Part shown: one piece after another, positions 1-55,328 of the stretch | Layout of the letters: every line of letters begins with the position of its first letter | Numbering within the stretch: position 1 is the first letter of the stretch | Origin: a virus | Taxonomy: Duplodnaviria; Caudoviricetes | Virus record (IMG/VR): IMGVR_UViG_3300045303_000219 | Location: 1-55,328 of that record | Length of the DNA stretch: 55,328 nucleotides | Reading direction: 5' to 3' (one strand) | Made by a program: the position numbers and the translations under genes | Notes under the pieces: generated by a model | What the model was told of the DNA's origin: nothing | The model's database searches: none | The model's input: the letters and a program-made list of their open reading frames with translations, nothing else

Positions 1-1491
1 CGCCCGGTTGCCCTTTGTCAGCGTCCCGGCGCCCTTGATGAACGGTTTTCCCAGCCCGCCCTCGCCGCGCACGCTAATCGCCCGGGGCTGCCGGGGTTTC
101 GTGTAGGCGTAGACAAAGTCGCTGGCGTAGTTTGAATCGCAGCACATGCGCCGGACCCGCATTTTCTTTTTGTCCCGGGTGAGAAAAACGCGCCGGTAAA
201 CGGCCTCGTCCACGAGGTTCCACACCTCGGGCTCGCGCGGGTCGCCGTCCAAGATGCCATACTCGATGCCCCAGCTTTCGCGGCCCTTGCCCCAGCCGAT
301 CACCTCATAATTAATCTGCCGCTCGCCCACATCTATGCCCGCGGTGAGCACCAGCACCCCGTCGGGCACCTCTGCCTCGTAGAGTTCGCGCCGGAACCTG
401 AACAGGTCGATGTCTACTTTGTGCCCCTTTTCCTCATGTAGTAAACCGAGCCGGGTGTTCCGAAACGCCTTCAGCAGTTCGACGTCCCCTTCTTCATTCG
501 CCCGAGCGGCACGCACGAATTCATCGCGCAAGATGTCCCACTCGACCCACGGGTTGTAAAGGCCGCTCACGAAAAAGCCCCGGGTAAGAACCTTCTGGCC
601 CCGCTCGTCAAAGGGCCGGTGCGCCCGGAACTCCCCGCGCCCGGCGAGCCATTTGAATTTCGGCGACCGCGCCGGGCACACCATGCACGAGTGCGTCAGG
701 TCGTCGAAGGTGATCCGCTCAAACATGAGCTGCTGGTAGGCGCCGCACACCGGGCAGGGCAAATACCAATGTTCACAGGTGCTTTGCAGCATTTCGCCCT
801 CGATGTGCGACGTGCCCTTGATCCCGGGCGACGAAACGATGACCACCTTGCGGTTCCAAAATCCGCTGGTGCGCGCGACCGCCAGCTGCAGCGGGTTTCC
901 TTCGGTGCCCGCGCTTGCCGGGTAACGATCGACGTCGTCGAGTAGCACGACCCGCACGGGTCGACCCGACAGGCTCGCGCTACTGTTCGCGCCGCCCATC
1001 GCCACGTAGCCGCCCGGAAACGCCTTGCGCCGCAGAGTATTGCTACTGTCCCGGGACTGCGGTTCGGCGAACTTTTCACGCAGCCGCGGCGAGTCCCGAA
1101 TCATAGGCGCAAGCCGGTCCCGCGAAAACGCCTCGGCCATTTCGATCGTAGGCTGGACCACCAGAATCGGGCAGGGGTCTTGGTCGGCAAAGTAGCCGAT
1201 CGGATTTAGAATCGCCGCGTCGGTGATCCCGAGCTGGGCCGCCTTTTGCACCACGACCTTCGGCACTAGCGGGTCGCTGATCGCGTTCATGATGTCCCGC
1301 TCGTAGGGCGCCTTGTCGGTCACCCATGCACCGGGCTCGGCGCTGCTTTCGCTTGAGAGCACCCGGTAGGCGTCGGCCCATTCGCTCAGCGATAACTCAG
1401 CTGGCGGCGGCAGCACGCTGAGCCAGCGGCGACGCCGCTCAGTAAACTCATCGACGCGACCGGGTTTTTCTTTTTGCGCTGCCGCGATCAT
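1..1491 (-). CDS. terL: Terminase large subunit, lambda GpA family (3' end truncated by window edge)
   Basis: Manual translation (absent from the ORF track because it has no stop in the window): MIAAAQKEK...LSLSEWADAYRVL...KAAQLGIT...ANSSASLSGRPVRVVLLDDVDRY...CPVCG...LTAGIDV. These are GpA Walker A/B, Zn-ribbon and nuclease motifs. Confidence 0.95.
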   Translation of the reverse strand, partial: MIAAAQKEKPGRVDEFTERRRRWLSVLPPPAELSLSEWADAYRVLSSESSAEPGAWVTDKAPYERDIMNAISDPLVPKVVVQKAAQLGITDAAILNPIGYFADQDPCPILVVQPTIEMAEAFSRDRLAPMIRDSPRLREKFAEPQSRDSSNTLRRKAFPGGYVAMGGANSSASLSGRPVRVVLLDDVDRYPASAGTEGNPLQLAVARTSGFWNRKVVIVSSPGIKGTSHIEGEMLQSTCEHWYLPCPVCGAYQQLMFERITFDDLTHSCMVCPARSPKFKWLAGRGEFRAHRPFDERGQKVLTRGFFVSGLYNPWVEWDILRDEFVRAARANEEGDVELLKAFRNTRLGLLHEEKGHKVDIDLFRFRRELYEAEVPDGVLVLTAGIDVGERQINYEVIGWGKGRESWGIEYGILDGDPREPEVWNLVDEAVYRRVFLTRDKKKMRVRRMCCDSNYASDFVYAYTKPRQPRAISVRGEGGLGKPFIKGAGTLTKGNRA

Positions 1492-2035
1492 GGTTCCCGT
1501 TCCCGCCCGAAGGGCTCCTCAGCTGCATGGTGTCAAAGTCGCCTGCCTCCCGTAGCGTGAGGTCCACATACTTCTTAACGATCGCGTGTATTTCGGCCCG
1601 CGTTTTGCCTTCCAGTAGCGAGGCGATCCGGGAGGGAAGTGCGCGCATGTGATTTTTGATCGTGGTGAGCAAACTCATCACCTCGCGATCGACCCGGTTG
1701 CCGTCGATCATTTCCCCGCGTGCCCGGGCCAGCTCCAGCTCCTTTGATGCCCGGATGATTTGTTGCGTTAAACTTTTCTCCAGCAGGAATTGCCGCCGCG
1801 CTTCTTCACCCGGCGCCCGCAGGTGCCGGATGTATGCCGGAACGGTCTCGCGCCAATCGTAAACGACGAAACGCCTGCCAACCCGGTTTTCCGTTTTGCG
1901 CCTAACGACCCCGCCCTTCGTGAGATTCGACAAGTCTAGCTCGCTCAAGATCAATAGCGCCGCCATTTCCGCGGGCGGTAGTGTGCCGGGCGTAGGGGCG
2001 TCCGCCATCGAAGGCTTTTTTCGTTTGTTCGCCAC
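1448..2035 (-). CDS. terS: Terminase small subunit (Nu1-like)
   Basis: Directly upstream of and overlapping terL. It has an N-terminal HTH-like segment, then ELELARARGEMID and a helical C-terminus typical of Nu1-like proteins. Confidence 0.8.
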   Translation of the reverse strand: MANKRKKPSMADAPTPGTLPPAEMAALLILSELDLSNLTKGGVVRRKTENRVGRRFVVYDWRETVPAYIRHLRAPGEEARRQFLLEKSLTQQIIRASKELELARARGEMIDGNRVDREVMSLLTTIKNHMRALPSRIASLLEGKTRAEIHAIVKKYVDLTLREAGDFDTMQLRSPSGGNGNHDRGSAKRKTRSRR

Positions 2036-2160
2036 AATCTAGTTGGATTCTGGGCGTCTCCGCACGCGCAGAAGAGAGGCAAAATAACAGAACCTATTTT
2101 TAATGGCGATTTTTATTTCGTGCACGCCCGGGGGGAGGGCGGGACTGGTTAGGCGAAGAT

Positions 2161-2300
2161 CAGTTTCGACTGCGCGCATGCAGTCACGCGACTGCTTTTC
2201 GAATGAGTCACCGACTGGAAGGCGCACGAGTCGTCGACTGCAAGGCGCACCAGTCAGCGACTGCGAGGCGCACCAGTCACCGACTGCAAGGCACACCAGT
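2161..2300. repeat. Tandem array with 23-bp period, each unit containing SAGTC-N3-GACTG
   Basis: Units start at 2205, 2228, 2251, 2274 and 2297 (partial), with degenerate copies at 2161 and 2181. Consensus SAGTCNNCGACTGCAAGGCGCAC. Confidence 0.9.
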
Positions 2301-2346
2301 GGGGGATGGGGCGGGGGGGTTGTGATTGATTTGGTTGTCGATTGAT

Positions 2347-2496
2347 TCATCTGCGTCGGCGTGCACGCGGTGCACGTTTAAAGCCCTTCGTTGCTTTGTA
2401 TGCAGCGATCTGGCGTTGCGTCCATAGCTTGCCCGAAGGCGATCGGTATAGGGGCGCCCCCCTTGCGTTGCGCGCCCGCGTTTTAATCCACGGCAT
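2347..2496 (-). CDS. Small basic hypothetical protein (49 aa)
   Basis: MPWIKTRARNARGAPLYRSPSGKLWTQRQIAAYKATKGFKRAPRARRRR. GGAGG upstream; overlaps the end of the upstream ORF. Confidence 0.55.
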   Translation of the reverse strand: MPWIKTRARNARGAPLYRSPSGKLWTQRQIAAYKATKGFKRAPRARRRR

Positions 2497-2917
2497 GGGT
2501 GCCCTCCTCCCCGGGGGCGGTGCATTGGCAATCGTGCAGCGGGTCGTTGCCCGGCACTATGTCCCCGCACCACGGGCATTGGTAGTGGGCGCAGATGCTA
2601 TAGTTGATCACCGGGTGTTTGCGGCCCGGGGCGATGAGTTCGGTGATCTTCGCCTGCACCTGCGACATCAGGTAGGCGCGGGCGGGCGCGAAGGCGACTT
2701 GTTGCTCGACCGCGGCGACTGCGCTTTTAATCGTCTTGCGGCACGTATCGACAATCTCGGCATCCACGCCGAGGTAGGCGGCCTCGATATCGTAATCAAT
2801 CAGGAGCGCGGTTTCGGGCACGCCGTGCGCCCGGGCAAAGTAAGCGTGGAAAAAAGTCCGCTCGATCAGGTCGATTAGGCGGTCGGCGAAAATGCGTTCT
2901 TCTTGAACCGTGCTCAC
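2483..2917 (-). CDS. Hypothetical protein with C-terminal Cys/His Zn-binding motif
   Basis: 144-aa ORF with protein-like composition and CPWCG...HDCQC. Confidence 0.65.
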   Translation of the reverse strand: MSTVQEERIFADRLIDLIERTFFHAYFARAHGVPETALLIDYDIEAAYLGVDAEIVDTCRKTIKSAVAAVEQQVAFAPARAYLMSQVQAKITELIAPGRKHPVINYSICAHYQCPWCGDIVPGNDPLHDCQCTAPGEEGTHAVD

Positions 2918-3080
2918 CGCCGGGGAGCGTAGTGCCCGGCGCGCGGGAACTCAAGGCGAAGGTGCGCCGCCGCCCCTTTCGGAACGAACGGCGCACGTTT
3001 CGTCTCGCTTCATTCTCTCGGGGGCATATTTCGCACCGCCGGAAAGGCCGGTCAAGGGCCGGGTTGCAGCGGCTGCGACG

Positions 3081-3215
3081 CGTTCGACTGCTTTGACTGG
3101 TTTCGCGCGACTCAAACGACTGCGACCCGCGCGACTGGTTTGACTGGTTGCCGCGACTCAAACGGGTTGCAGTCAAAAAACCGGTTTGACGCGTTGCCCG
3201 GGGTTAAACCTACCA
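3081..3215. repeat. Low-complexity array of GACTG/GACTC motifs
   Basis: GACT[GC] or its complement at 3086, 3095, 3109, 3118, 3133, 3142, 3155 and 3170. CGCGACTCAAAC and TTTGACTGGTT each occur twice. Confidence 0.75.
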
Positions 3216-3429
3216 AATCGGTTTCAAATGGTAGCAATTTGGTCGGTGCAAGGCGGCCCCCGGGTGCGTGCATGCCCGAAAAAGGGCCTTTTGTCGGGCA
3301 AAAAGGCCGACTAATTGCGGCGATTGTTAAAAGATTGTTTGGCCCCGTGTCTTCCGCTTTTACCTAGCGTCGGGACAGTTCTGTAGATGGAAGATCATTG
3401 GGATTATTTGCCCGCCCGGCGTCGCGTGC

Positions 3430-4145
3430 CGGTTTCCGGGCATGAGGCACCCGGGTCGCAGGTGCTGAGGCGCGCGGCTCATGAGGCACGAGGGTCGGCC
3501 CTGCGGGCCGTGAGGTGCCGCCGAAACAATCCCGGCTGATGGAAAAACAATCGCCCGTAATGGTGCGTTTTCACCCGGTAGCACCGAAAAGGGGGGTTTT
3601 CGGTGCGCCACGATGCCCGTAGAAGGGCCGATCGCCCGGCCCGGGGGTGCTGGGTGCGGCGGCTCAGGGCACCTCGCAGGCGGGGCAGGTGGCGCCTCAG
3701 CAGGCGCACGAGTGGTCGACTCATGAGGCGCGACTCATGCGCCTGTTCAGGCGTGAGGTGAACACCGCGAACCGGGCATGAATCGCGATTCTGGTGATTC
3801 TCGGTATTTGGGGCCGGGCAATGTCTTTCCCGAGACCGGCCCGTCTCGGCGCAGACTTTGGTCAAACGTCTCGCGCAAGGTTGGCCCGTCTTCGGCAAGG
3901 TTTCGGCTCGCCCAAACCGGGCGAACACCGATTCTCGCGATCCGCGTGGTTCGCGTGGTGTTCGTGGTCCCGGGCGCCGCCCGGGTGCATGCGTGAATCA
4001 CGAGGATCATGATTCTCGACGATCCACGCGATTCTCGTGGTGCCCGGCACGGCGGGCCGGGGCATGCGTAAAGAAAAGACAGGAGCACGACTTACGCCGC
4101 GCCGCAGGCGCGCGACTGTCGGCTCATCAGGCGCGACTCATGTGC
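3430..4145. repeat. Non-coding region rich in CATGAGG/CTCATG and GANTC motifs
   Basis: No credible ORF. CATGAGGC at 3441, 3480 and 3722; ten GANTC sites between 3718 and 4139. Confidence 0.65.
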
Positions 4146-4196
4146 CCTCGCCCGCCCGGGTGCGTGTGCCCGAACGGGCGGCGATGGCAGCAATTT

Positions 4197-4685
4197 TTAG
4201 CGTTTCGGCTGCGCGACCGTCACGACCGAGAACGTCCAACCGCTTTTCTCGGTGTAAACGGCGACAAGCGCGGAATCCGGCGGGAGCGGATTTCCTGCCG
4301 GGAGGTTCACCGCTGGCGGGAGGCCATTGCTGATTTCCGGCGGTGGCGGCTTCGTGCTGGCCCCCGGTGGCGGCGCTTGCGGCGGCCAGATTACGTTCGG
4401 CGGGACGTTCGGCGGTCGGTTCGCTGGATGCCCCGGCGAACTCGGTAAACCGTGGTCTGGATGCCCCGGCTGAATCGGTAAGCCCGCGCTCGGATGCCCC
4501 GGCGGGTAAACCGGCTTCCCATTTACATAGACGGGCGGGATCGGCAGCCCAGCGTCGGGGTGCCCCGGCGGGTGAACCGGCCATCCGGTGATGTGACCGG
4601 GTTGCGCGGGAATGCCGCCTCCGAAACCGGGAATGTCGGCGCCGCCGCCGACAGGAATAATAACGACTAATTGTGCGTTGTGCAT
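4197..4685 (-). CDS. Proline-rich protein with PGHPxxGLP repeats
   Basis: MHNAQLVVIIPVGGG... followed by PPGHPDAGLP, PPGHPSAGLP, QPGHPDHGLP and SPGHPANRP. A/C-rich leader with GAAAGG precedes the ATG at 4685. Confidence 0.8.
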   Translation of the reverse strand: MHNAQLVVIIPVGGGADIPGFGGGIPAQPGHITGWPVHPPGHPDAGLPIPPVYVNGKPVYPPGHPSAGLPIQPGHPDHGLPSSPGHPANRPPNVPPNVIWPPQAPPPGASTKPPPPEISNGLPPAVNLPAGNPLPPDSALVAVYTEKSGWTFSVVTVAQPKR

Positions 4686-4794
4686 GTTTTGCCTTTCGTG
4701 TTTGAGGTTGAGATTGAGTGCCGGGCGGTGGGTGCCCGGGGTGCACACCCTAAGCATCGCATGCCGGGAAACGCAAGCGACGGTCGCGTGACGC

Positions 4795-4962
4795 CTAGAG
4801 GAGCTGGTGCCCCGGCCCGTATTTTCGCGGGCGGCCACGTTTCCGATTGCGGTTCGGGTCCAGCTTCGGATTCGGCGCGCCGCACATGACGCAGGCCGCC
4901 TCGACCTTGCGGAAGAGATGCCGCGTGCGCTCGCCGGTGCAGTGTTTGATTTGTGTTCGCAT
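4795..4962 (-). CDS. Small protein with Cys/His motif and AT-hook (55 aa)
   Basis: MRTQIKHCTGERTRHLFRKVEAACVMCGAPNPKLDPNRNRKRGRPRKYGPGHQLL; RGRPRK is the AT-hook core. Confidence 0.55.
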   Translation of the reverse strand: MRTQIKHCTGERTRHLFRKVEAACVMCGAPNPKLDPNRNRKRGRPRKYGPGHQLL

Positions 4963-5059
4963 GATTGCCGAAGACGACGGCGCGGGTGATCAATGACGAG
5001 GCCGAATCCCCGCCTATGCGGGCGGGGCAAAACCTGTCGCCCGGAGATCTCCTCCGGTT

Positions 5060-5275
5060 CTACATCCCGTCACCGTCGTCTTCGAAAATCATCCCGTTCA
5101 CTTTAAGCCGGGCACGAAGCTTGGTCGCCTCCTTTCTCAATTGCGCCGCGTATGCCGGGTCGGTGCCCGCGGCCTCCCATGCCTCGGCCAGCGCCAGCTT
5201 CGTCGTGTAGCGATCGAGCGTGCGCACGAAACCCCGGCTGCGCCGTTCATGCCGCTCCTCGGTCGATTCGCTCAT
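5060..5275 (-). CDS. Hypothetical protein (71 aa)
   Basis: MSESTEERHERR...; ATGA-coupled to the upstream ORF. Confidence 0.6.
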   Translation of the reverse strand: MSESTEERHERRSRGFVRTLDRYTTKLALAEAWEAAGTDPAYAAQLRKEATKLRARLKVNGMIFEDDGDGM

Positions 5276-5412
5276 GGCATGTAAATCCGGGGCCGGTTGT
5301 AGGCCCGCAAATATTCCCGCAGCAGGTCCGGCGGGTGCACGGCCCGGCGGCGGTGATGAAAGCGCCGGACCACCAGCTCGGCGATCCGGCACAAATCATG
5401 GAGCAGTCTCAT
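5272..5412 (-). CDS. Hypothetical protein (46 aa)
   Basis: MRLLHDLCRIAELVVRRF...; ATGA overlaps at both ends. Confidence 0.45.
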   Translation of the reverse strand: MRLLHDLCRIAELVVRRFHHRRRAVHPPDLLREYLRAYNRPRIYMP

Positions 5413-5495
5413 AGGCCCAGCACCCGGCACGCTACCTCAAAGGCGATCCGCAGTAGCACGGCGATCGCGAGGCACCCGGCGGCCAGCTTAATCAT
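5409..5495 (-). CDS. Small hydrophobic peptide (28 aa)
   Basis: MIKLAAGCLAIAVLLRIAFEVACRVLGL; ATGA overlaps at both ends. Confidence 0.45.
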   Translation of the reverse strand: MIKLAAGCLAIAVLLRIAFEVACRVLGL

Positions 5496-6928
5496 GCGGG
5501 CAGCCTCCCTTCACGCCCGAGGGCCATCGCCTTCGCGGCGAGCCGGGAAAGGGCGTCGTTGTATTTTTCGCTGAGGTGGTTGCTCTCGTAGTGATGCCCG
5601 AATTCGTGAATGATCAGGTCGTCGATTGCCAGACGATTTTCATCCAAGTCGAACCAGCGCTTCCCGCCGAGGTTGCGCACGTTAAAGGAGAGCACCCGGT
5701 GCCCCCAGCACGCCGCCTCGCGGCTCGGTTGTTCGCAGAACTCTACGGTGATCTCGCCGCCCAGCAGTAGCCGGGCCAGCTCTTGCGCGTAGGCCCGGAC
5801 CCGCTTCATGCCGGGCGTTTCTACGGCGACCTGATGCGGCACGCCGCCATCGGGGTGTGTAGGAAACACCTTGCCCGCGGGCTGGATCGCTTCCGCGGCC
5901 CGCACGTTTGCCCATGCCTCCCGGGTGAGCATCCCGCCCTTGACCACGGTGTAACCGCTGGCGACCGCTTTATTGTTCGCCTCGGGGTCGTTCATGTCGA
6001 AGGAAACCCGCAGCTCGCCGAATCGCTTGGCTACGTAATCGCGCACCGCCTCCGGTTTCGCGTCGCCGCTTTCGATGGCGATTTGCGCCCAGCTGTGATT
6101 CACGTCTTCGGTGGTGAGCTGGTTGTGCGTCGCATTAAAAACCGCGGTGCGCAGCACCCGTAGAAATTCGGGCGTCACGTTTTCGCGGTCGAGCGTTAGC
6201 GGCACCTTTTGCTGCACGTCGACATGGTAGGCGCACTCATGCTCGACGACCGGGATGCCCATCTCGTAGATGTGCGCCGGGCCGCCGCCGTTCACCGTGT
6301 AGCAGTGAACCTCGCATTGCCGCCGGGACCGGCGCAGGGCGCCTTCGGCGTCTGCGATCTCGGTCGGTAGCGTAGCCTTCAGCGTGTGCGCCCGCACCGG
6401 GGCCGTCAGCACCGTGCCGTTAAAGGTGGTGCGAATAGTGCCCGGCGGGACGAGCATCTTGATCGCTTCCGCGACCTGCGCCTGCTCCTCCTTCGTCATG
6501 CGGACCTTTGCCGTAAACACCGATCCGATTTCCGTTTTCGTGCCGGTTTCGATGCGGCCCTTCTCGCCGAACATCACGGTCCCTTTCGTGGTCGTGATTT
6601 CGGCCCATTTGCAAAGCGAGAGCACCAGCTTCTCGCCGAGGTTGAAACGCCCGCGCTGCTCGGCGTTCCCTTTTTTCGCGCTGTCCGCGAATAGCGTGTA
6701 GGCGTGCCGCAGGTCTTTGAAGCCCTCCGGTGCATCATCCTCCACGCGCAGCATCGCGTAGCCGCGCTCATCATCGGGGTCGAGGCCGACGTGCACATGG
6801 GAAACGCCCGCCTCGTCCCATGCATTTTGCACCAGCTCAAACACCGCGAACTCGACGCCTTTGCGGCGCAGAATTTTCGCGAGCCCTTGCCGGTCCACGT
6901 CGAACCAGTTTTGCTTTTGTTTTGCCAT
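5492..6928 (-). CDS. GHKL (HATPase_c) ATPase fused to C-terminal HEXXH metallopeptidase-like domain
   Basis: GHKL motifs ELVQNAWDE, VEDDAPEGF and SAKKGNAEQRGRFNLGEK; C-terminal LIIHEFGHHYESNH. Confidence 0.85.
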   Translation of the reverse strand: MAKQKQNWFDVDRQGLAKILRRKGVEFAVFELVQNAWDEAGVSHVHVGLDPDDERGYAMLRVEDDAPEGFKDLRHAYTLFADSAKKGNAEQRGRFNLGEKLVLSLCKWAEITTTKGTVMFGEKGRIETGTKTEIGSVFTAKVRMTKEEQAQVAEAIKMLVPPGTIRTTFNGTVLTAPVRAHTLKATLPTEIADAEGALRRSRRQCEVHCYTVNGGGPAHIYEMGIPVVEHECAYHVDVQQKVPLTLDRENVTPEFLRVLRTAVFNATHNQLTTEDVNHSWAQIAIESGDAKPEAVRDYVAKRFGELRVSFDMNDPEANNKAVASGYTVVKGGMLTREAWANVRAAEAIQPAGKVFPTHPDGGVPHQVAVETPGMKRVRAYAQELARLLLGGEITVEFCEQPSREAACWGHRVLSFNVRNLGGKRWFDLDENRLAIDDLIIHEFGHHYESNHLSEKYNDALSRLAAKAMALGREGRLPA

Positions 6929-6932
6929 AAAA

Positions 6933-7172
6933 TTACTTCAGCACGATCGCCGGGATCGCGGCCTCCTTGTCGGTTTCGCTTTCGTCTTCATCGTAGCGGT
7001 CGAGGGTGCGGTGGCAGTTCCCGTAGGCCCACTCCGTGACATCGAGCTGCTGCACTTGGCGCACCGGGTCGGCGGCCTCCGTGCGATTGTAATCGCCATA
7101 ATTGTAGGCGAAAAACACCGGCGTCTCGGGGTCCATGTTTTGCAGGGCCGCGATTAGTTCACCCGCCGTCAT
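6933..7172 (-). CDS. Hypothetical protein (79 aa)
   Basis: MTAGELIAALQNMDPETPV-type N-terminus, common in small phage proteins; GGAGGT SD. Confidence 0.75.
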   Translation of the reverse strand: MTAGELIAALQNMDPETPVFFAYNYGDYNRTEAADPVRQVQQLDVTEWAYGNCHRTLDRYDEDESETDKEAAIPAIVLK

Positions 7173-7399
7173 TTCGCACCTCCCAGCACTTCACTTGGGG
7201 TTGGGGCGCTTCCGGGTTGGCGCACGCAGCACTCGGGCGCGCGTGAGGCCCCGACCATGCTGTAAACTTTGCCGCTGCCATCACGGTTCCGCATGATGAG
7301 CGCGATGCGCTGTTTGAAATCCGCGACCGACTCCGGTTGCGGTAGTATGCCGCGGGGCGCTTTGCCCCCGCCCGTTTTGCTGCTTTTCGTTTTCGTCAT
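7169..7399 (-). CDS. Hypothetical cassette-leading protein (MTKTKSSKTGGGKAPR...)
   Basis: Starts at the ATG of promoter element 1; ATGA-coupled downstream. Confidence 0.6.
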   Translation of the reverse strand: MTKTKSSKTGGGKAPRGILPQPESVADFKQRIALIMRNRDGSGKVYSMVGASRAPECCVRQPGSAPTPSEVLGGAK

Positions 7400-7471
7400 G
7401 CCGGACCTTCGCATGGAGTAGAAAGGCGCACAAGTGGAATTTTGCACTTTTTTTGATTTATTTTTAGGGCC
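7397..7471 (-). promoter_or_regulatory. Cassette promoter element copy 1 (leaderless)
   Basis: Minus strand: GGCC..AAAAATAAATCAAAAAAA..TTCCAC-TTGTGC-N17-GAAGGT-CCGGC-ATG. Confidence 0.8.
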
Positions 7472-7703
7472 GGTTTCCCGCCCGGGCGAGCGTGTGATTA
7501 TGCGCATCGCAAAACTCCTGCGCCTCCATGTGCGTGCGGAAGTTGGCGAGCGGCGTGCCGCTCACGTTGCGCTCGCTTTCGGCCTTCACCGCGTAGCCTT
7601 CGCGCCGGGTGCGGCGCCGCCGCCCGGTGGTCCACCAGCATACGTGCCACGGTTCCCGGGCGAAGCGCTCGCGCGCTCGCGCCCGGTTTGATTCGGCCCT
7701 CAT
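7464..7703 (-). CDS. Hypothetical protein (79 aa)
   Basis: MRAESNRAR...; ATGA-coupled; stop codon lies inside promoter element 1. Confidence 0.6.
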   Translation of the reverse strand: MRAESNRARARERFAREPWHVCWWTTGRRRRTRREGYAVKAESERNVSGTPLANFRTHMEAQEFCDAHNHTLARAGNRP

Positions 7704-8419
7704 GACACGCCCGGCTCGGGGCCGGTGTGCGCACACCCGGAATCGTCGACCCAATAATTGTGGCGCCCGTTTTGCTCGCGATATTCTTCGATGTAGCGTT
7801 CGGCCTCGCGGTCCTCGGCGAGTTCGAGGGCGCGCTTGGCGGTGTTCTGCACCTCGCGTTTTACGACCGCCTCCGCGGCCCGGGCCACTTCGGCGATCTC
7901 CGCGAAGGGGGGCATGGCGGGCTTGTGCCCGCATGCCGCCGCGGTGTGCCGGTGCGCGAAGTATTTGGCGCACACCGGGCCGATTGCACCGGCGACCGAT
8001 TTGGCCGCCTTGAGGTGCCGCCCGCACACGATGCACCGGGCGAACTTCGTCAGGAAGTCGTGGGCATCGGCAAGGTCCCAGCGATCGGTTTCGGTGAGTT
8101 TGTAGATCACCCCGGGCCGGTAAACCGCCTCAAAATCTACGACCGCGCCCGCCTCGGTCATGCGCGCCGGGGATTCAACGATCTCCTTCGCGTAGAACCG
8201 GGTTTTTTCGCGGTTGGGTTTCACCACGTAGATTTTGCCGTCTTTGCGGAACACGCCCATCTGGACCGTGGCCGCGGGCGCCGCCGCCGCTTGCGCGGTC
8301 TTCGGGCACTCTCCGACATGGCGCACACCGGCGCCGCGTTCCCATTCGCACTTCATGCCCGCGGGAATCACCCCGCCGCACTTCGTGCATTTGCCGCTGA
8401 ATTTTGCCGTGAGCGTCAT
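7700..8419 (-). CDS. Zn-ribbon plus DUF6011-like domain protein
   Basis: N-terminal AKFSGKCTKCGG...HVGEC; CIVCGRHLKAAKSVAGAIGPVCAK matches the DUF6011 pattern CxxCGRxL...S...GIGPxC. Confidence 0.75.
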   Translation of the reverse strand: MTLTAKFSGKCTKCGGVIPAGMKCEWERGAGVRHVGECPKTAQAAAAPAATVQMGVFRKDGKIYVVKPNREKTRFYAKEIVESPARMTEAGAVVDFEAVYRPGVIYKLTETDRWDLADAHDFLTKFARCIVCGRHLKAAKSVAGAIGPVCAKYFAHRHTAAACGHKPAMPPFAEIAEVARAAEAVVKREVQNTAKRALELAEDREAERYIEEYREQNGRHNYWVDDSGCAHTGPEPGVS

Positions 8420-8715
8420 TATACGATCTCCGCGTTGATGCCGTAGGTGGCGAGGTTCATTGTGACCTGCAGGGCCTCCCCGGCGGTGTTTGCGCGCTCC
8501 AGCTCCAGCCGGAACCGGGCGCCGTCTTCGGCGATGTTGGCGAGGGCGTTCGGTGTTTCGCTTTTGCTCACGAAGTGAATCGTGCCCTTGCCGTATCGGT
8601 AAAGGTAGAAGCGATTTCCGAGCCGGTCGGTCAACGTGATCGTCCATGCGCGCTCGATGTCATTGCGGGGCGCTTTGCCCCCGCCCGTTACTGCTTCGTT
8701 TTTCGTTTTCGTCAT
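8419..8715 (-). CDS. Hypothetical cassette-leading protein (MTKTKNEAVTGGGKAPR...)
   Basis: Starts at the ATG of promoter element 2; TAATG coupling to the next gene. Confidence 0.7.
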   Translation of the reverse strand: MTKTKNEAVTGGGKAPRNDIERAWTITLTDRLGNRFYLYRYGKGTIHFVSKSETPNALANIAEDGARFRLELERANTAGEALQVTMNLATYGINAEIV

Positions 8716-8786
8716 GCCCCCACAATAGCACCAGTGGAAAGGTGCACAAGTGGAAAATCGCAGATTTTTGAAGATTTATTTCGGCC
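8713..8786 (-). promoter_or_regulatory. Cassette promoter element copy 2
   Basis: Minus strand: GGCCGAAATAAATC..TTCCAC-TTGTGC-..TGC-TATTGT-GGGGGC-ATG. Confidence 0.85.
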
Positions 8787-9227
8787 CTAATTCCGGGCCG
8801 GAAACCGGACGATTTCGATTTCGGCGAAGCCGCCGCGCACCTTCTCGTTCACGACCGCGACCCCGTCGTAGCCGAGCGCCTGCATGGCCGCCACGGCTTC
8901 TGCCGCCCGGGCCGCCCGCGGTGTGAAATCACCGGCGCCGCCGCCGGGCTCGTTTGCGATCCCGCTGATGGTGCCGAAGCGATCGGCGATTTGCATGTAG
9001 GCTTCCTCGACCGTTAACACCAGCGGATTTGAAAGGCGAAGGCACATCCGAAAGGGGACCCCGTATTGGTCCGCCCGGATGAAGGATGTCGAGTAATACG
9101 TGCCGCACCCGAAGTCGCCCGGGTCGCTGGGCCGCCCCTCGGCTTTGATCCCGCGCCAGACCGGCATGCCGTGGGCCAAGCGTGCCCGTAGGCGTGCGAT
9201 TGTTCCGGCGGGTAGGCAGGTCGTCAC
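8787..9227 (-). CDS. ADP-ribosyltransferase-like protein (ART-PolyVal-like)
   Basis: VWRG...GDFGCGTYYST...A.QYG...LRLSNPLVL...ALGYDGVAV...EIVRF resembles the ART domain of polyvalent proteins. GTG start overlaps the upstream stop. Confidence 0.65.
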   Translation of the reverse strand: MTTCLPAGTIARLRARLAHGMPVWRGIKAEGRPSDPGDFGCGTYYSTSFIRADQYGVPFRMCLRLSNPLVLTVEEAYMQIADRFGTISGIANEPGGGAGDFTPRAARAAEAVAAMQALGYDGVAVVNEKVRGGFAEIEIVRFPARN

Positions 9228-9424
9228 GGCGCTGCCTTCATTGCGACATAAAAGCAGCGTCCGCGGTAGCCGCCTTGGACCACCTCCCATTCGCTCCCAA
9301 GTTCTGCTTGTTTAGTTTGGGCCGCTGCCCGGTTGGCATAGGCGAGCGTGATCAATCCGTGCGTGCTTTTTTGCGCCAGAACCACTGCGCCGTTGTCGAG
9401 GTTGCATGTGAGGGGCGCGCTCAT
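9224..9424 (-). CDS. Hypothetical protein (66 aa)
   Basis: MSAPLTCNLDNG...YANRAAAQ...; coupled at both ends. Confidence 0.65.
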   Translation of the reverse strand: MSAPLTCNLDNGAVVLAQKSTHGLITLAYANRAAAQTKQAELGSEWEVVQGGYRGRCFYVAMKAAP

Positions 9425-9540
9425 TCGTCGTCCTGCTCGGAGGCCGTGGAGGTGTCTTCCGGGTAAAAGGTGATCGTGATGAAGCGCCCTTTTACGGGGC
9501 ACCACCGGGTCTCGGTTTTCAGTTCGGTTTCGTTCGTCAT
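9421..9540 (-). CDS. Small cassette-leading protein (39 aa)
   Basis: MTNETELKTETRWCPVKGRFITITFYPEDTSTASEQDDE; starts at element 3. Confidence 0.6.
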   Translation of the reverse strand: MTNETELKTETRWCPVKGRFITITFYPEDTSTASEQDDE

Positions 9541-9611
9541 GCCGGACAATAGCACGCATGGAAAAGCGCACAAGTGGAAAAGTGAAGATTTCTGAAGATT
9601 TATTTCGGGCC
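9538..9611 (-). promoter_or_regulatory. Cassette promoter element copy 3
   Basis: Minus strand: GGCCCGAAATAAATC..TTCCAC-TTGTGC-N16-TATTGT-CCGGC-ATG. Confidence 0.85.
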
Positions 9612-9854
9612 GGAAATTGCCCGGATTCCGAGCGCGGCCCGGACCAGCGGGTGCCCTAGTGCGTGCCCGGTGCTGCCGTAAGTGCCGAGGCAGCGCTTGT
9701 AGGTTTTCCCGCCGGACGTCCATTCCTGCCAAACGTAGAGGCGCCCGTTTTTCATTACTTTGGCCAGCACCCGGGCACCGCCCGGCGCCGTGCCGAGCAC
9801 GCGAGGCCCCGGCGCGTTTTGGGTTGTGTCCTGCCGGGGCCTCCTCGTGTTCAT
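9600..9854 (-). CDS. Hypothetical protein (84 aa)
   Basis: ORF track; its TAA is the AAATAA of element 3. Confidence 0.6.
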   Translation of the reverse strand: MNTRRPRQDTTQNAPGPRVLGTAPGGARVLAKVMKNGRLYVWQEWTSGGKTYKRCLGTYGSTGHALGHPLVRAALGIRAISGPK

Positions 9855-10262
9855 TTAAGCGTTCGCGGCCTTCGCGGCACGCTTAGCCTCGCGCTGTTCG
9901 CGCAGGTAGGTTTTGATGGCGTTCAGCCGGATGTGGCTGCCTTGCGGGCCGACCGCCTTCGCATCCTCAAGGGTAGCGTAGGTGGGGGCCGGGGCCGCGG
10001 GGGCTTTGAGGGCGTCGCGGTGCCGCTTGCAAAGTTGCTGGCCGGTGATTTTGCTGATGCGCGCACCGCAGGAGTGGCACCCTTCAGCTTCGCAATATGC
10101 CCTGCCGTCGCCGCTCTTCTTACTTACCGGGGCCGCCGGTGCCGGGGCATCTTCTGCCGGGCATGTGCACTCGCGCTCGGGTGCCCCGCAAACCGGGCAA
10201 AAATCCCAGTCGTTTTCGAGGTAATCCAGCGCGCCGTTTTCGGTGTCAATTTCGTTCGTCAT
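9855..10262 (-). CDS. Cys-rich (Zn-binding) cassette-leading protein
   Basis: MTNEIDTENG...CPVCG...CTC...CEAEGCHSC...LCKRH. Confidence 0.7.
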   Translation of the reverse strand: MTNEIDTENGALDYLENDWDFCPVCGAPERECTCPAEDAPAPAAPVSKKSGDGRAYCEAEGCHSCGARISKITGQQLCKRHRDALKAPAAPAPTYATLEDAKAVGPQGSHIRLNAIKTYLREQREAKRAAKAANA

Positions 10263-10332
10263 GCCCGGACAATACACCCGGGGCACAAGTGCGCAAGTGG
10301 AATTTCACACTTTTTTTAATTTATTTTTGACC
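10260..10332 (-). promoter_or_regulatory. Cassette promoter element copy 4
   Basis: Minus strand: GGTCAAAAATAAATTAAAAAAA..TTCCAC-TTGCGC-..TG-TATTGT-CCGGGC-ATG. Confidence 0.85.
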
Positions 10333-10566
10333 GCCATTCCGGGGCGCCCGGACCCGCCACACCCGGTAACTTCCGTTCCCGGCGGTGCGCGAGATCAGCT
10401 TGATCCGCATGGCCCGGCCCGCGACGAAGGCCGCGTTCCGCTGCTGTGTAGTGAGCACGATCGAATCCCCGGTTCGCATTTGCCGGAGGATGTGCGCCCA
10501 GCCGCCGCCGCGTCGCGTCGCCTTCGGTGTGACCGGGACGTTGTGTTCGATTTCGATTTGATTCAT
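10321..10566 (-). CDS. Small basic putative DNA-binding protein
   Basis: IEIEHNVPV...MRTGDSI...YRVWRV pattern, seen in small phage DNA-binding proteins. Confidence 0.7.
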   Translation of the reverse strand: MNQIEIEHNVPVTPKATRRGGGWAHILRQMRTGDSIVLTTQQRNAAFVAGRAMRIKLISRTAGNGSYRVWRVRAPRNGGQK

Positions 10567-10612
10567 GCCCGCAGAAATACGGGAGACTTGCCGCATGTGA
10601 CAAGTTTAATCT
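10564..10612 (-). promoter_or_regulatory. Degenerate leaderless promoter element
   Basis: Minus strand: AAAC-TTGTCA-..-TATTTCT-GCGGGC-ATG; CAAGT lies 35 bp from the ATG. Confidence 0.5.
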
Positions 10613-10857
10613 TTGACGTGTCTCGGCGCGCTTTCGTCGTCCGGGTCAAGGCCCACATCGATCATGGCGGCCCGGCGCCGGGTTTCGCGCCGTAGCCGGG
10701 CGACCCATGATTCAAAGGCCGCCAGCACCTCGGGCTCCAGCACGATCCGGTTTCGCGGGTCGTCCGGGTAGCCGTTCTCGGTCGTGAGCACGATGCGCCC
10801 GTCGACGTCGACGTCGGCATACACCGAATCGCCGAGGTAGATTTTCCGGGCGCTCAT
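10606..10857 (-). CDS. Hypothetical phage protein (YLGDSVYA family)
   Basis: KIYLGDSVYADVD..GRIVLTTENG...IVLEPEVL, a recurrent small phage protein pattern. Confidence 0.75.
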   Translation of the reverse strand: MSARKIYLGDSVYADVDVDGRIVLTTENGYPDDPRNRIVLEPEVLAAFESWVARLRRETRRRAAMIDVGLDPDDESAPRHVKD

Positions 10858-11057
10858 GTGCCGCCGCCCTTGTGTTTGATGTCGGCTTTTAGGGCGTCGA
10901 TTTTTGATTCGACGTCGCTTTGAATTTCCTCTAGCGCCTCCAGCGTGACCGCCGGGGAGACGCTCATGTCGCCGAATAGGTTATCGACCGCGTCCGTCAC
11001 GATCTTCTGTTTTGCCGCAATGCGTGGATTCATATTTTTAATTCGAAATTTGCGCAC
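10854..11057 (-). CDS. Hypothetical protein (67 aa)
   Basis: ORF track; helical; ATGA-coupled. Confidence 0.6.
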   Translation of the reverse strand: MRKFRIKNMNPRIAAKQKIVTDAVDNLFGDMSVSPAVTLEALEEIQSDVESKIDALKADIKHKGGGT

Positions 11058-11096
11058 CCGGGCGGGGGGTCCCGGGCGCGCCGTATTTCAAGCCGT

Positions 11097-12323
11097 TTAG
11101 CGCACCGCCGCCAGCACCATCGCTGGCTCCTTGATGATTTTGCCCGCCAGCGACTCAAGGTCCCCGGCATCATCCGGGTCGTCGGTGTCCTGCGCGAGGC
11201 GGCTCACCGCCTGCGCGAAACCGAAGCGCGTCGGATCGTAATCGCGGAGGTAGTAGGTCAGCAGGGCCTCCCGCTGTTCTTCATTCACCGCCCCGGAAGC
11301 GATCACATTGTCGATCGCGGCGCTCGGGCTTGTGAGCGTGTCGGCCTGCGCGGCCTTCGCCTTTGCGACCATCAGTTTGAACTTCTCGGGATCAAATGCG
11401 GCACGCACCGCATCCCGGGCTTTCAGCATGATGGCCTTCGATTCCGCAGAAATCGTCTCCTGCGAAAAGATGCCTTCATCCAGCCGATCGCCGAGGTGCA
11501 CCCGGCTCACGACCGTCTCCAGCGAGGCGACGTTGAAACACATCCCGAGCAAAAGCCCGATTCGGATGTGGAAGCCGCCGTGCCCGGTTTCGCTATTGAG
11601 CGCCGTGACGACCGGGTGAATCGTGCCCGGGCCGCCGGGCAGCTCCCCGCGTATGCGGGCGCCGAGGATCGTCTTGCCCATCAGCTCCTTGTTGCCTATA
11701 GCACCGGCAAACCAGCCGCCCTGCGGGCCGCTGCGCTGGGTGACGTCGATAACGTCCCACACCTGCTGCGTGGTGAATTTGATCCGCATTCGCTTGTCGC
11801 TCAGGTCGGCTTCGAAAACCTGCGCGTCCCGTTTCCGGGCTTCATCGAGGCAGGTGTAGGCGATGTCTTCATTATCGATCACCCGGTAGCCGTTCGACAG
11901 CCACGCGCGCACCTCATTGTCGAGGCACCGCACGAGGCGCTTTTTCGGATCGTCGGCATGCAGGCCGTTCACTAGGTCCGCGAGCCGCCCCGGGCGCTCG
12001 TTCATTAGTGCGTCGAAATACCTCGTCGGCATTGCCGGGGTGAGGCGTTCCGCGAGCTGGTGGTATGCCGAGCGCTTCAGCATCATCGGACCCTCGGGCA
12101 TCCACTCGAATGCTTGGGCCGTGGCCGGGATGATTTTAATCCCGCCGTTCGCTTCCACGGTGAGGTGCCGCACATCGGCGACAAAATCATTCCGTGATTC
12201 TCTTTGCCGGTCCAGTTCGGTCACGAGCTGCTCCAGCGTGCCGCGCCCCTTCCACGAATCGTTATGCTCGGCGATCGTCGTCGAGCCGTTTTCGTGTAGG
12301 GGGTTTCCGTCCATTATGTTCAT
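11097..12323 (-). CDS. DUF932-family protein
   Basis: VRAWLSNGYRVIDN and NSETGHGG...LGMCFN motifs typical of DUF932; AGGAG SD. Confidence 0.75.
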   Translation of the reverse strand: MNIMDGNPLHENGSTTIAEHNDSWKGRGTLEQLVTELDRQRESRNDFVADVRHLTVEANGGIKIIPATAQAFEWMPEGPMMLKRSAYHQLAERLTPAMPTRYFDALMNERPGRLADLVNGLHADDPKKRLVRCLDNEVRAWLSNGYRVIDNEDIAYTCLDEARKRDAQVFEADLSDKRMRIKFTTQQVWDVIDVTQRSGPQGGWFAGAIGNKELMGKTILGARIRGELPGGPGTIHPVVTALNSETGHGGFHIRIGLLLGMCFNVASLETVVSRVHLGDRLDEGIFSQETISAESKAIMLKARDAVRAAFDPEKFKLMVAKAKAAQADTLTSPSAAIDNVIASGAVNEEQREALLTYYLRDYDPTRFGFAQAVSRLAQDTDDPDDAGDLESLAGKIIKEPAMVLAAVR

Positions 12324-12335
12324 TTTTTCTTACTC

Positions 12336-12593
12336 CTATTTTGCGCGGGTGTTTTCGCCGGTTCCCGCATCTCCGGTTTGGGCATTCCCGCGGCCCGGGC
12401 CGTGTGACCCGAAACCGCGAGCGCCCGAAATTGAGGGAGGCGGTCGGGTTGCGCCGTCGCGCACGGTGTCCCCACCGCCCCGCCGCCTCTGATGTTCTTG
12501 CCATCGCGCCCTGCATGCGGGCGCCGCGCACGTCACCTCGTCGGGCATGCGCAGCGCCGGGCAGTAAATGCAGAACCTTTTACGCCCCGACAT
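12336..12593 (-). CDS. Hypothetical Cys-motif protein
   Basis: MSGRKRFCIYC...TCAAPACRARWQ; fills the gap between neighbouring genes. Confidence 0.5.
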   Translation of the reverse strand: MSGRKRFCIYCPALRMPDEVTCAAPACRARWQEHQRRRGGGDTVRDGATRPPPSISGARGFGSHGPGRGNAQTGDAGTGENTRAK

Positions 12594-12957
12594 AATTGTA
12601 ATAACCGAGGCTGCCGACTTCGATCTTGCCGCCGCGCACGTAGTGCACCTCGGACCCGCCACAGAAGAAATCCAGCGCTTCGCGGATCACCCGGGCCTCG
12701 TTGATCGTGCGCACCTGCACACGCTTGGTCGGCATCTTCCAGTTGGTCTTGTCGAATAGCGGGTTGGCGATCGCCATCTTCGCATCGCGCTCGGCGTTGT
12801 TGCGCTTCGCCATTTCGACGTGCGCTACGGCCTCGGCTTGCGACACACCCGAAAGGGCGGCGCCGTCGCCGATCACTTTGCCATCCCGAATCATCTGAAA
12901 GCAGGCGTTGAATGCCCCTTTCCCGTCGCTCATTATGAACCAGTTTTCGTTCGTCAT
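12580..12957 (-). CDS. Hypothetical cassette-leading protein
   Basis: MTNENWF...FDKTNWKMP...ALDFFCGG...GYYNYVGA; starts at element 5. Confidence 0.75.
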   Translation of the reverse strand: MTNENWFIMSDGKGAFNACFQMIRDGKVIGDGAALSGVSQAEAVAHVEMAKRNNAERDAKMAIANPLFDKTNWKMPTKRVQVRTINEARVIREALDFFCGGSEVHYVRGGKIEVGSLGYYNYVGA

Positions 12958-13019
12958 GCGGGCACTTTCGCACATGTGGCAAATGGCACAAGTGATTTTT
13001 TAAACTATTTTTGCTGGCC
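12955..13019 (-). promoter_or_regulatory. Cassette promoter element copy 5 (about 10 bp shorter), back-to-back with the methyltransferase promoter
   Basis: Minus strand: GGCCAGCAAAAATAGTTTAAAAAATCAC-TTGTGC-..TGC-GAAAGT-GCCCGC-ATG. Confidence 0.75.
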
Positions 13020-13050
13020 TATTTTGGCCCGGGGTGTTACGATGCCGGGC

Positions 13051-13869
13051 GTGAAATACTATCCGGTGGACGAGCAGTTGGGCCTTGATTGGAACGGCAC
13101 CGCGGCACCGCCGGAAGCGCCCCCGGTGCCCGAGCCGGTGCTCGATATCGCCGCCGAAAACGCATGGCCGCCCGCCGGGGTGACGCCGTATTACATCGAC
13201 CCGTGGGTGTGCGTAGTGCACGGCGACTGCCGGGAAATCCTGCCGTTGATCCGGGGCGCCGATCTTGTGGCGACGGACCCGCCTTACGGCGTCGGCTACG
13301 ATGGCGGCAGCACCGTGCGCGAAAAACTGGCGGGCGACGAGACGCCGCTACTCTATGCGCAGGTCCTCGACCTGTGCCGCCGGGCCGCGAAGCCGAAGGC
13401 CGCGTTTTATTTATTTTATGCCGACTCACAAACGCTCGCGGTGCGGCAGGCCGTCGAGGAGGCCGGGCTGAAGGTGCGCAACAACCTGATCTGGAACAAA
13501 AACCACGCGCAGTTCGGCGCCATGTTCGCGCAATACAAACAGAAATTTGAGCCGATCCTCTACTGCCACGTCCGGGGCGAATCGCCGAAATGGCGCGGGC
13601 CGAATAACGAGGTGACGGTGTGGGAGGTTGACCGGGCGAGCGCCAACAATTTGCACCCGACGCAAAAGCCGATCGATCTGATGCTGCGGATCATTCGGAA
13701 CAATAGCGACCCGGGGGACCTTGTGCTCGACCCGTTTGCCGGTAGCGGCACGACCCTCCGGGCCGCAAAAGATATGGGGCGCCGCGCGATCGGGATCGAA
13801 ATCGACGAAGGCTACTGCGCGGTCATTGCCGGGCGCATGACGCAGGAAGTGCTGGCCCTCGACGCCTAA
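13051..13869 (+). CDS. DNA methyltransferase, N6_N4_Mtase (beta class, DPPY)
   Basis: HGDCREIL, TDPPYG, HPTQKP, VLDPFAGSGTT and GIEID. Start is GTG 13051 after TGnTACGAT (alternative ATG 13042). Confidence 0.93.
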   Translation: MKYYPVDEQLGLDWNGTAAPPEAPPVPEPVLDIAAENAWPPAGVTPYYIDPWVCVVHGDCREILPLIRGADLVATDPPYGVGYDGGSTVREKLAGDETPLLYAQVLDLCRRAAKPKAAFYLFYADSQTLAVRQAVEEAGLKVRNNLIWNKNHAQFGAMFAQYKQKFEPILYCHVRGESPKWRGPNNEVTVWEVDRASANNLHPTQKPIDLMLRIIRNNSDPGDLVLDPFAGSGTTLRAAKDMGRRAIGIEIDEGYCAVIAGRMTQEVLALDA

Positions 13870-14204
13870 TGCCGCCGCCGTTTCTCGCCCCGGTCAACCA
13901 CATCGGCCAGCGTCCCGCGCGGCTTCCCGTCTTTCAGCGTCCGGCGGACCTTTTCCGATAGCTCGCGGTGGGATTTTTTGCGCCGCATCGCAGCCTTGCA
14001 TTCCGGGCACGTAATGTCGCGATCGTCGAGCGTCAGGAGGCGCAGCGGTTTTTCGGTGCGGATGCCGGTCCTGCCCCAATAGTTCACCCGGCTGGAGAAC
14101 CGTCCGCCGGGGCCGTGCTGCTGCATAGCACGCCCGCACATCGACGTCACCCCGGCGAACACCGTAAACGGCCCGATCTTGTGGACGACCTGCTTCATCA
14201 TCAC
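13866..14204 (-). CDS. Hypothetical protein (112 aa)
   Basis: ORF track; SMCG...ITCPEC Zn-type motif. Confidence 0.65.
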   Translation of the reverse strand: MMMKQVVHKIGPFTVFAGVTSMCGRAMQQHGPGGRFSSRVNYWGRTGIRTEKPLRLLTLDDRDITCPECKAAMRRKKSHRELSEKVRRTLKDGKPRGTLADVVDRGEKRRRH

Positions 14205-14674
14205 GTGGTGCCGTTACCGTTCCCAAGCTGCTTTGTTTTCCGATAGCGTGCAATAATGCGCTTGAGCAGGTCCACCTTCGCGGTCGCGATTTCCTCGCGG
14301 GCTTCGGCGGATTCCAGATACGACTCCAGCGCGGCCATGTCGCGCTCGGTGTAGTGCTTCACCATGACGATCCCGAGCACCCGGTGATGGCCGTCGGGGT
14401 CATAGAACGGGTAAGCCGGAATCCCGGCGCCCAGCAGGAGGTTCACCGCCCGCCACGCTTGGCCCCGGCAGTAAACGACCAAATCGTCCGTGACCGCCTT
14501 CTCGCCGTATTGCACCGTGGCGATGGCCTCGATGCTAACCAGCTTGCCCGGGTGCTTCGTGACCAGCGCTATTGTCACCGCGTCCCGGTAGGTGCCCGGC
14601 TCGACGCTAACCCAGCGGCCCTTGCGCCGCACCAGCGCGGTCCCGGCGGCCTCGATGATTTCCTCGCCGGTCAT
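14201..14674 (-). CDS. Hypothetical protein (157 aa)
   Basis: ORF track; AAGGAGG SD and ATGA coupling. Confidence 0.75.
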   Translation of the reverse strand: MTGEEIIEAAGTALVRRKGRWVSVEPGTYRDAVTIALVTKHPGKLVSIEAIATVQYGEKAVTDDLVVYCRGQAWRAVNLLLGAGIPAYPFYDPDGHHRVLGIVMVKHYTERDMAALESYLESAEAREEIATAKVDLLKRIIARYRKTKQLGNGNGTT

Positions 14675-15228
14675 GCGGCCTCCTTTAGGTGATCGCGCAC
14701 CTTATTGAGCCGCTGCATTCCTTCGGACGTGCCGCCCTTGTCGGGGTGCATTTGCACGACCAGCACCTTGTAGCCGATATCGATCAGCTTTAGGGCCAGC
14801 TCCTCCTCTAGCTTTTGCTCCTTATCGATCCCGGCGACGTGCCGGGTAAAGGCCGGGGTGTCGAAATCCCGCAGCGTTTCGCGCACGTCGTGGGTCCAGT
14901 CCGGTGCGTGCCCGAATTTGCGCCGGTCGCCGCGAACCTGATTCATCGTGCTGAAATGCTCACCGTTCGCGGCCTTGTTTGCGGCCTTCATATATTGCCG
15001 GGCGGTGTCTTGCGTGAGGTGAAAGTTTCTCCTCAGCCACTCGCCCCAGCTAATCGCGTTGAGCTGCGATTTCGCTTCCAGCAGTTTTTGACCTGCCGCG
15101 ATGTAGTGTTGCATCCCGGCGTTTCGTGCCGCTTCGGCGCCGTCATGCAGGTCCTGCTTGATGAGCGGGACCAGCACCTTCAGCGGGCGGGCGACTTCTT
15201 GCGTTTGTTTTTTTTCCATTGTTTGCAT
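14671..15228 (-). CDS. DUF3102-like domain fused to J-domain-like C-terminus
   Basis: AGQKLLEAKSQL...WGEWLRRNF...TARQYMK (DUF3102-like); C-terminal YKVLVVQMHPDKGGTSEGMQRLNKVRDHL. Confidence 0.75.
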   Translation of the reverse strand: MQTMEKKQTQEVARPLKVLVPLIKQDLHDGAEAARNAGMQHYIAAGQKLLEAKSQLNAISWGEWLRRNFHLTQDTARQYMKAANKAANGEHFSTMNQVRGDRRKFGHAPDWTHDVRETLRDFDTPAFTRHVAGIDKEQKLEEELALKLIDIGYKVLVVQMHPDKGGTSEGMQRLNKVRDHLKEAA

Positions 15229-15239
15229 AGTGTGAAAGT

Positions 15240-15275
15240 GGAGTTTGCCACCATTTCTACATTCGGGCAAACTCC
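15240..15275. promoter_or_regulatory. Perfect 10-bp inverted repeat forming a symmetric -35/-10 pair on both strands
   Basis: GGAGTTTGCC-N16-GGCAAACTCC. It reads TTGCCA-N17-CAAACT on + and TTGCCC-N17-CAAACT on -, and is followed by a T-run on +. Confidence 0.6.
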
Positions 15276-15281
15276 TTTTTG

Positions 15282-15566
15282 CTACTTTTTGCTGTAGCCG
15301 ACCAAGTTGTTTTTCTCGAACATCGAGCCGTCCCGGTAGATGTCGATTTCGCGGGACCCGATGATGCGGCGGCTAATCGGCACGCCGGAAACCTGCCCGG
15401 CCTGCTGCCGCTCGATGATGTAATTGTGGCTTTCGTGCCGGGCCGCCCGGGTGCCGCTGCCGTGCCGGTGCCCCCGGTCGGATGCGTTCCACGCGCTCGC
15501 CGGGTCCGCGCCCGCTGTGGCCAACGTCAGCGCAAGGAGCGCCGCCGCCAGCAGTTTGCTATTCAT
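15282..15566 (-). CDS. Putative secreted protein
   Basis: Signal-peptide-like MNSKLLAAALLALTLATAGA; A/C-rich leader. Confidence 0.65.
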   Translation of the reverse strand: MNSKLLAAALLALTLATAGADPASAWNASDRGHRHGSGTRAARHESHNYIIERQQAGQVSGVPISRRIIGSREIDIYRDGSMFEKNNLVGYSKK

Positions 15567-15715
15567 GGTTGGTGGGTTGTGTTTTCGTTTGTCCATATCG
15601 TGCCGCCGGGTAGCGACCGCCCCGTGGGGGCCGCGCCCGGCGGTATCGATAAAGAGTGCCCGCTCCCGGGGTCGTGCCCGCGCGGGCGGCGGTGCATGAC
15701 AAGAGGTGCCCCGGT

Positions 15716-15820
15716 TCACCATAAATTCAGCCATCGTTTACGTTCCGCGGCGGTCATGGGCCGCGTCCGTAGCACCCAGCCCCGGCGGGACCGGGCGAAA
15801 TAATGCCGGTAAAGTTTCAC
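15716..15820 (-). CDS. Small basic peptide (34 aa)
   Basis: GTG start overlapping the upstream stop: (M)KLYRHYFARSRRGWVLRTRPMTAAERKRWLNLW. Confidence 0.4.
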   Translation of the reverse strand: MKLYRHYFARSRRGWVLRTRPMTAAERKRWLNLW

Positions 15821-16305
15821 GCCTTGATCCCCCGTAGCACCGCGCCGTCGCGGATGAAATTGCGCTGGACCTTCGTGAAGGTGTCGAACACCGAGGCCAG
15901 CACGATCCGACCGTGCCATTTTTCGTCGAGGGGCGAGCACCATTTGGTTAGCACCCGGTCGGCCTCGTGAAGGTCGGCCTCCGTTTCGATCCACACCTGT
16001 GTGGAAACTGGCCGGGCCTCGGTCGTGATCGCGGTGATGTTCATGTAGCGCGGGTGGAAGCGCGGCTCGCGTGCGGGCGCCGGGGTCCGGCGCCGTTCGA
16101 TTTCGGTTTCGATTTCACGCACCGCACCCTCGTCGCCGCCTTCCTCACGGATCGCGTCCTGCTTGAACCGCAGCTCGGCGATGTTCAGATCGGCGTTTTC
16201 GAGTTCCGTTACGTGCCGCCCGTCCGGCATGTCGCCGTGGGCATTGCACCGGGGGCCGCTCCCCGCCGCGAGGCGGGCCATCATTTTGTCGGAGTTGCGC
16301 TTCAT
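15817..16305 (-). CDS. Hypothetical protein (162 aa)
   Basis: MKRNSDKMM...; AGGAGG SD and ATGA coupling. Confidence 0.7.
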   Translation of the reverse strand: MKRNSDKMMARLAAGSGPRCNAHGDMPDGRHVTELENADLNIAELRFKQDAIREEGGDEGAVREIETEIERRRTPAPAREPRFHPRYMNITAITTEARPVSTQVWIETEADLHEADRVLTKWCSPLDEKWHGRIVLASVFDTFTKVQRNFIRDGAVLRGIKA

Positions 16306-16487
16306 CGGGCCTCCTGACCGGCTTTGTAGGCCGCATCGAGTGCGGCACGTATGCCCCACACCGCAAGGTCGTGGAAATCCAGCGAATCGCTGTTCCGGGT
16401 TTCTAGCGTCTCAAGGTCGAGGTGCTGCTGGGCGATGCGGGCGAGTTTTTCGGCCCGCGCCTTCGCTTGTTCGTGAATGTTTTTCAT
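16302..16487 (-). CDS. DUF6900-family protein
   Basis: IAQQHLDLETLETRNSDSLDFHDLAVWGIRAALDAAYKAG is the characteristic DUF6900 signature. Confidence 0.85.
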   Translation of the reverse strand: MKNIHEQAKARAEKLARIAQQHLDLETLETRNSDSLDFHDLAVWGIRAALDAAYKAGQEAR

Positions 16488-16492
16488 CGGTA

Positions 16493-16714
16493 TTAAACCT
16501 CCCAGCGGTAGCCGCCGCCCAGTTCGATTGCGGTGCGCAGGTCGACGACCGCGAAGTTATCTTCCGGGCCGTCTACCACCGCGAAAATGTCGCGGTTGCC
16601 GACCGAGAGGCGGGCTTGGTTGCGCATGCGCATCCAGCTCGACGCTTCACCCTCGTCCGAGAAGAATTTGATGTAGGTTTCACTTTTCGCTGCTGCTTTA
16701 TTCGTTTTTGTCAT
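16493..16714 (-). CDS. Cassette-leading hypothetical protein, paralog of 18197-18580
   Basis: MTKTNKAAAK...SWMR...AVVDLRTAIELGGGYRWEV. Confidence 0.75.
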   Translation of the reverse strand: MTKTNKAAAKSETYIKFFSDEGEASSWMRMRNQARLSVGNRDIFAVVDGPEDNFAVVDLRTAIELGGGYRWEV

Positions 16715-16784
16715 GCCGGACAATAGCACCCGTGGAACCGTGCGCAAGTGGAAAAGTGAAAATAAATCAAAATATTTTTCGGCC
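16712..16784 (-). promoter_or_regulatory. Cassette promoter element copy 6
   Basis: Minus strand: GGCCGAAAAATATTTTGA..TTCCAC-TTGCGC-..TGC-TATTGT-CCGGC-ATG. Confidence 0.85.
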
Positions 16785-17099
16785 CCTTTTTCGGGGGTTT
16801 GGCCGGTCCTGCGGGATGCCCATTTCCCGGCACCGGGCGGTCCATGCCGCGTCGGTCGGTTCACGTAGGAAACCGATCCCGGCGAGAAACTTCAGCTGGG
16901 CGTCCCGGGCGCCGCGGCATAGGCGCTCCTTCTTGCCGGTCGGGCCAGTGAAGGGGCTCAGGCCGGTGTTATGGCAAATCCGGGATTCATGCCCGAGTGC
17001 CCGCTCCTCAAGGTAGCCGCGCAGGCCCGCGTGCGGGCTTCCCGGCCTCCACGGGCACGTAGCGCACATGGTGCGGTTTAACGGCCTCCTGTCGCTCAT
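16767..17099 (-). CDS. Cys-rich protein (DUF6283-like)
   Basis: CATCPWR...ICH...LCRG motif. Confidence 0.65.
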   Translation of the reverse strand: MSDRRPLNRTMCATCPWRPGSPHAGLRGYLEERALGHESRICHNTGLSPFTGPTGKKERLCRGARDAQLKFLAGIGFLREPTDAAWTARCREMGIPQDRPNPRKRGRKIF

Positions 17100-17494
17100 G
17101 GCGCCGCCTCCCGGCGGGCCGCCCGATATTCATCGAGGGCGCGCCGCCAGCGTGCCCGGGCGCGCCGGATCGCCTCCTCTTGCCGGTCCCGTTCCAGCAC
17201 CCGAAGCTTCCATTCCTGATGCCAGCTTTCGGCGATGCCCCATAGGCGCTTCACCTCCTCGTTCTGCTTGCCCGCGTGTAGCCGCCGCAGCCAGCGGTCG
17301 GCCCGGCGGGTGTAGGCGCCCAGCGCCCGGGTCTTGAAATCCGGGGCCTCCTGCCCGCATGCCGGGCAGACCGCGTAGGCCCGGGCGCCGAACAATTTGG
17401 CCCGCACCGCGGTCTCCTGCCGCTCGGCGTCGTCGACGTGCTGCTTGCACACCGCGCACTCGAAAAGTTGCGCCTGCCGTAGCGCCAGCGTCAC
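17096..17494 (-). CDS. Hypothetical Zn-ribbon protein
   Basis: GTG start; CAVC...CPAC followed by a helical tail. Confidence 0.65.
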   Translation of the reverse strand: MTLALRQAQLFECAVCKQHVDDAERQETAVRAKLFGARAYAVCPACGQEAPDFKTRALGAYTRRADRWLRRLHAGKQNEEVKRLWGIAESWHQEWKLRVLERDRQEEAIRRARARWRRALDEYRAARREAAP

Positions 17495-17718
17495 CGGGCC
17501 TCCAGTGAAAAGTGTTCGCACTCCTCGGCGGTAAGCGCCCGGTCGGTAGCGATTACGCCGTAGCGGTGCACGCTCGGCGGGATGTCGGGCCGCCGGTGCG
17601 CAAGGTCGGGCGGCGCTTCGCAATAGCGCCAGTCAATGCCCGGCGGTAGCGTGCACGCCGACGCGGGCCGCAGCAGCGGTTTGTAGCGGTGCAGGCCGAA
17701 TAGAAGGGCGTCGTTCAT
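17491..17718 (-). CDS. DarA C-terminal-like (defence-against-restriction / polyvalent protein) domain
   Basis: HRYKPLLRPASACTLPPG...RYGVIATDRALTAEECEHFSL matches Y..RP....P.G...YG.i...r.Lt.eE...f.L. Confidence 0.6.
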   Translation of the reverse strand: MNDALLFGLHRYKPLLRPASACTLPPGIDWRYCEAPPDLAHRRPDIPPSVHRYGVIATDRALTAEECEHFSLEAR

Positions 17719-18024
17719 TTAGTCGTTCCAGATTTTGACGGTCATGCCGAAGGCACTTTTGTCGACGCGCCCGGTGCGCCGGTCGATCGACCGATACACC
17801 CAGCCCACGATTTCATCTTCCCGCATGATGTGCCCGCAGGCCACGAAGGTGACCAGCTCGCCGGTGCGCATGCTGACAAGGGTGAAGCCCTCATCGCATG
17901 CGTCGGGCCACACCTGATGAAGGCGTAGGCCCTCCGGGCCGAAGTCGCTGGCCTCGGCGGACCCGGTGTTGCCGATCCATGTTAACAAGTTGGCGAGGAT
18001 CGGTGTGCCGTGCATGAACCTCAT
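17719..18024 (-). CDS. Hypothetical protein (101 aa)
   Basis: AEASD...VWPDACDEGFTLVSMRTG...VKIWND pattern; GGAGGT SD. Confidence 0.75.
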   Translation of the reverse strand: MRFMHGTPILANLLTWIGNTGSAEASDFGPEGLRLHQVWPDACDEGFTLVSMRTGELVTFVACGHIMREDEIVGWVYRSIDRRTGRVDKSAFGMTVKIWND

Positions 18025-18191
18025 CGGGCACCTCCCCCGCGGTAGCGGTTCAGATATTCGGCGAGGGTTTCGCCGGGCTTGCGTGCCGGGCCGAAAGGCG
18101 CCTGCACGTTGTAGTTTTTCGGCGCCGGGAGGTGCTGCTTGAGCACCGCGATCAGGTCGACCGTTTGCGTTTCGTTCGTGTCGTTCGTCAT
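18021..18191 (-). CDS. Hypothetical protein (56 aa)
   Basis: MTNDTNETQTV...PGETLAEYLNR; GGAGG SD. Confidence 0.6.
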   Translation of the reverse strand: MTNDTNETQTVDLIAVLKQHLPAPKNYNVQAPFGPARKPGETLAEYLNRYRGGGAR

Positions 18192-18196
18192 GGCTA

Positions 18197-18580
18197 TTAA
18201 ACCTCCCAAGTGTATTTCGCCCCGGCGTTGATTGCGGTGCGCAGGTCGCACACCGCCCAGCGGTCACCGGCCTGCACTACGACGCGAAGGTCGGCGCGGC
18301 CCCGGCGGGTGTTAAAACTTTTCGTGCCGTTCATCGAGCGCATCCAGCTCATGGCCGCGCCCTCGGTCTTGTGATACGTGATCTTGGAGGTGATCGGTGC
18401 GACCGCCATGCGGGCGTTGAAATCCGCCGCGATTTTTTCGGCGTCGGCTTTGCTATCCATCCACTCGCTGGGCATGCCGCCCGGAAAAACGACGAGGTGT
18501 TTGTGCCAGTAGGGGTCGATCGAAGTATGAACGCGGGCAAGCGCCCCGTTCCCGTTGCTGCTATTATTTGCTTTTGTCAT
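18197..18580 (-). CDS. Cassette-leading hypothetical protein, paralog of 16493-16714
   Basis: MTKANNS...SWMR...AVCDLRTAINAGAKYTWEV. Confidence 0.75.
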   Translation of the reverse strand: MTKANNSSNGNGALARVHTSIDPYWHKHLVVFPGGMPSEWMDSKADAEKIAADFNARMAVAPITSKITYHKTEGAAMSWMRSMNGTKSFNTRRGRADLRVVVQAGDRWAVCDLRTAINAGAKYTWEV

Positions 18581-18650
18581 GCCCCACAATGCCACAGGTG
18601 TAATAGTGTGCAAGTCGAAAATCAAAGATTTTTTGATTTATTTTTCGGCC
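18578..18650 (-). promoter_or_regulatory. Cassette promoter element copy 7
   Basis: Minus strand: GGCCGAAAAATAAATCAAAAAATC..TCGAC-TTGCAC-..TGG-CATTGT-GGGGC-ATG. Confidence 0.85.
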
Positions 18651-18859
18651 CGGGTTTTGGCCCATGTTCCCGCCCGCACGTAGCCGCCCCGGACCCGGCA
18701 GTATTTGATCGCGCCCCGGGCCTTCAGCCGGTCGATGGCGTTGTGCTCGGCAATTGTGAGAACGCCGACCGGGTGCCACGCACCGAAGCGCGCAATGTTC
18801 CCGAGCACCCAATCCTCGTTTGCCCGCATGGCCGCCGCGATCCGTTCGTGCGCCTTCAT
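18638..18859 (-). CDS. Hypothetical protein (73 aa)
   Basis: MKAHERIAA...; stop codon inside element 7. Confidence 0.65.
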
Positions 18860-19116
18860 GTAGCACCCCACTTTTTAGGCGGCACGAAATCCGGCTCGAT
18901 AGCCATGACCACGAAGCCGTCCTTTTGCTCAAAGTCGGTGATGTAAGTAATGCGCCGCGCAAGCCATCTGCCGGTGTAGCGCCCGCCCTCCCACTCGCGC
19001 AGCATGATCCGGTCCTTCACTTTGAAATCCCGGTCGTTGCGCCGTATCTCAAACGTCTTTCGGAACGCCGCCACGGCGGCAAAAAACTCCGGGGCCGACT
19101 TCAGCTCGTGGTTCAC
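18856..19116 (-). CDS. ASCH/PUA-like DUF3850 protein
   Basis: HELK..PEFF.AV...[16 protein letters not shown]...LREW...YTGR...ITYI. Confidence 0.88.
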
Positions 19117-19352
19117 GTAGCCGCCTCCTTGCCCGCCGCGGTGATGCGGTAAACGCAGCCCCAGCTCGCGTGCTTTAAATACTCAACGAGGCCCCGACGC
19201 TCCAGCGCGATCGCGGTCGCCCGCGCGTGCACGGTGAATTTGCGCCCGTTGATGTTCCCGGTGTAGCCGTGCCGCCCGTAGCCGATCGCCAAGATCGTGC
19301 CGTCCGGGGACCGGGCCGCCTCGTGTAAAAGTGCCTCCTGTGCCGCGTTCAT
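19113..19352 (-). CDS. Hypothetical wHTH-like protein
   Basis: [12 protein letters not shown]...YRITAAGK wing motif. Confidence 0.65.
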
Positions 19353-19507
19353 GTAGCCTTGCATTTGCCGCCATCGGGGCGTTTCACGCGGCGCGATACG
19401 CAGTGACCGCAAATGCGCTGCCCGTTTAGGAAATACCATCGCCGCTTTTTCCATTTGCCGCACAAGGGACAGGCGAGCGGCGGGCGCTGGGTGATGCCGG
19501 GCTTCAT
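19349..19507 (-). CDS. Small Zn-finger protein (52 aa)
   Basis: CPLC...ICGHC; ATGA-coupled. Confidence 0.6.
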   Translation of the reverse strand: MKPGITQRPPLACPLCGKWKKRRWYFLNGQRICGHCVSRRVKRPDGGKCKAT

Positions 19508-19740
19508 GTGGCGACCCCCGGGTGCACCATGATGGGCACGCACGCTTGGCAATACGCCTCCCGCTCCCCCCATTTGACCGGGGCGCCGCACCGCGGGCAC
19601 TCCCCGGTTCTGCACCACGCACCGGCGGCCACGGCATCGGTGCCGAATTCGACCACCTTCCGGCGGCCTTTGTAGCCGTTCCAATTGCCCCAAATATTCT
19701 GGTGGATGCGCCGGGTGTTGGGGATGCGGCGCCTTCTCAC
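19504..19740 (-). CDS. Hypothetical Zn-ribbon protein (78 aa)
   Basis: NIWGNWNGY...CPRCG...YCQAC. Confidence 0.65.
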   Translation of the reverse strand: MRRRRIPNTRRIHQNIWGNWNGYKGRRKVVEFGTDAVAAGAWCRTGECPRCGAPVKWGEREAYCQACVPIMVHPGVAT

Positions 19741-20093
19741 GAAAGGTCCTCCAGTAGGATGTAGCGGGCGCCCGCCTTCGCGGCCAGCTCGTAACCTTCG
19801 TGTTCCGAAAAATCCTCCCGGGGCCGGGCATAGTAGAAAATCCCGTTCGCCCGGCAGTAGGCTTTGAAGGCCTCGACCATGCTCACCGGGCTCACGTAGA
19901 AGTTGGCCGCTTGAAATTGCGGCGGCAGGTCCTCATCCCGGATCGGCGTGATCTGCGGTGCCGCATTCATGCGGGCCGCCATCTGGCGCGCCCGGGCCTC
20001 GGTGATGTTTTCGGCGATGGGCCGTGCGCCCTTGCGCACGACCGCCCATGCCGGGCCGTATTGAACCGCGATGTAATCGTAGGCGCCGCTCAT
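19737..20093 (-). CDS. Hypothetical protein (118 aa)
   Basis: ORF track; coupled at both ends. Confidence 0.7.
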   Translation of the reverse strand: MSGAYDYIAVQYGPAWAVVRKGARPIAENITEARARQMAARMNAAPQITPIRDEDLPPQFQAANFYVSPVSMVEAFKAYCRANGIFYYARPREDFSEHEGYELAAKAGARYILLEDLS

Positions 20094-20506
20094 GCCGCAC
20101 CCCCGATCGGGACGAGGCGAATGATCCGGTCCCAGTTTCCGGCGGGCCGCGGGGCCGCATTGTGGAAGGTCACGAAGCCGCGGGGGTCGGGCATGTCGAA
20201 CTTCGAAACGACGCTGCGCTCGTGAATCGCCGCTACGGTGTAGGGCCGCGTGGCGACCGCGCGAAGCATCAGGGTCTCGCCGTTCGCCAGCGTGCCGACG
20301 AACTGAAAGCCCTTTTTGACCGCGGTGCGCTCGACGCTAATAAGGTCGGCGGCGAAGGCCGCGGACCCGGCGATTTGCGCTTGGCGCTCGGCCTCCAGCC
20401 GTGCCGCGTGCTCGATGCACGTTAGGCAGGGGTCGGCGGGATTCACCGTGCCGCAGATGTCGCACGCTACGAGGCCGTCGAGATTGATGTAGGTTTTGCC
20501 GCTCAT
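20090..20506 (-). CDS. Hypothetical protein (138 aa)
   Basis: MSGKTYINLDGLVACDICG...CLTC; ATGA-coupled. Confidence 0.7.
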   Translation of the reverse strand: MSGKTYINLDGLVACDICGTVNPADPCLTCIEHAARLEAERQAQIAGSAAFAADLISVERTAVKKGFQFVGTLANGETLMLRAVATRPYTVAAIHERSVVSKFDMPDPRGFVTFHNAAPRPAGNWDRIIRLVPIGGAA

Positions 20507-20730
20507 TGCGCACCCCCTGCCATCTTGCGAAGGCGGCGGCGGATGTCGCGGCGCTCGTTGCGGCGGTGTCTCAAGCCGGTCGTGTAACTGCGGCGGGCCA
20601 TCCATCCTGCAGGCCAGTGATCCCAGCTTCCGGTCGGAGGTGCTACCGTGACCGTTTTTTCGTATGCCAAACTGGTCGCGAGTTTCTCGCGCAATTCGGC
20701 TTCATTCATGTCCCATATTGGTTTTGTCAT
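20503..20730 (-). CDS. Cassette-leading hypothetical protein (75 aa)
   Basis: MTKPIWDMNEAELR...; starts at element 8. Confidence 0.7.
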   Translation of the reverse strand: MTKPIWDMNEAELREKLATSLAYEKTVTVAPPTGSWDHWPAGWMARRSYTTGLRHRRNERRDIRRRLRKMAGGAQ

Positions 20731-20801
20731 GCCGTATAATCGCACAAGTAGAATAGTGCGCAAGTGGAATTTGTAAGATTTCTCAAACTATTTTTCGCGC
20801 C
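20728..20801 (-). promoter_or_regulatory. Cassette promoter element copy 8
   Basis: Minus strand: GGCGCGAAAAATAGTTTGA..TTCCAC-TTGCGC-..TGC-GATTAT-ACGGC-ATG. Confidence 0.85.
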
Positions 20802-21082
20802 CTTTTCGGGGCCTCCAGCCGGGCATCGAATAGCACCTCGGCGTCGTCGCCACGGCAGTAGATTGTGATGGCGCGCCCGTCCGGTGCCCGGCCCTTCAGC
20901 CATGCCCGCAGGTCGCGCATGCCGACCAGCTCGCCCATCCATGCGCCGTGCCGGTCCTGATCCCACGGCTCGCCGAAATCCGAACAATCGTTCTGCACGT
21001 AGTGCCAGAACACTTCGCACGGCTCGCCGGGCTTGCGCACGTAGGCGACCGCATCCTTCAGCCGGTCATTGAGGCCGCTCAT
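20783..21082 (-). CDS. Hypothetical protein (99 aa)
   Basis: MSGLNDRLKDAVAY...; stop codon inside element 8. Confidence 0.65.
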   Translation of the reverse strand: MSGLNDRLKDAVAYVRKPGEPCEVFWHYVQNDCSDFGEPWDQDRHGAWMGELVGMRDLRAWLKGRAPDGRAITIYCRGDDAEVLFDARLEAPKRARKIV

Positions 21083-21285
21083 TGCCCGGCCTCCACGTCG
21101 ATCGCCCAATCGTAGACCGCCCGGTAGTGCCGGAAATGCTCGACCGTGCACTCCCACCGGCGGCTTGCCGGGAGGCCGTAAATGTCCTGCACGCCGCCCT
21201 CGGCGCACCGATAAACCTCGCCGCGGATCAGCCAGAACTCCCACCCGGCGCCCTTTGCGATGATGCGTGCCGGTGCGGCGGTCAT
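21079..21285 (-). CDS. Hypothetical protein (68 aa)
   Basis: ORF track; ATGA-coupled. Confidence 0.7.
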   Translation of the reverse strand: MTAAPARIIAKGAGWEFWLIRGEVYRCAEGGVQDIYGLPASRRWECTVEHFRHYRAVYDWAIDVEAGQ

Positions 21286-21575
21286 GCCGCACCCCCGCCG
21301 TTAAGGTCCGCCGTGGTCAGCCATCCGACCGTCGCCGCGGTGCGCGGTGCGCACTTCGCCGGGTTGGCAAAGTAGCGCTGGCCCACACCGCCCTGCTGGA
21401 CCCACCGGGCGCCGTCCCACCGCTGCCACGGAATGATCCGCACTAGCAGGCCGCGCTCGGCGTCGATTTGCTCGACGCGAACGACCGCGCCGAAGTTTAA
21501 AACGATGTCGCCCACTTCGATGGGCCGGGCGACTTGGCCTTTATCAGCTCGCGCTGTCATTTGTGCGTTTTTCAT
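21282..21575 (-). CDS. Hypothetical protein (SH3/KOW-like start IEVGDIV)
   Basis: MKNAQMTARADKG...IEVGDIVLNFGAVVRVEQI. Confidence 0.65.
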   Translation of the reverse strand: MKNAQMTARADKGQVARPIEVGDIVLNFGAVVRVEQIDAERGLLVRIIPWQRWDGARWVQQGGVGQRYFANPAKCAPRTAATVGWLTTADLNGGGAA

Positions 21576-21582
21576 TTTTCTC

Positions 21583-21702
21583 TTAGCCGTGCAGAAAGGT
21601 GTGCAGTAGGTGTAGGAAGTGAATCGCATCCTCGATCACATGGTGGTGGTGGTGCGCGTGTGCGATCGCCTTGTGGGCGGTTACTAGGATTCGGTTTGTC
21701 AT
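21583..21702 (-). CDS. His-rich peptide (39 aa, 11 His)
   Basis: MTNRILVTAHKAIAHAHHHHHVIEDAIHFLHLLHTFLHG; starts at the ATG of element 9. Confidence 0.7.
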   Translation of the reverse strand: MTNRILVTAHKAIAHAHHHHHVIEDAIHFLHLLHTFLHG

Positions 21703-21775
21703 GCTCACACTTTCGCACGTTTCTACAAGTGCGCAAGTGGAAATCTAAAGATTTCTTAAAATAGTTTTTGAGGCC
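21700..21775 (-). promoter_or_regulatory. Cassette promoter element copy 9
   Basis: Minus strand: GGCCTCAAAAACTATTTTAAGAAATC..TTCCAC-TTGCGC-..TGC-GAAAGT-GTGAGC-ATG. Confidence 0.85.
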
Positions 21776-21814
21776 GGTTTCGGCCCCCTTTTGCCCGGTG
21801 ACGCCCGGTGTTTG

Positions 21815-21916
21815 CTACACGCACCGGCACAGAAGGCCGATCAAGAGGAGAAAAAAGAAGGCCGCCAGTAGAAGGCACCCGCACCCGCAGCACCCGGTAT
21901 CGGCGGGATCGCTCAT
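21815..21916 (-). CDS. Cys-rich membrane peptide (33 aa)
   Basis: MSDPADTGCCGCGCLLLAAFFFLLLIGLLCRCV; ATGA-coupled. Confidence 0.55.
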   Translation of the reverse strand: MSDPADTGCCGCGCLLLAAFFFLLLIGLLCRCV

Positions 21917-22257
21917 TGCCCGAAATCTTCCCAGCCGTTGAACCGGGGCTCGTCGAGCATGCGCCCGCGCCCGAAGCGCCTTTGTGCGGCGGCCACGTCC
22001 GAATAGGGCCGGGGATGTGCTGCCCGGTCCCGCCGTTTGAATTCCTCGATCACCCGATCCCGCTCCCGGTCGGCGGCGCCCGGGGCCGGTTCGGCGCCTA
22101 TGCCGAGATCGTAAAGCAGGTCGTGCACGTTCGGCCAGCTCACCCGGCGCCACACGCCGCGCTCGTCCGGCGCCCACCATTTGCCCGCCCGGTAATCGAG
22201 GGCATCGGTGAGGCGCACCCACACCGCGGTCAGGTCGTCGATCGCGCCTTCGTTCAT
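21913..22257 (-). CDS. Hypothetical protein (114 aa)
   Basis: MNEGAIDDL...; GGAGG-like context and ATGA coupling. Confidence 0.65.
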   Translation of the reverse strand: MNEGAIDDLTAVWVRLTDALDYRAGKWWAPDERGVWRRVSWPNVHDLLYDLGIGAEPAPGAADRERDRVIEEFKRRDRAAHPRPYSDVAAAQRRFGRGRMLDEPRFNGWEDFGQ

Positions 22258-22589
22258 GCCGGGCGGCGCCATAGAAAGAGGGGCGTGTGCGGGCCTACGT
22301 ATGCCCCGAGGGTATTGAACCGGAAAAATTCGTCGGCCTCCTCCGGGGTCATGCCGTCCCGGGCCACGAGGATTTCGATGCACCGGCGGGCGTCGTAAAC
22401 GACCACCGTCGGCATCCCGCACCGTTCGGCGACGCCTACGATCGCCTCATCGAATCCGTCCGCGGTGAGCGCCTCCGGGTTTACCGAGGCGATCCACTCG
22501 TGCACCCGGGCGGCGGCGTGCCGGGCCTCCTCGGCGAACACCTCGACCAGCGGTTTGCCCGGCGGGCGGTGCTCGTAGCGGCGGCTCAT
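22254..22589 (-). CDS. Conserved phage hypothetical protein
   Basis: ADGFDEAIVG...VVYD...MTPEEADEFFRFNTLGAYVGPHTP, a widespread phage protein pattern. Confidence 0.85.
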   Translation of the reverse strand: MSRRYEHRPPGKPLVEVFAEEARHAAARVHEWIASVNPEALTADGFDEAIVGVAERCGMPTVVVYDARRCIEILVARDGMTPEEADEFFRFNTLGAYVGPHTPLFLWRRPA

Positions 22590-22837
22590 TCGCGCAGCCT
22601 TTCCGCGCCCACTTCGAAAATGATGTCCGCTTCACCCCGGAAATCGTCGAGGATTTTTTCTGCGCAATGATCGCAGACCAAAAGCGGCGTCTCGGTTCCG
22701 TGTGCGAACATCAACGAGGCCGTCGCTTTTATCGCACAGCTGGGCAAATCGGCGCAGTGATCATCCCCGCAGACTTCGCAAAAATGCCCGGCGGTGCACG
22801 CCCCGACCGTAATAATCTCGATGCCGCCCGCGTTCAT
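22586..22837 (-). CDS. Hypothetical Zn-binding protein (83 aa)
   Basis: CEVCG...VCDHCAE. Confidence 0.65.
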   Translation of the reverse strand: MNAGGIEIITVGACTAGHFCEVCGDDHCADLPSCAIKATASLMFAHGTETPLLVCDHCAEKILDDFRGEADIIFEVGAERLRE

Positions 22838-22863
22838 GGTCCAGTAACCGCCGGTTTTAACTG

Positions 22864-23060
22864 GTCCGGTAAAGTGTAGTTGCCGGACTTCCCCCTAGCG
22901 TAGCGCTGGTCCGAAAATAGGGTGGCCCTCAAGGCCGGGTCCCCTATTTTCGGATCAGCGCGGCCTCGCGTTTGATTAAGAATTAATTTGCTGGTGATTT
23001 TTTTTGGCATTTTCTGCTTGACCCGCGATTTTTTTTCAGGTTTACTCTGTTTTGAAATAA
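22864..23060. other. Two long hairpins plus AT-rich tract; candidate replication origin or structured RNA
   Basis: 20-bp inverted repeat 22903-22922/22942-22961, 9-bp inverted repeat 22864-22872/22880-22888, repeated GGTCC, and an AT-rich tract at 22971-23060 downstream of the helicase operon. Confidence 0.55.
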
Positions 23061-23075
23061 AGGAGGCACCCGTCG

Positions 23076-23564
23076 CTAGACGCTAGGTGCCCCTGATTGT
23101 CTTATGCGAACCCATCCGCCGCTTGCACCGCGTGCGATTTTTCCTTCGCTTAGGCCCTGATCGAGCGCTTTGAAAAATGTCCACTTGCTCATGTGCAGCT
23201 CGGTCCATAAATGTTTGTAAAGCGCACCGGCGGGAACGGGCACGTCGCTCATCCGCATCAGTAGGTCTCCGAGGCCCAAACCGCGCTGCCCCCCATGCGC
23301 CCATGCGGGTGACCAATTTGTATTGCCGCGCCAGCGCCGCGTCACCGGATCGAAAGTAATCACCGGCCCGCGAATTCCTCTCTGTGCGGTCTTAAATAAT
23401 GAAATTGCGCGTTCGAAAGGTTCACCCGGAATCAGGCGCTGAATGAATTGTAGCACCTCGCTCTCCCGCGGATTAAATGGCCGGGACCGATCCGGGTAGT
23501 GTGATAATTCCGGCATGTGCCTGAGCCGCACCCAAATGGCGTCGTCCTCCTTATTGTTCGGCAT
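23076..23564 (-). CDS. Hypothetical protein with C-terminal wHTH paralogous to the helicase C-terminus
   Basis: MSKWTFFKALDQGLSEGKIARGASGGWVR vs helicase MSRSTFFELWDQGKQAGRIVPGGEGGWVR. Confidence 0.75.
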   Translation of the reverse strand: MPNNKEDDAIWVRLRHMPELSHYPDRSRPFNPRESEVLQFIQRLIPGEPFERAISLFKTAQRGIRGPVITFDPVTRRWRGNTNWSPAWAHGGQRGLGLGDLLMRMSDVPVPAGALYKHLWTELHMSKWTFFKALDQGLSEGKIARGASGGWVRIRQSGAPSV

Positions 23565-25272
23565 TAATACCGCCATCCTTCCGCACCCATCCGCCTTCGC
23601 CGCCCGGCACGATCCGGCCTGCCTGTTTGCCTTGATCCCATAACTCAAAAAATGTGCTGCGGCTCATGTTCCGCTCCTCGCGCAATCGCTTGCAGAGCGT
23701 GCCGGTCTTTAGCGGGTGCATGACGCTCATTTCGGCCAGCACGTCCTCCAGTTTAAATGTCGCCGGGCGGCCCTTCCCGCCGCCCTCGCCGTCCGGCGCC
23801 GAGCACGGCAGCCAGCAGATGCCTTCCCGGGAATGCTCAAGGAAAAGGGTCTGCGTGAAATTGCCCTCGATGTCCTTCGCACCGGCCCGCTGGCCGCGCT
23901 TTGACAAGACCAGCTTGTAGACGCCCGAGTGCGCGATCGGCACCAGCACGTTCACCGCCCGGAAGGCGTTTTGAATCTCGCTGGTCCCGAAGCCGAGGTA
24001 TTGATAATCGATCTCGCTCATCGGCGTCACGCTTTCATCTTTGTCCCGAACCGGCTTACCGACGTGGTGCAGCACATGGCAGGCCACGTTCCGCTTCACT
24101 ATGATTGGGAAAAGGCCCTCGCGCAGAAAGCGCCCGGTCTTCTCGGGGTTGAGAAGGTCGCACCCGGCGAAGGCGAAAAGGGGATCGATCCAGAGCATGT
24201 CGCAGCGCGTTTGCTGAATGAGGCCGTCGGCCAGCGCCAGAAAGGCGGCGCCGGTTTTGCCGACGATTCGGTGAATGATCACGTTCTTCTCGATGAGCGC
24301 CTTGCACTCCTCAAGGTTGAAATCCTGTGTCGCGGCGATGCCCGCATACACGCCCTGAAATTGCTCGGCCATGTCGCCGAGATCGTTTTCGGCCTGCAAG
24401 ATGAGGCTGCGCATCGGGCGCCCCGGGTGCATGCCGAAACATTCCCGACCGCAGCCCCAATAGATTGCCAGCTGCATTTGCAGGGCGCTTTTGCCGTAAC
24501 CGCTGCCGCCCGCCCACAGAGACGTGCCGCCCCGGACGAGCCAGCGGCGCCCGATGAGGCTATTCGGGTCGCCCCGGGCATTGAATGCGTGTAGCACCTC
24601 GATCCGCTGCGGGTCGCTGCCGTTGAGGCCCGCGTTGTCGTATTTCACCCGGTCGAGCCAGCGCGAAAAATCGTCGAGGATGTCGCCGACTTCATCATCG
24701 ATCGCGCCGTAGGAAGCGCGAACCAGCTTCGTGCCCAGCGCGATGAGTTCGCGCAGCACGAACTTCTCCCGGAGAATTTGCGCATACCACGGGACGGAAG
24801 ATTGCGCGATGCCGGTCGTGAAGAGGGAGGTGATGTAGAAGGCGCCGCCCAGCGCGTCCAGCCGCTTGGCGTCGCGCAAATAAATCGTGAGCGGGATCAG
24901 CCACGGCTTTTCTACGGTGCCCGCATCGTAGCGGGCCAGCATGACGTCGAAAAGCTCGGCATTGATCGGGTTGTAGAAATGCGCCCGGGTGAGTTCCCGG
25001 CGGGCTTCGGGCACGCATTGGTCCGGGTATTGCATCATGGCGGCCAGCACGGCCTGCTCGGCCTCGTTGGCGTGCGGCGGCCCGGCATGAATGTCGACCG
25101 GGGCGCCGGTGCCGGTAGCGCGCTGGATCGCCTTCTGTTTGCGCCCGCGCGGCGCCGACAATTCCAGCGTTGGTGCCGGGGGCGGCGGGGCCGGGGTGCT
25201 GGGCCGGTCGGCTTCGAGTTTTGCTTTACTGGCGGCGATGCGGGCGCGGAAATCGTCGCTCGATAAAGGCAC
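23551..25272 (-). CDS. Replicative helicase: DnaB N-terminal domain + RepA/AAA_25 ATPase + wHTH
   Basis: PPHANEAEQAVLAAMM (DnaB-N), GGSGYGKS (Walker A), ILQAEND, LWIDPL (Walker B) and LHHVGK. Confidence 0.88.
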   Translation of the reverse strand: MPLSSDDFRARIAASKAKLEADRPSTPAPPPPAPTLELSAPRGRKQKAIQRATGTGAPVDIHAGPPHANEAEQAVLAAMMQYPDQCVPEARRELTRAHFYNPINAELFDVMLARYDAGTVEKPWLIPLTIYLRDAKRLDALGGAFYITSLFTTGIAQSSVPWYAQILREKFVLRELIALGTKLVRASYGAIDDEVGDILDDFSRWLDRVKYDNAGLNGSDPQRIEVLHAFNARGDPNSLIGRRWLVRGGTSLWAGGSGYGKSALQMQLAIYWGCGRECFGMHPGRPMRSLILQAENDLGDMAEQFQGVYAGIAATQDFNLEECKALIEKNVIIHRIVGKTGAAFLALADGLIQQTRCDMLWIDPLFAFAGCDLLNPEKTGRFLREGLFPIIVKRNVACHVLHHVGKPVRDKDESVTPMSEIDYQYLGFGTSEIQNAFRAVNVLVPIAHSGVYKLVLSKRGQRAGAKDIEGNFTQTLFLEHSREGICWLPCSAPDGEGGGKGRPATFKLEDVLAEMSVMHPLKTGTLCKRLREERNMSRSTFFELWDQGKQAGRIVPGGEGGWVRKDGGINAEQ

Positions 25273-25464
25273 GCGAAAAGCTCCCGGCGGGCCTTAGTAG
25301 CCAACCCTCAAGTCTGCGGCTCGGCGGTTCAGCACCGGGCACATTTGAGAAAATGCGCCCGCGCCTCGCCGCAGACTGGAAGATTTCGGTGCGCTGAACA
25401 TTGAACGGCCTCACGATGTGCCCGCGCGCCCCGGTGCGGCAAGAGTTTTCTCAAAGATTCTTAT

Positions 25465-25758
25465 TCACTCGTTATCCTCAAGGCCCAAAACGAGCTGCTC
25501 GCCGCCCTTTTTGCGCCGGATGCGGGCGGGCTTTTCCCGGCGCCCGCGCGGTGTAGGGAGCAGGTTGTTCGCAATGTAATCCTCCTCCAGAAAGAGGGCC
25601 TCGGGCTCGGCGATTTTTTCCTCGATGCCGCCGGGCTGGAGCCAGCGCCATTCGTTCGCCCATTTGCAATAGCCGACGAACATCACCGAACACCCGAAGC
25701 GCCCGGTGACCGTGTGCGCGGGCGGTTTGACGAGCCGGGTTTCGACCCACACCTTCAC
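25465..25758 (-). CDS. Hypothetical protein (97 aa)
   Basis: ORF track; GTGA-coupled. Confidence 0.65.
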   Translation of the reverse strand: MKVWVETRLVKPPAHTVTGRFGCSVMFVGYCKWANEWRWLQPGGIEEKIAEPEALFLEEDYIANNLLPTPRGRREKPARIRRKKGGEQLVLGLEDNE

Positions 25759-25895
25759 CGCCGGAAAATGGCGAGAATGATTAGAATGATGCAGACCGCC
25801 GTGGCGGCAATCAAAATGTCCGCACGCAGCGTCGTTTCGAGGTGCGCGATCGCCTTTACTACGGCGTCGGTTTGCGCTTGTAGTTCGGGATTCAT
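25755..25895 (-). CDS. Small membrane protein (46 aa)
   Basis: MNPELQAQTDAVVKAIAHLETTLRADILIAATAVCIILIILAIFRR; coupled at both ends. Confidence 0.6.
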   Translation of the reverse strand: MNPELQAQTDAVVKAIAHLETTLRADILIAATAVCIILIILAIFRR

Positions 25896-26209
25896 TTCAC
25901 GCACCGGGCCGCTTCCAGTTTCCAACAATTGCACATCCGGCGGCTGCCGTCCGGGAGAAGGTTGCCGTTCGCCAGAAACCGCGGGCAGTCCTTATCGTGC
26001 GGGCGCGCCTCGATCAGCTCGGCCAGCTTTTTGTTCGCATACATCAGGTCCCGGTTTGCGATCACGACCCGCTGCTTGATTCGGAACAGCTCGTCGTTCG
26101 CCCGCTGCAGGCGTTCGATTTCGAGTTGCGGGCAATCGGCGGCGTGCCCGTTCTGCTCGCCGCACCGGGTGCACCCCCGGCCCGAATGTTCCGGCGCGAC
26201 GTGGCTCAT
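25892..26209 (-). CDS. Hypothetical Cys/His and coiled-coil protein
   Basis: CTRCG...HAADCP, a coiled coil, then HDKDCP...CNC. Confidence 0.65.
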   Translation of the reverse strand: MSHVAPEHSGRGCTRCGEQNGHAADCPQLEIERLQRANDELFRIKQRVVIANRDLMYANKKLAELIEARPHDKDCPRFLANGNLLPDGSRRMCNCWKLEAARCVK

Positions 26210-26430
26210 TTGATGTGCCGCATCCATTCCTCTTCGCCGCCCGCCTGAATCAGCCATTCCTTCAGCGCCGCGACTGCATCTTCGCGCCGCGCGTTGCTGG
26301 TGTAGAACAAGCGCCCGCCTTCGCCGAACGGAAACGCCAAGCAGATGAAGCCGTAGTTATCGGGCAGGCGCGCCTCGATCAAGCGCGCGGTTTCGCGCAG
26401 GTATTCGCGGTCGGGGATTTCGGCGCTCAT
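26206..26430 (-). CDS. Hypothetical protein (74 aa)
   Basis: LPDNYGFICLAFPFGEGGRLFYTSNARREDAVAALKEW, a recurrent phage protein pattern. Confidence 0.75.
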   Translation of the reverse strand: MSAEIPDREYLRETARLIEARLPDNYGFICLAFPFGEGGRLFYTSNARREDAVAALKEWLIQAGGEEEWMRHIK

Positions 26431-26678
26431 GTGCGCGACCGCCATTTGCCCGCCTGCGGGCACGTTGCGAAATGTGATTTGTAGAGCACCGGCGGCACCG
26501 GCTCGCCGGTCGGAATGTTCACCCGCACAATTGCCAGCGGGGTCAGGAATCCCTCGCGCTCCTCCAGCTCAATATTGCCGTCGGGCACCGGCACCGGGTC
26601 GATCGGCATGCGGCGGCCCTTCACCGTCACGGCCCAGCGGATTCGCTGGTTGCAGGAGCGGCATCGTTCGTGGCTCAT
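26427..26678 (-). CDS. Hypothetical Zn-binding protein
   Basis: CRSCNQRIRWAVT..GRRMPID...SHFATCP. Confidence 0.8.
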   Translation of the reverse strand: MSHERCRSCNQRIRWAVTVKGRRMPIDPVPVPDGNIELEEREGFLTPLAIVRVNIPTGEPVPPVLYKSHFATCPQAGKWRSRT

Positions 26679-27814
26679 TTTTTCGGCAGGATTTTAGGCT
26701 TGCGTGGCTCGCGCGCCAGCACGGAATCGAGAACCTTGTTCACTTTGTCCCGGGCCTGCTGCCATGTGCCCCCATGTTGTTTACGGTAAATCTCCTCCAG
26801 CGGTTTCACCGGCACCTCGCAAACGTTGAGGATTTCGTCGCGCGTAGCGACCCGGGCCAGAATAAGCATGGCCATCGCCTTGCGGACATTCGTGATCGAG
26901 CGCACCTCGCTCGGCTTGCCGAGAACGAAGTTTTGGAACCGGCCCGCCTCGATGCGGGTGCGGGCCTCATCCCGGGCCGGGTTTTCGACAAAGCCCGCCA
27001 GCTTGCAGGCCGCGATCACGGTCTCCAGCTGCTCGTCCGTGCACGCTTTCACCCGGGCCTCGATGAAGGCCTCCCGGGCCGTCTTTGAAAGGTCCAGCTC
27101 GCTTTTGAAGGCCGCCACGGGTAGCGCCAGCGCCGCCCGGAAGGCCGGGCACGTAAGCTTGGCCCGGCAGTAGCGGCACTGCTCCTCGCCCGCGTGTAGG
27201 GGCGCGTCGGGGGCCTCGGAGGCCGCGATGATGCCGTAGACCTGCTCCCGGGCCAGATTTATGTCGCCCGGCACGTAGTGCGCCATCGTGATGCGGTCGC
27301 TGGGCGCCCACAAACGGGGCTGCAAAACGGAAACGTAAACGTGCTCCACGGGCCATGACACAATCTGGTCGGCGACCAGCACCGCGTAGCCGCGCAGTTG
27401 CAGGTTCAGTTCGGCCCGCTCGACCACGCCGAAGCCGCTTTTCAGGTCATTTACGAGGGCCGTCCGGCGCTGCTTCCACACGTAAACTTGGTCCGGCGTG
27501 CCGGTGAATTTGCCGTCCCGGGTTTCGATCGTGTGTTCGGTGAACACGTCGTCTTCGTTTTCGAAGGCGAGCTGGTTCAGCACATCCCGCAGCAGGCGGT
27601 CGGACAGGTCGAGCAGGTCGCGCTCGGCATCAGTGAGGAAGGCGCGGTCGTAATTCGGGTTGGTCCAGTAGCGGTGAAACAAGCGCCCGACCCGGGCATC
27701 CTCGGAATCCTCGTCGGGCATGTTCGCCTCCATGCGGGCACTCCCGGGGCATAGCATGCGCCGCAGGAGGTTCGATGGCGTTGTAACCGGGCGGCCTACA
27801 GTAATCGGGACCAT
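26675..27814 (-). CDS. PD-(D/E)XK exonuclease, DUF2800/Cas4-like
   Basis: LCPGS, GTPD, NDLKSG, NLQLRGYA, QPR and CRYCRAKLTC (Fe-S-type Cys cluster). Confidence 0.85.
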   Translation of the reverse strand: MVPITVGRPVTTPSNLLRRMLCPGSARMEANMPDEDSEDARVGRLFHRYWTNPNYDRAFLTDAERDLLDLSDRLLRDVLNQLAFENEDDVFTEHTIETRDGKFTGTPDQVYVWKQRRTALVNDLKSGFGVVERAELNLQLRGYAVLVADQIVSWPVEHVYVSVLQPRLWAPSDRITMAHYVPGDINLAREQVYGIIAASEAPDAPLHAGEEQCRYCRAKLTCPAFRAALALPVAAFKSELDLSKTAREAFIEARVKACTDEQLETVIAACKLAGFVENPARDEARTRIEAGRFQNFVLGKPSEVRSITNVRKAMAMLILARVATRDEILNVCEVPVKPLEEIYRKQHGGTWQQARDKVNKVLDSVLAREPRKPKILPKK

Positions 27815-28281
27815 GTTTTGTTTTCGGCGCGTTGGTGCATTTGGAAATCGAACCACTCCTTCCACTCGGCCCGGCATCCTTTAAAGCGCACGATGTCCCG
27901 GTCCCATATTTGCGGCCCCTTCACCTCGATCACGACGATCCCGCCATCGGTGCGGCGCACGGTGAAATCGGCTTTGTAGTTCATGCCCCCGCCCCACCGG
28001 AGGCGCAGGCCCTGAAACACGAAATCGAGAATCTGGCCGTGCACCTTTTGCGCCAGCAGTAGCACCGAGAACTCGCGCTCGGTCTGGTTCATTTTCGGCG
28101 GCTCGACGCCGCGCAGCTTTTTCGGCTTTCGATCGTTCAGGTCGACGGCGCCGTGCACCCGGTCGAGCTGCCTTTCCCGGGCCGAGATGATTGCCGGGAA
28201 GCCATGCTTTCGCTGGTGCGCATCGGCCTCCTCCAGCGTCTTGATCTGCGGGATCGCGATCGCCTTGGGATTTTTTCGCAC
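27796..28281 (-). CDS. PD-(D/E)XK endonuclease (DUF1064-like)
   Basis: MNQTEREF...YKADFTV...VIEVKG. Confidence 0.8.
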   Translation of the reverse strand: MRKNPKAIAIPQIKTLEEADAHQRKHGFPAIISARERQLDRVHGAVDLNDRKPKKLRGVEPPKMNQTEREFSVLLLAQKVHGQILDFVFQGLRLRWGGGMNYKADFTVRRTDGGIVVIEVKGPQIWDRDIVRFKGCRAEWKEWFDFQMHQRAENKTWSRLL

Positions 28282-28328
28282 TTTTCCACTTGACCCTTTG
28301 TGCGGAGAGTGTCAAGCTCCCCATTGTG
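28279..28328. promoter_or_regulatory. Fully overlapping divergent promoters
   Basis: Plus strand: TTGACC(28290)-N17-CAAGCT-7nt-GTG(28326). Minus strand: TTGACA(28315)-N17-CAAGTG-5nt-GTG(28281). Confidence 0.7.
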
Positions 28329-28553
28329 AAAAATGCACGAAAACCCAAAACCACTCCGGTGGCGCACCCGCGCCCGTTGATGACCCGCACGGTAAAGATC
28401 GCCGATGTGCTGCATCACCGCATCCGGGTCTTGAGCGTCCAAAGGAGGATGCCCATGCAGGAATTAATCGAGGGCCTGCTCACCGCCGGGCTGAAGGATA
28501 AGGTCTACGACAAGTTTGCCGATGCCGACGCCGGGCGCACTGTGCCCGCATGA
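28326..28553 (+). CDS. Ribbon-helix-helix-like DNA-binding protein
   Basis: TRTVKIADVLHHRIRVLSVQRRMPMQELIEGLL, a beta-alpha-alpha pattern. Confidence 0.7.
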   Translation: MKNARKPKTTPVAHPRPLMTRTVKIADVLHHRIRVLSVQRRMPMQELIEGLLTAGLKDKVYDKFADADAGRTVPA

Positions 28554-28879
28554 GCTTCTCTATGTCTGAAACACCGACGAATGGCCGGGGCGAACTCCCG
28601 GGCCTCACCGGGCCGGGCGTTGCGCAGGTGCGTGTGCCCGAGGTTGACGTGCTCGTCGACCGCTACGTGACGGCCCGCGATACGCGAATGGAACACACGA
28701 AAAGGGAAGTCGAAGCGAAGGGGAATCTGGTCGCCGCGCTTCATGCGAACGCCGACGCCATAGGCCGGACCCCCGGCGGCGATATCGTTTACCATTACGA
28801 CGATCTCGTGGTCACGCTGGCGACCGGCAAAGAGAAATTAAAAGTCCGCACCGCGGGCAACGAGGAGGAGGAGGAATGA
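28550..28879 (+). CDS. Hypothetical protein with acidic tail
   Basis: ORF track; ATGA-coupled at both ends. Confidence 0.75.
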   Translation: MSFSMSETPTNGRGELPGLTGPGVAQVRVPEVDVLVDRYVTARDTRMEHTKREVEAKGNLVAALHANADAIGRTPGGDIVYHYDDLVVTLATGKEKLKVRTAGNEEEEE

Positions 28880-29904
28880 GCGAGGAAAAAGGAAAGCAAA
28901 TAATCGAGTTTGTGCCCTTCGGCACGAAAGACAAAATCCAGCTCTCGATCGAGCTGGTAAAGCGGATGATCGCGGTCAAAACGAAGACCGGCAAAACGTG
29001 CACCGATGAGGATGCCTTTCGCTTTATGCTCATGTGTCAGGCCCGGAAGCTTAATCCCTTTGAGGGCGACGCATTTTTGATCGGCTACGATGGCCAGCAC
29101 GGCGCGTCCTTCTCGCTAATCACCGCCCACCAAGCTTTTCTCAAGCGGGCCGAGCTGCACCCGGAATTTGATGGCATGGATAGCGGCACGATCGTTTTGC
29201 GCGAGGGAAACATCCACGATCTCATAGGCGACTGGCACATGCCGAACGACCGGGTGCTTGGCGGTTGGGCCACGGTGTTTTTCAAGAACCGGGCGCACCC
29301 GATGAAAAAGCGGGTCCGGCTGGAGCGCTTTAACAAAGGCTACGGCATCTGGAAAGACGATCCCGCCGGGATGATCGTAAAGTGCGCCGAGGCCGACGCC
29401 CTACGCAGCTCCTTCCCGACCATGCTGGGCGGCATGTTTATCACCGAGGAGATTGAGGCCGCCGGGGCCGCCGACATCGCGCGCCCGGTGTTTCCGGGTA
29501 ACACCGGCCCAGCCGCCGCGAATGGCGGCACCGTCGTCGACGTGGAGCCCACGCCGGTGCCTCCCGCGCCCGAGCGCAAGGTCGAGGAGCCGAAAAAAAA
29601 AGCGCCGACGCTGACCCGGAAAAGCCCGGCGGCCCCGGCGGCCCGTTCGATTGAGAAGAAGGCCGAAACCCCGCACCAGAAGTTTGCCGCCCTGCTGGCG
29701 GTTGGGAATTGCACGCCGGACGATTTCATCGCAATGGCCCTCGACGAGGGCTGGATCGATTTGGAGCAAACCTTCGACAAAATCCCCACCGACCGGGTCG
29801 CCGAGTTCATGCGGGACGAGAACTGGGCCGTGATAATGGAATTGCTCGATCAGCGTGCCGCGAAGCGGGCTTCGGAGGCCGCCGCGAAAGGTGACCTGCT
29901 GTAG
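28876..29904 (+). CDS. bet: Single-strand annealing recombinase Bet (RecT family)
   Basis: FMLMCQARKLNPFEGDAFLIGY, LGGWATVF, WKDDPAGMIVKCAEADALRSSFP and EE motif. Confidence 0.9.
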   Translation: MSEEKGKQIIEFVPFGTKDKIQLSIELVKRMIAVKTKTGKTCTDEDAFRFMLMCQARKLNPFEGDAFLIGYDGQHGASFSLITAHQAFLKRAELHPEFDGMDSGTIVLREGNIHDLIGDWHMPNDRVLGGWATVFFKNRAHPMKKRVRLERFNKGYGIWKDDPAGMIVKCAEADALRSSFPTMLGGMFITEEIEAAGAADIARPVFPGNTGPAAANGGTVVDVEPTPVPPAPERKVEEPKKKAPTLTRKSPAAPAARSIEKKAETPHQKFAALLAVGNCTPDDFIAMALDEGWIDLEQTFDKIPTDRVAEFMRDENWAVIMELLDQRAAKRASEAAAKGDLL

Positions 29905-29905
29905 C

Positions 29906-30238
29906 ATGCCCATCGACCCCTTCTTCACCGCGGCACCCCAGCGCCGGGTTTACACCGAGGCCGACAAGGCCGAGCGCGACCGCCTCCGGGCGCTTCCGTT
30001 TGAAGAGCGCCGGGCTGAATATCAGCGCCTCAAAGGCATCATGCGCACGCACGTCCAGATCGACCGGGGCGCCTTTTTATTCGTGCGCGATATGGACCAG
30101 CGGCTCAATTGGCGTAAGCGCCGGGACTGGCACGAAAATTATCGGAAGTATTGCACCGCCGGGAACGTGGTCCCCGGCGGCGCCTATTCATGCCCGGAAG
30201 CGCACCGAAGCATCTCACACCGTGCCCCGGGCGCTTAG
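29906..30238 (+). CDS. Hypothetical protein (110 aa)
   Basis: ATG 2 nt after the bet stop; converges on the tail fibre gene. Confidence 0.55.
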   Translation: MPIDPFFTAAPQRRVYTEADKAERDRLRALPFEERRAEYQRLKGIMRTHVQIDRGAFLFVRDMDQRLNWRKRRDWHENYRKYCTAGNVVPGGAYSCPEAHRSISHRAPGA

Positions 30239-31995
30239 GGGACGACCGAAATATAGGAGCCATAATTCCCGCCGCTAAGGCCCGCGGCGGGGTTGCAGGT
30301 TGGCGCGCCGCCGGTGCCCTGCTTGTAGGTGATGAAGCTCGTTCCAAACGCCTTCAGGTCCACGCCGTTGTTGCCGCGGAAATTCGAAAAGGGGCCGAAG
30401 ATAAAAATGCCGCCGTAATCGGCCTCAAGGCCGACGTCGCAATTCACGAAATAAACATTGCCTAACTCAATGGTTGCGCCCCAGTTTCGCGCCCCCTGAT
30501 AGCAGTGATTCAAATACACTTTGCCCGAGATCGCGGGGACGCCGGGGATCGCACCGTAGCCACTCCCGTCGCCGGTCGAGATGCCCGCGCCACATGCGTT
30601 CGCGCACAGGTTCACGTTTTGGTTGTGCCCGACCAGCGTGCCCCCGCCGCCGAAACCGAAATCGCTGTCGGTGCACACGACATCGGAGGGCCAACCGACC
30701 ACGCAGTAGCCTGCGATCGAAAGGGCGACGCCGCAGCCGGTGATGTAGACATCCTTAACCGTCGACCGGGTGCCGCCCAGCGAGAGGCCGTGAAAGCCGC
30801 CGATGACGCAAACGTTCTGGACGTTGAGGCCGTTGGGCGCCGCGACGTTGACGTGCGTAGCGGGCCACGGCTGCCCGGGATTCGGGTTGGCGACGTAAAT
30901 GATCGAGGGCATCCACGTCAACCGGCGCGCCGCGCCGAACTGCCCGGTGTCGCTCAGATTGTAGACAGCCTGCGTGTCGCGCTTGAGCGTGCTACAGGTG
31001 ACGAACGCAGCTGCCACATTCTGCGCCACGCACCCGCCCGCCCAGCCCGCGTCCACGTTCATCAGGTAGCACGGCACCCCGTTGGTTAGGCCCGTCGCGG
31101 CGGCATTCGCGCAGGCCACGTTCTTTTGCGTGGGTGAAACGTAATTGATGGCGGTGACCGGGATGTCGATCCGCGGTTGGCCGACGAGGAAAATTTGCTG
31201 GCTGTCGGGGTGCCCGAGCGTGACCCGCCCGTCGAAGAGGCCTTTCCACAAATGAATCGTGGCGAGCTTGTCCGGCGGGATGTGAAACTGCAAAAGGTAA
31301 TCGTGCGCCGCCTGAATCGTCGGGAAGAGCACGTTCGGGTCGGTGATGCCCGGGTAGGTTTCCGGCACGTAAAGGTCGAGGTTATTGTGCAGGACCGATG
31401 TGCCGATGTAGATCGTGTCGCCGCCCGGTTCATCGTGAATCTCCATCGCGGTGCCCTGCACGATCCGCTTAAAGCGCAGCACGTTGCCGGTGGTCTCTTT
31501 GTAGGGGCCGGGGCCGGTCGTGTCCGAGCCAATGTTTTCGCCCATCACCGCTTCGCTCGGCCCGATCGAGACCGTGATGTTCCCGGTAGGAATCCGGTCG
31601 ACGATCATTTTGATTTTGAAGACCTGCACCGTAGGCGCCGCCGGGTCGATATGATCGGGGGTCTCGGCCAAAACGTTGGAGACCGAGTAAAGCCGGTCGG
31701 CCTCCGCGGCGATGTGCGCCATGACGCCAACCTCCCGCAAATCGAAAGCATGCGGCGCTTGGTCGCTGCGGAAATTTCCCTCGACCAGCATGATGCCGTT
31801 CCCGAGATCGCGCTTCGACGAAATCACGACGTCCATGACGTAGGCTTTCAGCGCGGTGAGCGGCCATAGTTCGCTCGGCGCCGATGCCACGCCGCTACCG
31901 ACCACGATTTTCGTGACGCGAAGTAACTCCGCATTTTGCGCCCGGCCCAGCATGCTGCGGCCCGCGTCTGTGAATTCTTGTTTGGCTAGTGACAT
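30235..31995 (-). CDS. Tail fibre protein (DUF3751-like N-terminus, beta-helix-like C-terminus)
   Basis: FTDAGRSMLGRAQ...TKIVVGSG...LREVGVMA; FPTIQAAHDYL; Gly/Asn-rich distal part; follows tail protein I. Confidence 0.85.
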   Translation of the reverse strand: MSLAKQEFTDAGRSMLGRAQNAELLRVTKIVVGSGVASAPSELWPLTALKAYVMDVVISSKRDLGNGIMLVEGNFRSDQAPHAFDLREVGVMAHIAAEADRLYSVSNVLAETPDHIDPAAPTVQVFKIKMIVDRIPTGNITVSIGPSEAVMGENIGSDTTGPGPYKETTGNVLRFKRIVQGTAMEIHDEPGGDTIYIGTSVLHNNLDLYVPETYPGITDPNVLFPTIQAAHDYLLQFHIPPDKLATIHLWKGLFDGRVTLGHPDSQQIFLVGQPRIDIPVTAINYVSPTQKNVACANAAATGLTNGVPCYLMNVDAGWAGGCVAQNVAAAFVTCSTLKRDTQAVYNLSDTGQFGAARRLTWMPSIIYVANPNPGQPWPATHVNVAAPNGLNVQNVCVIGGFHGLSLGGTRSTVKDVYITGCGVALSIAGYCVVGWPSDVVCTDSDFGFGGGGTLVGHNQNVNLCANACGAGISTGDGSGYGAIPGVPAISGKVYLNHCYQGARNWGATIELGNVYFVNCDVGLEADYGGIFIFGPFSNFRGNNGVDLKAFGTSFITYKQGTGGAPTCNPAAGLSGGNYGSYISVVP

Positions 31996-32022
31996 GGGTT
32001 TCTCCTTTTACTTTTTAACATT

Positions 32023-32931
32023 TTAAGGGCCGCTGACCACCGTGATCGCTGCTGGGTTGGCCAGCCCGCCGTTATTCGTGACGCCGATCTGCACCGTGCC
32101 CGCGGCGCGGGCAGTGTAGGTGAAGGTCCCGGTTCGGGTTTCCGTTGTGAGCGTGAGGTTTCGGGGCGTGAACGTGCCCCGCGCGGTGCCATCGTTCGGC
32201 GTAAGAATAACCGGGTCTGGCAGCGTGTCGCCTACGCGCAGCGCCACGGTGAACGGCGCCGATGCTACGTTCGGGACGCAGGTTGATGGCCCGGATAGCA
32301 GGTAGCCGTGCGCGATAAGATCGGGCGCGTCGATTTCGCGGTAAATGAAGCGCAGCAGCATGGCGCACCAGCCGATCGTGCAATCGCTGGCGATGGCCCT
32401 GAAAACTCCTTCGCACCACCGGGAGACCGGCTTATAACGGTCGATCAATTCCAGCACCGCCTGCTCGGTGTCCGGGTCGACGATGATGTTCTCGTCGACG
32501 TAAACGCGGAAGCGATAACGGTCATGCCAACCCGGTGCGGTCGGGTAATTAGGCGGCAGCGGGTCCATGTAATCGAACCACTCGACGAGCGTAGCGCCCC
32601 CGGGCCAATACGTGTCGAGCACCTCCTGCACGAGTGCCACGGTGCCCTTGCGCATGTGCCAAGTGATCGACTTCTGGACGAGGTTTTTTCGGAACTCAAG
32701 GGGCCGGTTCGCGTCGTAGAAATCGACGTGGAATTGCCACGCCAGAATATCGATGAGCGCCGGGTCATTGATGCCCATAATATTCGGGATCATGATCACG
32801 ACGCCGGTCTCGTCGATGATCTGATACATCTGCCGGTCAAAGGCCGCGCAGGCCGATTTCACCTGCGCATCGTAGGAAATCGACGACGTGCACAGGTCGA
32901 TCAATTTGGACGTGCGCAGCGTGGTGCTCAT
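32023..32931 (-). CDS. Tail protein I (P2 GpI family)
   Basis: LIDILAWQFHVDFYD...KSITWHMRKGT...YRFRV...YKPVSRW. Confidence 0.88.
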   Translation of the reverse strand: MSTTLRTSKLIDLCTSSISYDAQVKSACAAFDRQMYQIIDETGVVIMIPNIMGINDPALIDILAWQFHVDFYDANRPLEFRKNLVQKSITWHMRKGTVALVQEVLDTYWPGGATLVEWFDYMDPLPPNYPTAPGWHDRYRFRVYVDENIIVDPDTEQAVLELIDRYKPVSRWCEGVFRAIASDCTIGWCAMLLRFIYREIDAPDLIAHGYLLSGPSTCVPNVASAPFTVALRVGDTLPDPVILTPNDGTARGTFTPRNLTLTTETRTGTFTYTARAAGTVQIGVTNNGGLANPAAITVVSGP

Positions 32932-33182
32932 GCCCCGGGCCTCCTGAAAAGCGAACACGGGCACCGATGCCGCGCCCACGCCTTCATGTAGCACCTGCCG
33001 CGCTTCGCTTCATGCCCGCGCCGTTGATGCCCGCAGCGGCAGAGATCGGTATCGCAAAGCGACGGGTCGGGAAGGAAAAGCGACGACGTAGTAAATGTGG
33101 CGCGGGATGCCGCGGGGCTTTCCCTCCCGCTTGGCAGCAGCCCGCGCCGTGTTTCGCGTGTGGTGTTGATGAGAGAAATCAT
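32928..33182 (-). CDS. Hypothetical Cys-rich protein (84 aa)
   Basis: ATGA overlap at both ends; CRCGH...C...CPC. Confidence 0.45.
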   Translation of the reverse strand: MISLINTTRETRRGLLPSGRESPAASRATFTTSSLFLPDPSLCDTDLCRCGHQRRGHEAKRGRCYMKAWARHRCPCSLFRRPGA

Positions 33183-33652
33183 GCCCGGAGCCTCCTGATG
33201 TAATGTTCAAGCCCGGCAACCGGATCGCGGCCCTTCTGGTAAATCCACCATTGTAGACTGGGTTTTTTGACGCCCCATTTTCGGCATTGCGCCAGCAGCG
33301 GCAAAGTTTCGCCGCGAAACGTAATCATCCGGCATCGCCGGGAGTTATTCGATTGTTCGGCCCGCGTCGCCCATCGCACGTTCCCGGGCACGTAGCCCCG
33401 GTCGTTATTTATGCGGTCAATGGTGTGCAGCGGCGAAGGCCGCTTGCCGATATGTGCGAGGAAAGACGGAAAGTCGTTGACCCACTCCTTCGCCATCGTA
33501 ATACCCCGCCCGCCGTAGTATCTAAAGTCGGGCAGTCGGGTATTAAAGCAGCGACCCTTAATGCGTTTCCAAGTGTGATATTCTGGCGTCGCCCCGCGTC
33601 CGTCGATGAAGTTGTGGTTTCGCCCGGTGCGTTTTGATATTCCTGATGGCAC
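33179..33652 (-). CDS. HNH homing endonuclease
   Basis: YHTWKRIKGRC...YYGGRGI...TIDRINNDRGYVPGNVRWATRAEQSNN. Confidence 0.9.
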   Translation of the reverse strand: MPSGISKRTGRNHNFIDGRGATPEYHTWKRIKGRCFNTRLPDFRYYGGRGITMAKEWVNDFPSFLAHIGKRPSPLHTIDRINNDRGYVPGNVRWATRAEQSNNSRRCRMITFRGETLPLLAQCRKWGVKKPSLQWWIYQKGRDPVAGLEHYIRRLRA

Positions 33653-33654
33653 GG

Positions 33655-34911
33655 TTACGCCTCCTCTAAAGCAACAAAGTTTACGATCGGCTCGCTACCG
33701 ACGGCCTCATTGTGCACCGCCAGCTGGTTGTAATTCATCACCTGAAAGGTCGGCGTCGGCGTATGGACCAAGATGCGCTTCGCACCGGCCTGCAAACACC
33801 GTTTGCGCAGCTCGTCGCAATTCAGGTCCCGGGACACATAGGACCGCTGCCATAAAATCCAGTCCGCCGCCGCGGCCTCGACGTTGCTTTTTATCGTTTC
33901 AAGCAGCACCTCGTTGTCCTTTTCGATCCAGTAATCCATGTTGAGCCGGTAAGTGAAAACGACCGGCGCAAAAACGCTCACGTAATCGGTCACCGGGCGC
34001 CGGGTATCGGCCCGGCACACCGCCAAAACTAGATCCAAAATTGGCTGCGTAGGAATCTGCCCGCCCTTCAGTAGCGGGTAAATCCAGACCTCGCCCGCGA
34101 TTTCCGGCGCCGAATGAATCACGGCCTGCATGATGTCCGGGTGCGCCGTGAGCGTCCAGAACTCGTATGCGTCCCGGGGGCCGCACGTTGAGAAACTTTC
34201 GATCGCCAACCAGACCCGGTAGCGATACTGCTCATCGTTTTCTTTTTCGCTGCCGCCCGCCGTGATGACGGTGTTTTCTACGTTCATCCCGTAGGACTGA
34301 TTCCAGTTGATGATGCTGTTTATTTGCCCCGGGGCAAAGCCGTTCCCGACCTCGCCATCCGAGAGCGCCTGCGCGTTCACTTCTACGGTCAGGTCGCCTG
34401 CCGAAATGATGCCATCCTTGAGCGTTTTGAACACGACCGCGGTCGGCGCTTGGCACATGGTGCCCTTCGGAATTGTCACCGTGAATGCAAGTGGCCCGGC
34501 CAGCGAAAAACGCAGCGTGGTCAGCGCCGCGGATGCCGGAAGGCGCATCGCGCGCGCGCCGTAAAGTGCCGCGAGGTTGTCGAGGTAATCGTCCCGGGCA
34601 TACTTCAGCAGGTTCTGTTTGCCGGTGAAATCGATCAGCGTGCGCTGGTGCGAAAGCCAGTGGCACACGACGAGCAGGTGTAGCCGCACCGGGTCCCCGG
34701 GCGCCAGCGATTTTGCGATGCCGGTGAGGGCCAGAAACGCGGCCTCATAATCGACGATAACCTCGCTCGCGATCACCGTGGGGTCTTTGACCGCGAAGTC
34801 GATGTCGGGCACGTAGGGCAGCCCATAAACGGGCGCACCGGGTAGCGCGGAAACCGGGCTGTCCGGGGACCCGGGCTCGGGCGGTGTGGGCGGCTGAATT
34901 ACAAGGGCCAT
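33655..34911 (-). CDS. Baseplate J/gp47 protein
   Basis: GKQNLLKYARDDYLDNL, IPKGT, GGSEKENDEQYR, STCGPRDAYEF and RRPVTDYV. Confidence 0.92.
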   Translation of the reverse strand: MALVIQPPTPPEPGSPDSPVSALPGAPVYGLPYVPDIDFAVKDPTVIASEVIVDYEAAFLALTGIAKSLAPGDPVRLHLLVVCHWLSHQRTLIDFTGKQNLLKYARDDYLDNLAALYGARAMRLPASAALTTLRFSLAGPLAFTVTIPKGTMCQAPTAVVFKTLKDGIISAGDLTVEVNAQALSDGEVGNGFAPGQINSIINWNQSYGMNVENTVITAGGSEKENDEQYRYRVWLAIESFSTCGPRDAYEFWTLTAHPDIMQAVIHSAPEIAGEVWIYPLLKGGQIPTQPILDLVLAVCRADTRRPVTDYVSVFAPVVFTYRLNMDYWIEKDNEVLLETIKSNVEAAAADWILWQRSYVSRDLNCDELRKRCLQAGAKRILVHTPTPTFQVMNYNQLAVHNEAVGSEPIVNFVALEEA

Positions 34912-34916
34912 ATTTT

Positions 34917-35402
34917 TTAAGCGGGTTGGAGTTTGTAAGTGAAGTTGTTGACGACCGCCGGGATGTCCGGCCACAGCTCGTAAAGGTAAATCCGGCGTTC
35001 ATCGCCGCTGTTGTAGGAGATCGCCGGGTTTGCCTTTTTCGCCAAGCAGTAGGCGGCCTCCCCGGTCTTATCGTCCGGGCCGATCTCGCCGGTCACCGCG
35101 GGAAACGATTTGCCGGTGTTCTTATTCGTGAGGCGCCCGAGGCAGCCCATCACTATGCCGGGCACCTGTGCACGCACCTGCGGCGGGACGACGATGTAGC
35201 GGTCCTTGTCGGCGTTGAGGTATTTGCCGCCTTCGATGCCGCCGGAATAGTAGGCGGTCTGCGACTGGTGATAATCGTCGCCGTGTGCCGGGCCGCAGCC
35301 GTCGTTGCAAATGTCGAGATCGGAAACGAACCAAATGTATGCGCCCCCGTCCTCGTAGTAGATCGTCACCGGCGAGATCGTGAGCAGTTTTTCGGCCTTC
35401 AT
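34917..35402 (-). CDS. GH75 chitosanase-like glycosidase, putative endolysin
   Basis: DLDICNDG...QSQTAY...LNADKDRYIVVP...AVTGEIGPDDKTGEAAYCLA resembles GH75 motifs; next to the lipoprotein and TM genes. Confidence 0.7.
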   Translation of the reverse strand: MKAEKLLTISPVTIYYEDGGAYIWFVSDLDICNDGCGPAHGDDYHQSQTAYYSGGIEGGKYLNADKDRYIVVPPQVRAQVPGIVMGCLGRLTNKNTGKSFPAVTGEIGPDDKTGEAAYCLAKKANPAISYNSGDERRIYLYELWPDIPAVVNNFTYKLQPA

Positions 35403-35404
35403 TT

Positions 35405-35755
35405 TTATTCGTTGGGTTTCGGCTCGGCGGGCCGAACCGGCGCGCGGCTCAGGTCGTTAAAATGCTTAACGACCGTGTGCGGCACTTTGATTTTTCCGTC
35501 GTTCTGGACCTGAATTCGGCTGTCGTCCGGGATCACGTAACCGCCGTGATCGGCCTCCAGCGAATGATATTCGTTCAGCCATTGCGGGGTGACGTAGGCG
35601 GCGCCCTCTGCTGCCGCGCGCCGGTGCGCGGTGTGATGCTTCTTCCCGTGCCGGTGCACCACCACCGGCTTCGGTTTTGCCAGCGGTTCGATCTTGATCG
35701 TGCACGCGGTAAGGCCGAGCACGCATAGCAGGAGAACGATGATTGTGTAGGTCAT
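35405..35755 (-). CDS. Lipoprotein, putative o-spanin-like
   Basis: Hydrophobic signal ending in lipobox LGLTAC. Confidence 0.7.
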   Translation of the reverse strand: MTYTIIVLLLCVLGLTACTIKIEPLAKPKPVVVHRHGKKHHTAHRRAAAEGAAYVTPQWLNEYHSLEADHGGYVIPDDSRIQVQNDGKIKVPHTVVKHFNDLSRAPVRPAEPKPNE

Positions 35756-36117
35756 GGCTTCGCCGGGCGCGGCCTGTCGATCAGGATCGCCCGCTCCAGT
35801 CCTTCGATTTTTAACTTCATCGCTTCGATCGACCGCGAGTCCTTTTCCACTTCCTTCATGCGCTCATCCAAGCGGCCCAGCTCCTTTGCCTGTTCCAGTG
35901 AAAACCGTTCGCCCGCCGCGGTGCCTTTGCTGTCCATGCGTTGAATCTGCGGCGCGACTTCGGCCTTCCAGAGTAGGATTTCCGTCTGCGTGCTGGCGAG
36001 CTTCTGCGACCGCACACCGAACCAGAACGCAGCGGCGATAACGCCACCAATGAATGGTGCGGCGATCTTCCCGACAGCCGCCCAGAGGCCGGTGTGGTTG
36101 CCTTTGTCATCAGCCAC
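35752..36117 (-). CDS. Single-TM coiled-coil protein, putative i-spanin or holin-like
   Basis: TM IAAPFIGGVIAAAFWFGV followed by a coiled coil; coupled to the lipoprotein gene. Confidence 0.65.
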   Translation of the reverse strand: MADDKGNHTGLWAAVGKIAAPFIGGVIAAAFWFGVRSQKLASTQTEILLWKAEVAPQIQRMDSKGTAAGERFSLEQAKELGRLDERMKEVEKDSRSIEAMKLKIEGLERAILIDRPRPAKP

Positions 36118-36143
36118 ATGATCTCCATTTCATTGTCGCTGTT

Positions 36144-37220
36144 TCATGGTAGTTCGGTGATCGTAAACCAGCAGTTTGTTATATTCAGCTGGGCTGCGGC
36201 ATTGCTGCCTTGCCCAACAAGATCGAACCAGTATGCCGTTCCAACGGTTAATCCGGTAACTACGACTGTCGCGGTCATTGGACTGGTTACAGGAACGGCG
36301 GCTTGAGTTGCCGTCTGCATGCTGGCACCGATGGGCGTTCCGGCAGATGCCGCGCCATTGGTTGGTGGCGTCCCTGTCCCATAACGTATCCCGGCAAGAC
36401 TGAAGAAATTTCCGCCCGTCGTCCAGAACGCGCTCGCCGTGATCGTGACTAGCAGCTTGCCGCTGCATGTCGGCGTAATTTGCGCGGTGCTGCCCATGCC
36501 GAGCATCTTTGCCGTAACTCCAACTGTTGGCGTAGGCGCAACCGCAGTCTGCTGGAGACTAGCGAGCGGCTTCCATTCCGTATCGAAGTCGGTCGCGCTT
36601 TTCTTGCGCAGGATCGCGGCCAGCGCACCGCCCACGGGCACGCCTTGTCCGGTTGGTCCTTGTGCGCCCGTTGTGCCCTGTGGTCCTTGAATTCCCTGTG
36701 GCCCCTGAGTTCCTTGCGATCCGGTCGCGCCTGTGTTGCCCTGCGGCCCTTGTGATCCGGTCGGGCCTTTTATGTTCCCGCGGAGCGTCCATGTCGACGT
36801 GGCCGTTTTCTCGTAAACGTCGCCGAGCGAAATGTTCAAATACCAATCGTTGACTGCCCCCAGCCCGGTAGCCGGTGCACCCGCGCCAGAATACCAAGCC
36901 TCAGCTTGTCCGGTCGGCCCCTGCGGCCCCTCAATTCCCTGAATGCCCTGCGAGCCCTGCGTGCCGGTGTCGCCTTTCGGGCCTTTGATACTCGCTACTT
37001 GCGTCCAAATTGAGGCGCTGGTTTTCTCGTAAACGATGCCGCTATTGGTGTCCAAATACCAGTCGCCAACCTGCGTGCCGGGCGCGGTCCCGATCGGCGG
37101 CCCCGCACCGCTCCACCATGCTTCGCCGGGTGTGCCCGGAGGGCCTTGCGCGCCGGTCGCGCCCTGTGCACCGGGTGCACCCTGCGGCCCTTTGATGTTG
37201 CCTTTGGGTTGCCACGCCAT
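36144..37220 (-). CDS. Collagen-like tail fibre/appendage protein
   Basis: Three Gly-X-Y runs separated by W.SG.G.P...GDWYL...G.VYEKT modules; distinct C-terminal domain. Confidence 0.85.
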   Translation of the reverse strand: MAWQPKGNIKGPQGAPGAQGATGAQGPPGTPGEAWWSGAGPPIGTAPGTQVGDWYLDTNSGIVYEKTSASIWTQVASIKGPKGDTGTQGSQGIQGIEGPQGPTGQAEAWYSGAGAPATGLGAVNDWYLNISLGDVYEKTATSTWTLRGNIKGPTGSQGPQGNTGATGSQGTQGPQGIQGPQGTTGAQGPTGQGVPVGGALAAILRKKSATDFDTEWKPLASLQQTAVAPTPTVGVTAKMLGMGSTAQITPTCSGKLLVTITASAFWTTGGNFFSLAGIRYGTGTPPTNGAASAGTPIGASMQTATQAAVPVTSPMTATVVVTGLTVGTAYWFDLVGQGSNAAAQLNITNCWFTITELP

Positions 37221-37224
37221 GTTT

Positions 37225-37584
37225 TTAACCCTCGGGATCGGGATCGCCCATTACCTTGCGCCAGTGAACCTTCTCGCCCCTCGCCGCTTCACGCCCGGTC
37301 GGCGCGTCGGCCTGATAAATGTCGCCGGTCGCACTATTCAGAAACATGTCACCGGGAAGCGAGCCCGGGATCGTGCCCGGCGCATTCGGCTGGACCGTCC
37401 AAGTGCTGCCCCGGGTGCCCTGCGGCCCGGTTGCGCCGGTCGGCCCTGCCGGGCCTTGCGCCCCGGGTGGCCCCTGCGCGCCGTCCGCGCCTGCTGGCCC
37501 TTGCGCCCCGGTTGCGCCTACATTTCCCTGCGGGCCTGCTGGCCCCGCCGGGCCTTTGATGTTGCCTTTAGGTTGCCACGCCAT
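37225..37584 (-). CDS. Short collagen-like protein
   Basis: MAWQPKGNIKGP, a Gly-X-Y run, and GTRGSTW...GDMFLNSATGDIYQ. Confidence 0.85.
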   Translation of the reverse strand: MAWQPKGNIKGPAGPAGPQGNVGATGAQGPAGADGAQGPPGAQGPAGPTGATGPQGTRGSTWTVQPNAPGTIPGSLPGDMFLNSATGDIYQADAPTGREAARGEKVHWRKVMGDPDPEG

Positions 37585-38338
37585 TGAATATCATCCTCCA
37601 TTGTGTGCCGTCGAACTGGAAAATCGCGGCGGTTGTTGTGTTCAGATACATGTCCTGCGCTTGCACGTTTGCCATCGTCCCGATCGGGTCGGCGGCCCCG
37701 GTGAACCAGAGGCTGCCCCGGGTGCCTTTCGATCCGGTTGCCCCGGTAGGCCCCGGCGGTCCTTCCGGCCCCGGCGGCCCCTCGACGTAGATCACATCCC
37801 CGCCCCCGGGTGCGGGCGGCGTGGGCGGCGGTAGCGCCTGCACCACCGGCGGCGTTTTGAAAATGCTGTTCCGATCGTAAGGCGTGTCCGTGCCGAAAAT
37901 GACGTTTCTGATTTTCAGCTGGACGTCGCAGATGAGGTGCCCGGCTACCACGTCGGCATCGAAGAGCACGTTCACGAGTTCGGCGCGCGGTTCCCAATAG
38001 TAAATCGCGTCCAGAATCGCGATCGTAGCCTCCGAGGCATTATCAATTGGGCGGTCTACGATCGAGGCATCGACGCCGAGTAGGCGCTCCAGCGCGGCGC
38101 TGAAAACCGGCGTTGCCAGAATCGTTTTCACGTTTTGAAAAATCTCCTTGTAGGCAATGGCCCCGAAATCGATCGTTTCAAACGAGAGCATGTTCAGCGG
38201 GATGCCGTCGGCGTCGGCAAATTTGATCCGCCAGTTCACGCCGAGATCTCCGACCGTCCCGTGCCCGGGAAAGGCATCCTTGATCATCGGCGGGACCCCG
38301 GTGCCGGTGCCGGGAGGTGTAGTGAGGCTGCCTGCCAT
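37568..38338 (-). CDS. Baseplate wedge W/gp25-like protein with collagen-like extension
   Basis: EIFQNVKTILATP...DRPI...AIYYWEPRA (gp25-like), then GPPGPEGPPGPTG and GTRGSLWFTG. Confidence 0.8.
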   Translation of the reverse strand: MAGSLTTPPGTGTGVPPMIKDAFPGHGTVGDLGVNWRIKFADADGIPLNMLSFETIDFGAIAYKEIFQNVKTILATPVFSAALERLLGVDASIVDRPIDNASEATIAILDAIYYWEPRAELVNVLFDADVVAGHLICDVQLKIRNVIFGTDTPYDRNSIFKTPPVVQALPPPTPPAPGGGDVIYVEGPPGPEGPPGPTGATGSKGTRGSLWFTGAADPIGTMANVQAQDMYLNTTTAAIFQFDGTQWRMIFNGVAT

Positions 38339-38339
38339 T

Positions 38340-38813
38340 TTATAGTCCTCCTGAACCGATAAAACTGCCGAAGCCCGGAATGCCCAGCTGCGAAAGTAGG
38401 CCCTCACTGAACGCGATATATTCTTGGAACGTCGCCTGCAGCTCGACCGCGATTAGTTTGCCCCCGGGCAACCAGTGTTTGTGCGTTTCCTGCAGCTCGG
38501 TGATCACGAAAAGGGAAAGGCCCGGCCCCATAGGTTTGCCGCCGATCACGAGCGGCGCCGCCAGCGCGTTTTCGTGGAACAGATGCCACTCCGCAAGGAT
38601 CGGATTCGGGTCCCCGCACCAGCTCGCGTCGAGGTTCACGTTCATCGTTATTTTAACGAGATCGTTCCCGGCCCACTCCAGCAGCGGTTTGCGCATGTGC
38701 ACCATGTGCGCATTAAAGCGCCCGGTGTAGTGCCGGGTCACCTCCTGAAAGGTGTGGATGCGCCCGCGGGCACGCCCGAAAACCACCGCGCCGTAAATGC
38801 CCTCAACCGCCAT
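38340..38813 (-). CDS. Tail protein (P2 GpU family)
   Basis: H..HMRKPLLEWAG...PLVIGGKPMG...FVITEL...TFQEY. Confidence 0.85.
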   Translation of the reverse strand: MAVEGIYGAVVFGRARGRIHTFQEVTRHYTGRFNAHMVHMRKPLLEWAGNDLVKITMNVNLDASWCGDPNPILAEWHLFHENALAAPLVIGGKPMGPGLSLFVITELQETHKHWLPGGKLIAVELQATFQEYIAFSEGLLSQLGIPGFGSFIGSGGL

Positions 38814-39606
38814 AACGAGCCTCCAATTGCGAGAACCGGATTTCAAGCGCCCGGACCTGCGCTTCCAGCTTCGCTATTCGTTCATCGCGCTGCGTGCCCG
38901 CGGTGTGGTAGCCGATATTGTCGTGGTGCACGCCGTGCGTTTCCATGTTCCCGGTGTGATCGATGGCGCCGGTGATTTTGACCGCGCCTTTCAGCTCGAT
39001 GTTTGTCGCCTCCAGCACGATCTTCTGCTGCTTGATGTTCACCGTGCCGGTCGGGCTTTCGACGTTGATATTCCCGGTCGCCGATTTCACCAGCACGTCG
39101 CCGTCGGCTTCCAGATTCATTTTGGCGCCGTCGGTGGTCTTGAGGTTCACGTCCTTTTTGATCGTGGCATCCCAGCCGCCTTTGAAATCCTGCTTCAGAA
39201 ATACCTCGGCGTCCTCGTTCGCGTCGCGCGTTTCGGTGTGCCCGCCTTCCCATTCGGTGTAATCGAGAAGCGGGTCGGTGACCGGCGGCGGGGATTTGCT
39301 GGTGTAAAAGGAGCCGATCGCCACGTAGTTGCTGGTCCCGTTCGCCAGCTTCACCATGAGCACGTTGTCGTCACACCGGGGCACGGCGAAGCTCTTTTTC
39401 GCCTGCGACGCTATTTGTAGCACCGGGACCGGCTTCGTGATGAGCGGCTGCCCTTCGTGATCGACCCGGTCGGGCATGCTCACCCGCACGTTTGCCCCCT
39501 TTTCGCTGCACTCGATTTTTTGCACCTTGCCGATTACTACGGCCACGCCGAAGCGGTTGTCCCAGCCCTTCGTGTAGTCGGTGTCCGAAAGGATGTTTTT
39601 AGCCAT
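38803..39606 (-). CDS. Baseplate spike protein V
   Basis: OB-fold-like N-terminus (IGKV...VRV...P...VL...G.F), beta-helix repeats, and His cluster HGVHH. Confidence 0.85.
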   Translation of the reverse strand: MAKNILSDTDYTKGWDNRFGVAVVIGKVQKIECSEKGANVRVSMPDRVDHEGQPLITKPVPVLQIASQAKKSFAVPRCDDNVLMVKLANGTSNYVAIGSFYTSKSPPPVTDPLLDYTEWEGGHTETRDANEDAEVFLKQDFKGGWDATIKKDVNLKTTDGAKMNLEADGDVLVKSATGNINVESPTGTVNIKQQKIVLEATNIELKGAVKITGAIDHTGNMETHGVHHDNIGYHTAGTQRDERIAKLEAQVRALEIRFSQLEARYGG

Positions 39607-39725
39607 AGGCCCCCCTGTGCGCCCGGGCGCCCCCGGCGGTATGACCGCCCGGGATCGGGCAAATGAGCCCCGTGGCGGGCAGCGTGGCGCGGCGCCGGGG
39701 CGGTTTATGCGGTGATCGTGCCATG

Positions 39726-40883
39726 TCAGTAGCCGGTGAGGCACTTCCGCACGGTCAGCTCGGTGTTATATTCCGGGCCGACTTCGTGGTGTGCCGATTC
39801 GATGAACCAAGTCCCGTCGTATTGCCCGACCCCTTTCAGGGTGAAAGTTTGCCCGGCGGCAATGAGCGGGTTGCCGAGCGAGAGGGCGATCTTGCCGGTG
39901 AATTTGTGTTTGTTTTTGTCGCGCAGGACGGCCTTCGCTTTCACGCTATCGGAGGCGTTCCACTGCGAGGCGCTGCCCTCGCTCACCGGCACCTCGCGCG
40001 AACCGTTCCCGCCGCCGTTGCCGCCGTTGCCGCCGTCCTCCTGCTCCTCGTCGGTGTCTTCGTTCACGTTGTGATCGACGTCGCTATCGGCGGCATCATC
40101 GTCCTCCTCGGTCGATTCAGCTTCGCCCTCCGAGGTTTCGCCGCTCTCGACCACCGTGTGTTTCACCTTCGCCTTTTTCGCGGTGTCGGCGATCGTCGAG
40201 GTGAAGGTGCCGCCCGCCATGCGGTAAAATGAACCGAAGCCGGTCCCCGGGACGTTGCCGTAGACGATGGCAAATTTGGGCGCCTCCGACTCGAGTTTCT
40301 CCTCGTCGAAAATAACGATCTTGTTGCGGTGCACCTTGATCGCCAGCTTGGCGTTTGCGCAGCGCTTCATGAGGAAGCCCAGCGCGCTTTCATCGTGCTG
40401 CTCGGTGCGCGTGTAGCGCGGGTTATTTTCGGCCTGAAAGTCGACGCTCATTTTGTTCTCCCCGGCGATCTGGTCGGCGATATCTTTCAGGTTCGCATCG
40501 TCCCATCCCCGGCTTTCGTTCGCCGATTTGAGGCGCACATTTGTCGGGATCGAGTTTGCCTTTATGTGCACCTTTTGATCCGGCAATTCGAATTCTACGG
40601 AGTCGATCCAGAAGGTGCCGCAGTCGAGCGAAAGGTCCGACCCGATCGGCGTGAACCAGCGCTCGGTGATAATGCCGACGTCGAGGGTCGCGCCCTTTTG
40701 CGGCGCCCATGTGCTGATAAACTTCATGTCGCGATCCGAAAGCTCGATCGAAAGGTCGTCGGCCTTTTTCCCGTCGCAGTTGTCGGTGTAACTGAGGCTG
40801 ATGAAGTAGGGCGCCAGCTTACTGAAAAAATCCTCGCCGCCCATACTGATCGACGGATGTGCTGCGCGAACTTGGCCGATCAT
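39726..40883 (-). CDS. Late control protein D (baseplate hub)
   Basis: SLSYTDN..G.KADDLSIEL.D, CGTFWID, EQHDESALGFL, GNPLIAAG and G.YDG.W.I. Confidence 0.9.
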   Translation of the reverse strand: MIGQVRAAHPSISMGGEDFFSKLAPYFISLSYTDNCDGKKADDLSIELSDRDMKFISTWAPQKGATLDVGIITERWFTPIGSDLSLDCGTFWIDSVEFELPDQKVHIKANSIPTNVRLKSANESRGWDDANLKDIADQIAGENKMSVDFQAENNPRYTRTEQHDESALGFLMKRCANAKLAIKVHRNKIVIFDEEKLESEAPKFAIVYGNVPGTGFGSFYRMAGGTFTSTIADTAKKAKVKHTVVESGETSEGEAESTEEDDDAADSDVDHNVNEDTDEEQEDGGNGGNGGGNGSREVPVSEGSASQWNASDSVKAKAVLRDKNKHKFTGKIALSLGNPLIAAGQTFTLKGVGQYDGTWFIESAHHEVGPEYNTELTVRKCLTGY

Positions 40884-41221
40884 TTTGCGGGACCCACGGC
40901 GGCGCTTTTCCACGGCACCAGCGGAATTTCGATTTCGATTTCTCGATCGGGCACGATCACCGCGAGGCCCGCCGGAAAATTTGAGACCTCCCGTAGCGGG
41001 TAGTTTGCCTCAAGGAGCCGATACATGAGGCGCTCATTGCCGCGCTTCATGCCGTAGGCCCGCATGGCGATCGTGTCCCACCAGTCGCCCTGCGTAGAAA
41101 TGATCACCCGCGGCGTGGCCGGTTTCCCGAGCGCGATCCAGATCGGGTCGGTGATCGTCACGCCGGGCGGCGCCTCGAATTCCGGCGGCATCGGCGGCTG
41201 AATGTCGAGCGCCTTATCCAT
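40880..41221 (-). CDS. Tail protein X
   Basis: TQGDWWDTIA...YG...LLEANY...FPAGLAVIVP...PW. Confidence 0.85.
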   Translation of the reverse strand: MDKALDIQPPMPPEFEAPPGVTITDPIWIALGKPATPRVIISTQGDWWDTIAMRAYGMKRGNERLMYRLLEANYPLREVSNFPAGLAVIVPDREIEIEIPLVPWKSAAVGPAK

Positions 41222-43622
41222 AGCCGCCCTCGTAACTCAATCGCCGTTCGTGTGTTTGCGCCCGTTTGAAATGCGAAACGAAGTCCCGGGCGAGATCGCG
41301 CAGGCGCGCGTCCAGCGCCCGCTGCTCCTCTTCGCCCATGTTCCCGTTCACCGTGATCACCGGCGCGAAATGGACCGCGGTGTGCGCCGCACCGGGTGCA
41401 CCCCCGGCGGCGCCGCGGGACAAAGGCACCACGGCCTCCGGTCCCCTCTCGCCGATAGCGGCAAGGATCGGCTTTGTGACGATGCCCCCGTCCGCCAGCC
41501 CGGCTACGCTTGCCCCCGCCTCTGCCGCCCTCTTCGATTCAAGATAGGCCGCGGTTTTGTATTGCTCGCCAAATCCGTGCCCATAGGAATAGCCTTCGCC
41601 GCGGATGTATTCCCGGTTCCCGACGTTCACGCCCTGATCGGTCATGCCCCGCATCACATTGCGGCCCGCGGCCACTTCGTCGATCATGGCCTTCACCTGT
41701 TCGGAGCGCTGGTCGGAAAGGCCCTTCGCCATCGTCGCCTGCGTTTCGCCCCGGTTATACGGGCCATAAAAGCCGCCCTTGATCATCTGCTCGATGCCCC
41801 CGTATTTGCCCGCGCGTTTGTAGGCGACCGAGCGGTTGACCAAATTTTCGAGCACGTCCTTCTGGCCTTCGGCACCGCTCATCTCGCGCGTCAGCGTCGC
41901 CGAGACGAGGTTGCGCAGCTCGGGCCGTTCCAAATCCTTAATGATGTCGGCCCGCTCGGCGGCGATCGATTTCGTCGCTTCAGCCGAGAGCGGCACCGCG
42001 GGGATGGCTTTCTCTGCACCCGCTACACCGGCGGCGCTGGCGTAGTGCGACGCGATCGCTTCCTGCTCGCCCCCGCCCATCTGCTGGCCGTAGGCGGTCG
42101 CGGCTTCCTTGCCCTCGGAAAACATCTTTTTGATGCCCTCCCACGAAAAACCCTTCATCCACGTCCAGATGCTTTTGATGTCTTCGAACACCCGGAGAAA
42201 ATAATCTTTGAACGCCTGCCCGACCGCCTTCGCTACCTCGATCAGCGTCGTTTTCCACCACTCGGCGATCGCACCCATGTCGGCCCACACCTTTGCCCAC
42301 GCGGTGCCTACGCCCTCCCAGTCGCCGGTGAAGATCGCAATGACCGATTTGAAAATTGCGATCACGAAATCGAAACCGGCTTTAAAGGAAACTTTGAAGC
42401 CCTCGATGAAGTGCTCGATGACCGCCGCGGTGCCCGGGAACATTTGTTTTATGGCGTCCCACTTCGCCCACATGAGTGCGATCGCGGCTACCACGGCCAG
42501 CACCGCGATCACGATGAGGCCGATCGGATTTGCGACCGCGACGATGATCGGGATGATGGTGCCGAGCACGCTTAGGCCCGCGAGGGCCGCGACTATAACC
42601 CCGACCGTAATCGCGATCGCGCCGAAATGATCTTGGCACCATTTCAGAATGTTTTTCATCTGCTGAAAGCGCTCGGTCTTTTGGAATTCGTGCCACCACG
42701 GAATGAGCTGGGTGCGAACGACGTTGCCCAATTTCGTGACCAGCTTGAGCAGCAGCTTCATGCCCGCAATGAGCAGCGGCCCGACTTCCGGCAGCGCCGC
42801 CTTCCACGCATCGGCCAGCTCGGCCTGCGCCGGTAGCAGCTGCTCGCCGATGTCTTGCGCCATGTTTTTGATGGCGTTGCGGAAAAGTTGAATCCGGCCT
42901 TCGGGCGTGTTCCGGGCCTGCTTGTTCACGTCCTTGTAATTGTCCCCGAGGATTTTCATCAGCGCGTGGTAGCGCGCCACTTTGCCGGTCACCTTTGAAA
43001 ACTCCTTGGCCTGCTCCTTCGTGATATCGACGCCCTGCTTTTGTAGCGAGAGCACCTTGCCGCTGGAGACCGCCTTTTTAAACGCGTTGGCCATCGCAAC
43101 CGCATCCTGCTGCGTAGCCGTGACGCCGACCGTAGCGACCAGCAGGTCCGCCATTTTGTCGGTGGTCTCCTGAATATATTTTGACGGGATTTTCGCCCGG
43201 GCGAGAACCACGGCCATATCGTCGAGCAGGTCCTTTTGTAGCACGCCCTGCTCCTCAAGCGCTTGGTTGTGCGCGTAGATGCGCTTGAGTTCCTCTTCCG
43301 CGCCGCCCTTGCCCCGCTTTCGGATCTCGTCCATTTGCCGCAGCGAAACGAGAAGGGACCGGGTGCGCTGGTGCGCCTCGACGGCCTCCTCGGTCGCGGT
43401 GCCGAAAATCTGCTGAAAGATCTTGCCCGCTAGAAATCCGCCGAACACCGCGAACAAGCCGCCGAAGGCGAGCGTCAGCTTTTTAATCACCCCGCCGACG
43501 CGCGACGCTGCCGCCTGTAGGCCCCGGAGGCGTGCGTTCGCGGCTGTCATTGCCCCGCGGAACGTGCCGAGCAGCTTGGCGCCTATAGCGAAGACCGCCG
43601 TGTATTGGCGCTTCGGACCCAC
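41214..43622 (-). CDS. Tape measure protein with C-terminal cell-wall-hydrolase-like domain
   Basis: Long Ala/Gly-rich helical ORF after the chaperone; AAGGAGGT SD; LADGGIVTKP...GERGPEAVVPL motif. Confidence 0.9.
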   Translation of the reverse strand: MGPKRQYTAVFAIGAKLLGTFRGAMTAANARLRGLQAAASRVGGVIKKLTLAFGGLFAVFGGFLAGKIFQQIFGTATEEAVEAHQRTRSLLVSLRQMDEIRKRGKGGAEEELKRIYAHNQALEEQGVLQKDLLDDMAVVLARAKIPSKYIQETTDKMADLLVATVGVTATQQDAVAMANAFKKAVSSGKVLSLQKQGVDITKEQAKEFSKVTGKVARYHALMKILGDNYKDVNKQARNTPEGRIQLFRNAIKNMAQDIGEQLLPAQAELADAWKAALPEVGPLLIAGMKLLLKLVTKLGNVVRTQLIPWWHEFQKTERFQQMKNILKWCQDHFGAIAITVGVIVAALAGLSVLGTIIPIIVAVANPIGLIVIAVLAVVAAIALMWAKWDAIKQMFPGTAAVIEHFIEGFKVSFKAGFDFVIAIFKSVIAIFTGDWEGVGTAWAKVWADMGAIAEWWKTTLIEVAKAVGQAFKDYFLRVFEDIKSIWTWMKGFSWEGIKKMFSEGKEAATAYGQQMGGGEQEAIASHYASAAGVAGAEKAIPAVPLSAEATKSIAAERADIIKDLERPELRNLVSATLTREMSGAEGQKDVLENLVNRSVAYKRAGKYGGIEQMIKGGFYGPYNRGETQATMAKGLSDQRSEQVKAMIDEVAAGRNVMRGMTDQGVNVGNREYIRGEGYSYGHGFGEQYKTAAYLESKRAAEAGASVAGLADGGIVTKPILAAIGERGPEAVVPLSRGAAGGAPGAAHTAVHFAPVITVNGNMGEEEQRALDARLRDLARDFVSHFKRAQTHERRLSYEGGYG

Positions 43623-43629
43623 TAGTGAA

Positions 43630-43835
43630 TCACCTCCTTTTTGCCGCCTGCTCGGCGGCTTCGTTTTCCTCGGCCAGCTGGTCGCTCAAGACCAGCAGGT
43701 ATTTTAGCACCTCGGGAATCGGCAGCCCCATCCAGTAATCGACGCTGCCGCAACCGGCCCGCGCCAAACGCATCGTTAGCGAGCGCAGGAGATCGGTTAT
43801 TGATTCTCCTCTTCCGGCGAGCTGCCACAGGCTTT
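43630..43835 (-). CDS. Tail assembly chaperone -1 frameshift extension (gpT/E'-like)
   Basis: Open -1 frame ...KSLWQLAGRGESITDLLRSLTMRLARAGCGSVDYWMGLPIPEVLKYLLVL...KRR between the chaperone and tape measure genes. Confidence 0.7.
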
Positions 43836-44249
43836 TAGGACTTCTGTCCGCAGCGGTGTGTAAACCCGCCGCGGCAATTTTAGAATTACGCCGAGTGGGA
43901 CGTTCGCCAGATGCGAGGCAATGATGCAGTGATACAGGTGCTTCAGTTCCGGCAGGGGCATCTCGTTTTTTTCGGCCTTGTAGAGGTGCTGAAACTCCCG
44001 CTCCGCACGCTGAAAATCTTTGCCGATCATCGCGTCGAAGTCCAAAATGAGTTCGCGGTATGTCCGCCCGTCGAATTCGACCGGCGGATCGAGCTTCACC
44101 CGTAGCGGGGGCTGCGGTTTCTCAAACGCAAGGTCCCGGTATTGCGGCACGTCGTCCGGCTCGGGGGGCACCGGGTGCGGGCCGGTTTCGTCGTTGTCGG
44201 TGTGCGGGCGTGCGGGTAGTGCTTCCTCTTGTAGTAATGTTCTGTCCAT
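43797..44249 (-). CDS. Tail assembly chaperone
   Basis: VKLDPPVEFDGRTYRELILDFDAMIGKDF; located between tube and tape measure genes. Confidence 0.85.
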   Translation of the reverse strand: MDRTLLQEEALPARPHTDNDETGPHPVPPEPDDVPQYRDLAFEKPQPPLRVKLDPPVEFDGRTYRELILDFDAMIGKDFQRAEREFQHLYKAEKNEMPLPELKHLYHCIIASHLANVPLGVILKLPRRVYTPLRTEVLKACGSSPEEENQ

Positions 44250-44288
44250 AGGTTCTACCTCTTACGGCACGCGCGCACTGGCACGCAA

Positions 44289-44816
44289 TTACAATCCGAT
44301 CAGCTGCCGAATGCGCCGGGCACTATCGACCAGCTGGATGCCGTTAAACCACCGGCACACCGCGTTCTCCTTGTCGATTTCAAACATGATCCGGTCATTG
44401 CGCAGCACCCGGAGGCTGATCAGCTCATATTCGCTCTCGCCTTCGCCCTTCGTGCCGACCTCCAGCTTGCCCAAGTTAAAACTTTTTGGCGCGGTGCCCA
44501 TGATGTAGCGCCAGCCCGCGTGAATGATTCGGTTGGTGCCGGAATCGTGCAGCTGGATCGCGGACCACGCGTCGAGCTGGGCACCGTCTTGGATCGTAGC
44601 GAACACGGCATCGTCGTCGATCGTGAGCCATTTAAGTTTCACACTATACGGCTGGAAGTGCGCCTGAACGGGCATGTCGATCTCACCGAAAATCCCGCTG
44701 CCCTTCAGGGAATCGGTGAGGTTCTGTAGGTTCGGCAATTCTACATCGGCCAGACCGATAAGGCGCCGCCCCTGCAGGAAGATTGAGTAATTCGTGACGT
44801 GATTTGGTATTTGCAT
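44289..44816 (-). CDS. Tail tube protein (P2 FII family)
   Basis: NYSIF..G..LIGLADVELP...GSGIFGEIDMP...EIDKEN...NG. Confidence 0.92.
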   Translation of the reverse strand: MQIPNHVTNYSIFLQGRRLIGLADVELPNLQNLTDSLKGSGIFGEIDMPVQAHFQPYSVKLKWLTIDDDAVFATIQDGAQLDAWSAIQLHDSGTNRIIHAGWRYIMGTAPKSFNLGKLEVGTKGEGESEYELISLRVLRNDRIMFEIDKENAVCRWFNGIQLVDSARRIRQLIGL

Positions 44817-44849
44817 TGGGGTCTCCTGTTGGGTGTTTTCGGGTTGGGT

Positions 44850-46352
44850 TTATGCCGCCGCCGTGGTCTCCTGCCCGGCCCACAAATCCTCCACATACGG
44901 CAGCCAATATTCTATGCGGAAATCGATCCACTCCGCGGGGGTCGGGACCGCGATGTAGACGTGGAAAACGTAATGGCCGTTGAGTAGCTCGGTCGCCGGG
45001 TTTTCATCATGCCGGAATTCACACCGGGCACCGAGTAGCGCTTCGGAATTGCTGAGGCCGTCGAGCCAGAGTTGGATGCTATTCACCACGGCATCGATTA
45101 GGCGCCGGTTCCCGGGCTCGTCTACCTTTTGCCAGATCGTCAGGACGAGGGTGTTGCCGATGAAATCGAACATCCGGCGAACCGAGATGAACATATCTTT
45201 GACGTCGGTGTTGCTCGGGTAGGAGGCCGTCCGGTTGCCCCACGAGCGCCAGCCCCCGATGAAATTGAGGGCCGTGATTACGCCCTGCGAGTTGAGCATG
45301 TTCGCGTCGAGCAGGTGCATCGGCAGCTCGCTACCGTCGGCCAGCAGCAGCGCATTCATGCGCAGCGATTTGTTGCTGGGCGAGTGATACGGCAGGCCGT
45401 TCCCGCGGTAGGCGTCGGTCCACTGCATGAGCGGCCCCTGTTGCGATGCGAAATTATAAACATTCTGCCCGGTCGATCCGACCAGCGCGGGCTTCCCGAA
45501 AAGGCACTGCTGCCGCGGAAAGACGATATTGTTTCCGTTTTTCCACGCGTTCACGGCCTGCGCCGTAGTGACCGCCTCGGTGTCGACATCGATGAGGCAC
45601 GTAGCCACGAAGCAGCCGTTGATGTTTTCGCACTTCGCCTCCATGACCGCGGCGACCATCGGGTCGGACGAGAACTTCGGGCAGATCACGATGCCGGGCA
45701 CTTTGCCGGTCGCCTGAAACACGTCCTCGATCACCTCCAGCCCGGTGCGTGCCCCGGTGCTTTGTTCGATGCCGCCGATGATGTCGGTAGCCGTGAGCGG
45801 CGTCGCACTCGGGATTTTACCCTCAAGCGTCAGCACCGAATCGGGCGCGGCGATCGCGCCGGTAGCGATGCGGGTGATGACCACCTTGTTCGCTTTGGAA
45901 AGCGAGAGCAGGTAATCGGTGCCCTCCACGTAGGTGATCGTCGCCGCTTCATCTTTCACGGCGACCGTCCACATGATCAGCTCTTCAGCCGTGTCGACCT
46001 GCCCGGCGGCGAGCGTGACCTGTTTCGGCGCGAGCGTAGTGGCCCCGGTCTCCGGGTCGTTGACCGCCACGTAGATCACCGGGAACACGCCGAACAAAAC
46101 GAAGGCGGCGTTCATGTGCTCACAGATGTCGTAGGTGTCCCAGTCGGTGGAGTAGCCGAGCACCTGCACGGCGTCCTCGTAGCGGTTAAAAATGAGCGGC
46201 TTGTTGATTGCGTCCTTGCCGCCTTTCGATAGGTGCAGCGGGGCGGCGCCGAAGACGACATTTACGCCGACGTCGGCTTGAACGGGTGCGATGACGCTAG
46301 TGGGCACGTCGGCCCAGCTGACGCCGTGTTTAAATGGTCCGAGGTTTGGCAT
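44850..46352 (-). CDS. Tail sheath protein
   Basis: FKHGV, GAAP, SPSNK, LNSQGVITALNFIGGWRSWGNRT, ISVRRMF and PTPAEWIDF. Confidence 0.95.
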   Translation of the reverse strand: MPNLGPFKHGVSWADVPTSVIAPVQADVGVNVVFGAAPLHLSKGGKDAINKPLIFNRYEDAVQVLGYSTDWDTYDICEHMNAAFVLFGVFPVIYVAVNDPETGATTLAPKQVTLAAGQVDTAEELIMWTVAVKDEAATITYVEGTDYLLSLSKANKVVITRIATGAIAAPDSVLTLEGKIPSATPLTATDIIGGIEQSTGARTGLEVIEDVFQATGKVPGIVICPKFSSDPMVAAVMEAKCENINGCFVATCLIDVDTEAVTTAQAVNAWKNGNNIVFPRQQCLFGKPALVGSTGQNVYNFASQQGPLMQWTDAYRGNGLPYHSPSNKSLRMNALLLADGSELPMHLLDANMLNSQGVITALNFIGGWRSWGNRTASYPSNTDVKDMFISVRRMFDFIGNTLVLTIWQKVDEPGNRRLIDAVVNSIQLWLDGLSNSEALLGARCEFRHDENPATELLNGHYVFHVYIAVPTPAEWIDFRIEYWLPYVEDLWAGQETTAAA

Positions 46353-46689
46353 GATGTGATTCCAGTTGTATGCCCGAGGAGGGCGTTGGGGTTTGTTTTT
46401 GCGTGTGCGCGAGCCATTGCTGGACCGCGCGGTAAAATTCAACGTGTGAGCCGGTCGTGCCCTTCATATTGTGAGCGTAATCAAAGTTGAGTTCCCGGCG
46501 CACCTTCGCGCATTCGGCGACCGGCACAAAGAGCGCACCGAGTGCCGGGCATGCCGCGATCGAATCGTAGAGGTGCGGATGAATCCCGTCGCGGAAGAGC
46601 GCCGCGTAGCCGAGGCCGAGGTGCCGGATGTGCGGCCCCATGTAGATTACGTGGCCCTTGATTCTGTAAGGCTCGTCCTTGTTTTTCAT
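46330..46689 (-). CDS. Hypothetical protein upstream of sheath
   Basis: VIYMGP...LFVPV pattern, typical of the pre-sheath gene. Confidence 0.75.
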   Translation of the reverse strand: MKNKDEPYRIKGHVIYMGPHIRHLGLGYAALFRDGIHPHLYDSIAACPALGALFVPVAECAKVRRELNFDYAHNMKGTTGSHVEFYRAVQQWLAHTQKQTPTPSSGIQLESHHAKPRTI

Positions 46690-47324
46690 GGCGTGGCGTA
46701 GAGGTAAAAGGTCAAATCGGCGCCGCCGTTGGGATTCCAAATTGCCGGGATGGGGCTGCGCTCGGCGTAGTTGCCAGCATGAACGCTGCCCTCGCGAGCC
46801 AAGCTGATATTCGCACCGAAACTGATGCGGCCCATCGTGAGAGCACCCGCAAGGTTCTCGGCGCCGATGCAATAATTTGTCCCGGCTACAAGCTCGAACG
46901 TATCGTCAAAAAGAAACTCAAACAATGCACCGGCGGGGGCTTCGGGAATAAGCTCGGAGTCCATCGGCGCGGACGTGGCAAGGGGTGCGCCTGTCGGGCT
47001 GGAGTTTTGGCCGATGGTGCCGGTCATGTTCCACAGCTGCGCGACGATCTGGACCGGGTCGGTGCCGGTGTTCCGCTTGAGGTAAAATTTCACCGAGTGC
47101 AGCTTGCCGCCCGTAGCCGTGAATGATTGCGCCACCGCCGCGTAACTGCCGCGCATCGCGCACTCTTGATCGTTGTTTTGATTTTCGATCGGGCATGAAT
47201 CGGCCAGCACCGGCTCGCCCGTTCCTTCTTCTTCGTCTGCTGCGGCGCCCCGGTTCACCCAGTCCCAAGCGGGATTAAGTTTTACTAGATGGCTGCCTTT
47301 GGCGTGAAAGATCGGGTCGCTCAT
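46686..47324 (-). CDS. Beta-sandwich (choice-of-anchor R-like) virion-associated protein
   Basis: AVAQSFTA...LHSVKFYL...P...LATS...FEF.F...L.AGT.Y...DLTF. Confidence 0.6.
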   Translation of the reverse strand: MSDPIFHAKGSHLVKLNPAWDWVNRGAAADEEEGTGEPVLADSCPIENQNNDQECAMRGSYAAVAQSFTATGGKLHSVKFYLKRNTGTDPVQIVAQLWNMTGTIGQNSSPTGAPLATSAPMDSELIPEAPAGALFEFLFDDTFELVAGTNYCIGAENLAGALTMGRISFGANISLAREGSVHAGNYAERSPIPAIWNPNGGADLTFYLYATP

Positions 47325-48031
47325 ATTTGTGGCACCGCGTAGGGCGGCGCGCCCGGATAATCGTAATGCGCCCGCAGGTCGATGTGCTCGGCGGGCACGA
47401 TGCCGAACGTTTCGGAATCGGGGAGGGGGCGCCCGCTGGGCAGCTCCCACTGCGTCGTCATTTCGGCGATGAAATGCGGAAAGGTGTCGGCCTCGACCAG
47501 CTTCCACTCGATGGGCATGATGATCGGGTAGGCTTTGTCGATCGCGGCTTGCCCGAAACTTGTCAGCGCGATCCCGATCGCCTCGACCATATTCAGGACG
47601 TCTTGATAGCCGCCGCTCGCCGGGTTTTCATCGTAGGCGCTGACCAGAATGCGCACCGTCACGATCGTGGACGGCGTTTCGACTTTCGCCGCTACGGCCT
47701 GCACGATGATGGCCGGGCAATCCGGCAGCCGATCGACCGCGATCTCCCCGGTCACGGTGCGGGGCACCCGGCCCCGCTCGATCCGGGGCGGCACCTTCAG
47801 GTCGAGCGTTTGTGCGCGCTCGGTGTAATCGAACGGGATCAGCGGCGGGTCCGGCGGTTGCACCGGGTGCGTCGCCTGCGTCGCCTGCCCGAGGTTAAGG
47901 GTCGGGTTGTCGAGGCGGTAGGCGGTGAACAGGCGAAAAAGGAAGCGCTGCAGCGTCACCTCCAAATCGTAAAGCGACTGGGCGCGAATGCCGAAGTCGC
48001 TCGCGGCGGGTGTGACGGGTTCAGGGATCAT
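47321..48031 (-). CDS. Putative tail terminator/completion protein
   Basis: Position upstream of the sheath gene; PAIIVQ...VTVRILV..YD..G.QDVLN...W. Confidence 0.65.
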   Translation of the reverse strand: MIPEPVTPAASDFGIRAQSLYDLEVTLQRFLFRLFTAYRLDNPTLNLGQATQATHPVQPPDPPLIPFDYTERAQTLDLKVPPRIERGRVPRTVTGEIAVDRLPDCPAIIVQAVAAKVETPSTIVTVRILVSAYDENPASGGYQDVLNMVEAIGIALTSFGQAAIDKAYPIIMPIEWKLVEADTFPHFIAEMTTQWELPSGRPLPDSETFGIVPAEHIDLRAHYDYPGAPPYAVPQI

Positions 48032-48180
48032 AGTTTGCCCAGCAGTAGCAGAATAATAATAACCACGAGAATGACCCCGAGCACGCCGCTCGGCCCGTAG
48101 CCCCAGCTGGAACTGTAGCCCCAGCGGGGCACCGCACCGACCAGAAGCAGGATCAAAATGATGACCAGAATCGTGCCCAT
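48028..48180 (-). CDS. DUF3309-family small membrane protein (50 aa)
   Basis: MGTILVIILILLLVGAVPRWGYSSSWGYGPSGVLGVILVVIIILLLLGKL is the DUF3309 signature; missed by the 60-aa ORF cutoff. Confidence 0.88.
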   Translation of the reverse strand: MGTILVIILILLLVGAVPRWGYSSSWGYGPSGVLGVILVVIIILLLLGKL

Positions 48181-48184
48181 AACG

Positions 48185-48346
48185 TCACCACGTCGGCTTT
48201 AAAATTTTGAGGCCGATGATGATGAACAAAATCAAAATCACCAGCTGGTTTGCCCGCGGTGCGTATTGCCACGTGGCCGGTGAAACGAAGGCGCCGATCG
48301 CGACGAGTAGCAGCAGCACCCAATAGAAAATAACCAGCATTGTCAT
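48185..48346 (-). CDS. Small two-TM membrane protein (53 aa)
   Basis: MTMLVIFYWVLLLLVAIGAFVSPATWQYAPRANQLVILILFIIIGLKILKPTW; TAATG-coupled. Confidence 0.75.
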   Translation of the reverse strand: MTMLVIFYWVLLLLVAIGAFVSPATWQYAPRANQLVILILFIIIGLKILKPTW

Positions 48347-48906
48347 TACGTATGCCCTCCCGCGCTTGCCATGACCCGTTTCATCTCGTGATCGAGACGC
48401 TTGGCAAGCGCATCTCCCATCGCCTTATTGGCCGCAGGCCCGACCGCGGGCTGCGTAGCCATTATCGGCGCGCCGATCGTGAGGATTCTCCGAATAGGCA
48501 GGCGCGGTGCCGCACTCCTGCGCTGAAAGGGACCGAGCCCGGAAACGAATCCGCGCTGCACTATGCCGCCGCCGCTACGCTTCACCTGCACGAACAGGGG
48601 CTTTTTGTTTTTGCGGCGCTGCACGCCTTTGGGCCGGTATTTAAACTTGGTGATGTCGAGCATGCCGTCCTTCACCCGGATCGAGCCGTTCAGATTGCCG
48701 AAGGTTGCGCGGTGCACCGTGAGCGGGATGTCCTTCGCCTTGATCAAATATTCCTTCCGAATTTCGCGCTTGACCGTAGTGCGCCCGGTCGCAAGGGCGC
48801 GGTTGATCGCGGGCGCGAGCGCCTTCGGCACGCCCTGCACGATCCCGTCCAGCGCGCGGTGCAGGTTTTTTAACTCCCGGGTGTCGATGTGTAGGGCGAC
48901 CGGCAT
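48346..48906 (-). CDS. Minor tail protein Z-like
   Basis: ALAPAINRAL...IRKEYLIKAKDI...RLPI...RLDHEMKR. Confidence 0.8.
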   Translation of the reverse strand: MPVALHIDTRELKNLHRALDGIVQGVPKALAPAINRALATGRTTVKREIRKEYLIKAKDIPLTVHRATFGNLNGSIRVKDGMLDITKFKYRPKGVQRRKNKKPLFVQVKRSGGGIVQRGFVSGLGPFQRRSAAPRLPIRRILTIGAPIMATQPAVGPAANKAMGDALAKRLDHEMKRVMASAGGHT

Positions 48907-49274
48907 TAGTTCCTCCCGTATGCCCCGGGCTGCGACCGGGTAGCCGATAGCGCCATCTTGTAGCAGCTCTCCTCGTCGGTGACGTCGAGCACCTCCCACG
49001 GTTGGTTGGCGGGCGAATAAATCAGTTCGCCCGCCACGGGCATGCGCGGGAGGTATTTGTGCTCGATGTAGCAAATCACGTCCCCGAGATACACGCCGTG
49101 GATTTTCACCATCGGCATTTGCTTAACCGCCTCGGTGTCCCAAACCACCTCGGCCATAAACAGCTTAAAGCCCCCGTGCCCGTCGGCGATGCGGAACTCC
49201 CGGGTCGTAGCAAACTCGCTCGTGTTGACGAACACGTTTGCCAGATCGGGCGCAAACTGGTCACGGAGGCTCAT
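48906..49274 (-). CDS. Head-tail joining protein
   Basis: MSLRDQFAPDLANVFVNTSEFA, typical of the gene following the capsid gene. Confidence 0.75.
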   Translation of the reverse strand: MSLRDQFAPDLANVFVNTSEFATTREFRIADGHGGFKLFMAEVVWDTEAVKQMPMVKIHGVYLGDVICYIEHKYLPRMPVAGELIYSPANQPWEVLDVTDEESCYKMALSATRSQPGAYGRN

Positions 49275-49277
49275 GCG

Positions 49278-50654
49278 TTATTTTTTGTCGGCTTTGTCGG
49301 CTGCTTTGTCGGCCTTTTTCAGGGCGCTGATGATTTCGTCTTTCCGGGCATCGGAGGCGACATCGACGTTGCGATCGCGCGCAAGGTCGCGCAGTTCCGG
49401 CACGGTGAGGGCGTCGTAATCCGCCTTCACGCTTTCACCGGCGCCGCCGCCGGTCACCTTCGCGCTTTCTTTTGCCGCGGCTTTGCTGGCCTCCTGACCT
49501 TTCTCGGCCAGTTGCGGTTGCACTTCCGGCTCTTCGCTCTCGAAATACGGCTGCGGCGGCGGTGCGTCCTCGCCTTCGCGTGCGAAAGGTCCGACGCCGC
49601 CCGGGAGCGCTTCGATGATGCAGATGGCCAGAATGTCCATCGGCATCGGCAGCGGGCATGATGTGAGCCGGTAGAAAAGCGCGCCGCCTTCTTCGTCACC
49701 GTAGACGAACGGAATCCGGGACGTTTGATACGTCACGAATCGCTTGGCTTTCGCGTCCTCCAGCTGGGTAAAGGCCCCATAAACGATTTTGTTTTGCACG
49801 CTGGTCGAGATCAGCATGACCAAGTCCGGCGGTAGCATCGGGAACAAGGTCCCGGCGTCGTCTTCGAAATATTCCGCGTAGGAATAAAGCTCCAGCCCGG
49901 GCACGGACCCGAACCGCACGACCGAGTCGCTTTGAATCGTCGGCGCGACGAGCCCCAGCTCAAAGCGCCGGTTATCGAGCAGCTCTTTCACCGTAGCGTT
50001 ACGGGTGAACACTGCGGCGGCATTCGTTCCGAAGAGCGCGACGTTCGGGGCGATGCCCGAGCGCTTGATTGTCTCAAGGCGCGCGTTCTGCAGATCGAGT
50101 AGCGGGTCGCTTGCGGCCTGATCCCACTTCGTCGTGATCGGGAAGTGGTTGCTCACGTTTGCCGCGGGCAAACCATACTCCAAGAAGTTGATGACCTGCT
50201 GGTAGCCGTTCTCGGCGGTCACGGTTATTTTTCCGTTGATGAGCACCTCGCGGCACATCCACTCCTCGCGCCGGGTGATCGAATCATCGAGGAAAATGCT
50301 GTCTTCGGCGATAAGGTCCGCGGCCCGGTCGGCCTCCGTGCGCCCGGAATAAACCGTTTCGCCGATGAGACGGGGCTCAAGGTCCGGCGTGCGCAGGGCG
50401 CGCACCGGGGCGATCCGCGGCGCTTTGAAGAAGCGGGTTTCGAAGCCCTGCCGTTCCATTACCTTGCCGCCGACAAGGGGGGCGACGAAGGGCGCCATCT
50501 TCCGGCGGCCACGCCGAAAATCGAATTCGATTGTCGAAGTCGGTGGATAGTCGCGGCCCTTAAAAAAGGTGTCGCGCAGAAATGTGCTGACGATCGGGCC
50601 GGTTTCAAAGGCCTCAAGGAGCGTCCGCGTGCTGTAGTTGGGGTCGGTGATCAT
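49278..50654 (-). CDS. Major capsid protein (lambda gpE family) with C-terminal HeH/Rho-N-like extension
   Basis: FLRDTFF...RRKMAPFVAP...RREEWMC...VYGA...SCPLP; tail YDALTVPELRDLARDRNV...RKDEIISAL. Confidence 0.92.
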   Translation of the reverse strand: MITDPNYSTRTLLEAFETGPIVSTFLRDTFFKGRDYPPTSTIEFDFRRGRRKMAPFVAPLVGGKVMERQGFETRFFKAPRIAPVRALRTPDLEPRLIGETVYSGRTEADRAADLIAEDSIFLDDSITRREEWMCREVLINGKITVTAENGYQQVINFLEYGLPAANVSNHFPITTKWDQAASDPLLDLQNARLETIKRSGIAPNVALFGTNAAAVFTRNATVKELLDNRRFELGLVAPTIQSDSVVRFGSVPGLELYSYAEYFEDDAGTLFPMLPPDLVMLISTSVQNKIVYGAFTQLEDAKAKRFVTYQTSRIPFVYGDEEGGALFYRLTSCPLPMPMDILAICIIEALPGGVGPFAREGEDAPPPQPYFESEEPEVQPQLAEKGQEASKAAAKESAKVTGGGAGESVKADYDALTVPELRDLARDRNVDVASDARKDEIISALKKADKAADKADKK

Positions 50655-50695
50655 GGGATGATTTTCCTTTTTTGTCTGGTTTTGGTTGGTTGCGG

Positions 50696-51109
50696 TTAGG
50701 GTGAGAAAGCGCCGGTGGGCACGGATGGGTCGAGGTAGATTTCAAGATCGCGCAGGCGCGTGATAGCGGCGGGGCTCAGCGGTGTAGGCGAGCTGCCTTG
50801 CGACCATGCGTTCGCGTAGTGAATTTGGCGCTGGTTGAAACTCCCGCGTAGTGCCACGCCGACCGTTAGATCGCCGGGGTTAACTGCCGTGTCCGGCAGA
50901 TCAACAATGATCCCGCCGAGCGCCGCATCATCGGCGGCGAGGGCGGGTAGCACCGCAGTCAGCCCGGCGTTAAATTTCACCAGATAGCCGGGCATCATCT
51001 TGGCGATTACCTCCGGGGCCGCATCCGTGAACGGATAGCGAACGACCTTCCAGTTCGGCGTGTCGTCGTGGCTTTGAAGGTTTATGGGGAAGAGTTGGCT
51101 TTTGATCAT
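50696..51109 (-). CDS. Head decoration protein (gpD-like)
   Basis: Between protease and capsid genes; G.FN...LRDLEIYL motif. Confidence 0.75.
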   Translation of the reverse strand: MIKSQLFPINLQSHDDTPNWKVVRYPFTDAAPEVIAKMMPGYLVKFNAGLTAVLPALAADDAALGGIIVDLPDTAVNPGDLTVGVALRGSFNQRQIHYANAWSQGSSPTPLSPAAITRLRDLEIYLDPSVPTGAFSP

Positions 51110-51149
51110 GACGTTTTTGTCTTTCTTTTGGGTTTTGGGTTTTGGGTTT

Positions 51150-51659
51150 TCAGTTGCGGCTATTGCTAAGGCGCGGGTGCCCGCTCGTCTTCCGGCGAGC
51201 GTCCACCGCGGCTTTGATTCTGCCGCCGAAAGATGCCGTTTCGTGTTCGCTGCCCGCCTCGCTTCCGGGGATGCCGTTGAGTGAGGAGGCGTCGGTGCGC
51301 CGGGCGGTTTGCGTGCCCGCCTTATCCATTGCGGTCATGCAATCGGCGACAATGTCGGCGGGTTGCTTCCCGTCTTTGATGGCGGCGGTAATGATGTCGT
51401 GCGTGGCCGGGCGGTCCATCGCCTGTAGGGCCGTCACACGCTCACGTTCGGCCTGCATGCCCCGATCGTAATCGGTAGCGGCGGCTGCCGCCGGGGCGGG
51501 CGGCTTCGGCGGGTTTGAAGGCGCCGGGGGCGGCACTGGTGTGGCGGTTTCCGTCGCCGGGGGCGTCGGTGTTTCGGTTGCGGGCGGCGTTGGCGTCTCT
51601 TCCTCTTCGGCGGGCGCCGGTGCCGTTCCTGCTGCAGTTGGTTTTGTAGGTTTGGGCAT
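51150..51659 (-). CDS. Probable nested scaffolding protein (in-frame internal start)
   Basis: Internal ATG (MPKPTKP...) preceded by an A/C-rich leader ACAACCCAACCCAACACT, like those of other structural genes. Confidence 0.55.
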   Translation of the reverse strand: MPKPTKPTAAGTAPAPAEEEETPTPPATETPTPPATETATPVPPPAPSNPPKPPAPAAAAATDYDRGMQAERERVTALQAMDRPATHDIITAAIKDGKQPADIVADCMTAMDKAGTQTARRTDASSLNGIPGSEAGSEHETASFGGRIKAAVDARRKTSGHPRLSNSRN

Positions 51660-52334
51660 AGTGTTGGGTTGGGTTGTGGCGCTGAACGCCGGGACGTTGT
51701 GAAATCTGGACAGGTCGTGCTCGATGCCGTTTATGATGACCCGCTTTTCGGCGACCGGCACGATAGCAGCGGCCTTTACTACACCGCGCATCTCATCGGC
51801 AAATCCTTTCTCGACCGCCTGCTGCGGTGAAAACCACGTTTCGGCGGCCATGAGTGCACGCACCTCCTCGCGCTCCATGCCGGTGCGCTTTGAGTAAACA
51901 TTCAGCATCGACTCGGTCACCGAATCGAGCGCGGCGGCAACCGTGCGCATATCGTCGGCGTTGCCCATCGCAAAACCGCTGGGCAGGTGAATCATCATGT
52001 TGGCGTTCGCCCGGATGTAGATTTTATGGCCGACCATCGCCACGATGCTGGCCGCGCTGGCGGCAAGGCCGTCAACGTAGACCACCTTTTTGCTACGGTG
52101 ATCGGCGAGCCGGGAATAAATGGCCTGCGCCTCAAATACGCTGCCGCCCGGCGAATTAATGTGGATGTCGAGCTGCTTCACCGAGGAAGGCAGCTTCGCC
52201 AGATCTTTTGCAAACGCCTTCGCGCTCACTTCACCCAGCTCCTCCCAATCGCCGATCGCGGCGAAAATAAGCAGCTCGGCGCTTGCCGGTTCATCACCGG
52301 CCTCGGCCCGGAATCGGTAAAAGGGATCGTTCAT
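51150..52334 (-). CDS. ClpP-like head maturation protease with scaffold C-terminus
   Basis: INSPGGSVFEA, GLAASAAS, MMIHLP, ETWF and AVEKGFAD; ERERV..L scaffold motif. Confidence 0.93.
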   Translation of the reverse strand: MNDPFYRFRAEAGDEPASAELLIFAAIGDWEELGEVSAKAFAKDLAKLPSSVKQLDIHINSPGGSVFEAQAIYSRLADHRSKKVVYVDGLAASAASIVAMVGHKIYIRANANMMIHLPSGFAMGNADDMRTVAAALDSVTESMLNVYSKRTGMEREEVRALMAAETWFSPQQAVEKGFADEMRGVVKAAAIVPVAEKRVIINGIEHDLSRFHNVPAFSATTQPNTMPKPTKPTAAGTAPAPAEEEETPTPPATETPTPPATETATPVPPPAPSNPPKPPAPAAAAATDYDRGMQAERERVTALQAMDRPATHDIITAAIKDGKQPADIVADCMTAMDKAGTQTARRTDASSLNGIPGSEAGSEHETASFGGRIKAAVDARRKTSGHPRLSNSRN

Positions 52335-54106
52335 CGCGTGAAAACTCCGCTTGTGCCGCTTGCCAGCTCGACCGGGCGTAGGTTTCGCCTGCGTGCCCGG
52401 GCCTTCGGCGGCGTTTGTTTCGGTGCACCCGGCGGCTGGACAGGCGGGACCGGCGCGCCGGGTGCTTTCCCGGTGGGCGCCACGGTGATTTGAGTGGGCC
52501 GTAGCGGCGGGAAAATCAGATCGGCGTCTTCAAATTCGCTTTGTTCGCTCGACTGCTGGCGGATGTTGTCGCGGTAGTTTGAGCCGTTCAGCTCCATGCT
52601 TTCGCGCTCGATCGTGCTGAAGCCGCACTTCACCTTTAAATCCGCCGCGGAAACCTCCTTTTGCGGGTCCAGCGACCCGGCGCTCGCGCCCGTCCAGATG
52701 CACCGTAGCATTGCCCGGCGCACGTAGGGGTCGTCAAAGCCGCCTTTGAAATTCTCGATCCGGCCCAGCGCAATCGCGTCGGCGAGCCACTCCTCGTAAA
52801 CCGGTTGGCACAGCTGGTCGATCATGAGCGCCCGGTATTTGCGCACCCGGCGCCAGAAATCCAGAAGCGCGGCCCGGCTCGCCGAGTAACTCGCGTTAAA
52901 TTGTTTCAGCAGCACCTCGTAGGGGATGCCCAGCGCGGCGCCGATAAACTTGCAAACCGAAATCGTGAACTCGCCGAAGGTCGCCTGCGGCATGGTCGGG
53001 TTTGCGAAATTCACCGAGTGCCCGGGGCGCATGAAGTTAACGATCCCCGGCCCGAGCTGCACGTTGTAGGAATTGAGGTTTGTGATCTCGGCCTTCTGCT
53101 CCTCGGTCAAAAGCGAATCAAAAATCGTCGGGTCGGGAAACTCGCTCGTGACGAAGGCGGTAAAGTAACTTTGAATCACGGCGCCGACCACGGTGCTGTC
53201 GATGTAGCGCCCCATCTGCTTCAGAATCTCCAGACAAACGGAAAGGATCGGCACGCCCCGGCGTTGCTCGGGCCGCTCCGGGCGCATGATCAGGATCATG
53301 TTCCGGCGCCCGGTGAGCGCACCGAAAGGTTCCACGCGGAACGTTTTGTCGTTCACGAGAAACTGGAACTGCTGGCGTATGGCCAGCGGGTGCGTTTCGG
53401 CGATGTGATAGGCGGCCAGCTCGCCCTCCGCTGTCAGCTCGACGCCATTAAAAATATTGATGCCTTGCATGAATGCCGAACCGAGGGGCGGGTTGCGCAC
53501 CCGATCGGCCTCAAGGATTCGGAGGCGCAATTCAAACAAGGTCCCGGGCCGCGGTGTGAGCGGGAACAGGACCGGGCAGTCGCCCGAAAGCAGCATCGAC
53601 TGGAACGCGACGTGTTGGAGCGTCGGGAACGAATGCTTCGATTCATAATCGCACTCGCGCGGATCGCAGGCCCACCAGTCGAACTTCACCGCCAGCTCCT
53701 TGTTTAGATCGGCGGTTTGTTTTTCATCCATGCCCAGCGCTTCGCCGTCGACGTTCGGTGCCGGGTAAAGGCCCTCGCCAATAACGTTCGTGTCGAGCGT
53801 TTCGATCGCGGCGCTCGCCAGCGGGATGCCCATGAAGGCGTCCCGGCTACGTTCGCGCAGCACCTGCACGTTGAGCCCGATGTCCCGGTCGGCGTCACCG
53901 CCGCGCCATAGCCAACCGGCCAGCGAGTTTTTCGTCAGGTTCGCGCCATAATTCCCGTAACCAGTCCCGCCGCCGAATGGGCCGCCGGTGAACACCGGCC
54001 CGCCCGCCATCGATGCCTTGATGTCGGGGCGCAACAACCTGCCGTTCGCGTCCAGCAGCGTGCCCCGGGGGAGGCGTGTGCCGTTGCCGTTGAGGGTCCC
54101 GATCAT
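52331..54106 (-). CDS. Portal protein, lambda family
   Basis: LRERSRD, GVE..G..AYH, RPEQRRGVP, ALGIPYE.L, SYSASRAALL and DPQKEV. Confidence 0.95.
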   Translation of the reverse strand: MIGTLNGNGTRLPRGTLLDANGRLLRPDIKASMAGGPVFTGGPFGGGTGYGNYGANLTKNSLAGWLWRGGDADRDIGLNVQVLRERSRDAFMGIPLASAAIETLDTNVIGEGLYPAPNVDGEALGMDEKQTADLNKELAVKFDWWACDPRECDYESKHSFPTLQHVAFQSMLLSGDCPVLFPLTPRPGTLFELRLRILEADRVRNPPLGSAFMQGINIFNGVELTAEGELAAYHIAETHPLAIRQQFQFLVNDKTFRVEPFGALTGRRNMILIMRPERPEQRRGVPILSVCLEILKQMGRYIDSTVVGAVIQSYFTAFVTSEFPDPTIFDSLLTEEQKAEITNLNSYNVQLGPGIVNFMRPGHSVNFANPTMPQATFGEFTISVCKFIGAALGIPYEVLLKQFNASYSASRAALLDFWRRVRKYRALMIDQLCQPVYEEWLADAIALGRIENFKGGFDDPYVRRAMLRCIWTGASAGSLDPQKEVSAADLKVKCGFSTIERESMELNGSNYRDNIRQQSSEQSEFEDADLIFPPLRPTQITVAPTGKAPGAPVPPVQPPGAPKQTPPKARARRRNLRPVELASGTSGVFTR

Positions 54107-54408
54107 ACGTCGCGCGGAATTACTCTGAACGCGGTGTCGCGCCCGCTGAGTGCTGGCGGTAGGATTTCGACGCCGCAAAATTGCCGGACCATTTCGTTCC
54201 ACCAACCGACTGAGCCGATTTGCTTCGCCGGGTCGGCATACTTCAGGCCCCGGGTGCCGATGTGATATTCGCTCACGCCCGCGGTTGCGTGCCCCATGCC
54301 CTCCAGTGCACGTAACAAACCGTCCTTTGCCCACGGACAGGTGAAAGGTTCCAGAACTATAGGGGGCGGTTCAGCGACTTCTTGTGCCGGTGCGGCGGGT
54401 GCTGGCAT
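54103..54408 (-). CDS. Head completion protein (gpW-like)
   Basis: SEYHIGTRGLKYAD...RVIPRD immediately upstream of the portal gene. Confidence 0.75.
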   Translation of the reverse strand: MPAPAAPAQEVAEPPPIVLEPFTCPWAKDGLLRALEGMGHATAGVSEYHIGTRGLKYADPAKQIGSVGWWNEMVRQFCGVEILPPALSGRDTAFRVIPRDV

Positions 54409-54521
54409 TCCGGGCGAGGCTGCGGGCCAACGGTTTTCTAGTCAATAGTGGTTGGAAAGATGAGCATTTCTTACGCAGAAAAGGTTTGCACCGGGCGCGG
54501 CGCCAAGTTATTGATCCGAGC
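54409..54521. promoter_or_regulatory. Divergent promoter region (head operon vs RHH-methyltransferase)
   Basis: Minus strand: TTGACT-N17-CAGCCT-8nt-ATG(54408). Plus strand: TTGCAC-N17-TATTGA-7nt-ATG(54522). Confidence 0.5.
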
Positions 54522-54728
54522 ATGCCCAAACCGACGCCGCAACCGGCTCACAAATGCGGGCGCCCGCGCCTCGGCACGTTTCGTCTTGAGTGCATGCTGC
54601 CCGCCGCGGTGCATGAGGCACTCGTGCAACAAGAACTTGAGAGCGGAATCTACCGGACCCGGGTAGCCGCGCAGGTCCTTTGTGAATGGGCGAAGAGCGC
54701 CCGGCACCCACGGCCCCCGGCATCGTGA
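54522..54728 (+). CDS. Small RHH-like DNA-binding protein
   Basis: GRPRLGTFRLECMLPAAVHEAL...RTRVAAQVLCEWA. Confidence 0.6.
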   Translation: MPKPTPQPAHKCGRPRLGTFRLECMLPAAVHEALVQQELESGIYRTRVAAQVLCEWAKSARHPRPPAS

Positions 54729-55328
54729 CGACGGACGCCTTGCCCGGTTCATGGCCGCCCGCAGGAATTAAGCCGTATTATTGCGACGGATCGGTTTGCA
54801 TCGTGCATGGCGACTGCCGTGAGATTTTGCCCTCCCTTTCGCCGGTCGATCTCGTGCTCACGGACCCGCCTTACGGCGTGAACAAGGCCGAGTGGGATCA
54901 TTCGTTCCCGACCGAGTGGATGCACGCCGCCGCCCGGCTTGCACCGGCGATGGGCCTCATGCCCGGAATCTGGAACATCACCCGCTGCCCACACCGCATC
55001 GGGGACCTGACCTACGTCTGGACGCTCGCCGCTCACCTCGTGAACGGCATGGCCCGCGGCGCCATCGGTTTTGGCAATTGGATTCCATGCCTCGTTTACA
55101 CCCGGGAAGGGCACTCGATGTTTGTAAAAGACGGCGACTGCCGCTCGATCGTGATCGGTGATAGCGTGAAACCGGATCACCCCTCGCCGAAACCTTATCG
55201 CGTAATGCTCTGGTTTGTGCGCCGCCTTCCGGGCACGCTCATCCTCGACCCCTTCATGGGTAGCGGCACCACGCTCCGGGCCGCGAAAGATCACGGCAAA
55301 AAAGCGATCGGCATCGAGATCGAGGAAT
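54725..55328 (+). CDS. DNA methyltransferase N6_N4_Mtase (beta class), 3' truncated
   Basis: Manual translation: WPPAGIKPYY...HGDCREILP...TDPPYG...HPSPKP...ILDPFMGSGTTLRAAK...GIEIEE. Confidence 0.92.
   Translation, partial: MTTDALPGSWPPAGIKPYYCDGSVCIVHGDCREILPSLSPVDLVLTDPPYGVNKAEWDHSFPTEWMHAAARLAPAMGLMPGIWNITRCPHRIGDLTYVWTLAAHLVNGMARGAIGFGNWIPCLVYTREGHSMFVKDGDCRSIVIGDSVKPDHPSPKPYRVMLWFVRRLPGTLILDPFMGSGTTLRAAKDHGKKAIGIEIEE

Follow-up and report, generated by a model that had tools for sequence, protein, structure and literature searches.

Nine repeats in a soil myovirus genome are probable leaderless early-promoter modules

A 55,328-nt phage record, which in its entirety is the window analysed here, carries nine copies of a roughly 85-bp repeat. 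All are on the minus strand, within 7.4–21.8 kb, and the rest of the record has none. With a probability of about 0.7, we read the nine repeats as one leaderless early-promoter expression module used by host RNA polymerase. In this module, a short GC hairpin would end the upstream gene, whose stop codon would lie in the A/T tract that follows; three A tracts about 11 bp apart would act as a UP element-like sequence or as bent DNA; a −35 element, (C)TTGYGC, would be separated by 16–17 nt from TGn and a −10-like hexamer (TATTGT, GATTAT, GAAAGT and similar); and a GC-rich discriminator of 5–6 nt would lead into ATGAC(A/G)AA. Transcription would begin at the A of the element's ATG. Each module would launch a polycistronic mRNA with a leaderless first cistron, the downstream genes of the block being served by Shine-Dalgarno sites or overlapping stop and start codons, and over time the module would become fused in frame to differing genes. 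A role of the repeats as recombination sites is possible, secondary to expression.

Nine copies and the genes behind them

An nhmmer scan of the whole record with an HMM built from the nine copies returned exactly nine matches (7385–21777, E = 7.5e-24 to 4.8e-17), as expected by construction for a model trained on the same copies; the next-best match in the record has E = 0.035. An independent check with the exact pattern TTCCACTTGYGC-N25/26-GCATGAC matched seven of the nine copies, against 0 in 100 shuffles. The scan and the pattern together confirm the nine minus-strand elements of the original prediction. The 5′ 16-mer given there for the start of the element is looser: at up to 3 mismatches it has four matches, against 0.74 expected, and three of them fall at elements.

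The copies, which we number from the highest coordinate down, head blocks of 2–8 small ORFan genes in a hypervariable region, with 722–3757 bp from one ATG to the next. Copy 1 (ATG 21702; 21689–21776, E = 2.2e-20) fits the exact pattern, as do copies 6 and 7, and has a block of four small genes behind it, starting with a 39-aa ORF (21583–21702). Copy 2 (ATG 20730; 20717–20802, E = 2.2e-21) precedes a 75-aa ORF (20503–20730). Copies 3 (ATG 18580; 18567–18653, E = 1.2e-21) and 4 (ATG 16714; 16701–16787, E = 8e-22) lead ORFs of 127 aa (18197–18580) and 73 aa (16493–16714), respectively, which are paralogous at 41–43% identity; a local patch of differences from G001, a close relative, covers 16680–16738 at copy 4. 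Copy 5 (ATG 12957; 12944–13031, E = 4.8e-17), with a plus-strand methylase gene upstream, precedes a 125-aa ORF (12580–12957), and copy 6 (ATG 10262; 10249–10335, E = 8e-21) one of 135 aa (9855–10262). Copy 7 (ATG 9540; 9528–9613, E = 8.1e-23) leads a 39-aa ORF (9421–9540). Behind copy 8 (ATG 8715; 8702–8788, E = 7.5e-24), a 98-aa ORF (8419–8715) is followed by a conserved DUF6011 gene (Pfam; 7700–8419). Behind copy 9 (ATG 7399; 7387–7473, E = 2.4e-19), a 76-aa ORF (7169–7399) is followed by a 79-aa ORF and a conserved 478-aa HATPase-like gene (5492–6928).

A tenth, 'degenerate' site with its ATG at 10566 (10564–10625, minus strand), counted earlier with the family, was rejected as a copy: it has no match to the nine-copy HMM at E ≤ 10, nor to a broader model at E ≤ 1e-3. 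Its arrangement, TTGTCA-N18-TATTTC-N7-ATG, is promoter-like by eye only, and it would be at most a separate weak promoter.

Layout of the unit

The copies share a 5′ part made up of a small GC hairpin with the stop codon of the preceding gene, phased A tracts and (C)TTGYGC, and a 3′ part made up of a 16–17-nt spacer, TGn with a −10-like hexamer, 5–6 GC-rich nucleotides and ATGAC(A/G)AA. This layout bears out the description of the repeats as having the anatomy of strong promoters fused to an upstream stop and a downstream start. The stop codon lies within, or at the 5′ edge of, seven of the nine copies, in keeping with the claim that the element usually includes it along with the next start; the exceptions are 12957, preceded by the opposite-strand methylase gene, and 21702, with the stop some 140 nt upstream.

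The spacing is nearly constant. A distance of 31–32 bp to the ATG had been claimed for all nine copies; our script measured an ACTTG-to-ATG interval of 30–31 nt in six and took a second ACTTG in the other three, and in the alignment this part differs by only 1 nt among all nine. The ATG comes 70–73 nt after the last GGCC-like word in eight copies; at 12957 it comes after 62 nt, so the claim of one copy about a helical turn (~10 nt) shorter holds.

Other parts are less regular. Hairpin z-scores are modest (−0.5 to −3.9), with a clear hairpin beside the A tract in only six of the nine copies, and a terminator scan did not call the element hairpins because no T run follows them. The −10-like hexamer is variable, and two copies in a related genome (G004) lack its position 2 A (TCTAGT). 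A scan with the E. coli σ70 consensus, which may not be that of the host, called none of the nine copies because the −35 element agrees with TTGACA at only three of six positions.

A start codon at the predicted transcription start

Several lines of evidence suggest that each block probably opens with a leaderless gene. First, the ATG follows the −10-like hexamer by 5–7 nt in 26 copies from four records, so that its A falls at the predicted transcription start, with no Shine-Dalgarno sequence ahead of it. Of the nine first genes, none has a strict Shine-Dalgarno word before it, compared with 31 of 90 other genes; the arrangement TGn + [TG]AnnnT + 5–7 nt + start codon is found at seven of the nine and at none of the 90. 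The leaderless implication of this geometry had been missed in the original prediction.

Second, the sequence from the predicted start is the best-conserved part of the unit. All 22 distinct copies have ATGA at +1 to +4, A at +7 and C or T at −1, and 21 of them have C at +5; across lineages, +1 to +8 is the best-conserved block of the whole element. Element start codons read ATGA in 40 of 44 cases and ATGAC in 32 of 44 (leaving out G001, a close relative of the window).

Third, the ATG opens plausible genes. Element-led ORFs close within the locus in 42 of 44 cases, with a median of 117 codons, and 41 of these 42 have at least 30 codons, compared with 63% of all 1810 ATGs of the same loci; two of the window's first ORFs are only 39 codons long. 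A codon-bias gene caller, unprompted, took the element ATG as the start for eight of nine first genes. One contig of a single RNA run spans the copy at 10262, contigs being unable to show RNA ends.

Distribution and gene portability

Scanning with a broader model gave 48 copies, spread over 8 of 10 array loci of related contigs. Beyond the window there are 39 copies in seven related viral contigs, plus a three-copy variant: a ninth locus (L078) has its own repeat of A tracts, TTTACA, spacer, TAACTT, GGCGGC and ATGAC, laid out as in the window element but different in sequence. Its recurrence with this layout in seven additional related contigs makes the repeat, judged from its sequence, a clade-wide expression module of uncultured soil myoviruses.

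Genes also change their relation to the module. Members of four gene families are element-led, putatively leaderless first genes in one genome and internal genes in another, and their homology begins a few codons after the ATG (for example, MTNETKS versus MAKQKQN, and MTKTY versus MSGKTY).

Two other readings were considered. ATGAC(A/G)AA could be mainly an initially transcribed or regulatory sequence of the promoter and not mainly a start codon, either as an RNA 5′-end operator for a phage translational repressor or nuclease, or with the TTCCAC direct repeat as a DNA site for a phage regulator; transcription may then begin a few nucleotides off the ATG's A. The strong conservation of +1 to +8 would suit such a role, as would the lineage-specific bases that follow (ACGAAA in the window, ACAACGAC in L095, AA(T/A/C)A in L094 and L099) and the presence of TTCCAC-N3-TGC twice, 15 nt apart, in most window copies. 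However, in every case an ORF of plausible length continues in frame from the ATG, orthologous proteins meet the element a few codons further on, and no alternative start with a Shine-Dalgarno sequence lies nearby. We regard this reading as quite improbable in place of a start codon, with which a regulatory role would be compatible.

It is scarcely credible that the repeats are not promoters at all, being instead a MITE- or REP-like mobile element, replication iterons or integron-like attachment sites. Their dispersal, phased A tracts and short hairpin might recall such elements, but the copies all point one way, in the direction of the genes; each stops precisely where an ORF starts, mostly overlapping the previous stop codon; and their alignment has no visible terminal inverted repeats or target-site duplications. 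Nor do copies occur outside the phage clade in the collections scanned: none of 19 genome loci proved real, and the one real locus among 30 from metagenomes is a fragment of the same phage. A lambdoid moron is one gene with an unrelated promoter and terminator of its own, and integron cassettes are promoterless and require an integrase and attC inverted repeats. The blocks here resemble both as self-contained expression units in variable phage regions and as arrays of small accessory genes, but neither attC inverted repeats nor, among 40 window ORFs scanned, an integrase was found.

Comparison with known promoters and start-associated repeats

Leaderless mRNAs include λ cI transcribed from PRM and examples from Thermus phage phiYS40, and are common in Mycobacterium and Deinococcus. 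The element resembles them in having a −10 element 5–7 nt before an AUG that is the predicted mRNA 5′ end, without a Shine-Dalgarno sequence; it differs in being a repeated, conserved module with a fixed AUGACRAA start that serves unrelated genes, its start site being predicted. Phage transcripts are often leaderless, according to the available part of one account (PMC5312081).

A close likeness is to PeSL of T4-type phages, and we read the element as a leaderless variant of the PeSL or repeated early promoter type. As far as the available text describes them, PeSLs are ~100-bp repeats with an AT-rich tract, a σ70-like promoter and a stem-loop that take in the upstream gene's stop and the downstream gene's start codon (Arbiol et al. 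2010, PMC2839356; Comeau et al. 2014, PMC4122927). The analogy drawn in the original prediction is apt on that description (PMC2839356): both systems combine AT-rich tract, promoter, stem-loop, stop and start in one repeat, and in both the repeats are concentrated in hyperplastic regions directly 5′ of ORFans, with some differential ORFs between close relatives adjoining them. The window element differs in lacking a Shine-Dalgarno sequence, in placing the start codon at the predicted +1, in a conserved unit that covers the first eight bases predicted to be transcribed, and in a hairpin without a T run that is not called a terminator. Its phage is a ~55-kb RecT-bearing soil myovirus and not T4-type.

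PAK_P1-like Pseudomonas myoviruses carry 41-nt repeated σ70 early promoters (PMC4309531). In the available portion of that account, these are five or six clade-specific, promoter-bearing intergenic repeats in the early region, with a near-consensus TTGACA-N17-TAgAAT, and are not described as extending to the start codon; in the window, the −35 element is weak by E. coli standards, the −10 is of the extended type and the ATG lies within the unit. The start-associated sequence (SAS) of Cluster K mycobacteriophages is, in the text available, a 13-bp repeat with a Shine-Dalgarno-like AGGAG 3–7 bp before the start and not a promoter (PMC3203893). SAS and ESAS share with our element their clade specificity, single orientation and position immediately 5′ of non-structural gene starts, often including the upstream stop, and a gene family may carry the repeat in some genomes only (PMC3203893, same portion). 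The window unit, by contrast, is a whole predicted promoter without a Shine-Dalgarno sequence.

Possible recombination in the gene array

The original prediction also proposed cassette shuffling through exchange between copies. In its fullest, PeSL-type form, which we think unlikely, the copies would be both promoters and preferred crossover sites, and RecT or host recombination would delete, insert and swap promoter-to-promoter cassettes, possibly via circles.

Part of the evidence fits. The putatively early region is hyperplastic: most cassette genes have no homolog in other lineages, in contrast to the syntenic structural and replication modules. Between the window and G001, rearrangement is greatest at copy 2 (20730), where the contig joints 20794>21104 and 20397>20722 are also listed. 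In the pairwise alignment there, identical blocks of 40 and 15 nt enclose five differences within 18 nt, four of the five G001 bases being those of the copy at 8715, and the window version has a G005-type core over 16 nt. Window genes absent from G001 (99 and 75 aa) flank it on both sides. A joint (7476>7707) lies at the upstream edge of copy 9. Between L094 and L099, the whole cassette between the family 12 and family 1 cassettes is replaced. The element lies inside 0 of 24 instances of conserved gene adjacency (only three distinct gene pairs) and 10 of 30 broken ones.

Exchange between copies is another matter. Copies within the genome are 48–79% identical, with exact shared blocks of at most 20 nt (median 12), a poor substrate for homologous exchange. 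Identity is 0.667 for same-genome copies, 0.665 for positional orthologs and 0.629 for unrelated cross-genome pairs; since same-genome copies show no excess of similarity over positional orthologs, homogenisation is weak. Among the 15 joints listed from contigs of four sequencing runs, and among the seven long-range joints, none links two elements, although contigs drop rare forms. Of the 30 ends of the listed joints, three fall no more than 10 nt from an element edge, against ~0.6 expected at random by our own arithmetic, but 9 of about 54 gene junctions carry an element, and against that baseline there is no enrichment. Of five ORFs that clearly distinguish the window from G001, two touch an element, compared with 10 of 14 in phi1/RB49 in the available PeSL text (PMC2839356), and two precise single-gene deletions (19487–19723 and 22585–22834) lie away from elements. 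Synteny across relatives had been offered as a check on shuffling, and cassette order proved largely the same in L094, L095, L098 and L099, most indels in the array being single genes gained or lost inside cassettes. The shuffling idea finds partial support in the hot spot, the joint ends near edges and the four switching families; mini-circles and inter-element exchange belong to the PeSL picture, as far as its available description goes, and not to the window data.

The genome does encode recombination proteins. The recombinase, earlier called Bet, is a RecT-family single-strand annealing protein (28876–29904, plus strand; PF03837, E = 5.5e-27) and was not identified as Bet. Its gene adjoins that of a PD-(D/E)XK/DUF2800 exonuclease (26675–27877, minus strand; PF10926, E = 3.6e-21; PF12705, E = 2.5e-09; phrog_69), its likely partner. 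Upstream of the RecT operon, where nhmmer gives a weak match (28277–28303, plus strand, E = 2), we read from the bases a partial variant of the same promoter type (28283–28336, plus strand): TTTTCCACTTGAC ... CATTGT-GAAAA-ATGCACGAAAAC.

A nine-copy repeat of fixed geometry

The original prediction described nine repeats in this region, and all nine stretches align over about 85 nt. A hidden Markov model (HMM) of the nine copies returned exactly those nine in the record, all on the minus strand, with E values of 7.5e-24 to 4.8e-17 (next match, E 0.035). As a model-independent control, the exact pattern TTCCACTTGYGC-N25/26-GCATGAC matched 7/9 copies and none of 100 shuffles. The nine-copy repeat is thus confirmed as an observation; its copies are named here by the position of their terminal ATG, from 21702 (copy 1) to 7399 (copy 9). 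The claimed fixed spacing also holds, with ACTTG to ATG at 30–31 nt and GGCC to ATG at 70–73 nt, except in the copy at 12957, where the latter distance is 62 nt. The 'degenerate' tenth copy proposed at 10566, by contrast with the nine, is undetectable as a family member with either a narrow or a broad HMM.

Read 5′ to 3′ on the minus strand, the element opens with a short GC hairpin with an A-rich loop, clear in 6/9 copies and abutting the A tract (hairpin z-scores of −0.5 to −3.9). A/T tracts with a period of about 11 nt follow, and the upstream gene usually ends within them, at a TAA or TAG. Next come TTCCAC and then TTG(T/C)GC, a spacer of 16–17 nt in which TTCCAC-N3-TGC is often repeated, and TGn with a −10-like hexamer (for example, TATTGT, GATTAT, CATTGT or GAAAGT). 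Five or six GC-rich bases, the last a pyrimidine, lead into ATGAC(A/G)AA. The A tracts, TTGYGC, the 16–17-nt spacer and TGn with its hexamer are present in 9/9 copies.

A plain consensus scan based on Escherichia coli, whose consensus may not be that of the host, called 0/9 copies as promoters because the −35 fits at only 3/6 positions; what points to a promoter is thus conservation together with the extended −10 layout and the UP-like tracts, and not a consensus score. The same type of scan called none of the nine hairpins a terminator, because no T run follows them. The ATG begins 5–7 nt after the −10-like hexamer, and in 22/22 distinct copies position −1 is a pyrimidine and position +1 is A. 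Provided that the hexamer is a −10 element, established promoter geometry would place the canonical +1 on the A of the ATG.

A predicted leaderless start codon

We consider the element to be a promoter with its start codon and, more sharply, the head of leaderless mRNAs, a prediction to which we give a probability of roughly 70%. The promoter and start-codon parts were already in the original prediction and are strengthened by several kinds of evidence.

First, a codon-bias gene caller, unprompted, chose the element ATG as the start of 8/9 first genes, that is, the open reading frames (ORFs) opened by the element. Strict Shine–Dalgarno words precede none of these nine genes, compared with 31/90 other genes, and the layout of TGn, hexamer, 5–7 nt and start codon precedes 7/9 first genes and 0/90 others. 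With +1 on the ATG, as predicted, neither a Shine–Dalgarno sequence nor a 5′ UTR would stand before the start codon, as in leaderless genes.

Second, the ORFs that follow are long. Across all lineages, with the close relative G001 excluded, 42/44 element-led ORFs close within their locus, with a median of 117 codons; 41 of these 42 reach at least 30 codons, as against 63% of all 1,810 ATGs in the same loci. The start codons of the same 44 elements read ATGA in 40 cases and ATGAC in 32, and orthologues join the element a few codons downstream of the ATG.

Contigs of the metatranscriptome run X5 cover parts of the array; because contigs cannot show RNA ends or absence, they count neither for nor against this reading. 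One such contig stops at 8706, which is 9 nt before the predicted +1 at 8715 is reached (a contig end, not an RNA end), and another spans the copy at 10262, again as contig data blind to RNA ends. The bin 12963–13613 is almost without X5 coverage, which in contigs cannot show absence of transcript.

Conservation across related viral loci

Pattern and protein searches of IMG/VR yielded the close relative G001 (92–99% DNA identity) and the more distant contigs G004 and G005. Alignment of a conserved DUF6011 protein added four lineages (L094, L095, L098 and L099), and alignment of a conserved 478-aa protein added L078. With a broadened model, 48 copies were found in 8/10 array loci (window 9, G001 7, G004 4, G005 6, L094 4, L095 7, L098 7, L099 4); the locus L100 had none. 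In searches of both strands, copies were always on the strand of the array genes. Within the element, positions +1 to +8 form the most conserved block (22 distinct copies from the first four records). L078 lacks this sequence family and carries three copies of its own repeat in the same layout: A tracts, TTTACA, spacer, TAACTT, GGCGGC and ATGAC. A layout conserved where sequence is not would, in our view, be less expected of a recombination site than of an expression signal.

Exact-pattern scans of metagenome (30 loci) and genome (19 loci) collections gave chance matches throughout, apart from a single real one, L035, a 2-kb fragment of the same phage. L075, the one locus added by a second pattern scan of viral contigs, was also a chance match. 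Among 16 loci with a homologue of the 478-aa protein, the element occurs only in G004 and the element variant only in L078.

The 478-aa gene (5492–6928, minus strand) follows the array, and its product resembles the Pfam domains HATPase_c_3 and Sacsin only weakly, with scores below the cutoff. Its homologues, at 35–62% identity, lie in 16 viral contigs, including several of 210–360 kb, and in one uncultured 485-kb phage record. The array and this gene (about 5492–22837) are co-directional with the replication module in the window and G001, and inverted and convergent with it in G004 and G005. Just upstream of the first element of G004 (L065), at about 1500–1550, GGTTCGATTCC is flanked by GCTGG/CCAGC and resembles a tRNA T-arm fragment; ARAGORN called no tRNA there.

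A hyperplastic array with genes in two states

All nine copies lie in the variable region of the genome. Cassette genes are mostly ORFans: of the distinct array proteins scanned, 17/20 are without a family in Pfam and 8/10 without one in PHROGs. Synteny across lineages is seen in the structural and replication modules, at 30–87% protein identity; the array shares only a few families.

Four gene families are element-led in one genome and internal to a cassette in another. The DUF6011 protein is a first gene, predicted to be leaderless, in G004, G005, L094, L095, L098 and L099 (MTNES..., MTNQT...) and a second gene in the window (MTLTAKF...). The 478-aa protein is element-led in G005 (MTNETKS) and L098, and internal in the window (MAKQKQN). 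Conversely, a 76-aa protein that is internal in G004 and G005 has the element in front of it in the window. Finally, the gene at 20090–20506 lies within a cassette in the window (MSGKTY), whereas in G001 it directly follows an element (MTKTY). In all four families homology starts a few codons past the start, and therefore the module, first codons included, is gained, lost or moved relative to the genes. For the gene at 20090–20506, the G001 junction falls in a shared AAAAC string, which would fit a short-homology deletion.

The first genes of copies 3 and 4 (18197–18580 and 16493–16714, minus strand) are paralogues with 41–43% identity, which suggests an old duplication of the element together with its first gene.

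An N6/N4 DNA methylase gene (PF01555; 12820–13869, plus strand) lies inside the array, convergent with the copy 4 cassette; the long methylase ORF overlaps copy 5, and an ATG at 13042, just outside the element, is its more likely start. Between the helicase module and the first array genes, about 230 nt of AT-rich non-coding sequence (22838–23075, minus strand) contains a palindrome at about 22918–22960, with a stem of about 12 bp, that was called terminator-like on both strands. The surrounding stretch, 22526–23576, is replaced in G001 and in X4, a run with the G001-type lineage. At 28283–28336, on the plus strand, a partial variant of the same promoter type reads TTTTCCACTTGAC ... CATTGT-GAAAA-ATGCACGAAAAC; the promoter type may thus extend beyond the array. 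This variant lies in the divergent control region before the RecT operon; the reading frame from its ATG is only about 15 codons long, and the RecT-side gene at 28455 comes with a separate AGGAGG.

Possible exchange between copies

The original prediction had whole cassettes shuffled by exchange between copies. As the main engine of variation in the array, such shuffling seems to us unlikely, a minority reading, although some differences fit local exchange. When the window is compared with the G001/X4 lineage, rearrangement is greatest at the copy at 20730, which in the window is flanked by two additional genes, of 99 aa on one side and 75 aa on the other; the hairpins also differ. The window and G001 copies are identical there over 40 nt (A tract and −35) and over 15 nt around the ATG, but the spacer and −10 differ at 5 positions in 18 nt, G001 matching copy 8715 over 17 nt and the window matching a G005-type core over 16 nt. 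At copy 16714, a local patch of differences spans 16680–16738.

Contigs of four sequencing runs, which drop rare forms, were compared with window positions 4.5–24 kb. Among the 15 rearrangement joints listed, 3/30 ends (7476, 20722 and 20794) fall within 10 nt of an element limit. However, 9 of about 54 gene junctions carry an element, a baseline against which joint ends at elements show no enrichment. None of the joints listed, all from contigs, runs from element to element, and the remaining ones are precise single-gene deletions (for example, 19487–19723 and 22585–22834) or patches within genes. Between the window and G001, only 2/5 clear differential ORFs touch an element.

Copy identities also speak against frequent homogenization by exchange. 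Window copies are 48–79% identical, with a longest shared exact block of 20 nt, and paralogous copies (0.667) are no closer than positional orthologues in other genomes (0.665), unrelated cross-genome pairs standing at 0.629. Cassette order is mostly the same in L094, L095, L098 and L099, with single genes varying inside cassettes, yet families 3, 21, 22 and 57–62 occupy different cassettes, and L094 and L099 differ by the replacement of a complete cassette. The DNA of the more distant arrays, at 65–86% identity, is too diverged for crisp breakpoints, and a conserved-adjacency junction test was so heavily non-independent (24 'conserved' instances from 3 gene pairs) that its p-values are not evidence. 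On our reading, what stands of the shuffling proposal is occasional exchange at or near copies; that exchange is not established as the main engine of variation.

An integron-like cassette array was also considered and rejected: a scan of 40 window ORFs turned up no integrase, the alignment of copies shows no inverted-repeat recombination site of the attC kind, and the units, unlike the promoterless cassettes of an integron, carry a promoter-like core.

Relation to known systems

The closest described system is the PeSL of T4-type phages, the analogy already drawn in the original prediction. A PeSL comprises an AT-rich tract, a sigma70-like promoter, a stem-loop, an upstream stop codon and a downstream Shine–Dalgarno sequence with a start codon, and is found ahead of ORFans in hyperplastic regions; its activities as promoter and terminator and in mini-circle formation have been demonstrated (PMC2839356). 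Repeated sigma70 promoters in PAK_P1-like phages (PMC4309531) and start-associated repeats in Cluster K mycobacteriophages (PMC3203893) are likewise described.

The analogy holds for the layout as an expression unit, with its stop and start codons and promoter activity here predicted from sequence, and for the location in a hyperplastic region upstream of ORFans. It fails in one defining feature: unlike a PeSL, the element is without a Shine–Dalgarno sequence, its start codon standing at the predicted +1. The hairpin does not look terminator-like, and the phage is of a different kind. A literature search that covered few subscription journals returned neither a repeated leaderless promoter module from a phage nor a clade-wide module whose promoter stops precisely at a conserved start codon and serves unrelated genes in frame.

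A broader proposal, which we regard as speculative and unlikely, is that the element is a portable cassette head, 'promoter plus start codon' in about 85 bp ending in AUGACRAA, that would express any gene joined in frame a few codons on. The copies and their A-rich first codons would also supply short stretches of homology at which genes could be captured or deleted and patchy gene conversion could occur, giving integrase-free turnover of accessory genes in a soil myovirus clade, and the invariant 5′ AUGACRAA might also be a handle for phage-encoded post-transcriptional shut-off of early genes.

Should the start site be confirmed, the element would be a compact natural part for leaderless expression and would mark early ORFan genes, likely for host takeover or anti-defence, of an uncultured soil phage group. 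It would also provide a clean system for gene gain and loss in phage accessory regions, with four families already in both states, and hint at efficient translation of leaderless mRNAs by the host. Clade-wide and testable, the design is neat, but it stands close to known repeated early promoters.

The phage record

The window spans the complete record, 55.3 kb with 62% GC, and nearly all genes are on the minus strand. By PHROG and Pfam scans it belongs to a contractile-tailed phage, with portal, major head, sheath, tape-measure and baseplate proteins; the same scans show a DnaB-like helicase, a RecT-family annealing protein and a PD-(D/E)XK exonuclease. The sequence is present in soil metagenome runs of several studies. 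It has no close isolated phage: megablast of the array region against the phage collection gave no match, and the best protein identity to isolated phages is at most 46% (tblastn with the portal, sheath and 478-aa proteins). No tRNA genes or Rfam matches were found in the window, and no tRNA genes in seven related loci.

The record opens inside the terminase gene (1–1491, minus strand), with residues 35–510 of the G005 homologue aligning to 1431–1; the missing C-terminal portion does not turn up at the far end, which makes the record possibly incomplete. In the major head protein ORF (49278–50654, minus strand), a C-terminal stretch of about 70 residues (about 377–450) resembles small PHROG families with endonuclease VII or Arc-like annotations; a small gene may have been fused or mis-joined here. 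The stretch 33186–33658, between the baseplate and tail-fibre genes, corresponds to a 157-aa ORF (33179–33652) that G001 lacks.
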